From Mobula hypostoma (lineage: Eukaryota), in NCBI RefSeq assembly GCF_963921235.1, contig NC_086097.1:123506001-123570000 (forward strand): DNA of 64,000 bases. The letters are read 5' to 3'. The translations under genes and the position numbers were made by a program. The notes under the pieces are model-generated. The model had not been told where the DNA came from and did not search any database. It saw nothing but the letters and a program-made list of their open reading frames with translations. This document shows, piece by piece, positions 1 through 64,000 of the stretch. Positions within the stretch are counted from its first letter, which is position 1. Every line of letters begins with the position of its first letter.

Positions 1-270
1 GGAAGACATTGCACTCGATAAATACACCTGGCAGAAATCTGTTCAAAAGGGAGCGGCAGTACATGAGAGCGATCTCCGCTGTGCCGCATAGAACAAGCTA
101 CAACTGTGAAAAGAGAGACTAAACAACCAAATGCCCCAACCACCAATCACAGCCACCACTTACTCCTGCCCACACTGCACCAGAATACATGGGTCCCAGA
201 TCAGTCTCTACAACCTCCTGAGGACCCACCAATAGACAACCCCTTAGGGGAACATCATAATCACTCCTAA
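1..270 (+). mobile_element. RTE-clade LINE, degraded 3' end
   Basis: Frame from nt 2 reads EDIALDKYTWQKSVQKG...CPHCTRIHGSQISLYNLLRTHQ* with internal stops. It matches the RTE C-terminal WE.lA.DR..WR motif and the terminal CxxC...H..H finger. Confidence 0.7.
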
Positions 271-1031
271 TACTGTACACGGGAACATGGTTTATACAGC
301 CCCTACTTAATTCTAATGTATTTATAGAAAAGGAAATGGATGCATGTTTTACACAGTTGGCATCCACTTATGTTTGGAGAAAACAGAAGTCATATTCAAG
401 TTACCCTCATGGAACATTTATTATCTTTAAAATGAAAAGACCAAATAAAGAAAATCCAGGCATGGGTTTCTCGTGTTATTCAACAGCCAATTAGCCTTCC
501 AATCATTCAGGCTGAAACATATTATTAAGTGTGAAATAAAAATGTAAAACTGAATGCAGTAGCGCATTCAGTTGCTGCAGACATTTCAAACTAAAAATAA
601 AATGTTCTGAGATTGAAGCTTAGAAAATAGAGCAACACTGAACCTCCTGACCTCAGGAACTTGCCAAACAACTGAGGCTGCTGGTCCATGTAATATCTTC
701 CATCTGCTGCACAATGCAGCCTAACTGAGTTCACAGATACTCTATAACTTAACTTGTCTAAACTTTGGCCTGATACATAAATAGCATTCAATACTTAATT
801 AATTTGAAACAACTCAAACAATTTACTGTTAAAAATAGTTTAATGATTAAATGACAGATCTAGACCAGGTTTTACAAATTTGGATACTTTCCAAATTCTA
901 GGTGTAGCAAGAAAAGTACATTTCTTTTCATATTCTATGGTACTATCAAAATATATAGCCAACTGGCTGAAACAGCAGCCAGTCAAGTGCTCAAAACACA
1001 TGATGTAGTCCAATAATAATGATCTTCAGAC

Positions 1032-1451
1032 ATATGCTCAGTAGCCACTTTATGAGGTACACTAATACACATGCCCGTTAATGCAGGTATCATGTGGTAG
1101 CAACTCTTTGTATAAAGCCTGCAGACATGGTCAAGAGGTTCAGTTGATCTCTTGGGATTTTCACGCAAAACAGTCTCTAGAGGTTATAGAGAATGGCGCG
1201 AGAAACAAAAAGCTTCCAGTAAATGGCACATCTGTGGGCAAAAATACCTGCTAAGGAGAGAGGTGAGAGGAGAATGGCCAGGATAGTTTAAGCTGACAGG
1301 CAGGTGACAGTAACGCAAATAACCAGACAGTGGTGTGCAGAAGAGCATCCTTGAATGCACAACACATCAAACCTTGAAGTGGATGGGCTACAGCGGAAGA
1401 AGACCATAAGCATACAGGAAGTATCTAATAAATTGTCCACTGAGTGCATGT
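1032..1451 (+). mobile_element. Tc1/mariner internally deleted remnant
   Basis: Imperfect TIRs ctcagtagccactttatgaggtac (~1037) and gtatctaataaattgtccactgag (~1421-1444). Internal LLGFSRKTVSR and GERRMARIV HTH-like relics. The same TIR recurs at ~46330. Confidence 0.75.
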
Positions 1452-1462
1452 ACTGTATACTT

Positions 1463-1815
1463 GGGTCTCACACCACCAAGTTCAGGAACAGTTATTACCC
1501 TACAAACCTCAGGCTCCTGAACCACCATGGATAACTTCCCTTCACTCTGAATTGATTCTACAACCTATGGACTTACTTTCAAGGATTCAACAACTCATGT
1601 TCTCAGTATTATTTATTTTTTGATTTATTTATTTTTATTTGTACAGTTTGTCTCTTTTGCACACTGGTTGTTTGTCAGTATCTGTGTGTAAGTTTTCATG
1701 ATTCTTTTTGCACTACCACTGTGAATGCCCACAAGAAAGTGAATCTTAAGCTCAAGGTAATATATGGTGAAACATCCGTGCTTTGAAAATAACTCTAAAT
1801 ACCTCGAACTTTGAA
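1463..1815 (+). mobile_element. Rex1/Babar LINE 3' end and 3' UTR
   Basis: caccaccaagttcaggaacagttattaccc (TT.FRNSYYP, the Rex1 RT C-terminus), T-rich UTR and gaactttga tail. Many homologues in the window. Confidence 0.7.
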
Positions 1816-2349
1816 TGCGTATATCTGTGTTGTTTCTGGAACTTATTGCACTAAAATGTTCATGTACTGTAATTATATCAAAACATGAGGAGTACAATGT
1901 TTATTTTCTTTTGGTGCAGATGATCAAATTACAAATGCACTTATTCACAGGATGAATGATGCCTTTGGGAAAAAATGTACTTGGATAATCACCATGTACA
2001 GGATTTTTCCAGCAAATTTGAGAAAGAATGGAAGACTTGTAGTTCTGTAATGCTATCATGATCACAAGGAAATCCCAAAGTGCTTTATAGCAAATGTACT
2101 TTGTACGTCCCCATAGGCAGCATCACATTCAATCCACAGTTAGCAAGTTCTGCCAACTGGCAACATGATTATGAACTGATTATCTCTTTACACCATTGAC
2201 TAAGGGATAAATATTTCCGTATAATACAAATAATTCCCCTGCTCTCCCTTTTAAACAAAATCATATGATATTTTAAAGAACTCCCAAGAGTAACTGGAAT
2301 CTCAGTTTACTAACTTATCTGAAAGACTGCACCTCTGAGAGAAGCAAGA

Positions 2350-4150
2350 CCAGATATCTACCCTTGACATTCTATAGCATGAACATCACCAGATCCCCAC
2401 TATCAAAATCCTGGAAGTTACCACAAATTCAGCTTGACCAGCCACAAAATACCGCTGCTCCAAAAAGGGTCAGGAAATTGGGTAACTGCAATGAAGAATT
2501 ACCTTCACGCACTCCTAGGCCTTTTGACATTCAGGAGAGCAAAGGATTACCATCCACTTGCCTAAAAGAATATAGCTCCCACAACATGCAAGGTCAGTAT
2601 CAGCCAGGTTGCAGCCAAGGTGTAACAATGGTAAGGTTGATGTGTTGAATATCAATTACTGTAAGTACATCATAGCTTTCTATAAAACAAGACAGCCAGG
2701 CCACGCTGACAACACCTCCACACCCACGATTCTACCACCAAGGATAAGGACACCACCACCATAGGTTCCACACCAAGTGGCATCCTACAATACTTCCCAA
2801 TTTTTGAAAAAAATATCCAGTTACAAAATACCTTACTTTGGAATCGTATGACTGCTTTTTTTGACATGGTGCTGCACGTGGGGCTGCTTAACAAAATAAG
2901 TGCACGTGGCGTTACAAGGAAAGATACTACCATGGATAGAAGATTGGCTGACTGGCATGAGGCAAAAAGTGGGAACAAAGGAGGCCTTTTCTGGATGGCT
3001 GCTGGAGACTAGTCGTGTTCCACAGGGGTTGGTGTTGACACCACTTCCTTTCACGTTATATGTTAATGATTTGGGTGACAGAATTGATGATTTTATGACC
3101 AAGTTTGCAGATGATATTAAGATAGGAGGAGGGGCAGGTAGTGTTGAGGGAGCAGGACGTCTGCCGATAAGCTTAGATTGGGAGAATAGGCAAAGAAGTG
3201 GCAGATTAAATATAGTGTAGGGAAGTGTATGGTCATGCACTTTGGTAGAAGGAAAGCATAGGCTATTTTTCAAATGGAGAAAAAAATTCAAAAATCAGAG
3301 GTGCAAAGGGAGTCTTCGTGCAGGATTCCCTGAAGATTAACTTGCAGGTTGAGATGGCGGTGAGGAAGGCAAATGCAATGTTAACATTTATTTCGTGAGG
3401 ATAAGATATAAGCACAAAGGTGTAACACTGAGGCTTTATAAGGCATTAGTCAGGCCATACTTGGAGTATTGTGAGCAGTTCTGTGCCACTTATCTAAGAA
3501 AGGATGTGCAGAGAGAGTTCAGAAAAGATTCATGAGAATTATTCCGGGAATGATAGGGTTAACCTATGAGGAGCATTAGATGGCTCTGGGCCTGTACTCA
3601 CTGGAATTTGGATGAATAAGGAGGGATCTCATTGAAACCTATTGAATATTGAAAGGCCTAGGTAGAGTGGATTTGGAGAGGATGTTTCCTGTAGTGCATG
3701 AGTCAAGGACCAGAGGGCACTGCCTCAGAATAGAGGGATGTCCATTTAGAACAGGGATGAGGAGGAATTTCTTTAGCCAGAGAGTAGTGAATCTGGGGAA
3801 ATTATTGCCACAGACAGCTGAGAAGGCCAAGTCATTGAGTATAATTAAAGTGGAGGATGATAGGTTTCATGATTAGTCAGTATGTCAAATATTATGGGGA
3901 AAAGTCAAGAGACTTGGGTTAACAGGAATAATAAATCAGCCATAATGGAATGGTGGAACTGACTCAATGGACTGAATTGCTTAATTCTGCTCCTATGTCT
4001 TTTAGTCTAATGGTCTTTTCTTGCTGGGTCTGAATCCTGGAACTCTCTAACAGCATTGCCAGATTGTCTTCACAGAAGGAATGCAGGAGTTTAAGGTGGT
4101 GGCTCACCACCTTCTCCAGGGAAAACAGGAATTACTTTCCACTGATGCCA
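2350..4150 (+). mobile_element. Old CR1/L2-group LINE 3' part (2350-2790 and 4017-4150), split by a younger CR1
   Basis: Collinear degenerate blocks (atccacttgcc..agctccc; ctaccaccaagg..caccaccacc; gctgggtctgaatcctggaactc..ggctcaccaccttctc) lie on both sides of the 2837-4016 insert. Confidence 0.5.
2837..4016 (+). mobile_element. CR1 LINE, 5'-truncated RT fragment
   Basis: ORFs 2900-3220 (WIEDWLTGMRQKV..VPQGLVL.P..F..YVNDL..KFADDIKI) and 3649-3876 (SRTRGH..RRNFFSQRVVNL). CR1 3' end aattctgctcctatgtct followed by a microsatellite-like tail. Confidence 0.9.
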
Positions 4151-4649
4151 AGATCTTCAAAAGTAAATAAAGATACATTTTTCTCTCTTTCTAACTCAGC
4201 AACGGGCTTATTACCAACAGAGCTAAAGAGGCCTTGGAAGCAATGTTGCAATGTAAACCACCTTTCAAGATTGAGCATATTAAGAGTTATGTTGATTGAC
4301 ATTTGGCCCTTTGTTCCCAAGCGAATTATTTGATTTACAGATAGTTGTTTAAGTATGTGCGATGATTGAACATGATTGACATCTTGGCAAAATACAATAA
4401 AAATAACATTCATTTCTGAAAAGAATGGCCAAATCGTGAATCCAGAGTATTCAGAATCAGAATGAGGTTTAATATCACCGACATATGTTATGAAATTTGT
4501 TGTTTTGCAGCAGCAGTACTGTGCAGTGCAAAGAAATATAACATAAATTACCAAAAGAAATATATTAAAAATAACTAAGTAGTGCAAAAGAGAGGAACAT
4601 AGTGGGGTGGCATACATGGGTTCATTGTCCTTTCAGAAATGTGACAGTG

Positions 4650-5723
4650 AAAATTTCCCTCTTTTCCTGATCTACTGCCTGTTATGGTGTGAGGAAAACT
4701 CTCTCTTAGCTTTAATGATAAAGGGCTGATCTCTGTACCATTCTCTCAGCTGATGTCTTTGCGAGTTTGAGATCTAAACAAAACTAAGATTAGATGGGAG
4801 GATGACCTTGGTATGGACCTGGCTGAGGAATATTGGGCAAAAGCATTGAATAGGGTTCATTCCTCGTCAACATGTGCTAGACTGGAGCTCATACAATTTA
4901 AGGTTTTACACAGGGTACATTTAAGTAAAACCAGGCCTGCTGACATATATCCTGGGACAGACGCTGGCTGTGACAGGTGTTCCTTCTCTCCGGCTGGTTT
5001 AGTGCATGCATTTTGGTCATGCCCTCGGCTTGATGACTATTGGGCGCTGGTTTTTAAAATTATCAGTGAGGTTTTGGGGGTGACACTGAGACCTTGCCCG
5101 CTTATAGCTGTATTTGGTGTGGCAGATGATGTTTTGGGTTTAGATGCAATCAGTCAGATATCATTGCATTTACATTGCTATGGCCTGTAGGAGAATCTTG
5201 CTGGTCTGGAAATCTGCCACTCCCCCATCTGCTGCTGCTTGGTTAGAGGACGTAATGTTTTTTCTGAAACTAGAAAAGGTTAAATTTACTCTGAGGGGGT
5301 CTGTGAAAAAATTCTATTCGAAATGGGGACCTTTCCTGTCATATTTTGGGAGTCTTAAGGAATTACCTACCAGTTGAAGGCATTTGATTGTACTTGGGGA
5401 TTTGCCCCCTTTTAACACGCATATGGGTTACCTCACAGGGTGGTTGATACATTGTAATATGAGTGTATTCTGGATCATCTGACCTGTTATGGATGTGTGT
5501 GGGCCTTCGTGTTGAAGGAATGTAGGGGTATGGCTGTGAAATGTCCGTACTTGTATTCGTGAAGTGTTGTATTGTAAATACATTAGCTGCCATGGTATGT
5601 TCAGGGAGAGTGGGTGAGGGGAGTTTTGTTTAGGGGTAAGATATAAAAGTAAAATGGAGGAAAATGTAAGGTATTATGTATTCTGTATTGTGTCATTCTT
5701 TCAATAATAAAAAATAAAAAAAA
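4650..5723 (+). mobile_element. L1-clade LINE 3' end with poly(A)
   Basis: ORF 4813-5190 LIQFKVLHRVHL..CDRC..HAFWSCP (L1 ORF2 C-terminal CCHC region), ORF 5144-5377 ILLVWKS..PP...WL, and aataataaaaaataaaaaaaaa tail at 5703-5723. Confidence 0.85.
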
Positions 5724-6629
5724 ATTGATGGTGTAGGGGAAGAGGTTGTTCCTAATACACTGATCGTGTGTCTTCAGGTTTCTGTATCTCCTCACTGATG
5801 GTAGTTATGAGAACTAGGTATGGTCTGAGTAGTGATGAGGGAGGAAGGGAGTTCCTTAATGGTGGACACTATCTTTTTGAAGCATTGCCTCAATGTCCTC
5901 AATGGTGGGGAGGGTAGACCCCTTGATGGAGTTTACAACCCTCTGCAGAGGCCCCACCATACCAGACGGTGATGCAACCAGTTAGAATGATCCCCATGGT
6001 ACATCTGTAGAAATTTGCTGCAGTCTTTGGTGATATGCCAAATCTTCTCAGCCTCCTAATGCTGGCATGTCTTCCTTCAAGGTTGCATCGATATGTGAGG
6101 ACCAGGATAGATCTTCAGAGATATTGAAGATATTGATGTCCAAGAATTTGAAACTGCTCACCCTTTCCACTACCGACCTTTCAATGAGTTCTGATGTGTG
6201 TTCACTCAACCACCCCTTCTTGAAGTCCGCAATTAATTCTGTGGTATTACTGACATTGAGTGCAAGGCTGTATGATTACTCTTAATTAGCTGATCTAACA
6301 CGATCCTGTACACCTCCCCATCACTATCTAAGATCCTGCTGACAACAGTTGGTGAATTTATAAAAGGCACTTGCTCTGTGCCTGTCCGCACAGTCGTAGG
6401 TGTAGAAAAAGGAGAGTAGTGGGCTAAGTAAGCATTGATGGGGTGTGCTGGTGATGATTGTTAGCAAGGAAGAAACGCTATTTCCAATCTGCACTGACTG
6501 TGATCTCCCGATGATGAAGTCAAGGATCTATTGGCAGAGGAAGGTATAGAGGCCAGGTTTTAAATGTGGTTGATTAGTTCTGAGGTAATAATGGCATTGG
6601 GTGCTGAATTGTAATCAAAAAAGGAAAGG

Positions 6630-7251
6630 TGGGAGGAGAAGATGGCGGTGCGACGCAGCGTGCGCGGCCTCTCCGGTGAAGTAATATCGTATTTGTTAAA
6701 TAGGGTACTGTGCACAATTCTGATTTGATGGAGACAGCTGTGAGAAGCACGGAGGAACATTTGGAGAAACTTCTGAAATGCCCGGTTCGCTGCTGCTGCT
6801 ACTGTGTGATCGAGAATCTCCGGAGGGTAGGCCCCAAATCCTCGGCTTTGCCTGCTGCTGGTGGGGTTGAAGCGCTCGGCAGAGATGGTGCTCGGTGCTT
6901 GGTGTCGAAGGGCTGGTCGGAGGCTCGAAGTTTTCAGACGACTCAGAATCAGACTGCGGTCAGGCATGGCAGGGAGAGTTTTCTTCCTTCTCCCGTCTGC
7001 GTGAGGTGTGGGACTTTCGAGAGACTTTGAACTTTTTTTACCGTGCCCATGGCCTGTTCTTCATCAAGTTAAAGTGTTGCTTGCACTGTTGTAACTATAT
7101 GTTATAATTATGTGGTTTTTGTCAGTTTTTCAGTCTTGGTCTGACCTGTGTTTCTGTGATATCACACCGGAGGAATATTGTCTCATTTCTTAATGCATGC
7201 ATTACTAAATGACAATAAAAGAGGATTGCATGTCCTCATAATCTAATCTAA
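6630..7251 (+). mobile_element. Non-autonomous retroelement (AAGATGGCG head, Rex1-like tail), copy 1
   Basis: Starts gggaggagaagatggcgg, has a CpG-rich body, ends aatgacaataaaagagg..cataatctaatcta. End-to-end homologue at 21724-22409. Confidence 0.8.
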
Positions 7252-7799
7252 ACCGAGGCCTGGCATAGGTATTGCTGTTGTTCAGGTGCCCAAGGCTGAC
7301 TGGAGCTCAGTAAGATGACATCCTATTGTAAGGGTAGACGAATTGCAGCAGGTCCAAATGCTTGTTTAGATTAATTCTAACCATGACCACCCTCACCAAG
7401 TGCATCATCAAGTAGGTGTGAGAGCAAGTGGTCAATAGTTTTTGAGGAAGCTCACCCTGTTCTTCTTGGACACTGGTATGATTGATGTCCTTTTGAGACA
7501 GTTGGGAACCAGTAAAGAGCAATGAGAGATTAAAGATGTCAGTTGGTTGACACAATGCTCTACCTGGTACTCCAGTTTTTAAAGCATAAAATCAGCAAAT
7601 CTCATGTAGCAGAGCACAGATGAAACTGGTTGCTTTGGAGGTTTTGTGTCTTAAGCCTTCATTTTGGAGAGGATATTAACATTGATTTGCCTATCATTCT
7701 GATGGCTTTGGAGAATTTTTTAGAGGGAGAATTGGTGGTACTTCTCTAATGCTTTGAGACATCTAATGTAAGTTATCTATGTCTCCAAAGATTATTTCA

Positions 7800-8031
7800 G
7801 CTTTTCACTTCTTTTCCTCCCCCCCCCACCCACCTACCATACCTTCCCCATCACCTGGCCTCATCAATAACCTCCAGTTTGTACTCCTTCCACTCTCCCC
7901 ACCTTCTTATTCTGGCTTTTCCCCTTTCCTTTCCAGTCCTGATGAATTGTTTCAGCCTGAAAAGTCAACTCTTTATTCTTCTCCATCGATTCTGCCTGAC
8001 CTGCCGAGTTCCTCCACCATTTTGTGTGTGT
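7800..8031 (+). mobile_element. Penelope-like pseudo-LTR fragment with degenerate hammerhead motif
   Basis: cagtcctgatgaa..cctgaaaagtcaact followed by ctgcctgacctgccgagttcctcc, homologous to the pLTR next to the GIY-YIG ORF at 29740-30772. Confidence 0.75.
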
Positions 8032-8399
8032 TATTCTCCAACGATTACTGAAGATGAAGATCACTGTTACTCAGTAGACCACCAGCTTAGTCCTCATCTT
8101 CATGTCTTCATCTTTGGACACCTTTTTTAACAGGTAACTGAAGACATTGACATATTGAACACAATAATGGATTTTGTCATCAGTGACTGCCTTCAGTAAA
8201 AAATGACTATTGGGAAAAAAAAGGTCCATCGTGGATTTTGGCTTTCAGTGGATTGAGTTGTGCAGTAGGGAGAGAATGGTAGAGGACTTCCGTATTCCAC
8301 CTTAGTGTAAAACATATCTCCCTCTGAAATTTCAGTCAGGGAATCAATGGTGGTTTGCAGCACAGTTTCAAAGTCACATTTACAAGCAGCACTGCAACA

Positions 8400-8830
8400 A
8401 AAAAAGCTGCATCTATCATGAAGGACCTCCACCAACCAGTCCACTCTGTATTCTCACTACAACCGTCAGGAAGCAGGTACAGGAGCCATAGGTCCCACAC
8501 CCACCAGGTTCAGGAACAGCTGTTAGCCTGCAACTATCAAGCGCCAAAACCAGCGTAGATAACCTCACTCGCCTTAACTCTGACCTGGTTCCACAACCTA
8601 CAGACTCATCTTCAAGGACTCTACAACTCATGCTTTCAGTATTATTTATTTATGTATTTATTAATTCATTCATTTGTCTTCTTTTGCACATCCGTTGCTT
8701 ATCAACTTTTGTTTATGTATAGTTTTTAATGAATTGTTATATTTTTTTACTTTCCTGTAAATGACTGCAAGAAAATGTATCTCAAGCTAGTATGTGCACT
8801 TTGATAATAAATTTATTTTGACTTGGTCTT
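8400..8830 (+). mobile_element. Rex1/Babar LINE 3' end
   Basis: ORF 8355-8558 KKAASIMKDLHQP.HS.FSLQPSGSRYRS, followed by the typical UTR and tail. Confidence 0.75.
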
Positions 8831-8870
8831 GACTTATCAGTTTGTATATATACAAGGATTATGTGAGAAT

Positions 8871-9440
8871 AGGGGTGGCTGAGTCCTGGGCTGGACGTCC
8901 TGCTCACTTAAGGAAAGTGAAGCATCTTCCATAGCCCCTCCTTTCTTGGTGTAGTGATCACAAGACCACTGTTTGATTTGCCATGCAGGAGATCACTGGC
9001 ATATGGCCTCTCCTACACTACTGTGTCCATAGCAACGCCTTTATGTGGTGCCCTGTTCTTATTGAGTTTCCTATGTCATGGCGCAACCGAGTGTCCAGCG
9101 GTATAACTGTGCAGGCAGGCTGGGGTCATCAACCTTGGTTGGCAGCTAGCCTAGGAGAAGGACAACTTCGATTCCAAACCCGGTGGATGGAACTTGTTAG
9201 CCTTGCCAGGCTGTCTGTCTAGGAGAAGGAAAACTCTGATACTCAACCTACAGCCTTGGTCGTTGTAGCTCACTGTGCCATTGTGGGACGCACCCCTGGC
9301 CTAAAGAGTGGAATTGGTCCATGCTCGCCGATCTTCACTATAAACCTACACAGCCTAGGAAAGGAAGAAAAATCCTACAGCGGTAGAGTCCCCTCCTGAT
9401 CTTCGCAAGCGAAGAACCAGGCATCATCATCATTATCATC
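8871..9440 (+). mobile_element. Non-autonomous RTE-type retroelement with (ATC)n tail and 10-bp TSD
   Basis: TSD atgtgagaat at 8861-8870 and 9441-9450. G-rich 5' end, RTE 5'UTR-like motif taggagaaggaaaactctg (duplicated), 3' (cat)n tail. Confidence 0.7.
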
Positions 9441-9904
9441 ATGTGAGAATTATACTGTAACTGAACAACTGAGGTTGGAGTGACCTTGTGAGAAGAGAAT
9501 AGAGGTGGCTAAAGTTGAACATCTTCTTGATGTTCCTGAAAATTAATTCCATTCTTGCAGGTAGTTTGTTGAGAAATTGAAAAATTGCTGGAAAGAAAGC
9601 TATGAAGAGGGTTGGTGTGACAAGGTAAGATCTCAATTGATATTTTACCAACAGTATCTAGATCTTATTCTTAGTTTTGCTATTTATTAAGTTACCACAT
9701 ATCACCAGTGGCGGCTAACCCAAACAACAGTGACCTTAATGTTCACAGGGATTACAGTGTCTACCCCATATCCGCATCTTGGGTGTCCACAGGAAAAACT
9801 AATTGCTCAATAGCTTTTTTTGTTAATCTTTCTCATGCCTTAAAATGACATTGAGAACCATAATCAGAATTTTTATTTATCTTTGTGATAAATATCTTTA
9901 TAAG

Positions 9905-11015
9905 ACGGCATAAGATGGCGGTGCATGTGAACACAATAGCCTCTCAGGGGCCAACAAAAGGTTCTTTTCTCTTTGCAGTTTTTTTTAATGATCCAAAGAC
10001 AATTCTACTCCAAGAACATTTGGTACTACAGGCCTATTCCAACAGCATGCTGCATGTTGATCAGAGTAGCTAGATTGGTGTCGGTGGTGGAGCTGGCTGA
10101 GAAGTTGAAGGGGTCAGCCGAAGTGTCAAAGGAGCCAGTTAGAATATCGGAGGAGCCCATTGGGATGTCGGAGGAACCAGTTAGGATATTGAAGGAGCCC
10201 ATCGGGATACTGGAGGAGCCCACTGGGATATCGGAGGAGCCCATCGGGATACTGGAGGAGCCCACTGGGATATCGGAGGAGTCCATCAAGATATCAAAGG
10301 AACCAGTTAGGATTTTGGAGGAACTCGTCAGGGTATCGGAAGAGCCAGTTGGGATGGCACAGGAGCCTACCAGCGCGTTGGAGGAGACTGGTTGGGTTCG
10401 GAGGACCTGGACTTGCTGCAGACTGTGTTGCTCCCTGCTTCTCGGAAGCCTCGGAGCTGGTGTAGTATAACCGCGGGAGATTGTCTCGGACATTTCACTT
10501 GCAACCGCAAGACACTGTTAGACAGTGATAATGTATGTTGCCGCAGGCCTGTTACCCTTGTCTGGTGGAGCGGCAGTCAACGTGGGTTGCTGTGTAGCCT
10601 CAGTTGTAGTGAGTACTAGGCCTCACGCCTCGGGCTTGCCTGCTGCTGCAGACCAAGTGAGAGACGCAGAAGCACTACAATGTGGTTGAGCTCAGCTGGG
10701 GCCTGGCCTCACCCATCAGTGCTACCCTTTTGTGTTCGAGCAATGGAATGACAGGCTGGGTTGCATGTGTCTGTACACAGCTGGGAGACTGTACCATCAA
10801 TTGCTGGACATTGCCGCTCAGGATCTTGGACTATATATGGTTTTTTTATGTGGATATGCTTCTTGCTTGATATTTGAACTATGTTACTCGCTATTTTTGA
10901 ATGTTTGCTTGCTACTTTGAATGTTTTGCACCTTGGCTCCACAGGAACACTGTCTCGTTCAGCTGTATCTATGTATGGTTTGAATGATAAGTAAACTTGA
11001 TTTGATTTGACTTTG
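9905..11015 (+). mobile_element. Non-autonomous retroelement with AAGATGGCG head, internal 21-bp array and (TTTGA)n Rex1-like tail
   Basis: taagatggcgg at ~9911, tandem array at 10095-10390, and 3' end gataagtaaacttgatttgatttgactttg. Confidence 0.55.
10095..10390. repeat. 21-bp minisatellite (~13-14 diverged units, consensus ~ggagcccatcgggatatcgga)
   Basis: The period is directly visible and translates as heptads EEPIGIS/EEPVRIL in ORF 9973-10470. Confidence 0.9.
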
Positions 11016-12170
11016 ATCGATTTGAGATATGATGCAAAATGTCGTGTTTTGCAACAGCAGTACAGTGCAAAGACACAAAAATATATAGATTATGGAAATA
11101 AAGAAATGGTGTAAAAAAAATGAACAGGGTAACCACAAGAGATTCTGCAGATGCTGGAAATCCAGAGTAACCCACTCAAGATACTGAAGGATCCCTGCAG
11201 GTCAGACAGCATCTACGGAAAGGAATAAAGAGTCAATGTTTTGGACTGAGACCTGAATGAAGGGTTTCAGACTGAAACACTGACGAATTAACAGGGTGGT
11301 GTTTATCGGGTCATAGACCATTCACAAATCTGATGACAGAGGGGAAGAAGCTGTTTCTGATTCACTAAATGTGGGACTCTGACCTCCTGTATCTCCTCCC
11401 TAATGGTGTAATAATGGGAAGAGGGAATGCCTGGGATGGGGGCATCTCCTCTTGAAGATGTTCTCAATGATGGGAGCCACTGGCATGGCTCCTTCATGAT
11501 TGCAGTAGTGTGTTGGCCTGGGATACATATTCTGTGATGTTGACGCCGCACAACTTAAAGATTCTCATCCGTTGCACTGCTGCTCCTTCGGTGTCAATTG
11601 TGTGTGTTTTCCCAACCTTCCTGCTGAAGTTCACAATTAGTTCATTGCTCTTGCTGTCTTTGAGTGTGAGGTTGTTATTGTGCTACTACTCAACTAGGTG
11701 ATCTCCCTTGTTCCTGCAAGCTTCCAGTGATTCAGCCAACGACAGTGGAGTTACTGGCAACAGTGCAGTTATAGGTGGTGTTTGTGCTGTGCATAGCCAC
11801 ACAATCAAGAGTGTGGAGAGAGTAGAAAACGGGGCTAACACACATCCTTAGATGTGCCTGTGTTATTTGTCAGTGAAGATGAGATTATATTACCTATCTA
11901 CACTGATAGTCGTCTCCCAATAAGAAAGTCTGTTGCAGAGGGAGGTACAGATGCCCATATTTGAAGTCTGGCTAGTAGTACTGAGGTAATGATGGTGTTG
12001 AATGCCGAGCTGAAAATAATACACAGAAGCCTGATGTATATCTTCCAGTTGTCTAAGTACTCCAAAGCAGTGGAGAGTTAGTGTCCACTGTAGAGCTGCT
12101 GCTACAGGAGGTAAATTGCTGCAGGTCCAGATCCTGGCTATAACCAACCTCTTGAAGCACTTCATTACAT
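11016..12170 (-). mobile_element. Rex1/Babar LINE fragment (with pLTR insert 11131-11289)
   Basis: ORF 11890-12165 MKCFKRLV and other Rex1 RT relics; UTR near 11016-11120. Confidence 0.7.
11131..11289 (-). mobile_element. Short Penelope pLTR insertion with inverted hammerhead segment, 8-bp TSD
   Basis: TSD aacagggt at 11123-11130 and 11290-11297. The minus pLTR runs to ~11252, then a plus-oriented tgaagggtttcagactgaaacactgac follows. Confidence 0.7.
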
Positions 12171-12360
12171 TCTCCTACAGTTGTCATTTTGTATGAAGAG
12201 AGTCCATAATGGTTTGCTACACAATATGACCTGAAGGCGATTACATCTTCTTCATAAATTCCTACAGCTTTTTATTTGCAATCAGTGGTTCATTGCAGAG
12301 GAGGTGTCAAAACAAGGACCTTCCCACAATGTATGAGTTAGTAAATAACATGATGCATTA

Positions 12361-13355
12361 TTCAAAGTTCAAAGTAAATTTACTTTTCAAATGCTTATAC
12401 TGTAAGTCACCATATACTACCCTAAGATTCATTTTCTAGCAGGCAATCACAGTAAACACACTAGAATCAATGAAAGACCATACCCAACAGGACAGACAAA
12501 CAACCAATGTGAAAAATAACAGCAGGCTGTTCCAATACAAAAAGAAAAAAAACAAAATAATAATAATAATAAAATAAGCAATAAGTATTGAGAACATGAG
12601 ATGAAGAATCCTTGAAAGTGAATCCAGAGATTGTGGAAACAGTTCAGCAATGGGGCGAGTGCACTTGAGTGAATTTAACCCTCTGGTTCAAGAGTCTGAG
12701 AGGTAATAACTGTTCCTGAACTTGGTGGTGCAGATCCTGAGGCTCCTGTACCTTCTCCTTGATGGTAGCAAGGCAAGAGAATGGCCTGCATGGAAAGCGT
12801 CCTTGATGATGGATGCTGCTTTCGTGTGACACTCAACCAACAGGATCTTGAACAAAAAAGGATAACTACACTCATCTACTGAGATGTTCCCACAACCAAC
12901 GCTCTCACTTTAAGGACTTTATCTTGTTATTTCATGATCTTGTTATTTATTGCTACTTATTTATATTTGCATTTGCACTTTGTTGGCTTCTCTGCTCTTC
13001 TTCATTCATTCATCCTGTTTACAGTTACTGTTCTATAGATTTGCTGAGTATTCCCACAGGAAAAAGAATCTCAGGGTTGTATGTGGTGACATGTACGTAC
13101 TCTGATAATAAATGTTACTTTGAACTTTGAACTATATGCTGATTCTTCACCAGCCAATGACAGTGGTGTCATTGGCAAACTCAGATAGAGTTTTGGGGCT
13201 GTGCTTAACCTCACAGTCATGAGTGTAAAGTGAGTAGAGCAGAGGGTTAAGGACACAGCCTTGTGGCGCATCTGTGCTGATGGAAATCATGGAAGAGATG
13301 TTGTTGACAATTTGAACTGACTGGGGTCTGTAAGTGAGGAAATCGAGGATCCTGT
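12361..13355 (-). mobile_element. Rex1/Babar LINE fragment containing an opposite-strand Rex1 3' UTR (12836-13132)
   Basis: ttcaaagttcaaag tail at 12361 and RT relics (ORF 13071-13271). The inner plus-strand UTR ends ctttgaactttgaac. Confidence 0.7.
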
Positions 13356-15269
13356 TCTAACCTAAGATATGTAAGGAGATTTCCATTTTATCTTTCTTGA
13401 TTAAATCACTAGATAAGGGCAGGAAAAATTAATCAGTTTATAAGCTTTCAGTCCAAACTTAAACAGGCTTGAATCTGATCCAAGTTAATACTCAGAGCTC
13501 TCCCTTTCTCTAAATGACAATGGAAAAACTACTTTCAACTTTATCTTAAGCTTCTTTCCACGTGGTCAATGGAAACTTCAGCACTTCTTCGAGGCCAGAC
13601 AAAAAAAAATGTCTTCTCACCCTGATGACACCAGTCCAATTTATAATCATTTGAAATTTTTCTGGCACCTTGCCCTCGAGCCCCTCAGTAGCCAGCAAAT
13701 GTTTCATTTAAGGCACCAAATTTTTAAGTAGGAGCCCTTTCTTCCAGATGAAAACTAAATTTACTAAAACTGGCATTCCAGAATTTTGAGGCGCATCAAC
13801 TTATGGCTGAGGCAAATTGACACAAATAATCTATAAAATTTTCAAAGTTCTTGTATTAGTGATTTTGCATGTGCATAAATGGTTGACACCAAAAGCAAAA
13901 TCAGATGTTAAATAGAAAAAAGCATATGTCAAATTAAGGCGTGAAGTATAAAAGTATGACTGACAAAAGCACTTCCAACAAAATACCTGTTAATATATAA
14001 TTTACACAACAAAATTCATTTAGCTTTAAGAAAGGGATGTTTCAGAACTCTAGTATGTACAGACTTGGTTGGATAAAAGTATTCTGATCACAAAAATTTG
14101 ACCCGTACAACAGGTTTTCTTATATTCATATAAGCTATTTAAGTTAGTTTCTACTTTTCAAGCAAATATCTAATAATTTAAAGCATTCTCTTTTTTCGCA
14201 GAATAACTAGAAGCACTAGGCTCCAAATAGATTATTGCCAGAAAAAGATAAACTCTTATACGTACTCTGTTAAACTGCTTTATCTTCCTCAGATCCTTCC
14301 AAAAGTTGTGGATAGTAACTTAGCATGCTAGTACATTTTCATAAGTGACTCTTCTTAAACAGCTAAAGAAAGCTGCAATAATTTGTTTCCCACTAGTGAC
14401 CCAGAACCATCATATCTTCATAAAGTCAATATGGAAAGAATGCTATGCAGCTGCGGTTTCAGTTCAAAGAATTTATAAAATAGAACACATATTCTCACAT
14501 TCTGCAAATCCATGAAAAACATCTCACAAGAACTGTTGACGCAGGTTAAGTGGGTCAAACTTTTCTTTCAGGGAAGACAGATCCACACTGCACAAAGGAG
14601 GCTGCATTCTTCAGATAAACCCGTAACTTGAAGAAGCTAAATCTATTTCTGTATCGTTAACAGGAACCACATTAAGTTTCAGAGGTTAGGCAGAGGGCAT
14701 TTTCTATGGTTAATTTCTGTATCATTATTTTAGAAATTTAATAAATAATGCCTGCAATAATAAAAAAAACTGCTAAATAGATATAAAATTAATTTACGCC
14801 TCCTCAATATGGCAGGAAAAGAGAAAGGCTACACAGATGACTTGAAGTAATTCATTACAGATGTCTAATTAGACGGACCACATACAAAAAGCCATTTATT
14901 TAAATAAACAAAGCTATAGACAATTGTAGTATTGAATGGTATTGTAAATCTGAAACCCAGATGCTACATAAGAGAATCTCTGTAATATTTGGGATTTTTT
15001 TTGTTAACACTTTGATTCAAACTTTGACAAACTGGCTGCCTCTTTCTGGATGATACATATAGTGTGACAGGCCAATTGGAAAAGTAATTGTGGACATGCT
15101 ATGTTGCTGCCAGGATGTATGGCAATACTGGTGGGGCAGTCGCCAGCATACTTTCAGGTGATGAATTTCACTGTGTTTTGAAGTACACATGACAAATAAA
15201 CTTGAATCTTAACGCTTAAATTTACAAATTATTTTGCCGTGATATAACAAAATATTCCTCATGGTTACG

Positions 15270-15442
15270 ATAGGGTCTTTTAAGAGAGTTTTGGATAGGT
15301 ACATGGAGCTTAGAAAAATAGAGGGCTAAGGGCTATAGGTAAGCCTAGTAATTTCTAAGGTAGGGACATGTTCGGCACAACTCTGTGGGTCAAAGGGCCT
15401 GTATTGTGCTGTAGGTTTTCTATGTTTCTATGTTTCTATGTT
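15270..15442 (+). mobile_element. CR1 3' end with (TTTCTATG)n tail
   Basis: gggcctgtattgtgctgtagg followed by the 8-mer tail. The reverse complement occurs at 21132-21385. Confidence 0.85.
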
Positions 15443-16129
15443 AATGTTGCATTAGAAATTCTATTGTATGAAGTGACAGTCACATGTCTGACTGAAATCC
15501 ATGTAAAGCCCAGCTGATTGTTCAATAGACTGTGTGTGTACTGAACAGCCTAAAATCAAGAATCTACAATCAACTTTACTCGCCGTATACATTTGCATGT
15601 ACAGTATTAGGAATTTACTGTAGTATCTTGGTCAGGGCGCGACACGCAACATAAACAACAACATTCAACAATTATGAAGAATAAGAATTATATAAAAATT
15701 AAAGTCAGGAGTTAAAGTATGGATATGGAATAAAATATGACTGGTCCTTTACCTTGTTACTATATCTGCTCATTTGAAGCTGTCCCACGAGTGAAAAGAT
15801 CTCAACATCTATCCTGCTATGGCTCTTCATAAGCCTACATGTCCAAAGAACACAGACCCAAACTGTTAAATCTCTCTTAATATAGCAACCTTCTCATCCT
15901 AGAATCTTGCCTGGTGAATCTGCTTTGGCCTGTCTCCCTGCTATTAGGTACTTTTTTAGTTACAGGGATAAGAACTATGCATAATATTTCGGGTGTGACA
16001 TCATAATTGTAACAATACCCCCCTATTAAATACCAAACCTTTTACTGTTTGCACTCTTCGTTGCTTGGTGGACTTGCTCGTTAATGTTTGGTGATACATG
16101 CACTTGAACACCTATCTCCCACCATTTTT

Positions 16130-16252
16130 AACCACAAGAGGTTCTGCAATTACTGGAAATCCAGGACACCTCACACAAAATGCTGGAGTAACTCAGCAGG
16201 TCAGACAGCATCTATGGTTAGTAATAAACAGTCGACATTTTGGACTGAAACA
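16130..16252 (-). mobile_element. Short Penelope pLTR fragment ending in the hammerhead motif
   Basis: cacacaaaatgctggagtaactcagcagg..cagtcgacattttggactgaaac. Confidence 0.7.
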
Positions 16253-17569
16253 TTCTCCATTTAGATGATAATCCGCCTTTTGATCCCTCCTACCAGATTG
16301 CATTACCTCACACTTTGTTACATTTGTCAATAGTTTGCACAATCACTCAATCTACCTATTGCAGGGTGATAGCATCTTCATTACAATATGCTCTTCCACC
16401 TAGTCATGTGCCATCGGAACATTTCAGTAGCTTATATTTCACCCCTCCTCCAGGTCAATATCATTAATAACTGAGTGCCATGAATCAATCACTAAGGTAC
16501 TTTAATAATTACACTACAATGCAATGATGCTGAGACACATCATCAGTGAAGTAACCTGGAGTCATCAGGTGCTTCAGGCCATTCAACATCAGACACCCTC
16601 ATCCAGGTGACCAGGCAGGGTTGATCATTTCCCAGCTTATGTCCCAAAAGTGATGGTCCATGGGTCATACCTCTTGATCCATAACCATCTGGAGGCTCGC
16701 TCTGTAACCCCTGTGATGGTCTGGTAACAAGTTATCATTAATAATAATTGCCAAGGACCAATCACTGAGGTGCTTCAATAGATACATCTACTGTATAATG
16801 ACAATAACTATTTCTAGGCATTTCCATTTTAGTACCAATATTACTCAATAGATCAAACACTAAGACAAAAAAGATAAAATTTCATTTTATTAGATAAAAT
16901 GTCATTAGATAAAAGAAGACTGTGATAATAGTATTTTATTTCATGTTTTAACTCAGTTATTCCTCTAGGGAAACTACATGGTGGTGAAATTGATACTGTT
17001 TAAAAGGCAGAAGATAAATTATTGCAAATCAGCAGTCTAACTGCACGCTAACTGGTTTTGAATCTTTTGAAGAGCAGAGTTAAGTTCAGACACTGGCTAT
17101 TGGCTCTGCCAAAAGAGCAGCTGCAGGCACACCCAGAGATGGCAGGATGCCAGCCTGGTGAAGCTGCAACGCAGGATTACAGGATGGGTAAACATGGAGA
17201 ACAGTTTGCTGATCCAGCGATCAACAATTCAGACTGAAGCTCTGTAATCTTATTACACATTCAGTCATGAACAGCTCCAGACTGGCTCACAATGTCAGTT
17301 TTAGTGAATTCTGGGGTGGGGAGGAATGACTGTGTAGGGTAACGTATTTAGGAGAAACGTACATAATTCACAGCCGCCGACATTGAGTTGGGGTTTCACT
17401 TTAAGAGGCTGGGTCTGTTGTGATGACGTTATTACATAAAGATTTTTAGCTTATTTCTGTTTAGGTTTTGAAGTTCAATAAATGTGTTATGGGCTTCATT
17501 AAACATAAAACGCCTTACCTTGCTTTATTTGCGAAAGCATACAGGCCTCTATTTGCTTCAGTCGGCATA

Positions 17570-17975
17570 TACAGAATAATGCTGGTGGAAGTACTGCATC
17601 ACAGTAGCAGGAGCCTGCATTTGGTCCCGGCCTCAGTGTGGAGTTTACATTCTCCCTGTAGCCCATGCATTTCTGCCGGTTGCAGTTCCATCGCACATCC
17701 CAAAGAAGCCCATCCAGCCCTTCCAGCTACACTGCCCAGCAATCACCCGATTTAACCCTAGCCTAACCACAGGGCAACTTACAATAAACAGCTAAATTAC
17801 CAAGCGGTGTGTCTTTGGACTGTGGAAGAAACTGGAACACCCACAGGAAACCCATGCGGTCATGGGAAAAATGTACAAGCTCCTTACAGACAGTGACAGG
17901 AATTGAACTTGTGTTGCTGGTACTGTAAAGCGTTGTGCTAGAGCGTGTTATGTGCTGTTTCTCCCTATGACTTTA
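17570..17975. mobile_element. Two nested V-domain tRNA SINE fragments (+, with a - copy at ~17710-17940)
   Basis: V-domain core (gggtttcc..tgctcc.gtttc.tcc.ca) present in both orientations. Confidence 0.6.
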
Positions 17976-18183
17976 GGTTACAGAAGTTTGTCCTTAAGGA
18001 ATTCTCCAACATGCTGCCTCAGTAGCTGTGGCTGATCCAGCATCCGCAGGCTCTTGTGTCTCCTTAAGGTAATCCCTTGGCCTTTACTCTACTTCCACTG
18101 AATCACCACACTTGTCCCTCTGAACTCCTACACATATTCTCCCATGATCCTTGATCCTCAAACCTTGTGCCTCTCCCTAAAAT

Positions 18184-18312
18184 CAAACAAGAGAAGATCT
18201 GCAGATGCAGGAAATCCAAGCAGCACATGCAAAATGCTGGAGGAACTCAGCAGGCCAGGCAGCATCTATGGAAAGGGGTACAGTCGACATTTCGGGCCCA
18301 GGCCCTTCCTTA
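18184..18312 (-). mobile_element. Short Penelope pLTR fragment ending in the hammerhead motif
   Basis: caaacaagagaagatctgcagatgc..cagtcgacatttcgggcccaggcccttc. Confidence 0.75.
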
Positions 18313-19322
18313 TCCGCACTTTGTAAGCCCCTTCCTAATCCACGAGTCATGTGCAGTCTGAGATGACTGCTCGCACATCCTCAGACAGGAGAGGGCATGG
18401 CAAAAGCAGGACTAGGCCATGACTGCCAGCCAGACGATGTCATTTCCAAATCTTAATGCCCAACAGTACTTAGAGATTAAAAATAAAAATTGACAAAATT
18501 TGCTCTTTCTTTCGCACCATCCTCCTCCAGCCACACCTCTGCCCCCCACTCACCCCCAGCATAATGATAAATCCAGGAGTGAGATTGTGTTGCCCCTAAC
18601 GCATTTATTTGACTTTGTTGGGTCTAGGCTTTAAATGATTTGTTTGTAACTATTTTCCAGTTAAAGTTAAAGGTTGATAATTATGTTACAGTATAACAAA
18701 GGTAAATTCATTTTCTATGGTATATCGCGGCATGCGATGACGTCACCTTCGGTTTTGCCGCGTCTTATGTGTAACCTCCGGTTCGGGAAGGTGTGAAGGC
18801 GGGTGCCATGCTTGCAGCATGATGGCGAAGAGCTCCGTTTCTACCCACAAAGAAACATTGTAGAAGAAATGCCTTTTCACCATACGATGTTAATGTGGAA
18901 GAGTGAACAGTAAATAGTTAACCTTACAACGACTCTGTCTTCATTGGCTCCAGTTTAACTTGGTGTTTAGTCAGAGTTTCAACACACTGCACGAGAACAC
19001 TACAGAGATTCACATTACAGAATATTGCAATACAGATGATTTTCTCAGAATGCAAAGAATAGTTTTGATAGCAACATCGGTAAGCAGGACACATACTTCT
19101 ATCATATAGAGAGGCATGCAGTTGTGTCTGAACCAAACTTCAAGCGCCAAATGGGGCTCTGAACGTTAGTAGATGAGGTGGGGCCAAAAAGTAACAATAG
19201 AATTAAATATGCAGCAGGGTACAAGCCCCTGCTGTTGTTTAGAAGGCCAGGAGGAAGTCATCAATCAGAATGTTAATAAGAAGAGAAAGTGCTTGTGACA
19301 GAAAGAATAACAACATTTAAAA

Positions 19323-19630
19323 GAAATGCACACAGAACACTGGAGGAACTCAGCAGGTCAGGCGGCATCTCTGAAAATGAATAAACAGCCGAAGTTTCGG
19401 GCCAAGACCCTCCTTCAGGACTGAGAAGGAGGGTTGGAAGATGCCAGAATCTAAAGATGGGAGAAGTGGAAGGAGGCTAGGTGAAGCCATATGGGTGGTA
19501 AAGGGCTGGAGAAGAAAGAATCTGAAAGGAGAGGAGGGTGGACCAGAGGAGACAGGGCGGGAGGAAGGGACCCAGGGGGAATAATAGGCAGGTGAGTCGA
19601 GGTAAAAGGTCAGCATGGGGAATAGAGGAA
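19323..19630 (-). mobile_element. Penelope pLTR fragment
   Basis: Homologous to 29740-30130; hammerhead relic at ~19385-19423. Confidence 0.7.
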
Positions 19631-20159
19631 GGGGGTGTTTTTAAAAGATATTTGGACACATAGATGGAGAGGAAATGTTTAGAAGGAAATGTGCAAAAAG
19701 TAGGCACATGGAGGAGCATTTTGGTAGGCATGGATGAGCTGGGCAGTATGGCCTGTTTCCATAATTATTCTATGAATACATGACCATACACAAAGCAAGT
19801 TGAGTTAATATGGCAGATGAATATATGATAAAATAGCAGCAAACGTTTGTTAAAACTGCTGCAATCTATGCAAGCCTTCTGTGAAAATTGCTGGTGAATT
19901 ATATTTACACCGATCAATTCAAGCTCCCTGTTCACCACGCAGAAAGGATATGAACACACTGAAGGTGAATCAGGGGAGATTCACCAGGATGCTGCCTAGA
20001 AAAGTGTGTTTGTTTTGAGGGGAGTAGGGCGAGCTGGAGACCTGATAGAGGTGAGCAAAATTATGAAAGCCAAGGACAGGATGGTGGAAAACTTTTGCCA
20101 GTAACAGTGATGTTTATAACGAGACGGCAAGGATTTATGGTGATCAATAAAAACAGGTG

Positions 20160-20850
20160 TAGGGTAGCATGGTAGCAAAACAGTTTTGAAATTTTTATTT
20201 TATTGAGATGCAGGGTGGAATAGCTCCTTCAAGCCACACCCCCCCCCCCAGCAACCCCAACGTAACCCTAGCCTAATCACAGGGCAATTTATAATGACCA
20301 GTTAACCTACCAACTGGTACGTCTTTAGATTGAGAGAGGAAACCGGAGCACCCGGAGGAAACCCGCGCGGTCACGGGGAGAACGTACAATCTCTTAAAGA
20401 CAGCGGCAGGAAATGAACCTGGGTCACTGGTACTGTAAGGTGTTGTGCTAAACATGATGATACTGTGCTGCTCCGGGCAGCATAGTGCTTTACAGAACTA
20501 GCTGTAAGACTGGGGTTCAATTCCCACTGCTGTCTGTGCATTCTTCAATGACCACGTGGTTTCCTCCGGGTGCTCTAGTTTCCTCCCACATTCCAAAGAT
20601 GTACGGGTTAGGGTTAGTGAGTTGTGGGCACGCTATGTTGGTCCTATGACCACGTGGTTTCCTCCGGGTGCTCCAGTTTCCTCCCACATTCCAAAGACAT
20701 ATTGGTTAGGGTTAGTGAGTTGTGGGCTGCTATGTTGCTGGTGGAAGTATAGTGACAGTGGCAGACTGTCCAACACAATCCTCGCAATTTGATGTAAATG
20801 ACGTTCTCTGTATGTCTTGCTGACAATGTGATAAGTAAAACTAATCTTAT
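20160..20850. mobile_element. V-SINE cluster: + copy with ~99-bp tandem duplication, - copy nested at ~20192-20470
   Basis: B box ggggttcaattccc (20512). V-domain tggtttcctccgggtgctc..tttcctcccacattccaaaga occurs twice (20548 and 20647). Reverse copy gaggaaaccggagcacccggaggaaacccgc. Confidence 0.8.
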
Positions 20851-21131
20851 CTTTAGATAGCAAGGCATATAAGGAAAATAAGTTTCTTCCATTCTGAAAA
20901 TGGTTGCAAGCAGTAACGAATTGCCTGAGAGGGTGCTGAAAACATGTACTCTCACAACATTTAGAAGTACCTGGATGAATACTTGAAAGGCCAAGACATG
21001 GGAGACTACAGATCAAATGTTGGTAAATGGGGTCAGTATGGATGGGCACTTGATGGCTGGCATGGGCATGGCAGGCCAATAATAACTCTATTAAATGGTC
21101 AAATTAATCTATTAAATGTATGATCTAATGC

Positions 21132-21385
21132 ACATAGAAAACATAGAAACATAGAAAACCTACAGCACAATACAGGCCCTTCGGCACACAATGCTGTGCC
21201 GAACATGTGCTTACTTCAGAAATTACCTCAGGTTACCCATCGCCCTCTATTTTTCTGAGCTCCATGTACCTGTCAAAGAGTCTCTTAAAAGACCCTATCG
21301 TATCTGCCTCCACCACCGTCCCCGGCAGCCCATTCCACGCACTCACCACTCTCTGCATAAAAAACTTACCTCTGACCTCTGCTCT
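21132..21385 (-). mobile_element. CR1 3' end
   Basis: (catagaaa)n tail; reverse complement of the 15270-15442 family. Confidence 0.85.
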
Positions 21386-21468
21386 GTACATGTGCTGCAT
21401 GGTCATGTAGCAGTTAGCACAAGGCTACTACAGCTCCAGCAATCTCCAGTTGGAGTTTAACTCCTGCT

Positions 21469-22535
21469 GCTGAGGAGCGGTGCCTTAGGAAAGCGGCGTC
21501 CATCATTAAGGACCCCCATCACCCAGCACTTGCCCTCTTCACACTGTAAGTTGGGAAGGAGGTACTGAAGCCTGAAGGCACACACTCGCCGATTCAGAAA
21601 CAGCTTCTTCCTCTCTGCCACCTGATTTCTAAATGGACGTTGAACCAATGAACACTACCTCACTACTTTTTAATTTCTGTTTGTTTGCTCTATTTATTTT
21701 ACCCTAACTATTTAATAAACATAGGAGGAGGAAAAGATGGCAGCGTGACAGCAGTGCGCGCGGCCACTTCGGTGGTGATGTCTGTTATTTGTCAAGTAGG
21801 GGACCGTGCACAATTCTGATTTGATGGAGACAGACGTGAGAGCACGAAGGAACATCTGGAAAACTTCTGAAATGCCCGCTTCGCTGCCGCTGCTACTGTG
21901 TGGTAACCGGAACCTCTGGAGCAGAAGGCCCTGAAATCCTCGGCTTTGCTTGTTTCAGCGGCCGGGGCGAGGTCGAAGGCGCTCGGCAGAGGATGGCACT
22001 CGAGAGGCTGTATCGGAGGGGCTGGCTGGAGGCTCGAGGTTTTCGGACAGATGGACTTAGTGTCGGCTGTGGTCGGCTGTTTCCAAGGCATCGGCAAGTT
22101 GACAGTGCCTGGAGGTTTATGGCAGGGAGTTTCTCCCTTTTGCTGCCTGCTATGGGGGACTCGGGATCCAATTGACTTGGGGACTTTGAGACTATTTTTA
22201 CTGTGCCCATGGTCTGTTCTTCATCAAATTACGGTATTGCTTTGCACTGCTGTAACTATATGTTATAATTATGTGGGTTCTGTCAGTGTTAGTCTTTGGT
22301 TTGCCCTGTTTTCTGTGATATCACTCTGGAGGAACTTTGTATCATTTCTCAATGCATGTATGCATTTCTAAATGACAATAAAAGAGGACTGAGTGTTCTC
22401 ATAATCTAAAAACATATATACTTAATGTAACAAAGCTTTTCTTCTCTACATTTATCATGTATTTCATTGTACTGGTGCTGTAAAGATAACAAATTTCACA
22501 ACATATGCCAGTGATATTGAATCTGATTCTGATTC
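21469..22535 (+). mobile_element. Rex1/Babar 3' end split by the 21724-22409 insert
   Basis: RCLRKAASIIKDPHHP motif; tail tctgattctgattctg at ~22522-22537. Confidence 0.75.
21724..22409 (+). mobile_element. Non-autonomous retroelement (AAGATGGC head, Rex1-like tail), copy 2, 7-bp TSD
   Basis: TSD aaacata at 21717-21723 and 22410-22416. Starts ggaggaggaaaagatggcag and is homologous to 6630-7251. Confidence 0.85.
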
Positions 22536-22539
22536 TGTA

Positions 22540-23200
22540 AGGAGTTTGTTCACCCCATGACCACATGGGTTTCCTCCAGGTGCCCTGGGTTCCTCCCACA
22601 TTCCAAAGATGTATGGTTAGAGTCAGTGAGCTATGGGCACGCTATGTTGGCACAGAGGCATGGCAACACCTGCAGGCTGCCCAGCACAAAACTCACAGAT
22701 TTGATGCAAATCAGCTCATTTCACTACGTGATTTGATGCATATGTAACAAATAAAGCTAATCTTTCATCTTTAACTTTATATGCTTAATGTCATGGACGT
22801 TTAGGAAGTTTACCAGAAAGTAATACTTACTGGGAAAGATTAAGTGAGATGAAATTCTTCTATTCCCCTGGCAATAAGAAAAACAAGTTTGAGTGGGACT
22901 GAAATCCTCACAGTAATGAGATAGTTTGAGAGGCTAGAGCTAAAATGAAGACAATTTGTTGTAAATATGAGTCAATAATAGCTTTTTTTAAAATTTTAGT
23001 AATACACTGTGAAGTAGGTCCATCCAGCCTTTCGAGCCATACCGGCACAGCAACCCCCAAAAAACCCAATTAACCCTAATTTAATCATAGGACAATTTAC
23101 AATGACCAATTAACCCACCCAATATGCCTTTGGACTGTGGGAGGAAATCAGGCACCCGGGATAAACCCGTGCATTTCATGGTGAGGACGTACAGGGATAT
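22540..23200. mobile_element. V-SINE fragments (+ 22540-22770; - 22985-23200)
   Basis: V-domain core in each fragment. Confidence 0.65.
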
Positions 23201-23859
23201 TATAACCCTTTGTTCATGTGCAGGATAAAAACAGCTCATACATGCTGGTCTAGGTGGTCTGCTCCTCTGCTGTGAGTACCACTCTGATTTTTTTTAGATC
23301 AGTAGAGAAGCACCACAAGGATAAATTTAACCTATCCCTCTCATCAGGACACTGGTGGGATCTGGTAGGAACCTACTTTTACAACCTAGTCATTTTAATT
23401 TCCACTGAAATCAAAGGACTGTAATATTGAATGGAATATAAAACTGATGTTTCACCAAAATCCGTCAATGTTGTGGTCCAACAATTTCAATCAAAATTAT
23501 TTCTGGATGAAGCCGTACACAAGCAGTGGGAGATCAAGCAGCCCAACCAGGTTCACTTTCTAATCTGTGTAATGGACACAATGTGTAAAAAATTCTCAAT
23601 CTGCTTTCGACTATTTTATAAACCCATCAAAGCTAACACTGCCTAATGAAATTCAGAGCTGAGACACAGGGTTGCAACCTCCCAAATGTGAAAGCAGTTA
23701 TCCATTCTGAAGCTTAAAATCTGATGGTTGGCATTTCAGTGTAACCCACAGTGCGACTGATTGATTGAGTGATTAATTTGTGTCAAATCTGCTGATGGCA
23801 GTTAGTTTTGTGCAGTTCTTCTGTTGTGCCGTCAAAGGTGGCTGTTGAGTCCAAGTTGT

Positions 23860-24180
23860 GAGTGACATGGATGTCCACAATAAGGACATGGAAACTGTCC
23901 TGGGACTGGTCACAGAGCTACTGTTAAAGCCTTCTTTGAATGACATGACATGAATTGCAAGATAAAACCTGTGCTGGAGAGATCTTAAAGTGGAAAAACT
24001 GTTGCACTGAGGCAGTTCCACTCTCTTGACCTTGGAAGTCTGGGTCTAGTGGTACGAGTAGTCGTCACAACTGGGGTCTTCCTTCGTTGCAGTGGATGAC
24101 CCATGACTATTTCTGTGCCTTGTCATACCTTTTCGTCTCCATGAAGCATTGCAGAACCATCTTCCCTGCCGCTAGATCAC
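23860..24180 (-). mobile_element. RTE-type non-autonomous element fragment
   Basis: Reverse-complement homologue of 35290-35610. Confidence 0.6.
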
Positions 24181-24359
24181 ACCCACAGTCTACAGACCTT
24201 AAAATAACTGTAGCTGGCTAGTTTGAGTAATTTGTATTTTACAAATCTGAAGACTGTGAAGAACGGTTCCATTATTCAAGGCACAAGGCTCTAATGATGT
24301 TTGGATAGCTGTTAATTAAATACAGTTTTTTTGCTGCACTGCACTTTGAAACTGATTAT

Positions 24360-24600
24360 TTTTATTTTACTTTTTAGTTAGAGATAGAGTATGACCTTCT
24401 GGCCCATTGAGCCCACACTGCCCAATTACACCCATGTGACCAATTAACCCCATATGTTTTTGGAAATATGTGAGGAAATCAAAGCATCTGGAGAAAACCC
24501 ATGCAGTTATGGACAGAACATATCAAATCCTTACAGGCAGTGGTGGGAATTGAACCCCTGTTGTTGGCACTGTGAGTGGTGTTACACTAACCACTGTGCC
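24360..24600 (-). mobile_element. V-SINE
   Basis: Reverse B box gggaattgaaccc (24545) and reverse V-domain. Confidence 0.65.
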
Positions 24601-25103
24601 AATTGGTGAAGCACCATAGCTCAAACACATGTTGGAAAAAATGCACAGAGATTCATCTCTGGCCAGTATTCTAAAACAGGTTACATGGCTCTGTTACAGG
24701 AATTACCCCTTGTAATAATGATCAGGGAGGCACAGAGAGAATCTGTAAATATTGATAAGCACCTTTATTATCTCAACAGAACACGCCAACTTACACAAAC
24801 AATTACCTGTGCGCACACCTACTAAATTTTCCCTGACATAAACAGTCAAAGAATAGGAAATAAAACTCTAGTTAAAAAGGAGCAAGCATTTAGTGGCCAG
24901 CAAAAGCCCATCATTTTAAGGATTAAGGATCAAGGGATCAACTTTATTCACCATATACATGGACAAGTATTAGGAATTTGCTGTAGTGTGCTGGTCATGG
25001 TGTGACATCCAGCAAAAAACAACATTCAACAGTTACAAACAACATTATATAAAAATAAAGTTGGAGGTTCCGATAAGGAATAAATGTGCATAAATACAAG
25101 CAT

Positions 25104-25822
25104 GCACAGGGCCTTGAAAATGTATTCAGCCCCCAACCCTTTATTCACAAAAATGAGTATTAAACCGGAGATTTTGATCAATTTAACTGAGAACTTCTAT
25201 TTGTGAATCAGATGCTCCTTTTTTCACAGTAGAGCCCAGAAAACAGGAAAAACTGTAAAAAATGAAAAGCTGAAATGTCAGCAATTCAAAAGTATTCATC
25301 CCCCTTTGATCAGTACTTAGCTGAACCACCTCTCACAGCTATTACAGCCAGTAGTTTATTTTTTGGATATGTCACTATTAGCTTTGCACAATGTGGTGGA
25401 GCAAGATTTACCCATTCCTCCTTGCAAAATTCCTCAGGCTGTGCCAGGTTAGTTGGGGACGTGTGGCTGTCAGCAATCTTGAGGTCTTGCCAGAAATGTT
25501 TGGTCGAGTTGAGGTCAGCACTCTGACTGAGCCACTCAAGGACATCAATATTATTTATCGAATCCACTCCATGGTTGCACTAGCAGTGTACTTGGGTCGT
25601 TGTCCTGCTGAATGGTGAACTTCCTCCACAGTTTAAGCTTTCTGGCAGAGGCGAGCAGGTTTTTATCCAGGATCTCTCTGTATTTAGCAGCATTCACCCT
25701 CTCATCAATCCTGACCAGATTTCCAATCCCTGCTGCTGAAAAGCATCCCCATAGCATAATGCTGCCTCCACCATACTTACAATAGGGATGGTGTTACCTG
25801 GCTTCTGCGCTGTATTAGATTA
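25104..25822 (-). mobile_element. Tc1 (DD34E, IR/DR type) transposon 3' half, inactive
   Basis: ORF 25551-25757 MLWGCFSAAG..KYREIL..QQDNDP and ORF 25310-25567 VLEWLSQSADLNSTKH (decayed WPSQSPDLNPIE). Terminal cagggccttgaaaatgtattcagcccc with inner repeat aaaagtattcatcccc at ~25288. Confidence 0.9.
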
Positions 25823-26549
25823 GACAGCCTGCAAGTAGATTCAAAGACCAGCATTAAATCACAAAGAAACATGTGCACTCTTGATTAATCCCACATTAAT
25901 TTGACTTTTGCAACAATATTTTTGGACAATGTGTGGACAAATTTCTTGGCCTGAGTGTCTTTCTACCCTAGTACGGCTGATATAAATCTTACACCTTCTA
26001 CAACGTATCAGTTAAAATGTAGTGCAGAAACCACAAGCTATTGTATATAATTAACCTTTGGGGTGATGCCAAGGTTAGATCTAATATATCTCTCCATATA
26101 ACTACATGAAATTCTTGCGTCTTTTTACAATTTGTATGGATTATCTAACAGTGACATTCTGTGTTCAAATCATCCATAATATTTCAATAGAGAAGTTCAA
26201 ATGTTTTTTTAAATCACCCATAACTCTTTCATTATAAACCACAGAATGTCTCACACACACTCAAAATTCAATAATTACTGTTATTTTATACTTTGCCATT
26301 AAATCTCATGACTCTATTTTTTTCATGAAATACAATCTGTCAGTAATGTTCTATCTCAAAATTCTACGGCACATATTTTCTGCGTGTGCTTTGCAAGAAA
26401 CAGCTTCTTCAACTTTGTAGGGCCCGAGGTTCATTTTTAAGGATGTATGCAATGTTCATATTGGTCGACAGCATAATCTTTTCAAAGCTTATGATCTGCA
26501 GTTGCACTTCCGTCTCCTAATCCTCTAATCTTTGATCATGTTAACCACA

Positions 26550-26805
26550 CTAACATAGTGATTAGCGCAACACTATTACAGCTTGGGGCGTTCCTGAGTT
26601 CGGAGTTCAATTCCGGCGCCATCTGTAAGTACGTTCTCCCCATGATTACATGGATTTCCTCTGGGTGCTCTGGTTTCCTCCACAATCCAAAAGCGTACCA
26701 ATTAGCAGGTTAATTTGTCATTGTAAATTGTCTTGTGATTAGGCTTGGGTTAAGTAGTGGGCTGGAAGTGCCTGTACTGTGCTGTATCTCTAAACAAAAT
26801 AAAAC
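26550..26805 (+). mobile_element. V-domain tRNA SINE, near full length
   Basis: A-box-like tagtgattagcg, B box gagttcaattcc, V-domain, and 3' tgtgctgtatctctaaacaaaataaaa. Confidence 0.8.
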
Positions 26806-26861
26806 ATTAGTGAACCACTTCGATGCGCTGCTATTGACAACTCAGCAAGGGTAAATAGTAG

Positions 26862-27004
26862 CTCACACAAAACGCTAGAGGTGCTCCGGTCTCAGCCCAA
26901 AACATCGACTGTTTACTCTTTTCCATAGATGCTGCCTGGCCTGCTGAGTTCCTCCAGCATTTTGTGTGCAGTGCTTGAATTTCCAGCATCGGCAGATTTT
27001 CTCA
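26862..27004 (+). mobile_element. Short Penelope pLTR fragment with small 5' inversion
   Basis: A ~20-bp inverted piece cacacaaaacgctagagg, then the plus pLTR starting inside the hammerhead (ggtctcagcccaaaacatcgactg). Confidence 0.7.
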
Positions 27005-27359
27005 TGGAAATGGATCTTAATTAACATTTACGTTCCGGTGCATTTTGCTCTGTAATCCACTTGATTTGCAGAACTAATTGCAACACAAACATCTAACCAC
27101 ATGCCTTACAAACAAGGGTGAGTGTATGTTAAAGGTTAGATTTATAAATGAGTAATAAGGAGACGATTTTTGATAGATGTTAATTGACAGGAAAAGAGGT
27201 GCCATTGCACAAACTAGAAAATATCCCTTGTTTTACTTTGCTCATAATGATCCTGAAGGTCGCAAAAGAAACATAAACTGTTTGGAAATTCAATACCATA
27301 ATATCGCTAAGTCAGCATGAGACCATTGTAAATCGTTCTTTTCCCAGATTGGAACATGG

Positions 27360-27920
27360 TTTCAAGGATCAACATGTATTAGGAATTTGCTATAGTATGT
27401 TAGTCAGGACACAACATGCAGATAGAAACAACATTCAACAATTATAAAAATAAAGAGGTATATAAAATAATTTAGAGGTTAAGGTATGGATATGGAATAA
27501 AATGTGCATAAATACATAAATAGCAGCATGTATTTACAATGTAAACAGCATTATGAAAAGTGGATGGAAGTGTTAACAGTGCAGTGACAGGGGTAATAGA
27601 TAGAGGGGGTGGCGGTGTACCAAGAATGGTTGATCAGATTGACTGTCTGGGGAAAGAAGCTTTTAGGATTGCTTGAAGTTTTTGTTTTGATAGCCCTTTA
27701 GTTCTTTCCAGAGGGAGTTTTAGGAAAAGGCAATTTGTAGGGAGTGTCGTGTCTGCAATGATCTTTCTGCCCACTTCTTTGACCTGGACACATACGAGTC
27801 CTGTGGTGATGGTAGACGGCAGACAGTGATATTTTCTGTTGACCTGACAGTTTGCTGTCATTTTTTTACATGGTGAGAAGATGCTGCGCTAAACCAGACA
27901 GTACTGGCTGATGTGAGGCA
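27360..27920 (-). mobile_element. Rex1/Babar 3' fragment
   Basis: tcaaggatcaac tail; homologous to 31522-32142, 24920-25100 and 15560-15740. Confidence 0.7.
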
Positions 27921-29739
27921 GTGTAGACGTCCACCAGTATGTCCTGGGGAAAACAAAATAATTTTAAGAACTGCAATAACAATTATTTCTGGGTCGTTTC
28001 ACTCTGGAGATTCAACTGGTCACTTTGGCATGATGCCATCCCTTGTATAGTGTCCTCCTTTGAACAACGTGAGGGAATTTGGATTCAGTTAACTTGAATG
28101 CATCTACTGTTGGACGGTCTTTAGCTATCTTCACAACACAATGATGGGCTGAAGCCCAAGTCAAAGAAATCTCTTAACTTTTACCATCACCACCTCCACA
28201 TCTACACTGCAAGTTCAATGTGGCTGTCAACATCACTAATAACACTCTCACTCACTGCATCTCACCAAGGCTTGCTTTACAAAATCCACTTTCCTCTCTA
28301 CTGTCAGCCAACAGATCATAGCTCTAGCTCTGGACTCATGCTCCGCTCTCCGACTAACCACAGACCTTGTACTGTATCAGATGGATTGTGAGTGCACATG
28401 CATCTCATTGATCACATAGAGAATTGATTGGGCCGCCTACACGCAGAGGTATCTCTCTTCGGGACACCGGCTTTCGAGTGCGCATGCTTTTCGTCTGGTG
28501 GGCCCCATTCTCACACTGTAAGTTACCCAGCATGCTCCATTACTAGCAAGACACAGTAACAAAGTTTAATCATATTACACCATTGTAGATATTGCTCTGC
28601 ACAATAAGTAATGGGCCTAATTTAGTGCTCGCCCCCACCAATGATCAACTGATGCCCTGATTCCAAGTCATCTTCCACCATCCTTAACGAATTAATTGCA
28701 CCAGTCCTGGCACCCCTACGTTTCCTTGGCTGATATAATGCTCTGATCCTGGGACCCTGTCCACACTCCTTACACCTCCAGCCTTGCACCAATCATCACC
28801 TCAGATCTGAGACCTGTCTTTCCCCAATCCAAGGTGCAGATAATGGTTCTATTTTCTCTTGCCCACATCTCCCCCAACCCAAGGTATTGGCCTTATTCTT
28901 CTGCATACTCTGACCCTGTTTGAATTTCATGGGACCCTGCAGAGATCTGACCTGGCATAAGGAGAGATTGACAATTCACTCGCGCTACACAGCCGAAGTA
29001 CAGTATCGATCCTTTGTGCAAGTCGTTCAGAAAGTTGGGGAGAAGGCAGGAGAATTGAGCTGATGGGAAAATAAATCAGTCATAATCACATGGCAGAGCT
29101 GACTCAATGGTCTAATTCTATGTCTTATGGTGTTAGATTTCTGTAGTTGAAAGTGCATCCATTAAGTTTCAGCAAAATGGATTCCAATTTCAATATTTTC
29201 TGTATGTAAAGCCCTGGTTAAGATTTGTACTGCTAGCGCTGTAGGGTATTTCATTTAGTAGCTTTCTGCAGAAGCATGTGTGCTGCTGACAGTATTTGGG
29301 TTTTGGTTAAAGATAAAGGGCCGCGATGTTCACCTTAGGACGGTTGTGTCAGCCAATCAGGATGGCGGAATTGGGGGAAGGTTCTAATGAAAGCTGGGCG
29401 GAGAGAGATTTATGATGGACACTGGTGGGGTTTGGGGTCCCTTCCGCGGGAGATGGAGGGAGGAGAAGATCAGGAGAGATGGCTGTAGGACTCGAATCAA
29501 TGGGAAGACGTGATTGCAAGGAGTACTTTGCGAGACGAAAGAGTCCAAGATGAGAACTTCTTTTTTCTTTTCCTCTTAAAATCTGTTTGATCAAGCTGAA
29601 ATTAGTAAATGCACATTCTTTATAATTGTATGTGGTGTAGATCTGTTATTCCTTGCTGACGGATAATTGTATATGGACAGTATTTACACAGCTTTCGCTC
29701 AAATTGGGATTATGTTAATCAAAGCATCACAACTTCCCT

Positions 29740-30772
29740 CAACCAACACACATCAAAGTTGCTGGTGAACGCAGCAGGCCAAGCAGCATCTGTAGGAAGA
29801 GGTGCAGTCGACGTTTCAGGCCGAGACCCTTCGTCAGGACTAACTGAAGGAAGAGTGAGTAAGGGATTTGAAAGTTGGAGGGGGAGGGGGAGATCCAAAA
29901 TGATAGGAGAAGACAGGAGGGGGAGGGATAGAGCCAAGAGCTGGACAGGTGATAGGCAAAAGGGGATACGAGAGGATCATGGGACAGGAGGTCCGGGAAG
30001 AAAGACAAGGGGAGGGGACCCAGAGGATGGGCAAGAGGTATATTCAGAGGGACAGAGGGAGAAAAAGGAGAGTGAGAGAAAGAATGTGTGCATAAAAATA
30101 AATAACAGATGGGGTACAAGGGGGAGGTGGGGCCTTAGCGGAAGTTAGAGAAGTCGATGTTTATGCCATCAGGTTGGAGGCTACCCAGACGGAATATAAG
30201 GTGTTGTTCCTCCAACCTGAGTGTGGCTTCATCTTTACAGTAGAGGAGGCTGTGGATAGACATGTCAGAATGGGAATGGGATGTGGAATTAAAATGTGTG
30301 GCCACTGGGAGATCCTGCTTTCTCTGGCGGACAGAGCGTAGATGTTCAGTAAAGCGGTCTCCCAGTCTGCGTCGGGTCTCGCCAATATATAAAAGGCCAC
30401 ATCGGGAGCACCGGACGCAGTATATCACCCCAGTCGACTCACAGGTGAAGTGTTGCCTCACCTGGAAGGACTGTTTGGGGCCCTGAATGGTGGTAAGGGA
30501 GGAAGTGTAAGGGCATGTGTAGCACTTGTTCTGCTTACACGGATAAGTGCCAGGAGGAAGATCCGTGGGGAGGGATGGGGGGGACGAATGGACAAGGAAG
30601 TTGTGTAGGGAGCGATCCCTGCGGAATGCAGAGAGAGGGGTGGAGGGAAAGATGTGCTTAGTGGTGGGATCCTGTTGGAGGTGGCGGAAGTTACGGAGAA
30701 TAATATGTTGGACCCGGAGGCTGGTGGGGTGGTAGGTGAGGACCAGGGGAACCCTATTCCTAGTGGGGTGGG
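29740..30772 (-). mobile_element. Penelope-like element (Neptune-type), 5'-truncated: GIY-YIG end plus pLTR, 14-bp TSD
   Basis: TSD atcacaacttccct at 29726-29739 and 30773-30786. Stop-free frame 30770-30135 reads VPLVLTYHP..CKQNKCYTC..VIYCVRCSRCGLLYIGETRRRLGDRFTEH..EQHLIFRLGSLQPDGIN. Confidence 0.95.
29806..29841 (-). ncRNA. Minimal type-I hammerhead ribozyme motif
   Basis: Minus strand agtc-CTGACGA-agg(gtctcgg)cct-GAAAC-GTC-gact. Confidence 0.8.
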
Positions 30773-31248
30773 ATCACAACTTCCCTGTTTTGTTGGACCC
30801 AAATCACACCGACCCTAGACGTATATTGATTATGAAAGGTGGCCTTGTCACCACTGAGTCACGTGGCTATTAGCATGGCCAGTTAATGAGCCAACTTTCT
30901 ATATGAGACTGGTGAGTGGGCTTCGTGTATTTATAAAGGGGGTATTAGGATAAGGTACACAAATAGAGTTGGTAGATTATTGGCCGTTATCCAGTTGAAG
31001 AGCAGAGTAGATTTATAGGGCCACATGGTGTGTACTTGCTTGTTTTTTTTTATGACTTTAGGTCCTTTTGTAATTATACTGATTGACTTGATGGATTCCC
31101 TGTGGAGAAGAGCTGGTCTTTCATGAGGAGGTGTTGGGGTCCCCGGGCTGCGAGATGGAGAATCAGAATGAGGCTTGGTCTTGAGTCAGTTTTGTGGGGA
31201 AGAATCACCAGACCCAATGTCCGATCCCAGGTTACAGGGAGGGAGGTG

Positions 31249-31385
31249 AGTCCTGATGAAGGGACTCAGCTCAAAACGGCGACTATTTAGTCCCGCCCAT
31301 AGATGCTGCCTAACCTGCTGTGTTCCTTCACCATTCTGTGTGTGTCACTCCAGATTTTCAGTATCTGCAGAATCTCTTGAGTTTA
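31249..31385 (+). mobile_element. Short Penelope pLTR fragment starting at the hammerhead
   Basis: agtcctgatgaagggactcagctcaaaacggcgact..gatgctgcctaacctgctg. Confidence 0.75.
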
Positions 31386-31521
31386 TCACAAATGAAGAAG
31401 GCTCATAGAAGCCTCAAGATGGAAAGTAGCATTGGGAGAAGACCCTAGTTTGTAGCTTCAGAATCACTTACTGTACATCAATATGATATACAACGTTGAT
31501 GTGAAGATTAATTGCAACACC

Positions 31522-32142
31522 TCAAGGATCAAGGATCAACTTTACTCGCCATACACACTTGCAAGTATTAGGAATGTGCTGTGGTCCATTGGCACTACAT
31601 GCAACTAAAAAAGAACATTCCACAATTATGATGAATAGGGGAATTATATTAAATAAACTTAGAAGTGACAATATGGAATGAAATGTGCATAAATCAATAA
31701 ATACCAGCTTGTATTTAAAATGTAAACAGCCTTATAAAAAGTGTTTTAAACTGTTTACAGTGCAGTGCAGTGATGGGGTGGGGGGGGGATACACAGAGGG
31801 GAGTGGGGGGGATTAATTAGAATGGTTGATCAGATTAACTGCCTGGAGAAAGAAACTTTTAAGATAGCATGAAGTTTCTGTTTTAATAACACTCTAATGT
31901 TTCCAGAAGGGAACTTTTGGAAAAGGCAGTTTACTAGGAGTGTAGTGTTGCTGATGATTAGTGTCAGCAATGATTATTCCTGCCCACTTCTTTGTCCTGA
32001 ACGCATACAAGTCCTACGATGATGGTAGACTGTGGCCAATGACCTTTTCAGCTGACCTGGCAGTTTGCTCTAGTTTTGTATACATTGTGAGAATGCTGCA
32101 CCACACCAGACAGTAATGGCTGATGTGAGGATGCTCTCTCTA
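31522..32142 (-). mobile_element. Rex1/Babar 3' fragment
   Basis: tcaaggatcaaggatcaac tail; ESILTSAITVW relic in ORF 32070-32255. Confidence 0.75.
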
Positions 32143-32852
32143 GGTAGAGATGCACAAGTATGTTCTGGTCTGAGTATGAGGCTCATTAAAGCCTCATAAG
32201 ATGGAGAGTAGCATTGAAAGTAGACCCTAAATATAGTCTGTGGTTTCAGAATCATTTACATCAATAAGATGTAGTAATCTTAATGTGAAGATTGATTGTA
32301 ACACATGAACATACATACATACAAAGTATGAACTGGAGTAGATCACTTAGCCCCTCAACCATTTACTATCATCACAAATAACTCTGCATTCTTGCCTCCT
32401 GGGATCAAATAATTATAAGGTCACAAGGTGTATACTTGTTTGTATTTCTTGTGATTTTAGGCCCTTCCGTAATAGTACCATCTTAACTGGCTCCCAGTTC
32501 CCAGACAGGTGCTGGTTTCACCCCCAACCATCCAGCCCAGCTCAGTGGATTGTGGCAGTTTCAGGACTGGAATCCCATGCAAACAGGCAGTCCAAAAGCT
32601 GGTGACCCCCTTGGTATGCAAGTTGGCAAGACCGCAGTTCGAGGCCCAGTGTTCAGCATCCTGCTCATTGGAGAGTCTGGAGTTTGAGGCCTGGAGTTCA
32701 GGGTTCCCTCATTGGTGACACAGGAGGTCGAGGCCTGAAGTTTGGGGACCCTCATTGTCATCATCAGAGAGTCCTAGGGTTGATACCAAAGACGGAAGCC
32801 CATAGGTTGATCAGAAGTCTAGAAGTTGAGGCCCATCCTGGGGTTGGAGGAC

Positions 32853-32877
32853 TGTGTGTGTGTGTGTGTGTGTGTGT
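32853..32877. repeat. (TG)n microsatellite
   Basis: About 12 perfect TG units. Confidence 0.95.
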
Positions 32878-33539
32878 TGCTGTTGTTTTTTGTTGCTGTT
32901 GTTCTGTTGTTGCTGCTTATGATGCCTGTGAACATGGTGGGCATGTACGTTGGCACCAGAATGTGTGGCGACACTTGCAACTGCCCCCAGCGCAACTTTA
33001 GATTGTATTGGTTGTCATAGCAAATGACACCATTCACTGTGTGTTTTGATGTACATGTGATAAATAAATGAATCTGAATCTGTATGCTAAAAATATCCAA
33101 AGAACCATTTCTACGACCCTTTGAAGAGGAGAGTTCCAAAACCTCGCATCACAGTGAGGGAAAATAGTTTTGCAGCACTTGTTTTAAATGGGCGATCGCT
33201 CATCTTTAAAAAGTGACACCTTGTTCTAAGTTCTCCCACAAGACAAAAGAAAAACTGCTCCTTTAATACTTTGCTCTTTAAAATATTTGATCAGCTGTTC
33301 TCCATCATTTGTAAGATTTCTTTGGCATTAATTTGGAGCACTATAGAATTTCTCTGCAAATACCATAAATTTGATTTATAGTACCTCATTTTCCCTGAAG
33401 TATTTTCATGGATCTTGTAATCATGGTCACTTAAATTAAATACCAAAAATATTAAATATTACTGAAAGTGAAAAGAACTTAAACTGCACAAATAGGGATT
33501 TAGGCCTACTTCAATGCAGTTTTTACAAGTTAGTCCAAT

Positions 33540-33661
33540 CACAAACAAGAGAAAATCTGCAGATGCTGGAAATCCAAGCAACACACACAAAATGCTGGAG
33601 GAACTCAGCAGGCCAGGCAGCATTTACGGAAAAGAGGAGATGTTTCGGGACGAGACCCTTC
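33540..33661 (-). mobile_element. Short Penelope pLTR fragment ending in the hammerhead motif
   Basis: cacaaacaagagaaaatctgcagatgctgg..gtttcgggacgagacccttc. Confidence 0.75.
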
Positions 33662-33730
33662 AGTTAGTGTTTTTTTTTATTAAATAGTGATTTTTTTTCC
33701 CTGCAAAGTATAAGTCATTCATAAGATAAA

Positions 33731-34310
33731 TGTAACACGCTGTAATGTTTCACTGCTAATGTAATGGCTACTCTGTAATGTTTCACTGCTGAGGTAATAG
33801 TTTCTCTGTAGCAGTAACGTTTGGGTTATGACTAGAAAGAACAGGGCATGCTAGCCAATGAGCGGGATGTTGTTTTTTCTTGTGTGTCTGTGGAGCGGGG
33901 AATTCGCGATCTTTTGCCGGGGGAGATGAGGATAGAAGACGTGAATGGAGAGAGTTGGTAGACCGCTGGATGGAGTGGACTTGGAGCGAGGGTCCACAGC
34001 TCAGCGACGATTGGAGGAGGTCGATGGTGGATGATAGGCCTTATCAGTGAGCTCCAACATTGCACATTAGACTCTTTCATGAGAATGGACCCTTTTTTTT
34101 GCTTTCTTTACTAACCATATAATCAAATTAAGAATTATAAAGCTCAATCGTTTAATCGTATATTGTGTACTGTTTGTTATTTCGGGGTATCGATTTGTAA
34201 CGGGGACACATCACGCAGCATCCACCCAAACAAGATTACTCAAGTTTGGCCGGGCTGGGGTGAGGGCTATCATCCCCTACATTAAGCTGCTAGCCAAAGC
34301 GAGAGTTACA
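33731..34310 (+). mobile_element. Solo LTR (Gypsy-type), 4-bp TSD
   Basis: TGTAAC...GTTACA termini; TSD taaa at 33727-33730 and 34311-34314; homologue at 41351-41908. Strand is tentative. Confidence 0.9.
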
Positions 34311-34324
34311 TAAACATTTTACTC

Positions 34325-34730
34325 ATTTATTTATTTTGTTTTGAGATACAGCACAGTAACAGGCCCTTTCAGCACAATGAGTCTGAGCCACCCAGCTACA
34401 TCCGTGTGACCGATTATGCCTTTGGTCACCTCTACATCTTCGGAATGTGGGAGAGGACCTGAGCACGCGGAAGAAGCCCACACGGTCATGAGGAGCAATG
34501 CACAAATTCCTTACAGACAGAGGCCGGAAATGAACGCAGGTCGCTATCGCTGTAATAGCGTTATGCTAACCACTACGATACCCTGCTGTCAGCATGCCAC
34601 CGTGATGCTGAGGTACTTAGTATTCTTAGCAAGACGCACAAAGTGCTGGAGGAACTCAGCAGGCCAGGCAGCATCTATGGAAAAGTGTAAACAGCCAACA
34701 TTTCGGGGTGAAACCCTTCATCAGGACTGA
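34325..34730 (-). mobile_element. V-SINE (34325-34600) and short Penelope pLTR (34632-34730)
   Basis: Reverse SINE tail and V-domain. The pLTR ends at cccttcatcaggactg, the 5' edge of the hammerhead. Confidence 0.65.
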
Positions 34731-34999
34731 CTTAGTTTTCTTCATGTGAGGACAAGTCAATGTTGAGTCAAGAAAATGAAGTTTCACTAAAAAGCAACTT
34801 GTTCACTTTTCTTAACCCACGCTGAAAAGCGAGGTATATAATTAATTTGTATAGCGATCACTCTGTTATAAGTTCACTGTAGGTAGAAGGCTGTGTTATT
34901 TTTGATTTATTGTTTTGTTGTATATCACTAATAAAATATGCCAGTATCTGGATAAATATTCATATTGAGTGTATTATCGTATAAACGTATATCATTGCA

Positions 35000-35612
35000 A
35001 GGGGTGTACGGTGTGTCCAGGGAGGGGTAGCACCTCTGGCATGTATGTCCATCCTGGGCAGCTCACTCACCTTTGGTCCCCACCGGACACTCAGCTCTCA
35101 CCCGTGGCTTCAAGTAGCTGTTTACATGTGACGGCAGCTACTTCCCGGTAGACCACTGCAAGACAGGCGGGCTAAACCAGGTGAGGCTAGCAGGCAGGCA
35201 TCATACCCCCATGAGGTAGGGACATGCATGTGAAGTCAGGTCCAGCGGACTGGGCAGATGAGATCTACAGTGAGATCCAACAGCCAAGAAGGTGGTTCTG
35301 CAACGCTTCATGGAGACTGAAGGCATGACAAGGGCCGAATGGCCTACTCCTGCACCTATTTTCTATGTTTCTATGTTTCTATAACAAGGCCCAGAAGAAG
35401 TTATGATTATCCACTGCAGGAAGACCCCAGTTGTGATGACTACTTGTCCCACTGGACCCAGATCCCCAGGATCGAGAGAGTGGAAATGCCCCAGAGCAAC
35501 AGCTTTTCCACTTTAAAAACTCTCCTGCACGGGTTTCCTCCTGCAGTTCACATCATAAGAACTGCACAAATCAAACTGTCATCATTGGATATGATGGACA
35601 ACCAATCATCAT
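35000..35612 (+). mobile_element. RTE-type non-autonomous element with (ATC)n tail and a ~47-bp CR1 tail insert at 35334-35380
   Basis: aggggtg start, gatggacaaccaatcatcat end, homologue at 23860-24180. The CR1 tail is flanked by atgacaagg / ataacaagg. Confidence 0.6.
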
Positions 35613-36256
35613 ATAATATGCATAATATAATCAAAATAAAATTCATTGTCAAGATAAAAGGCAAAACTTTCAGAGAATAAAATATTGTACTTCATATTTA
35701 ATAAAGCAACAAAAACTAATAAATTGCTACATCATCCGCTTCAGTTTGAGTCAACTTGCACATCATATTATGCGATGTGAAAAGTCATCATGTTCCAATA
35801 TACTTAACTTTGGAACATGAAATTAAGTGAAATTATCAGTGAACTGATATGTTCAACCCATATGTCCCATGGCAGTTCCTGCTCCACACAAACTTCTTAT
35901 CCCCCTCAACCTCTAAAGGAAAAGGTAAACGCTGTAGGTAACTAGAGATACACAGTCAAATGTTACTTTTTCATTAACAACCAATACAGTCTGAGGATGT
36001 GCTGGGAGAAGTCTGCAAATATCACCACTATTCAGGCACCAACATAGCCTGCCCACAATTTCCTAAACTTAATCCATATGTTTTTTGGAACGTAGGAGGA
36101 AAGCATACCACCTGGGAGAAACCCTCACGGCCACGGGGAGAACGTACGAACTCCCTACAGACAGCAGTAGAGCAGTAAAGCATTAAGCTACCCATGACAC
36201 CTACTTTCACTTCATTTTGTCCTCCTCGTCTTGTTAAACATCCTATGAAATGTATA

Positions 36257-36439
36257 CACAACGCGCTGGAGGAACTCAGCAGGTCGGGCAGCATCCGTGG
36301 AAATGATCAGTCAACGTTTTGGGCCGGAACCCTTCGTCCTGACTGATCGTTTCCAAGGATGCTGCCCGACCTGCTGAGTTCCTCCAGCGTGTTGTGAGTG
36401 TTGCTTTGACCCCAGCATCTGCAGAGTATTTTGCATTTA
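36257..36439. mobile_element. Fold-back mini-Penelope pLTR, 14-bp TSD
   Basis: ~57-bp inverted arms at 36257-36313 and 36340-36396. TSD ctatgaaatgtata (36243-36256) / ctatgaagtgtata (36440-36453). Confidence 0.85.
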
Positions 36440-37348
36440 CTATGAAGTGTATATATGCTATACACCTGATTGAAGCAGGCTTTACATTCTAGTACTTTCT
36501 AAGTTGCTCTAGACTTGAGGGATCCTCTCAATATCCATCAAGTTATGTTGGGCAGCAGATTAAGATATAACACTTTGCACATATGCATTCTTCTGAGGCA
36601 GTCCCCAGGGATCCCACTATCTCTGTCGATTCTGAAGTGACTAATAACCATCATCTGTAGTGAAGGAACAGGCTGACTGGTTGCTGAGTGGGTACAATGG
36701 ATTGCTGTATACGTCGCTGAGCCTCCTCATGCTCCCAAGGAGAATCCTTCTGTTCGTTCTAATGTGGAGTCTTTGTACATCAGTTACCACATGGACTTGA
36801 CAAGGCAAAGCCTTGCTGCAGTCACAAAGGGGTCCAAAGCAACTGATGGCCAGAGTCTGCTGAGTGAGTTTAACACACACAAAGATACATGGACATTCAC
36901 AAATATCATGCCTGTCTATACTAATCCCACTTACCTTCATTAATTCCTTATCCTTGGCATGGATGAGTTTCTGTCTGAGTGTGTTTGTAGGTTTGAAAAA
37001 CACAGGGATCTGGCGTTTGTTGAAAATCCTTCCGAGTTTCTCTGAAACTCCAGCTACATGTGGGATGACTATACTCATCCCCAAGGATCCTCCACCCCAA
37101 ACATAAACAGAACAAAATTGTACATGCTATCCAATGCAATCAGAACTGCACAGATCTGTATATTGGTGAGACAAAACAGCCACTTCACAAACAGGTGGCC
37201 CAACATAGGAGGGCTAACACTTCTGGTCAAGTAAACACAAAATAAACTGCAAACAACAGGAATTCTGCAGATGCTGGAAATTCAAGCAACACACATCAAA
37301 GTTGCTGGTGAACGCAGCAGGCCAGGCAGCATCTCTAGGAAGGGGTGC

Positions 37349-37384
37349 AGTCGACGTTTCAGGCCGAGACCCTTCGTCAGGACT
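37349..37384 (-). ncRNA. Minimal type-I hammerhead ribozyme motif
   Basis: Identical to 29806-29841. Confidence 0.8.
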
Positions 37385-38118
37385 AACTGAAGGAAGAGTA
37401 AGTAAGGGATTTGAAAGTTGGAGGGGGAGGGGGAGATCCAAAATGATAGGAGAAGACAGGAGGGGGAGGGATGGAGCCAAGAGCTGGACAGGTGATAGGC
37501 AAAAGGGATATGAGAGGATCATGGGACAGGAGGTCCGGGAAGAAAGACAAGTGGGGGGGGGGAACCCAAAGGATGGGCAAGGGGTATATTCAGAGGGACA
37601 GAGGGAGAAAAAGGAGAGTGAGAGAAAGAATGTGTGTATAAAAATAAATAACAGATGGGGTACGAGGGAGAGGTGGGGCATTAGCGGAAGTTAGGGAAGT
37701 CGATGTTCATGCCATCAGGTTGGAGGCTACCCAGACGGAATATAAGATGTTGTTCCTCCAACCTGATGGCATGGGTAGCCTCCAACCTGATGGCATGAAC
37801 ATCGACTTCTCTAACTTCCGCTAATGCCCCACCTCCCCCTTGTACCCCATCTGTTATTTATTTTTATACACACATTCTTTCTCTCACTCTCCTTTTTCTC
37901 CCTCTGTCCCTCTGAATATACCCCCTGCCCATCCTCTGGTTCCCCGCCCCCCTTGTCTTTCTTCCCGGACCTCCTGTCCCGTGATCCTCTCGTATCCCTT
38001 TTGCCAATCACCTGTCCAGCTCTTGGCTCCATCCCTCCCCCTCCTGTCTTCTCCTATCATTTTGGATCTCCCCCTCCCCCTCCCACTTTCAAATCTCTTA
38101 CTAACTCTTCCTTCAGTT

Positions 38119-38154
38119 AGTCCTGACGAAGGGTCTCGGCCTGAAACGTCGACT
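38119..38154 (+). ncRNA. Minimal type-I hammerhead ribozyme motif
   Basis: Stem I agtc/gact, core CTGACGA 38123-38129, stem II agg/cct, GAAAC, then GTC with predicted cleavage after C38150. Confidence 0.8.
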
Positions 38155-38710
38155 GTACCTCTTCCTAGAGATGCTGCCTGGCCTGCTGTGTTCACCAGCA
38201 ACTTTGATGTGTGTTGACAAAATAATCTGCAGATGCTGGGGTCAAAGCAACACTCACAACACGCTGGAGGAACTCAGCAGGTCGGGCAGCATCCGTGGAA
38301 AAGATCGGTTGACGGTTCGGGCCAGAACCCTTCGTCGGGACCTCTGGTCAAGTCTCGGCTGTATATCTACACCTAAACAAGGAACACTTCACTGGTGATA
38401 ACGATGTGCACATTTTGGACAGGGAGGACAGGTGGTTTGAAAGAGAGGTTAAAGAAACCATCTTTGTCAAACTGGAAAACCCATCCCTGAACAGAGGGGA
38501 TGGGTACAACACCACCTATCAGTTACTTACAATGCAGTCCTAACATCTCCACCTTAGCGTCCGCTGCAACAGTTCACACCTCCATTCATGCAAAGACAAG
38601 ACTAATGACTCTCTCATTGCCTCTATGACTGTTAATAACTCTTATGTGATTGCTATACCTTTAAACAACTCACAGAGTTTACAAGCTGGAAAACTACCCA
38701 CCATGGGTCA

Positions 38711-38750
38711 GAACTGAAGAAGCGTCTCGGATGAGTGGCGAAATGTCTTC
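38711..38750 (+). ncRNA. Degenerate hammerhead motif of the Poseidon-type pLTR
   Basis: gaa-CTGAAGA-(imperfect stem II, ggat loop)-GAAAT-GTC-ttc. Confidence 0.55.
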
Positions 38751-40479
38751 CAGACAACACAGCAAGTCCAGTTGCCTTGATTTACTACAGCTTGATATAC
38801 AATGACCTGGATGACTGAGAACCTTCATAGATATGTTCTTGCTTCCAATAAGTCCTCTGTAAAGATAGATAGGATTACATTAACTAGGAGTCATGGCCAG
38901 CATTAGACTGAAGGACCCATCTCTGCGCTGTCCTATTGTATGCTCAAATATCAACTGTTCTTTGTGCTAAAAGTTTACGCCTCCAATCCCCTGCAAGTCC
39001 AAAGTTCAAAACACATTTACTACCAAAGTGTGTAAACATTATACAACCTCGAGATTTGTCTCTTTACAGGCAGCCACAAGACAAAGAAACCCAAAAGAAC
39101 GTATTAAAAAAAGAAAACTGTCAAATACCTAATGTGCAGAGAGGGAAAAAAAACAAATTCTGCAAACAATAAACGTAAGCAACTAGCATCTAGAGCATAA
39201 GTGAGTCCACAGACACAAAGCCCAGCGCAGGCAGAGCAGGCCACAACCTCAGCCTCAGTTCAGTGCAGGGCAGAGTAAATATGGCAGAGCATGGAGTAGA
39301 AAAATCCTCTATCTCACTTTATGGTCATGCCCTGGAGTTCTAGTCAGCCCTACCATGGGAAACAGACTTTGAATGCCTTCCCAATCTGCACCTCATTAAT
39401 GTATATATCTCTATTATGTCACTTCTCAGACTAGTTTGCTTTGGAGGCAGTCCCAGACTATCCAGTGTGGCCTTACAGTATAACTCAGCTCCTCTAATTT
39501 AGGCACGATCTGCATCCTCTCTAGTTTGACAACATCTGCCCTGAAACATGGTGCACAGAATGATACACAATACTGCAAGCGTAGCCTGACTAGAGGTTAT
39601 AAACACAAGAGACTCTGCACATGCTGGAAATCCAGAGTAACACGCACAAAATGCTGGAGGAACTCAGCAGTTCAATCGGCATCTCAATTTTCACATTCTT
39701 CGCACAATTATACTCTCCTGGTTCACCAAAACAAAGGGAGTAGAATTTCCACAGGCTTTTTATTACAACTCCAGTGCAAATTCAAAAATAAACAATGTAG
39801 ACATTTCTCGTGTATTTCTGCCATGCACTGCATAAATATCCAGAAGACCCCACCCTTACCACATGGAGATTAGTAATTAGAAAGTGATGCTGTGGCTCTA
39901 GCGCCAAACCATGTAAATTACATGTCAAGACTCAAATGCACTCTGAAGCAAACACCATGAGCATAAGTCTCCTTCACTTTGGATCTGGTTTGGGCCCAGA
40001 TGGCACCTGCACTATAACAGCTTCACATTAGAAGTAAGGGTATTAAAAAATGTACCCTATTTATTATTTTTGGCAGTGCCACTTCTTTCCCTCTAGATTA
40101 AGACAATTCTGATTTGGACAGTGCAGGCAGTCTCCCTCATCAGATTATAATACATGTTCTCCTACCATAAGCTCAAAAACAGAAATGGGTTTTGGATGTA
40201 CAAAACACAATTGGCTCAAGGAAAAAAAAGCGACAATGCCCAATATTAGAAACCTATAGTACTGAGCAAAGCTCTTTTGATCCTTTACTCATGAGTAGTT
40301 TAAAATTGTAATCATAAAACACATAAGAAAGCTTTGTTAAACCAGTTAAAGGTTAAAGAATTTTATAGCTAATATTTAAACTATGCGTGTGCTGGTGTTT
40401 ATATTAAGTATGGCTCCATTTAATGATCTGAAGAGATGCTGCAGAACTAACACATGCACTGTAAAAGACCATTTGCTGG

Positions 40480-41125
40480 ATAAGACCATAAGACCATTAA
40501 ACATAGGAGCAGAATTAGGCCATTTGGCCCATTAAGTCTGCTCTGTCATTCTATCATTGCTGATTTATTATCCCTATAAACCCTATTCTCATGCCTTCCC
40601 CTGTTATTTTTGACACTCTTACGAATCAAATGCATTAAATCTATGTGATGACATAGTGTAATCATTTGTCTGTTTGCTATTTAGAAAGGTTGTGAACAAA
40701 GTTTATAGTCATGAAGTTAATTGAGGTAAAGGGATATGATCAATTGCTCCAAAGACTGGAGGCCTGAAAGGACAAAGGGGTAGGGATGGATTAACTGACC
40801 TATCGTGAGGCACTGACCTGTGTGCCACTAAAATGTCACCTGATGCTTTCAACGGCTTTGTGTTTTGACCATTAAGCCAATAAAATTATGTGGACCCTGC
40901 TAAAGACCATATATACAACATAGGACATTACAACACAGAACAGACTCTTGGGCCTGTGATGTTGTGCTGACCTTTTAACCCACTCTAAGATCAATCTAAC
41001 CCTACCCTTCCACATCGTTCTCCATTTTCCTCTCCCCCATGTGACCCTCTAAGAGTTTCTTAAGTGTCTCTAATGTATTTGCCTCTACCAGCAGCCACAC
41101 ACCCAGCAGTCTCTGTGTAAGAACT
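40480..41125 (-). mobile_element. Two CR1 3' end fragments (40480-40630; 40915-41125)
   Basis: taagaccataagacc..cataggagcagaattaggcc, and a second CR1 3' terminus in reverse orientation. Confidence 0.65.
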
Positions 41126-41350
41126 TAGATCGTTGCATGTGGATAGAGTCATAAAACTTGGCATGTTGAAGAAAGATTCATACAGGTTAAAAGACTTCAT
41201 GGCAGAACAGGACAGGAGGGGAGATGAAGGAACATAATATTTCCTGTTTCCAAGAGGCTCCCTGGAAAAGAGCTATGAAGTATCATTAACTCTTATCTGA
41301 ATTTAAGTATAGAATTTAGTACTTGGAAAAAAAAATCAATCTTTTACACA

Positions 41351-41908
41351 TGTAACACGCTGCAAGGTTTCACTGCTAATGTAATAGTTTCTCTGTAGCA
41401 GCAATGTTTGGGTTATGACTAGAGATAACATGGACTTTGGAATGTGCGCCATCTAATGAGAGGCGTGTTGTTTCTTTCTTGTGGGACTGAGAGAAAGGAT
41501 TCGCTGTCTCTTGTCGGCAAGAGACAAAGAGAGAAGATGCGAATGGAGAGAGAATGGTAGACCGCCAGACAGAGTGGACTTGGAGCGAGGGTCCGAGGGT
41601 CAGCAACACTCAGAGGAGGTCGAGGGGGTACGAATGGATGGAACTGTGAGCTCCAACGTTGCACATTGGACTGCTTCATGTGAATGGGACCTTTCCTTTT
41701 TCTGTTTCTTTCCTAACAATATAGTCAACTTAAGAATTATAAATCTCAGTCGTTTAATTGCGTATTGTGTACTGTTTGTTATTTCGTGGTACTGATTTGT
41801 AACAGGGGAACACATCACACAGCATCCACCCAAACGAGATTTCTCAAGTTTGGTGGGCGGAGGCTGTCTTCCCCTAGACTTAGCCGCTAAGCGAGCCTGA
41901 GGATTGCA
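41351..41908 (+). mobile_element. Solo LTR (Gypsy-type), 4-bp TSD
   Basis: TGTAAC...ATTGCA termini; TSD caca at 41347-41350 and 41909-41912; same family as 33731-34310. Confidence 0.85.
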
Positions 41909-42309
41909 CACAAACTACTGGCTGCATATCAGTTTGACTCATCCAAATTCAGCTTCAGTTGCTCAACACCTCACAACAACCGGTGGCATGAATTAAGTGG
42001 AAATGCATAATCTCTATCATTTTTAGTGCCCTTTATAGTTTTATATTTATTTTACAGATTGGTTAGGTTCCTCTGATGACTTGGTATCTGCTAGCAGATA
42101 AATTACCAATAGGCATTCCACAGTGAGAGCCCAAGCTATAAGAGCAGTCCCAAATCCAACCAGAATAGTCAGTTATTGAATCCCTCTCATTTGCAGTTTT
42201 AAGATGTATTCTATTTTAATACTGTCAGGTAATCACAAGGAACTGGCCTGAAAGTTCCCAGGGACACTGAGCTGCCCGGACCTGCTGTTCCCTATCTATA
42301 CACCTACGT

Positions 42310-43177
42310 TTATCTTTATACTTTATTGTCGCCAAAAAATTGATACTAGAGCGTACAATCATCACAGCGATATTTGATTCTGCACTTCCCGCTCCCTGGA
42401 TTACAAATTGATAGTAAATATTCAAAATTTAAATTATAAATCATAAATAGAAAATAGAAAAATGGAAAGTAAGGTAGTGCAAAAAAACCGAGAGGCAGGT
42501 CTGGATATTTGGAGGGTACGGCCCAGATCCGGGTCAGGATCAGTTCAGCAGTTTTATCACAGTTGGAAAGAAGCTGTTCCCACATCTGGCCATATGAGTC
42601 TTCAAGCTCCTGAGCCTTCTCCCGGAGGGAAGAGGGACGGAAAGTGTGTTGGCTGGGTGGGTCGTGTCCTTGATTATCCTGGCAGCACTGCTCCGACAGC
42701 ATGCGGTGTAAAGTGAGTCCAAGGACGGAAAATTGGTTTGTGTGATGTGCTGCGCCGTGTTCATGATCTTCTGCAGCTTCTTTCATACCAAGTTGGACAG
42801 GACAACTTCCAAACCAGGTTGTGATGCACCCTAGAAGAATGCTTTCTATGGTGCATCTATAAAAATTAGTGAGGGTTTTAGGGGACAGGCCAAATTTCTT
42901 CAGTTTTCTCAGGAAGTAAAGGCGCTGGTGGGCCTTCTTGGCAGTGAACTCTGCTTGGTTGGATCAAGTCAGGTCATTTGTGATATTGACCCTGAGGAAC
43001 TTAAAGCTTTTGACCTGTTCCACTTGCGCACCACCGATGTAAATTGGGTCATGCGGTCTGCTACTCCTTCTGAAGTCAACAACCAATTCCTTCGTCTTGC
43101 TGACGTTGAGGGATAGGTTATTGTCTTCGCACCATGTCACCAGGTTCTTCATTTCCTCTCTGTACTCAAACTCATCA
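42310..43177 (-). mobile_element. Rex1/Babar LINE 3' fragment (relatively young)
   Basis: ORFs 42964-43152 (WCEDNNLSLNVSKTKELVVDFR..FKFL) and 42540-42764 (LPSGRRLRSL..NSFFP.VIKLLN). Confidence 0.9.
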
Positions 43178-43179
43178 CT

Positions 43180-43645
43180 GAAGACGATAATTGCTCTAGC
43201 AAATTGCTACAGATGTACCATGGAGAGCGCTCTAACTGATTGCATCACCGTCTGGAGCGGCTACTGGAGCGGGCATGGGTAAATCTGCAGAGGGCTGCAA
43301 ACTCAGACAGCCCCATCATGAGTACTGGCCTCACTTGCATCAAGGACTCCTTCAGAAGGCGATGACTCAGAAAGGTGGCATCCATCAATAAGCACTCCCA
43401 CCGCCCAGAGAGGAGGTTCAGGAGCCTGAAAACACACACTAAATGTTTTAGAAACAGCTCTTTCCCCTCTAGCATCAGATTTCTGAATGGACAATGAACC
43501 AACTCATGAACAGTATCTCACTATCATTACTCTATTTTTGCACTACTTACTTAATTATTGTACTTTGTAGTATTTTTATGTATTGCACTGTTTTGCTGTG
43601 GGAAAACAATAGATTTCACAACATGTGTCAGTGATACGAAACTTT
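43180..43645 (+). mobile_element. Rex1/Babar 3' fragment
   Basis: YRCTMESALTDCITVW in ORF 43097-43282, followed by UTR. Confidence 0.7.
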
Positions 43646-43969
43646 GGTCAGCTTGGTCCATTATAAGCATCAAGCCCTGCCCGAGAAATTCATTATCCAT
43701 GGACTTTTAAAATGCATCCTTCCCCCATCCCCATGCCCTCAATGATTTACAGGTGTCAATAGGTCTGAATATTGCATTGATCAAGTACTTCAAAACTTCG
43801 AAATATTGAAAGAATTGAGAATTGAAACATACATTAGAAAATACATGTAATAATTGTGAAGAAGGGTTTAAGTCCGAAACATCAACTGCTTACTCTTTTC
43901 CATAAATGCTGCCTGACCTGCTGAGTTCCTCCAGCATCTTGTGTGTGATAACTTGTAATATGTTAAATC

Positions 43970-45085
43970 AGAGTTCAAAAGTTCAAAGTAAAATTTATTA
44001 TCAGAGTACATACATGTCACCACATACAGCCCTGAGATTCTTTTTTCTGCGGGCATAATTAGCAAATCTATACAACAGTAACTGTAAAAGGATTGATGAA
44101 CAACAAACTGTGCAAATGCAAATATAAATGAATAACGAGTATGAAATAACAAGATAAAGAGTCCTTAAAGTGAGACCATCGGATGTGGGGACACCAGAAA
44201 TCAAATGAGTGTGGTTATCCCCTTTTGTTCAAGAGCCTGATGGTTGAGGGATAGTAACTGTTCTTGAACCTGGTGGTGTGAGCCCTGAGGCATTTGCACC
44301 TTGTGACACCCAGGAATTTAAGCAGCAGCGAGAAAAGAGCACCACCTGGGTGGTGAAGATCTTTGATGTTGGATGCTGATTTTCTATGGCATCGTTTCAT
44401 GTAGATGTGCTCAAAGGTTGGGAGGGCTTTACCAGTGATGTACTGGGCAGAATCCACTACTTCTTGTAGGATTTTCCACTGGTGTTCCCATCCTACGCTG
44501 TAATGCAGCCACTTCTTACCAGACATCTATCAAAGTCTGCCAAGGTTTTTAATGGCATGCTAGGTCTCCGTAGAGTCAGGGAAGTAGAGGTACTATTGTG
44601 CTTACTATGCAATTACCTTTATATGATGGATCTGGGACAGGTCCTCTGAGATAGTGACACCCAGGAATTTAAAGTTACTGATCCTCTGGTGAGTACCATG
44701 GACCTCTGGTTTCCCTGTCCTGAAGTCTACACTCAGTTCCGTGGTCTTATTGACATTGAGTGAGCGATTGCTATTATTATACTGCTCAGGCAAATTTTCA
44801 GTCTCCCTCCTGGGTGCTGATTCATCACCACCTTTGATATGGCCCACAACAGCACTGTCATTAGCAAACTTGTATATGGTGTTGGATCTGTACTTAGCCA
44901 CACAGTCAGAGGTGTAAAGGGAGTAGAGCAAAGGGCTAAGCACACATCCCTGTGGTGCTCCTGTGCTGATGGAGATTGAAGATTGTTTTTTCATAATCCA
45001 AAATGACTGGGATCTACAAGTGAGGAAATCCAGGATCCAATTGCACAAGTGGGTATTGAGGCCCAGGTCTTGGAGTCTACTCATT
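43970..45085 (-). mobile_element. Rex1/Babar LINE fragment
   Basis: ORF 44605-45084 [37 protein letters not shown] 44215-44526, and gttcaaaagttcaaag tail. Confidence 0.9.
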
Positions 45086-45364
45086 AGTTAAATTTATTTA
45101 GTGAATTAAGTCAAAGAAAATGTATTACTTAAACTTACCTCTTTCTTCCTTTCTCTCTTGCAGCTGTTCCTTTCTACTGAAATGAATGATGGTCTAATCT
45201 GGAAAGTTCTATGGATAGATTCTCCAGTTTAACTGCTGATCAGCTGAAGAAAACTGACAGATTCCATCATCAGAAATGCGAACAGCAGGAACCTCTCAGG
45301 AAGTTCAGGACATCCATATTTATAAACACATTTGCCAAAGTTCATAACTTCCTTACAGTTCATC

Positions 45365-45710
45365 AAGGACATCTTCAAAAGGCGGCATTCATCATTAAAG
45401 ACCCCAACACTCAGGGCATAACCTCTTCTCTTTACTACAATCTGGGAGAAGGTACAGGAGCCTGAAGATACACACTCAGTGGTTTAGAAACATAGGCTTC
45501 CCCTCCGCCATCAGATTTCTGAACACTCCATAAACCCGTGAAAACTATCTCACTATTTTTCACTACTTATTTAATTTGATTTGTTTACATATGTACTTTA
45601 TTTTTTATTATAATTTATTGTATTTTATGTATGGTACTGTGCTGCTGCTGTAAACACACACATTTCAGGACATACATCAGTGATAATAAACCTGATTATG
45701 ATTCTGTTGT
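45365..45710 (+). mobile_element. Rex1/Babar 3' end
   Basis: KAAFIIKDP relic; tail cctgattatgattctg. Confidence 0.7.
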
Positions 45711-46329
45711 ATGAGGTAATGCCAGCATTTCTCAATGACAAATCTAAGCCTACAACTCACAGTGTAAGATTTTAATCTTTTCAGCAAACTATTTACTTAT
45801 CAGGTACTTAATTATGTAACATTACTCAGTCAGTTAACACAAATTACAAGTATTTAACGATAATTAAAGTTTACAATCTATATTGATTGCAAAGATATCA
45901 AACAAACAGCTTGTTACTTGTTGATATCTTTTTAATTGTACTTTCAGTTTCCGCTGATAACTGCTGGGAACTGTAGAGAAACCTACATTATTTAGTTCTC
46001 AGCAACTTGGTTTTAAAGTCATAACCCTGTTGTACAATCCTGGGGCTGCATAAATAAGCACTGGAAGTAAATTATTACCCGATAGAACGTTTGAGAGCTG
46101 CTGTACAATTTGGAGTCTTGCAAATTACCATCCATCATTTCATATAAAATAGACTTCTCCCAAATTGAAACAAAATTGAGGAAAAATGATTTGAAACTAT
46201 TGAAAAGTGAAGTTGTTCAAAACGTGCAGAAACCTTTACAATGAATACTTGACTGAACTATGGGAAGTAAATGTTACACTGTTTTGTAATGGAAACACTG
46301 GAACACAGTCTATTGTACCAATACCACTA

Positions 46330-46410
46330 TACACACTGTGGCCACTTTATTAGGTACAACAGCTTGTTTTTGCAACTATCTGATCAGTCACTCAAGCGGC
46401 AGCAAAACAA
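46330..46410 (+). mobile_element. Tc1 left-end fragment
   Basis: tacacactgtggccactttattaggtaca, same TIR family as 1032-1451. Confidence 0.6.
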
Positions 46411-47842
46411 TGCACCTGGCTGTGTGCCTCAGAAGGGAATGGGAGAAATGATGCAAATTATAGTGATAGGGGATTCATTGGTTAGGGGAACAGACAGGAG
46501 GTTCTGCAGGCGAAAATGAGATTCCAGAATAGTATGTTACCTCTTGGGTGCCAGGGTCAAGGACACCTTGAATCAAACCCACAGCATTTTTAAGTGGGAG
46601 GGTGAGCAGCTAGAGGTTATGGTCCATGTTAGTACCAATAACATGGCTAGGAAGGGTAACAAGGTCCTGCAAGGTGAGTTTCGGGAGTTAAGTACTAAGT
46701 TTAAGATCAGGGTTGTGATCTCAGGATTGTTACCCGTGCACATGCTAGAGAGGTCAAAAATAGGAAGGTTATACAGCTTAGAACATGGCTGAGAAGATAG
46801 TGCAGGAGGGAGGGCTCTCTTCCAGAGAAAGTGGACCTGTACAGATGGGATGGTTTGCACCTGAACTGGAAAGGTTTGCTAGTGCTGCTCGGGAGGGGGT
46901 GATGGTGTTTAAACTGGAGTTGTAGGGGGATGGGGAATATAGCACCAGAGTAGATACCGGAGTTGTTATAGGGAAAGGTGTTGTGAAGCCTACGAACAAA
47001 GTCAGGAATCGAAAAGTTGAACATGGTGGGACTAATGTTCTGAGTTGCGTATATTTCAACGCAAGAAGTATTGAAGGAAAGGTGGATGAGTTTAGGTGGA
47101 ATTATGACATTGTAGCCATTAGTGAGACTTGGTTGCAGGAGAGGCAGGACTGGCTGCTTAATGTTCCAGGGCTCTATTGTTTTATATGTGATAGACCAAG
47201 AGAGATTAAAGAGGGAGGGGTGGCATGACTAGTCAGGTAAAATGTCCCGTAGATTCTCAAACAGGACAGACTAGCAAGTTCATCTCATTAAAGGGATTAT
47301 ATTATAGACCATCTACAGGATGTAGAGGAGCAAGTTTGTAGAGAGATTGTAGACTGTTTACAAGAAACATAAAGTTGTGATAATAAGTGATTTTGAACTT
47401 CCTACATATTGACTGGAACTCCTATACTATAAAATAGCCTGATGGGATAGAGTTTGTTAAATGTATTGAAGGAAGTTTTCTTAATCAGTACATAGAGTTC
47501 CCAACAAGAGAGAGTGTGATGCTAGATACCCTATTAGGGAATGAGACAGGGCAGGTGACAGAAATTTGTTTAGGAGAACACTTTGCAGCTAGTGATCATA
47601 ATGCCATTGGTTTCACGATAATCTTGGAAAAGGATAGGTCTGGTCCTCAGATTGAGGTTCTAAATAGGAAAAAGGCCAATTATGATGTTGTCAGAAAGGA
47701 TCTGGCAAGTATGGATTGGGATAGGCTGTCTTCTAGCAAAGGTGTACTTGGTAAGTGGGAGGACTTCAAAAATGAAATTTTGAGAGTAAAGAGTTTGTGT
47801 GTTTCTGTCAGAATAAAAGGCAAGAATAAGAAGTTTAGAGAA

Positions 47843-48429
47843 CACTATTCCCTCTAATTTTCTTACAGCTGTGTGGACAAACCATTGTTCTGAGCAGGAA
47901 ATTTGTACATGGCCTGAAAAACTGTGTAACACTTTAAATGCTTTTTTTTGTAATATGCACATCAAACAAACACTAACCACAACTCACAACATAAGTAAAC
48001 AATGTCAGACAGTCAAAACAAATGAAAGGCAAAAGTAAGATGTCTTGACTAGACAGTATCGGCACTCAGGGGCCGACGGTTTATTAATGATGAACTACTG
48101 ACTTCCCTTCTGTGTTTATTGTTGCAATTTGTAACAGTGTTGTAACTTGAAATACTAACAATGTACTATAAATATGTTGAAACTCTAAAATATCTCAGGT
48201 ACATTTATTACTCAGAAAATATATGGATTATATTCATGAAACATAATTAATGACAGGGTATTTCATAATTATATTTACATAAATGTTTAAATTATATTAG
48301 CATCACTTGAAAATTATATTGACATCATAAAAAAAGAAAATTCGGGCTGCATAGCAACAAAGGCTACGTGTGCAGGAACATTTCAGTTACTGCATGGCCT
48401 TTCACCCGTGAAGATTAGGTGGAAAAGTG
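47843..48429. mobile_element. hAT-type non-autonomous DNA transposon (MITE)
   Basis: Imperfect 16-bp TIRs cactattccctctaat / attaggtggaaaagtg. 8-bp TSD ttagagaa (47835-47842) / tgagagaa (48430-48437). AT-rich non-coding interior; CR1 resumes after it. Confidence 0.75.
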
Positions 48430-49014
48430 TGAGAGAACCTTGGTTTTCAAGAGATTCTGAGGCCCTTGTTAAGAAAAAGAAGGAAGTGTTTTGCAGGTGT
48501 GGGCAGCAAGGAGCTAACAAGGTACTTGAGAAGTATAAAAAATGCAAGAGAACACTTAAATAGGAGAGCTAAAAGAAGGCACAAGGTTGCTCTAGCAGAC
48601 AAGATGAAGTAGAATTCCAAAGGGCTTCTACAGATATATTAAGAGCAAAAGGATAGCAGGGGACAACATTTATCCCCTTGAAGATCAGTGTGGTAATCTA
48701 TGCATGGAACCAGAAGAGAACGGGGAGATCTTAATTGGATATTTTGCATCTGTATTTACACAGGAGATGGACGGACACACAGTCTATAGAAGTGAGGCAA
48801 AGCAGCAGTGGGGTCATACAGATTGCAGAGGAGGAAGTGTTTTCCGTCAGAAGGAAAATTAGGCTGGATAAATCCCCAGAGCCTGACAAGACATTCCCTC
48901 GGAACTTGTGGGACTGTAGTACAGAAGTTGCAGGGACCCTAGCAGAGACATTTAAAACATACTTAGCAACTGTGAGGTGCCAGAGGATTGGAGGATAGCT
49001 AATGTTGGTCCATT

Positions 49015-49325
49015 GTTCAAAGTTCAAAGTAAAATTTATTATCAGAGTACATACATGTCACCACATAAACCCCTGAAATTCTTTCTCTGTGGGTATACTT
49101 AGCAAATCTATAGAATAGTAACTGTAAACAGGATCTGTAAACTGTAAACATCAGGAACTCTAAACTGTAAACAAACTGTACAAATGCAAATAATAAATAA
49201 ATAGGAATAAATAATGAGCATAAAATAAGAAGATAAAAGAGTCTTAAGATGAGTGTAGTTATGCCTTTTGTTCAAGAGCCTGATGGTTGAGGTGTAGTAA
49301 TTGTTCCTGAATCTGGTGGTGTGAC
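49015..49325 (-). mobile_element. Rex1/Babar 3' UTR insertion in CR1
   Basis: gttcaaagttcaaag tail; flanks attgttcaa / attgtttaa. Confidence 0.75.
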
Positions 49326-50653
49326 AATTGTTTAAGAAAGGCTCTAAGAATAACACAGGAAATTGTAGGCAGATGAGCCTGACATCAGTAGTTGGAAAGT
49401 TTTGGAAGGTATTCGAAGGAATCAGATATATAAGTATTGGATACACAGGGGCTGATTGGGGATAGACAGCATGGCTTTATGCATGTTAGGATGTGCCGAA
49501 CCAATCATATAGAGTTTTTCAAGGAAGTTACCAGGAAAGTTGATGAAGGCAAGGCAGAGGCTGTTGTCTGTATGGACTTTAGCAAGGCCTTTGACAAATT
49601 CCCATACGGGAGGTTGGTCAAGAAGGTTCAGTCATTTGGCATTCAAGATGAGGTAGTAAGTTGGATTAAACATTGTCCTGGCAGTAAATGGTTGCCTCTC
49701 TGACTGGAGGCCTGTGATGTGTGGTGTGCCGCAGATGTACACGCTGGGCCATTGGTGTTTGTCATCTATGTCAGTGATCTGAGTGATTATATGGTAAACT
49801 GGATCAGCAAATGTGTGGATGACACCAAGTTTGTAGGTATAGTGGACAGGGGGAAAACTACTAAAGCTTGCAGTGGGATCTAGACCAGCTGGTGAAATGG
49901 GCTGAAAAATGGCAGATGGAATTTAATGCAGACAAGTGTGAAGTGTTGCATTTTGGGAGGACAGTGAGTGGTAGGGCATTTGAAGAAAGCAGTAGAATAG
50001 TGGGATCTGGGAATACAGATCCACAATTCCTTGAAAGTGGCATCACAGGTGGATAGGATTGTAAAGAAAGCTTTTGGCACATTGGCCTTCATAAATCAAA
50101 GTATTGAGTACAGGAATTGGGATGTTATGGCTACGGGACTGCTGCAAGTCCATGTTCAAGTACTCAACAGAGGGTCTGAACTAATACAACACAGTTGTCG
50201 TGGACTTTATAAAGTCAGTCATGGACGGAGTGTGTCCCGACAAAATCATTTACTGTCTTCCAGAACCAAAATCCCCAGACAAATCAATAGATCTGTGATA
50301 TGCTAAGGGCCGGATCAGTGGCATTCAGGTCTGGTGCCCAAGCAAAGTACAGGAGATCCAGGAGCAATCTCTGCAATGCCATCTCACAGGCAATAGACCA
50401 ATTCTGGACCAAACTGGATTGACAGCTGTGGCAGAATTTAAAAAGTAAAACTAGCAACCTACAAGGTTTTACTCACAGATGAGCTTAACGCCTCTTAGGC
50501 TCACTTTGACCAACAAAACATGGAAGTACTTTCACAAACTCCCATGGTCCCTGACAACCCTGTGACATCTGTCTCTGAGGCTGATGTGAGTGCATCTTTC
50601 AGGGTGGTGAAAGCACAGAAAGCATCTGGCCGAATCCTGAAGACCTGTGCTGA

Positions 50654-50741
50654 TGAAGGGTCTCGGCCTGAAACGTCAACTGCACCGCTTCCTAGAGATG
50701 CTGCTTGGCCTGCTGCGTTCACCAGCAACTTTTATGTGTGT
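50654..50741 (+). mobile_element. 88-bp Penelope pLTR insertion starting at the hammerhead core, 12-bp TSD
   Basis: TSD gacctgtgctga at 50642-50653 and 50742-50753. The target ctga completes CTGATGA. Confidence 0.85.
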
Positions 50742-53700
50742 GACCTGTGCTGACCTACTGGTTGGACTGTTCACTGATATCTTTAACCTATCATTTCAGC
50801 AGTCTGGAGGGACCCACCTGCTTCAGGCAGGCTTCAATTGTACCAGTGTCCAAGGGCAATGTGGTAATCTGCCTCAATAACTACCACCCAGTAGCACTTA
50901 TAGCCAATATGATGAAGTGCTTTGAGAGGCCAGTGATGAAGCTTATCTACTCCTGCATGAAGAGCGCCTTGGATCCTGTCACAGTCAGGTCAGTAGCAGA
51001 TGCCATTTAACTGGCTCTTCATTCAACCCTGGAATATTGAAACAGTGAAGATACGTACATCAGGATGCTCTTCATTGACCACAATTCTGCATTCAATGCT
51101 ATCATCTCCTCAAAACCAGTTAATAGGTTTCAAGACCTAGGCCTCATACCTTTTTATGCAACTAGATCCTCGATTTCCACACTTGCAGACCCCGGCAGTT
51201 TGGATTGGTAACAACATCTCCTCCAAAATCACCATCAGCATAGATGCACCACAAGGCTGTCTCCTGAGCACCCTACTCTACTTGCTTTACACTCGTGACT
51301 GCGAGGCTAAGCACAGCTCCAATGCCATATTTGAGTTAGCTGCCGTTGGCCGATTCAAAGGTGGTGATGAGTCAGCATATAGAATGGAAACTGAAAATCT
51401 GGCTGAGTGGTGCCGTAACATCAACCTCTCACTCAATGTTAGCAAGACCAAGGAGCAGATTATTGACTTCAGCAGGAGGAAACCTGGGGTCCATGAGCCA
51501 GTCCTCATAAGGTGACCAGAGGTGGAGAGGGTCAGCAACTTTAAATTTTTGGCTTTCAGAGGATCTGTCCCTGATCCAGCATATAACTGCCATTACAAAG
51601 AAACCACGGCAGTGGCTCTACCTTGAGGGGATTTAGGAGTTTGTGAAGATTCAGCGTCTAAAACTTTGACAATCTTCTATAGATGTGTGTGGAAAACATA
51701 TTGACTGGTTGCATCACAGCCTGGTATAGAAACACCAATGTCCTTGAATGGAGAATCCTACAAAAAGTAGTGGATACAGCGCAGCCCATCACAGGTAAAG
51801 TCTTCTCCACCACTGAGTACATCTAGAAGGAGTGCCGTTGCAGAAAAGCAACATCCATCATCAAGGACCCCCGCCATCTGGGCCATAGAAGAAGAAGAAA
51901 GGGATTCCAGTGACCCCTTTCTTCTTCATTCAGAATGGCAGTTTAAATCAACAGCTTCTCCGGAAAAACACACATCTTGCCCCGTTAATCCATCAAATAC
52001 AAGATCTTTCGAAAATATCTGAATTGAAAAGGGGGGCAAGAATGGGGGAAAAGGAATGGAGATAAAAAAAGTATCACTTTTGGAGCCTATGGAAGAGAGA
52101 GGTATAGCACGCGGCTCTCCTGCATGTGCGCGTGGAGGCGAGGCTGACGCGGGGCCTCGTGCAGGCGAAGCAGCAAATATGACAAGGATTCTGGAGGAGA
52201 TAGGGGAAGTCCTGCTAAACTGAGGGTATTTTACCAAGAAGGGATACGACTATACCAGACGGTGGAAGAGGCGACTACAGACATGAACAACAGAGGACTG
52301 TCCATTAGCGTGGTCAAACTAAAGGAAAGTCTGGTTGAGCAGTTAGGGGATGGGAGCAGGATGAGAGAACGATATTAGGAAGAGACTGTCAGTTCTCAAA
52401 GAGCAGCCCTCACCTCCTCCAGAAGAGCCTTAAGGTTTGGCTAACTTTAAAAGTACTGATAAACTTAATGGAAGCAAAAATAGACGGTGATATACCTATC
52501 TCGAGAAATACGTGTTATAATGTGGATTTTATATTACTCAATATTTTTAAATTCATTTATTCGTTCCTTTCTCCCCACCTAAATGAGAATATATACATGG
52601 AAGGAATACACAGGGAAATCATTTCTGTGTAATGGACACAGTATTTTTTACTTACTTTTGTAGGTACTGCAGCGGGGGCCCTCAACCCACAGGTAGGAGG
52701 GGCTATCCCCCATGGCTAGACTTTTCTTCTAGCCCAACCCAGGGTCATCTAGAGACCCCAGCCTTGGAATCACACCTTCGTTACCTTTTTTTTATTATTG
52801 GTGTTTCTTGGCTCTTATTCGTTCAGGGAGTAGATCGATTAAGTTATATTCTGCAAATTTCAATGATATACTGGTAGATAAATACACATGGCTAAGGACA
52901 AAGTAAAATTCATTTCTTTTAATATCAATGAGCTGTTGAATCCAGTCAAGCGCAGTAAAATTCTATCAAAAATGAAAGAAAGAACAAGTCCATGTAGTAT
53001 ATTTACAGGAAACTCACTTAAGTGATAATGAGCATGGAAAATTAAAGAGAATGGGCTTCATTAATTTGTTTTTCCTCCTCATATAAATCAGGACATAGAA
53101 GAGGAGTTACTATTCTCATCTCAAGTAAGCTAAATTTTGAAAAAGTATTCGAAATGGGAGATAAGGAAGGCAGATATATTCTGGTAAGGGAGAATATAGA
53201 TGGAAATCCAGTTACTTTATTGAATATACACACACCCCCAGGAAGTGATATTAGTTTCTTCCAGAAAATTACTAATATTATGGTAACAGAAACAGAAGGT
53301 CTCTTGATATGTGGGGGAGACTTAAATTTACAATTACAACCAAAATTAGGCTCTTCCAATAAAAAAAACTTACGAAACAAAGTCCTTACATAAGAAAGTT
53401 AACACTGTTTTTGAGGATGTTGGTCTAATTGATATATGGAGGGACCTTTTCCCCGACAGAACGGATTACACTCATTATTCTGCCCCCCATTCCGTATATA
53501 CAAGAATAGACTATTTCATAACATTTGGAAAAGATAGAGACAAAATAATTACCTGTGGAATAGGGACAATAGATGTAAGGTACCATGCACCTATATATTT
53601 ATCTGTTGATTTTGGCCTACAACCAAAGAATACTGTTTGGAAACTAAATTCAAGTCTACTCAATGATCCCTATTTTAAGGAACAAATTAAAAAAGAAATT

Positions 53701-55217
53701 GGTCTTTACTTAGAGTTCAATGATAATGGAGAGGTTTCACCTCCCATTCTATGGGATATTCTGAAGGCTGTCTTAAGAGAGAAAACTATAGCAATATCTT
53801 CATATAAGAAAAAATAAGGAATAGAACATCAGAGGAATTACAAAATAAACTGAAGGAACTAGAAAAAAACACAAATTGAGTTTGGCACAGGATAACTAGA
53901 GGAAATTCTAAAAAATTAGGAATGAAATTAATAGTTTGGCTACACAAGAAATTAGAAAAAATGTAATGTTTCTGAAACAGAGACACTATGAGAGTGGATC
54001 TAAATCTATGAAAATACTGGCGTGGAAACTGAAAAAAAAAGATAGCAGAAAATACAATTCATAGAATAAGGGATCTAAGAACAAAAGTGATAAAAATAAA
54101 TAAGCTAAGTGAAATTCAAGAAGCTTTTGAAATGTTTTACAAAACTCTATATTCCAAAATTCCAGGGGGAAGCATAACCCAAATTGACATCTTCCTGAAT
54201 TCTTTAGAGTTACTCACTTTAAGCAAAGGACAAAATAGAACAATGACTGCTGACATAACTGAAGCTGAACTAAGACTGCAATTAGTAGGCTTAAATTAAG
54301 CAAGTCACCAGGATCAGATGGATATACGGCAGAGTGGTATAAAGAGTTTTGAAGTGAGTTAATTCCTGTTTTACTCCCCACACTGAACTGGACCCTAAGA
54401 AAGGCGCAAATGCCACCCAGCTGGAAGGAGGCGATAATCTCAGCTATACCGAAAGAAGGAAGGATAAAATGGAATGTGGGTCATTTAGATCAATATCTGT
54501 TGTTAATGTAGATTATAGAATATTAACCTCCATCAGGGCCAAACGATCAGAAGAGTTTCTACCCGCACTGATACATAATGATCAGACAGGTTTTATACAA
54601 CAACGCCGAACACAAGACAATATACGAAGGACACTTCACGTTATGGATCATATTTTAAAAAATGAAATTGAAGCAATAGTGATAAGCGTGAATGCTCAAA
54701 AGGCATTTGATTCGGTTAATTGGAATTTTCTCTATAGAGTTTTACATAGATTTGGTCTACATGACACAATTATTAAAACTATACGGGCACTATACGACAA
54801 TCCTACTGCCAGGATTAAAATCAATGGATATTTATCTAATAGTTTTACCCTAGAAAGGGGCACCAGACAGAGCTGTGCATGGTCACCGCTACTCTTCACA
54901 TTATATCTGGAACCATTAGCTCAATACATCAGACAAAATGAAGATATTCGAATTACTATTAAAGAGACAGAGCATATATTGGCATGTTATGCGGATGACA
55001 TTTTGATCTATCTCGGGCAACCAACATACTCTTTACCTAAATTGATGCAATCCTTTGAACAATATGGCCAATTATCAGGATACAACACAAATAAAACCAA
55101 ACTACTTTCATATAACTATAGCCCAACAAGAGAAATTGTAAGTAGATATCCTTGGGCATGGCAAACAGAGTCCACCAAATATTTGGGTATCATTATGCAA
55201 AAAGATTTGGCAAAATT

Positions 55218-56138
55218 AGATTCAAAGATTCAAAGATTCAAAAAACTTTATTGTCATTCTAACCATACATCAGCTCTGCAGGGCAGAATGAGACAGTGTT
55301 TCTCAGGAGCAGTGCAATCATAACGTAACAAACGCAACACTAAATAATAAACATAACAATAAATAGTAAAACACAATAGCCACATGTCAGTTAAAATCAA
55401 GTTATAAGTGTCCAGTGCAAGTTAAAAGTGTCCAAAGCAGAGTCAGGTAGAGCAGCTATTTAGCAGTCTGACTGCCTGTGGGAGGAAGCTGTTTGGTAGC
55501 CTTGTGGTTTTAGTTTTGATGCTCCTGTAACGTTTGCCTGATGGCAGAAGAACAAGCAGTTCATGGAGAAGGTGTGAGTGGTCTTTAATGATGTACCGTG
55601 TCTTCTGGAGGCATCGATTCTGAAAGAGGTCTTGGACAGAAGGTAGGGAGACCCCAATAACCTTCTCTACTCCCCTAACCACCCTCTGCAAGGCTTTTTT
55701 GTCGACAGCACTGCAGCTGGAATACCAGGTTGTGATGCAAAAGGTCAGCACACTCTCAACCACGCCTCTGTAGAATGTAGTTAAGATGTTAGTGGGGAGT
55801 GATGCTTGTTTAAGCTTCCTCAGAAAGTACAATCTCTGCTGGGCCCGTTTCACAAACCCAGTGGTGTTCCTGGACCAGGTGAGATTGTCCGAGATCTGCA
55901 CCCCAAGGAACTTGATATTTTCACTCTCTCCACTGTGGAGCCGCTGATGCTGAGGGGTGTGTGCTCAGGTTGAGACCGTCTGAAATCGACGATTATCTCC
56001 TTGGTTTTGTTGACATTAAGCATCAAGTTGTTATCCCTGCACCAGCTCTCTAGGTGTTTGACCTCCTCCCTGTACATTGTTTCATCATTTTTGCTGATGA
56101 GCCCCACCACTGTGGTATCATCTGCAAATTTAATGATC
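55218..56138 (-). mobile_element. Rex1/Babar LINE 3' fragment inserted in the L1 RT region
   Basis: (gattcaaa)n tail; ORFs 55850-56110 and 55443-55901 with typical Rex1 motifs (LNVNKTKEIIVDFRR; AQQRLYFLRKL; LLPSGKRYRS). Confidence 0.92.
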
Positions 56139-57563
56139 AGCCTATATTTATATATATCAGCTTAATTAATTATCAGCCTATATATATAAAAAATTAAGGA
56201 AGATATAACAAGATGGAACCTAATTCTTTTTCTTGGTCTCAGTTCAAAGATTGAATCTATTAAGATGAATATACTGCCCAGACTACTAAATTTCTTTCAG
56301 ACCCTACCAATAGGGATTAACCAAAATCAGTGGAACAAGATGCTATCAAGATATATATGGCAAGGTAAAAGGCCTAGGGTTCATCTCAAAACTTTGCAAT
56401 TAGCCAAGGAAAGGGGGGATGGGGCCTACCTTCTCTTAGAGATTATTGTTTTTCAGCTCAGTTGAGAGCCGTGATATGCTGGTGCAACCCATCATATGAT
56501 GCTCAATGGAAAAACATTGAGGAGAGGATACTTTCCATCCCCATACAGGCAATTTTGGCTGATAACAACCTACAAAGTTACATAAATAATATTGAAAACC
56601 TGTGGGTGAAATGAACTCTTAAAATATGGAAAACTATTATAAAAGAATATAAACTAGAGAGAGACATTGCAATTCTTAAATGGTGTGCATATGACTCGGA
56701 TTTTACGCCGAATAAACTGGATGCTAGATTTAAGGACTGGACAGCTAAAGAAATAACAGCTATTTGCAATATAATGAAAGAAGGAACACTGTTCAGTTTT
56801 GAAATGCTCAAAGAGAAACACTTATTAGAAAAACAAGACTTTTACCAGTATTTACAGATGCAACAGTATGTTAATAGGATGGTTAAAAATGTAACCAAGG
56901 CAAGTACATGTCTGATAGAGCTATTTAGAAAAGCATATAATTCAGACAATGGTAGTAGAATAATTTCAAGCATTAAAACACATTTGACTTCATACATTAA
57001 AACAAAATGGGAGAAGGAAGGAGGGATAATAATATCTGAGGAAGACTGGACAATAATATGGAGGTATCAATGGAAGTGTACCAGTTCAGAGAAATGGAGG
57101 GAGATCGGGTGGAAAAACTTGGTAAGATATTTTATTATACCCTTTCAGAAATCCCATGATAATAGTAACCCCCCTGATTGCTGCAGAAATTGTGGAAATC
57201 AAAATGCAAACCATTATCATATTTTCTGGGAATGCCCCGTTATCAACGACTATTGAAGTGGGATACATAATGCCCCACAAGACATCTTTAAATGTGAAAT
57301 ACCCTTAGCGAGTAAGACCATATATTTTTGGGTATATACCTCAAGAATGGTTGAAAAGAGATAAATATTTAATGAATGTACTGCTGGTGGCTGCTAAAAA
57401 GACCCTTACCAGGAAATGGTTATCTCAGGAGAGCTCAACTTTAAACGTATGGATGGAAATTACAATGGACATTTACAAAATGGAGAAGATAACAGCATCC
57501 GTTAATCATAAGTTGGAACAATTTTATTCATACTGGAAAAAATGGTTTAACTACATAACACCT

Positions 57564-58163
57564 CCAGTACAAGGCCTTGGTGAGACCACACCTGGAGTAT
57601 TGTGTGCGGTTTTAGTCCCCTAATCTGAGGAAAGACATCCTTGCCATAGAGGGAGTACAAAGAAGGTTCACCAGATTGATTCCTAGGATGGCAGGACTTT
57701 CATATGAAGAAAGACTGGATGAACTGGGCTTGTACTCATTGGAATTTAGAAGATTGAGGGGGGATCTGATTGAAATGTATAAAATCCTAAAGGGATTGGA
57801 CAGGCTAGATGCAGGAAGATTGTTCCCGATGTTGGGGAAGTCCAGAATGAGGGGTCACAGTTTGAGGATAAAAGGGAAGCCTTTTAGGACCGAGATTAGG
57901 AAAAACTTCTTCACACAGAGAGTGGTGAATCTGTGGAATTCTCTGTCACAGGAAACAGTTGAGGCCAGTTCATTGGCTATATTTAAGAGGGAGTTAGATA
58001 TGGCCCTTGTGGCTACGGGGATCAGGGGGTATGGTGGGAAGGCTGGGGCGGGGTTCTGAGTTGGATGATCAGCCATGATCATACTGAATGGCGGTGCAGG
58101 CTCGAAGGGCTGAATGGCCTACTCCTGCACCTATTTTCTATGTTTCTATGTTTCTATGTTTCT
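57564..58163 (+). mobile_element. Young CR1 3' fragment inserted in the L1 3' end
   Basis: ORF 57676-58059 LSYEERL..LYSLE.RRLRGDLIE.YKI..FFTQRVVNLWNSL; (tttctatg)n tail. Confidence 0.92.
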
Positions 58164-58424
58164 CATAGGCCTGATTTTATTCTTACAAGTCAATGAATAT
58201 GCTGTAAAAAAAATCACTCCCTACTCTGTACATAGTTTTCTTCTTTCGATTGTTCTTTCTTTCCTATCCTTTCTATAAATGTGTACCTCAGATAAATATT
58301 ATGTGGAGATTTGTGACAAATGTGATTATATGATATATATGTACAGTATCTGAAATACATCTTATGGAAATGCTTGTCTGATGATGAAATTCAATAAAAA
58401 ATAAATTACAAAAAAAAAAGAAAG

Positions 58425-58609
58425 CCCTTAACTCGGAGTGGAGTCATGATGGTGTTTTTTTAGCAGACTTTCTTATTTTTACGAGGCTGAGTTGCTAGCT
58501 CGATGCTCAACCCAGCACAGATGGAAAGCATGCAAGGGAGCTGGCTGGATTCGAACTTGGGAGCCTTCGCTCCGAAGTCCGGCACTGATGCCACTACACC
58601 ACCAGCCGG
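58425..58609 (-). mobile_element. tRNA-derived SINE with (TTC)n tail (tail displaced to 51887-51901 by the L1)
   Basis: Minus strand has A box tggtgtagtgg, B box agttcgaatcc and a cloverleaf-like head. The gaa repeats lie on the other side of the L1. Confidence 0.75.
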
Positions 58610-58655
58610 ACATCTTCTGGACCATCTGGACCTTCTTATTGCTGCCATCAGGAAG

Positions 58656-59010
58656 GATCATTGAAACCTACCAAATGTTGAAAGGATTAGATAGGGTGGA
58701 TGTGGAGATGATGTTTTATCCTGAACCAGAGGGCATAGTCTCAATATTGAGGGACAACCTTTTAGAACAGAAGTAAGGAGGATTTTTTTTTAGCCAGAGA
58801 GTAATGAAGCTGTGGAATGCTCTGCCATAGACTGTAATGGATATATTTAAGGTGGAAGTTGATAGTTTCCTGATCAGTCAGGGCATCAAAGGATATGACG
58901 AGAAGACAGATATATGGGATTGAGTGGGATCCGGGATCAGCCATGATGGAATGGCGGAGCAGACGTGATGGGCTGAATGGCCTAATTCTGCTCCTATGTC
59001 TTATGGGGGT
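58656..59010 (+). mobile_element. CR1 3' fragment
   Basis: IETYQMLKGLDRVD; terminus gcctaattctgctcctatgtcttatg. Confidence 0.8.
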
Positions 59011-59536
59011 CTAAGGAGTACGGGAACCTCACAATCCTCACTACCAGGTTCAGGAACAGTTACGACCCCTCAGCCATCAGGTACTTGAACCAGAGGGGGT
59101 AACTTCACTTAATGTCACTCACCCTTACACAGAATGGTTCCCACAAACTACTGACTCACTTTCAGGGACTCTTCATCTCGTGTACTCAATATTGCTTATT
59201 GTATTTTTTTTTCTTTTGTATTTGCATAGTTTGTTGTCTTTTTCACATAGGTGTTTGTCTGTCTTGATGTGTGCAGTTTTTCATCAATTCTATGGTGTGT
59301 CTATGTATTGCGTGTCTGTGACCGTCTGAAAGAAAAGTAATCTCAGGGTTGTATATGATGACACATATGTACTTTGATAATAAATTTACTTTGTACTTTG
59401 AACTTAGAGAGTGCAGAGAAAATTTACAAGGGTGTTGCCAGGACTTGAGAACCTGAGGAAAGGTTAGGAGATTATGACCTTATTCCTGAGAGCATAGGAA
59501 AATGAAGAGATTTGATAGAGATATACAAAACTATAA

Positions 59537-59825
59537 GCACCACAATGGTGTAGCAGTTAGCACGATGCTATTACAGCTCGGGGCATCAGAGTCTGGAGTT
59601 CAATTTTGATGTCATCTTTAAGTAAGTCTGCATGTCCTCCCCCCGGAATGTGTGAGTTTCCTCCGGGTGCTCCAGTTTCCTCCCACAGTCCAATGATGTA
59701 CCAGTTAGTAGGTTGATAGCTCATTGTAAATTGTCCGTGATTAGGCTAGAGTTAAATCAAGGATTGCTGGACATTGTGACTCAAAGTGATAGAAGGGCTT
59801 ATTCTGTGCTGTATCTCGATAACTT
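59537..59825 (+). mobile_element. V-domain tRNA SINE nested in CR1
   Basis: A box tggtgtagcagttagc, B box gagttcaatt, V-domain gtttcctccgggtgctccagtttcctcccacagtcc. Confidence 0.8.
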
Positions 59826-60799
59826 AATGAAGTATTGATAGGGTGAGTGCAAGCAGGCCTTTTCGTTGAGATTGGGTGAGACTGGAACTCGAGGTCATGG
59901 GCTCAGGGTGAAAGGTGGAATGCTTAAGGGGAACATGAAAGGGAAATTCTTCACTCAGAGGGTAGTGAGAGTGTGGATCAAGCGGCCAGCACAAGTGCGG
60001 AATGTGGGTTCGATTTCAAGGTTTAAGAGAAATTTGGAACGGTACGTAGATGGGAGGGATGTGAATGGCTGTGGTCTGGGTGCAGGTCGATGGGAATAGA
60101 CAGTTGACTACTTAGGCATTGACTGGAAGGCCCTTAGGGGCTGGCTCTGTGCTGTAGTGTTGTATGACTCTATAACCCAGTTGTTATCACAATTCCATGT
60201 AATCTTTAAAGTTCAGTGAACCAGACACACGGCAAATTCCTACCATACTGTGAACTGTTTGCTGAGTCTTTTTACTCAATGGTCTGTCACAGAACCCTCT
60301 GATTCCACATGACAGTAATTCTAACCGAGCCTAGCCAAGTAAAGCTATGTCACTTTATGTACAAAATGTCTGTTGCCAATTACAGTTCTATAACAATACT
60401 CTTTTGTACACGTGCATTATAGCTATAATAAATACAACTTGTAGTTTGGAGTATACATTAAGAGGTGTTAAATCAGTTCCACTTCTTTATGACAACATCC
60501 ATTTATGTATCACCCTCGATATATCAAAATGTCTGAATGTCCAGTACAAAAACAGTATCAAATTAAAACAAAAGTTAATCTATTTAAGTGTATATTAGGG
60601 CTGTGGGCCAATAGGATTAGGCAGGATAACAGTTCTGCGCAAATTAGATGGGCCAAAAGGCCTGTGCTATAGTGCTCTATGACAAAGACTCCAGGATCAA
60701 AAGGTTGGTCATTCAAAAGGTGTGGATTTTAAGGAGTGTCTTAAAGGTAAATTAGAGAAGAAGTAATGGAAAGGCTTAGGGAGGATACAACAGAGCCTA

Positions 60800-61390
60800 C
60801 AGAAAAGAAGTCATCTCTCTCACATAGCGGTGTCAAGAAAACAACCCTCTCTCTCAATGTTGCAAAAGCAAAAGAGCTGGTTGTGGATTACAGGAGGAAT
60901 GGAGACAGGCTAACCCCTATTGACATCAATGGATCTGGGGTTGAGAGGGTAAACAGCTTCAAGTTCCTCGGCATCCACATCACCGAGGACCTCACTTGGT
61001 CTATACACAGCAGCTGTGTGATGAAAAAGGCACAACAGCACCTCTTTCACCTCAATCTGTTGAAGAAGTTTGGTATGGGCCCCCAAATCCTAAGAACTTT
61101 CTACAGGGGCACAATTGAGAGCATCTTGACTGGCTGCATCACTGCCTGGTATGGGAGCTACCTCCCTTAATCGCAGGACTCTGCAGAGAGTGGTGCGGAC
61201 AGCACAGCGCATCTGTAGTTGTGAACTTCCCATGATTCAGGACATTTACAAGGATAGGAGTGTAAAAAGGGCCCGTAGGATCATTGGGAACCCAAGCCAT
61301 CCCAACCACAATCTATTCCAGCTGCTACCATCCGGGAAGCAGTACCGCAGCATAAAAGCCAGGACCAACAGGCTCCGGGACAGCTTCAGT
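60800..61390 (+). mobile_element. Rex1/Babar RT fragment
   Basis: ORFs 60766-61170 (LNVAKAKELVVDYR..FKFLGIHITEDLTW..ESILTGCITAWYG) and 61151-61417. Confidence 0.9.
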
Positions 61391-61919
61391 TTATTGCTGG
61401 AAAAGGCTATTGAATGATTGGCAAAGGACAGAGTTTGTGACCAGGATTAAAGCCAGTGGCTTCAGGGTTCTAATTATTCTAGACTTTAGTCCCTATCAAA
61501 AGTTCCATCATTTATCAATGACTCCACCCTATTTGTGCCAGCCCTCTGAAGGTGAACAAGAGTATTCACATGCTGTAGTCAGTGTCCATCCCCCATACAA
61601 CTGTCTGCCCCAGAGCCAGGTTATCTGTCGGTGAAATGTTCAGCCATGTCATTATTACCACTGGGTTTGATGTTTCAATGTACTTACTCCTGGCTAGGTA
61701 CGTTTTTTGCAGACTCTGTAAATCTGATGTCATTCTGATGCCTAAAATGAGGAGTATTTATTTACCACACGTACATCAAAATATACAGTGAAATGGGTTG
61801 TTTGTGTTAACAACCAGCACAACCCAGTGATGTGTTGAGGGCAAGTGCCACCAGACACTATAACAATCAAGTTGCAGGCACCAATCACCACACAGATTTC
61901 TGAGCTCCTGGCTAAGCAA

Positions 61920-62185
61920 CATCTTGCTTTAAAATTGCTTATCCTTTTTTGCCAATCTCTCCACAGACTGCTCCCTAATTTCATCCAGTCCTGCAATCCT
62001 CTGAGCTCCTGTAATCCTGGCCTCTTGTATATCCATCATTTTAATCACTCTACCAAAACCATGCCTTCAGATGCCAAGAAACTAAGCTCTACAATTCTCT
62101 TCTCTGACCTCTCTACCTACCTAATTCTGTTTGCCTTTAAGGCATTCCTTAAACACTATTCCATTCAGTGTTGTTTAATATTCTG
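61920..62185 (+). mobile_element. Old L2-like 3' end relic
   Basis: Decayed LKLLIL..SLH and gccttcag..aattctct..tttaaggcattccttaaa pattern typical of L2 3' ends. Confidence 0.4.
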
Positions 62186-64000
62186 AGTTTTCATTCAAAC
62201 AAACTCTACTGTAGTATTACGGATAAAGTTTGTAGAAAATCTTACTTCATATCAACCATATTTGCAAAATCAACTCAAAATATATTGTTCACATCAGCAA
62301 CTTTAAATCTTGCTCTAAATAAATAATTGAACAGTTTACATAGGGTAGTTTTCTGGCCTTTTTAGTTTCTGAAGGGCCTCTGTCTCTCCTCACCCAAAGC
62401 CTGACTTCAGCAATACATTCCATTGCTACAGCTGCTAGTCAGGTTAACAAATCAGGAATACTGTGCCTTTCCTGTAACTGCCCAAAAATAATGATGTAGA
62501 ATTGTGGAGAAAAAAAAATCCATACAATAAGCTGCTTTTTTAATGCAGTTTTAGCTTTCTATGTTTCTGTTTAAAACCAAGCTATAAATACACTTATCTG
62601 CCAACGGCAATATTTTCTTGATTCATTAGGAAAACTAAATTGCTACCCTTCTTTCATTTAGCAAATTACCAAACACAACTAAAAATGTTCCTACAGCTGT
62701 CTTCAGGACTGAGGTTACATTTTTTTCCCCCTGAAGTCTTAGTATAAACATCCTGAGTCTGCATTCAGGCATTCTTGAAGCTATTGTGAATTAGGACTGC
62801 TCACAACAAAAGGATTATCTTTTATCATATTGTTTCACAGTATTTCCACCAGTAGAAAATGCTGAAGAGGGAGCTAAAATTGCACTATCACTCATTTAAA
62901 GATCATTCTGCACAAGAAAGTTGTACTTGACACATTTCATCATGTCTGCATAGATATATTGGACGATAGTTCTAATTTGAAACAATAGCTTTGTATTTGG
63001 TTGCCAGCATTAACTCACCTTGACAAAGCAATGCATTTGATGAGGAAAATGCCCAAACTGTTTTGTACAGTTTTACTCTAGTAAAATCTTTCACAGACCA
63101 ACATCTGGTTAAAAAGGCAGGAGCGTGCACTTCATAGAGTCAGATTGCACATTGAGCATCAGAGCACAGGAAGCACTAATTACTTCCATGCATACTTCCT
63201 ACAATTCAGTGACACAGATGTATTTAATGGATGACACCATTTTGAGATGTAAGTGCTAAGTGGATCAAAGATTGGCCATTTAGCAGAATCTATTTAACCA
63301 AGGATAAAGAATTGACATCACAGCTGGAAATAACCTACTGCAAATTTTACTTTTGCTTTCCTTGACACTTAATGCTGAAGTTTTGTGTTTCATTGAAATT
63401 GCTCCCAACATGCAACTCACTTCATTACAGTGTTTGCACAACTCACTTTTCAGTCTTTTACACATATAGAATCTATATTTTAGGGGCATCATAATTCCCT
63501 TGAAAATCATACACTTTAACTTTACAAAGCAAAGACAAAAGTACATCTTCAAATCTGAAAACCTCATTGCTAACATTAGTTTAATAGGTTATTTGTAAGG
63601 TTTTCTTTCCTTCTACTTTGAGAAGTAAAAGCTGGATTTTAATATAAAGTGAGACGAGGCTGTGTTGTATTTGAAGTAGTCCTGTCCGGTAAGATATTTA
63701 TCCCTTTAAATCAGATACTGTACTTGAGAGTTTAGATACTTGTTTGGCCCTAGGTTATCATCACACTAAATGTTGCTTTGTCAAGGTGCCTCTTTATATG
63801 AAGACGCTGTATCTCATTTTACCACATAGTGCTGTGTAAATATTGCTGTATAAGTCTGTCCTGCCAGTATTTTGGAAGAGTTAAAACAGGGTAGTGAAAT
63901 TTAAATGCTGATATAATTAAAACACTCGTGTTTAACCAATATAATTAGAATTGGTAGCATTCAACAAATATTTCTTCAAAACGCTAATTGTTGACTTCTG

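Follow-up and report, generated by a model that had tools for sequence, protein, structure and literature searches.

Why do so many short repeats in one region of a ray genome begin at nearly the same letter? Within a 64,000-bp stretch of Mobula hypostoma DNA (hereafter the window), a sequence-only reading had listed at least 11 short pieces of a Penelope-like element (PLE) that break off in or beside the hammerhead of the pLTR, and had proposed that they represent an undescribed SINE- or retrozyme-like class. We surveyed the window with nhmmer, seeded with the window's own copies, and numbered positions from the C of the CUGA hammerhead core (+1), such that the 5' strand of stem I spans -5 to -1 and cleavage is predicted after +28. 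In the reference minimal hammerhead (37348..37384, minus strand), +1 is at 37380 and the predicted cut at 37353. The survey gave 22 rows, which were reduced to 17 units by removing two low-scoring rows (E values of 2.4 and 3.3) and joining three inverted arms to their partners; it could overlook pieces shorter than about 45 bp. The 5'-most positions of short copies were taken by eye, to +/-2 nt.

All 11 pieces were present where they had been listed, and their starts indeed lie at -5 to +10. On the plus strand are the copies at 26862..27004 (start +10, with a 25-bp piece of inverted tail in front), 31249..31385 (-4), 43856..43953 (+2; listed as 43858) and 50650..50741 (listed as 50654), a young-subfamily copy that starts at +1 or +5, given a 4-nt overlap with its TSD. 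The minus strand carries 16130..16256 (about +8), 18188..18309 (about +6; listed as 18184), 33540..33661 (+6), 34630..34729 (-5, hammerhead core intact; listed as 34632), 38219..38342 (-4, tail end near 37233-37252; listed as 38232) and 11131..11289, which sits inside another repeat and consists of an inverted arm of about -1 to +31 followed by sense sequence from +11 to +135. At 36257..36439 lies a head-to-head pair, in which an inverted arm running from the tail to about -5 meets a sense arm that starts at about +29, at a junction that exploits stem I complementarity. A twelfth short copy, absent from the earlier list, was found at 39600..39684 (minus strand); it starts at about +48, has no hammerhead and is the sole unit in the window starting deeper than +10. 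The short copies are 85-183 bp long, three of them carry inverted 5' arms (11131, 26862 and 36257), and a pattern match detects an intact hammerhead core in only two of the 12.

Other copies are longer. Those at 7797..8033 (plus strand, an older subfamily, about -140 to +95, 13-bp TSD with one mismatch) and 19323..19650 (minus strand, about -250 to +95, 5' edge approximate) are 5'-truncated pLTRs that extend further upstream, as had been noted. An inverted twin insertion at 37253..38216, which sits within the tail of the short copy at 38232, has two long young-subfamily arms reaching about -385 and -350 and a 15-bp TSD with one mismatch. The longest copy (29742..30780, minus strand, 12-bp TSD) joins the 3' end of a PLE ORF to a pLTR with hammerhead +1 at 29837.

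The short insertions derive from an ordinary Penelope-type element, of the Neptune type. The ORF (30135-30773) matches the GIY-YIG nuclease and contains a CX2-5CxxC linker between RT and EN that is invariant across the homolog alignment. This piece is without RT itself; RT is seen via homologs, those of rays (73-92% identical) reaching further N-terminally and more distant ones bearing PF00078. The type was judged by the linker as defined in the literature; the Nematis linker is similar. A minimal type I hammerhead (core, stem II and stem I), for which cleavage is predicted only, is recognisable in the long copies and in 34632; an Rfam scan of the window did not match it and returned chance hairpins. 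The optional 30-40-bp tail is present, with two 3' ends near +95 and +130-135, and inverted 5' arms, a trait of PLEs, occur in 37253-38216 as well as in the three short copies. The sections of PMC4209133 and PMC8557442 considered here describe EN+ Neptune PLEs that are alike in having RT with C-terminal GIY-YIG among relatives, a Cys linker before the nuclease, a minimal type I pLTR hammerhead, inverted 5' arms and an optional tail, and they attribute numerous single hammerheads to truncated copies. PLE copies have typically lost much of their 5' part; these sections describe the truncation as variable and mention no single site at which 5' ends accumulate. Nor was a report of such a pile-up found by title or abstract in the mostly open-access literature searched. 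The finding is a refinement of known PLE behaviour.

In the window, 11 of the 17 hammerhead-and-tail units begin at -5 to +10, and no unit has its 5' end between -6 and about -140. Sequence upstream of the listed short copies is not pLTR, since the pyrimidine fraction of the preceding 60 nt is 0.33-0.57, against 0.78-0.85 in five long copies. The clustering persists under a bound that covers any monotone length decay (P<=5e-4), and 11 ends at -5 to +10 compare with one at +11 to +60 (P~1e-6). The short copies are also independent retro-insertions, as had been argued from TSDs of 8, 11, 12 and 14 bp. Strong TSDs flank six of the 11 listed copies (null P<=0.008 for each), namely those four, at 11131 (8 bp exact, or 12 with one mismatch), 38232 (11 bp, 37222-37232 and 38343-38353, within an older PLE-like remnant), 50654 (12 bp) and 36257 (14 bp, one mismatch), together with 34632 (13 bp, one mismatch) and 43858 (10 bp, one mismatch). 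The TSD of 50654 falls in a LINE RT frame and is confirmed by that host frame, which reads through the empty site. Weaker duplications occur at 33540 (7 bp; P 0.02) and 16130 (6 bp, not significant; P 0.05), and searches at 18184, 26862 and 31249 found none.

Are these copies, then, a class of their own? A separate SINE- or retrozyme-like class is not supported, since the short copies spread over several subfamilies, one is nested among long copies, they are not tandem and have no pol III boxes, and their 5' ends lie off the cleavage site (+28/29). In the window tree, 50654 is placed inside a long subfamily with 100/100 support and 92-95% identity to the long arms. In a second family, from an invertebrate, the short/long label takes 14 changes on the tree, shuffled labels take 14.9, and some sequences are found unaltered among both short and long copies; this tree, for which the first tail match on each strand of a locus was taken, has weak support and speaks to mixing, not to branching order. 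The sequence-only reading had held that short copies interleaved with autonomous ones, and breakpoints following a smooth truncation decay, would tell against a class: interleaving, with long copies, was found, the smooth decay was not. No tandem arrays of the short unit were found in the window, nor was a tRNA or poly(A), and A and B boxes (consensus patterns) were absent from all 12 short copies.

SINEs mobilised by LINEs are short and TSD-flanked and have the partner's 3' recognition region in common with it. The window copies share the TSD-flanked mode of insertion, but they have no pol III head, their sequence is entirely the partner's own, and no lineage independent of the autonomous partner is evident in these small samples with weak branch support. 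Non-LTR retrozymes (PMC7229834; bioRxiv 10.64898/2026.07.22.740005) are likewise small, non-coding, pLTR-related and equipped with a type I hammerhead, and dispersed monomers occur; the passages considered define them by tandem repeats, a complete hammerhead per unit and circular RNA, whereas the window copies are dispersed, often have an incomplete core and are bounded by RT start sites, with 3' ends at the tail sites. Non-autonomous PLEs of Chlamys such as MRC1 are also non-coding, PLE-mobilised and similar to the autonomous 3' end but, in the part of PMC8557442 that treats them, constitute families of their own that have pLTRs and head-to-tail arrays. We weighed the idea of a self-propagating small RNA of SINE or retrozyme type, which the PLE protein would mobilise in trans, and consider it very improbable. 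It would fit the discrete size and the TSDs, the known existence of MRC1 and of retrozymes related to pLTRs, and a few DNA contigs (three in set X1, two in X5) in which the hammerhead is tandemly repeated with a 35-nt unit. It would also fit the position of 11 of the 12 short copies outside the one subfamily with ORF sequence in the window, and a subfamily (36257/38232) that within the window has short copies only; there is room for a sub-lineage made of short copies. Against it, the short copies are not one clade in ray or invertebrate, the core is rarely intact, and the ends do not run from cut site to cut site. The short copies are without the upstream promoter region and are probably dead ends.

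On balance we favour a reading in which the short copies are run-off retrocopies, RT starting internally at the 'tail' and leaving the RNA 5' end 90-150 nt further on; the shared start spot would then probably mark where the RNA of the element begins. By analogy with the pLTR promoters of other PLEs, transcription would start a few bases before the hammerhead. The PLE protein would nick AT-rich DNA and begin RT internally at one of two 'tail' sites, at about +95 or +130-150, and where the leader's own tail is used RT would run off the RNA 5' end after 90-150 nt, in the manner of a 'strong-stop' product. Run-off would leave the outer edge sharply defined by the start site, with inward scatter of a few nt from trimming or microhomology, and priming by both nicked strands would give head-to-head pairs. 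The template could be full-length mRNA (in cis) or pLTR-driven transcripts of truncated copies (in trans). A minority class starting at +29 may derive from ribozyme-cut RNA; self-cleaved RNA would yield this end, and in the window only the sense arm of 36257 fits.

In vitro, Poseidon of Anolis carolinensis (PAc) starts RT internally at two 'tail' sites that bound the tail, cuts and extends both strands and uses uncleaved RNA as its main substrate, as described in the main text of PMC11167929. The 3' ends of the window copies match these two start sites, which we count for internal initiation. PAc differs in belonging to another clade and in an ORF that starts inside the hammerhead; genomic 5' ends are not treated in that main text, which records no RNA reads at the cut site, whereas here a minor class starts there. 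In Penelope and Chlamys-3 the promoter and start site lie within the pLTR. In Penelope of D. virilis the start precedes helix I by about 121 nt (a 46-nt exon plus a 75-nt intron) and is not at helix I, which counts against the run-off reading, as does the ray pLTR itself, which has no clear TATA box and only a short AT-rich patch near -36 to -29.

The sequence-only reading had offered a discrete small RNA, or arrest or template switching of RT at the ribozyme, as the cause of the clustering. A discrete RNA 5' end is the likeliest cause; arrest would fit poorly, because RT moving 3' to 5' should meet the structure first at +33 to +18, whereas the ends are found on its opposite side. Splicing to an acceptor immediately upstream of the hammerhead was rejected as the cause, because copies starting at -4/-5 retain the AG and have no 5' exon in common. 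A cap-derived extra G at the joins is indistinguishable from a templated G.

The invertebrate family (G001), distant from that of the ray, was sampled through a tail motif at +66 to +90. In this family 28 of 67 arms, or 19 of 54 events, end at -10 to +11, intermixed with long copies; the adjacent bins hold three at -11 to -20, none at -21 to -50 and 12 events at +12 to +65 (P 1e-4). Counted by event, the family does not pass the strictest bound for monotone decay (P 0.15). TATAWA starts at -39 to -37 in 32 of the 42 arms that retain upstream pLTR, which places it some 31 nt ahead of the most frequent end (-8/-7), and TATA boxes lie about 30 nt from the start. A minor class at +28 to +33, around the cleavage site, comprises six of 54 events. 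Seven of eight ends at -7 and four of five at -10 belong to head-to-head pairs, and -10 to -7 forms a 4-bp palindrome, by which joins of this kind could be selected; among unpaired short arms the peak is at -3, the edge of stem I, 36 nt from TATA. TSDs are absent from most short arms. The pile-up and the TATA spacing in this family count for run-off; the concentration of ends in head-to-head pairs, the peak of unpaired arms at -3, the mostly TSD-less short arms and the event-level bound count against it.

DNA contigs of two organisms (X1 and X5) have two 3' end sites that match those described in PMC11167929, which counts for run-off. Among the 24 rows listed of 1954, loose ends at +130/+132 were seen in 181 and 184 contigs (X1) and 193 and 196 (X5), and at +96 in 189 (X5), contig depth not being copy number. 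The top 5' loose end among these rows is -4 (297 and 262 contigs), a peak mixed with other subfamilies and confounded, since it partly reads as another subfamily's upstream sequence. For the young ray subfamily, depth past the hammerhead falls only about 2-fold and then rebounds (10.8M to 5.3M to 8.5M, X1 contigs), which counts against run-off.

Other explanations do not invoke a transcript end. The ends might be set by hammerhead complementarity, through cDNA fold-back, cDNA-cDNA pairing or release once both stem I strands are copied, in which case joins would arise at the 5' edge of stem I wherever transcription starts. Indeed, the peak sits at this edge in both families despite unequal stem length (-5/-4 in the ray; -3 in six of 67 invertebrate arms), stem I complementarity is used at the junction of 36257, run X16 has a comparable joint between opposite strands (37341/37383), and invertebrate head-to-head joins are located on short palindromes. 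Nevertheless, stem I is merely 3-5 bp, five of six copies tested fold not significantly better than shuffles, many ends are simple host-DNA joins with a TSD, and the TATA spacing and the empty -21 to -50 zone are left unexplained; we regard complementarity as rather unlikely to be the cause. Solo pLTRs, formed by recombination between the terminal repeats of full-length insertions, would have an identical sharp 5' end and a TSD, and solo pLTRs in Adineta have been attributed to recombination or deletion. Those of Adineta are without TSDs, however, and the process requires many full-length insertions, of which the window has none, PLEs being mostly 5'-truncated; since it also fails on short head-to-head pairs with both arms halting near the edge, it is very improbable here. 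We think it equally far-fetched that ordinary random truncation with a steep length decay, helped by small numbers and detection limits, produced the peak. PLEs are heavily 5'-truncated, the genome-wide depth step in the ray is modest (in contigs of mixed subfamilies) and the invertebrate family fails the event-level bound, but in both data sets the peak outnumbers the classes that are shorter yet still detectable, its upstream edge is sharp and the pattern recurs in two distant families.

The run-off reading bears on how PLEs are copied, where Neptune RNA starts and whether the minimal hammerhead cuts in vivo. If it is true, the start site of any PLE family could be located without RNA, from the 5' ends of its genomic copies, internal RT initiation would operate on the leader in vivo, the thousands of lone hammerheads in fish and invertebrate genomes would be accounted for, and +29 would become a countable class for in vivo cleavage. 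For annotation, these repeats would belong under the parent PLE and not among new SINEs. It is a doubtful further step that Neptune PLEs routinely shed leader-only retrocopies of 90-150 nt, that in rays some keep an internal promoter and amplify as pol II, PLE-dependent analogues of SINEs, and that the +29 class is a fossil record of in vivo cleavage.

Three further invertebrate tail queries had no match in G001, and the ray tail patterns had none in the metagenome, viral and prokaryote collections; viral contigs matched neither a protein search nor the invertebrate tail pattern. What looked like a type III hammerhead in L002 is a head-to-head palindrome adjoining a truncated PLE. None of 79 metagenome loci yielded a full-length element whose 5' end could be read; next to ORF-selected metagenome loci, two of 12 inverted arms also end at -3/-4, in favour of run-off.

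Position +1 is the C in the CUGA core of the hammerhead, and cleavage is predicted after +28. The window is ray-like fish DNA, rich in repeats. An ORF on the reverse strand (30135-30773, -) contains a GIY-YIG domain; its product shares 92% identity with a protein of Mobula hypostoma and 73-81% with proteins of Hypanus sabinus. The label Neptune-type PLE rests on the Cys linker and the order of the domains, which fit that type. The window also holds a tandem array of ten copies of a 21-bp unit (10130-10355), with open frames on both strands.

A scan with a profile built on the copies in the window returned 22 rows, which became 17 units (12 short, five long) after two weak rows were removed and three inverted arms merged; two of the long arms represent a single event. 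Read by eye, the 5'-most base lay at -5 to +10 in 11 of the 12 short copies, at about +48 in the remaining one (39600-39684), and at about -140, -250, -350, -385 and -935 in the long units. Sequence upstream of the short copies was non-pLTR. This pile-up exceeded any monotone length decay (P<=5e-4; conditional test, P ~1e-6), with the proviso that very short pieces may have been missed. Among the 11 copies, six had TSDs beyond chance, two had weak ones and three had none; for copy 50654, the empty site restores the reading frame of the host LINE. The feature noted in the sequence-only reading, breakpoints clustered at the hammerhead in independent insertions, several with their own TSDs, is real.

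At about +48, all copies carry a pyrimidine tract, AG and ATG resembling a splice acceptor; 39600-39684, the only copy without the hammerhead, starts there. A three-level nest occupies 36641-38560, where an older, different PLE-like remnant, presumably Poseidon-like, hosts short copy 38232, in whose tail two long arms lie as an inverted twin. A TSD flanks each of the two inner insertions, and the remnant's nuclease-end sequence gave no Pfam match.

The sequence-only reading had also proposed that the short copies behave as a SINE- or retrozyme-like class, which is not supported. Their pairwise likeness ranges from 56 to 97%, they fall into several groups, and copy 50654 nests with full support within the long young subfamily. 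Neither a tRNA head nor pol III boxes were found in the short copies, nor tandem units of them in the window; the hammerhead core is intact in only 2 of 12, and the copies do not extend from one cut site to the next. Since retrozymes are defined (PMC7229834; bioRxiv 10.64898/2026.07.22.740005) by tandem units and circular RNA, the short copies do not qualify as such, although they resemble the dispersed monomers mentioned there.

Contigs of four sequencing runs were aligned to window 37245-37784 at 88% (188,075 contigs for run X1). Loose ends at +130/+132 and +96, where the contigs pass into unrelated sequence, confirm that the ray copies have two 3' end sites; PMC11167929 traced this PLE 'tail' signature to two internal RT start sites. 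On the 5' side of the hammerhead, the top loose end among those listed was -4 in both DNA runs (X1 and X5), and its consensus in part matches the upstream pLTR of another subfamily. Contig depth, which is not copy number, dropped about 2-fold past the hammerhead and then rebounded; as far as such depth can show, this speaks against a large drop within the young subfamily. A few contigs (three in X1, two in X5, one in run X11) contain a 35-nt head-to-tail hammerhead duplication (joint 37384->37350) that could fold as an active dimer.

A protein search yielded 79 metagenome loci with distant relatives, and one pLTR family among them was also found in G001, a 12-Mb record labelled as a bacterial MAG. 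With ~80 PLE tails of animal type in it, this record looks largely eukaryotic. It contains much PLE-rich DNA, apparently from an animal. Searching it with a motif from the tail, which does not depend on the 5' end, returned 80 matches, of which 73 were analysed; the other seven, which share the variant of a piece inside another repeat, were assumed to be that piece. At loci L116-L120 and L142, a tail piece (+33..+93) lies inside another multi-copy repeat. Collapsing six duplicate rows left 67 arms from 54 events. The 5' ends of 20 events lay beyond -51, none at -50..-21, three at -20..-11, 19 in the main peak at -10..+11, two at +12..+27, six at +28..+33 and four at +34..+65. The main peak stood up to a conditional test (P 1e-4) and failed under the strictest bound (P 0.15). 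Events at +28..+33 were likewise enriched (P 1e-3). Four arms start at the +33 palindrome and three at +28/+29 (loci L099 [G001:C383], L114 and L121). L099 begins exactly at the predicted cut site, has a 13-bp TSD and is a possible record of hammerhead cleavage in vivo. Short and long arms are intermixed in the tree (14 label changes versus 14.9 when shuffled). In 32 of the 42 arms retaining the upstream region, a TATA box starts at -39..-37, ~31 nt upstream of the commonest 5' end, which was scored as -7, yet the G of the common allele is at -8 in 6 of 8 such arms.

In the ray, the outer 5' edge of the short copies is fixed, two alternative 3' ends and TSDs occur, and short copies mix with long ones; the pattern recurs in a distant family that has a well-placed TATA box. 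Accounts of Penelope and Chlamys-3 place the promoter and start site within the pLTR, and PMC11167929 shows for Poseidon of Anolis carolinensis that RT initiates internally at the tail, that both strands are primed and that uncleaved RNA serves as template. We infer that the fixed edge is the 5' end of the PLE RNA; the short copies would be run-off products after priming at the tail of the leader, on a template in cis or in trans. RT arrest at the ribozyme would halt RT on the ribozyme's 3' side, and RNA self-cleavage explains only the minor class. The main rival is selection of joins by stem I complementarity: most -10/-7 ends in G001 belong to head-to-head pairs across a 4-bp palindrome, and its unpaired arms peak at -3, the edge of stem I. 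The lack of a TSD in most short arms of that family also counts against the RNA-end reading. Head-to-head joins using stem I complementarity also occur at window 36257-36439 and in run X16 (joint 37341/37383), the sense arm beginning at about the predicted cut site.

The element itself is known. Lone minimal hammerheads, attributed to truncated PLEs, appear in a 2014 report (PMC4209133), and retrozymes derived from pLTRs in one of 2026 (bioRxiv 10.64898/2026.07.22.740005). No account of a PLE 5'-end pile-up was found in the literature searched; with its non-random 5' end, the feature refines PLE biology modestly and in a way that can be tested.

Among the relatives, locus L002 (60-200) holds an almost perfect head-to-head palindrome of 130 bp that belongs to another hammerhead family; its sense arm starts from -3, and it lies beside a truncated PLE ORF. 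Two contigs with terminal redundancy (L038 and L050) have open frames of 1049 and 1139 aa and look like complete unit-length PLE monomers.
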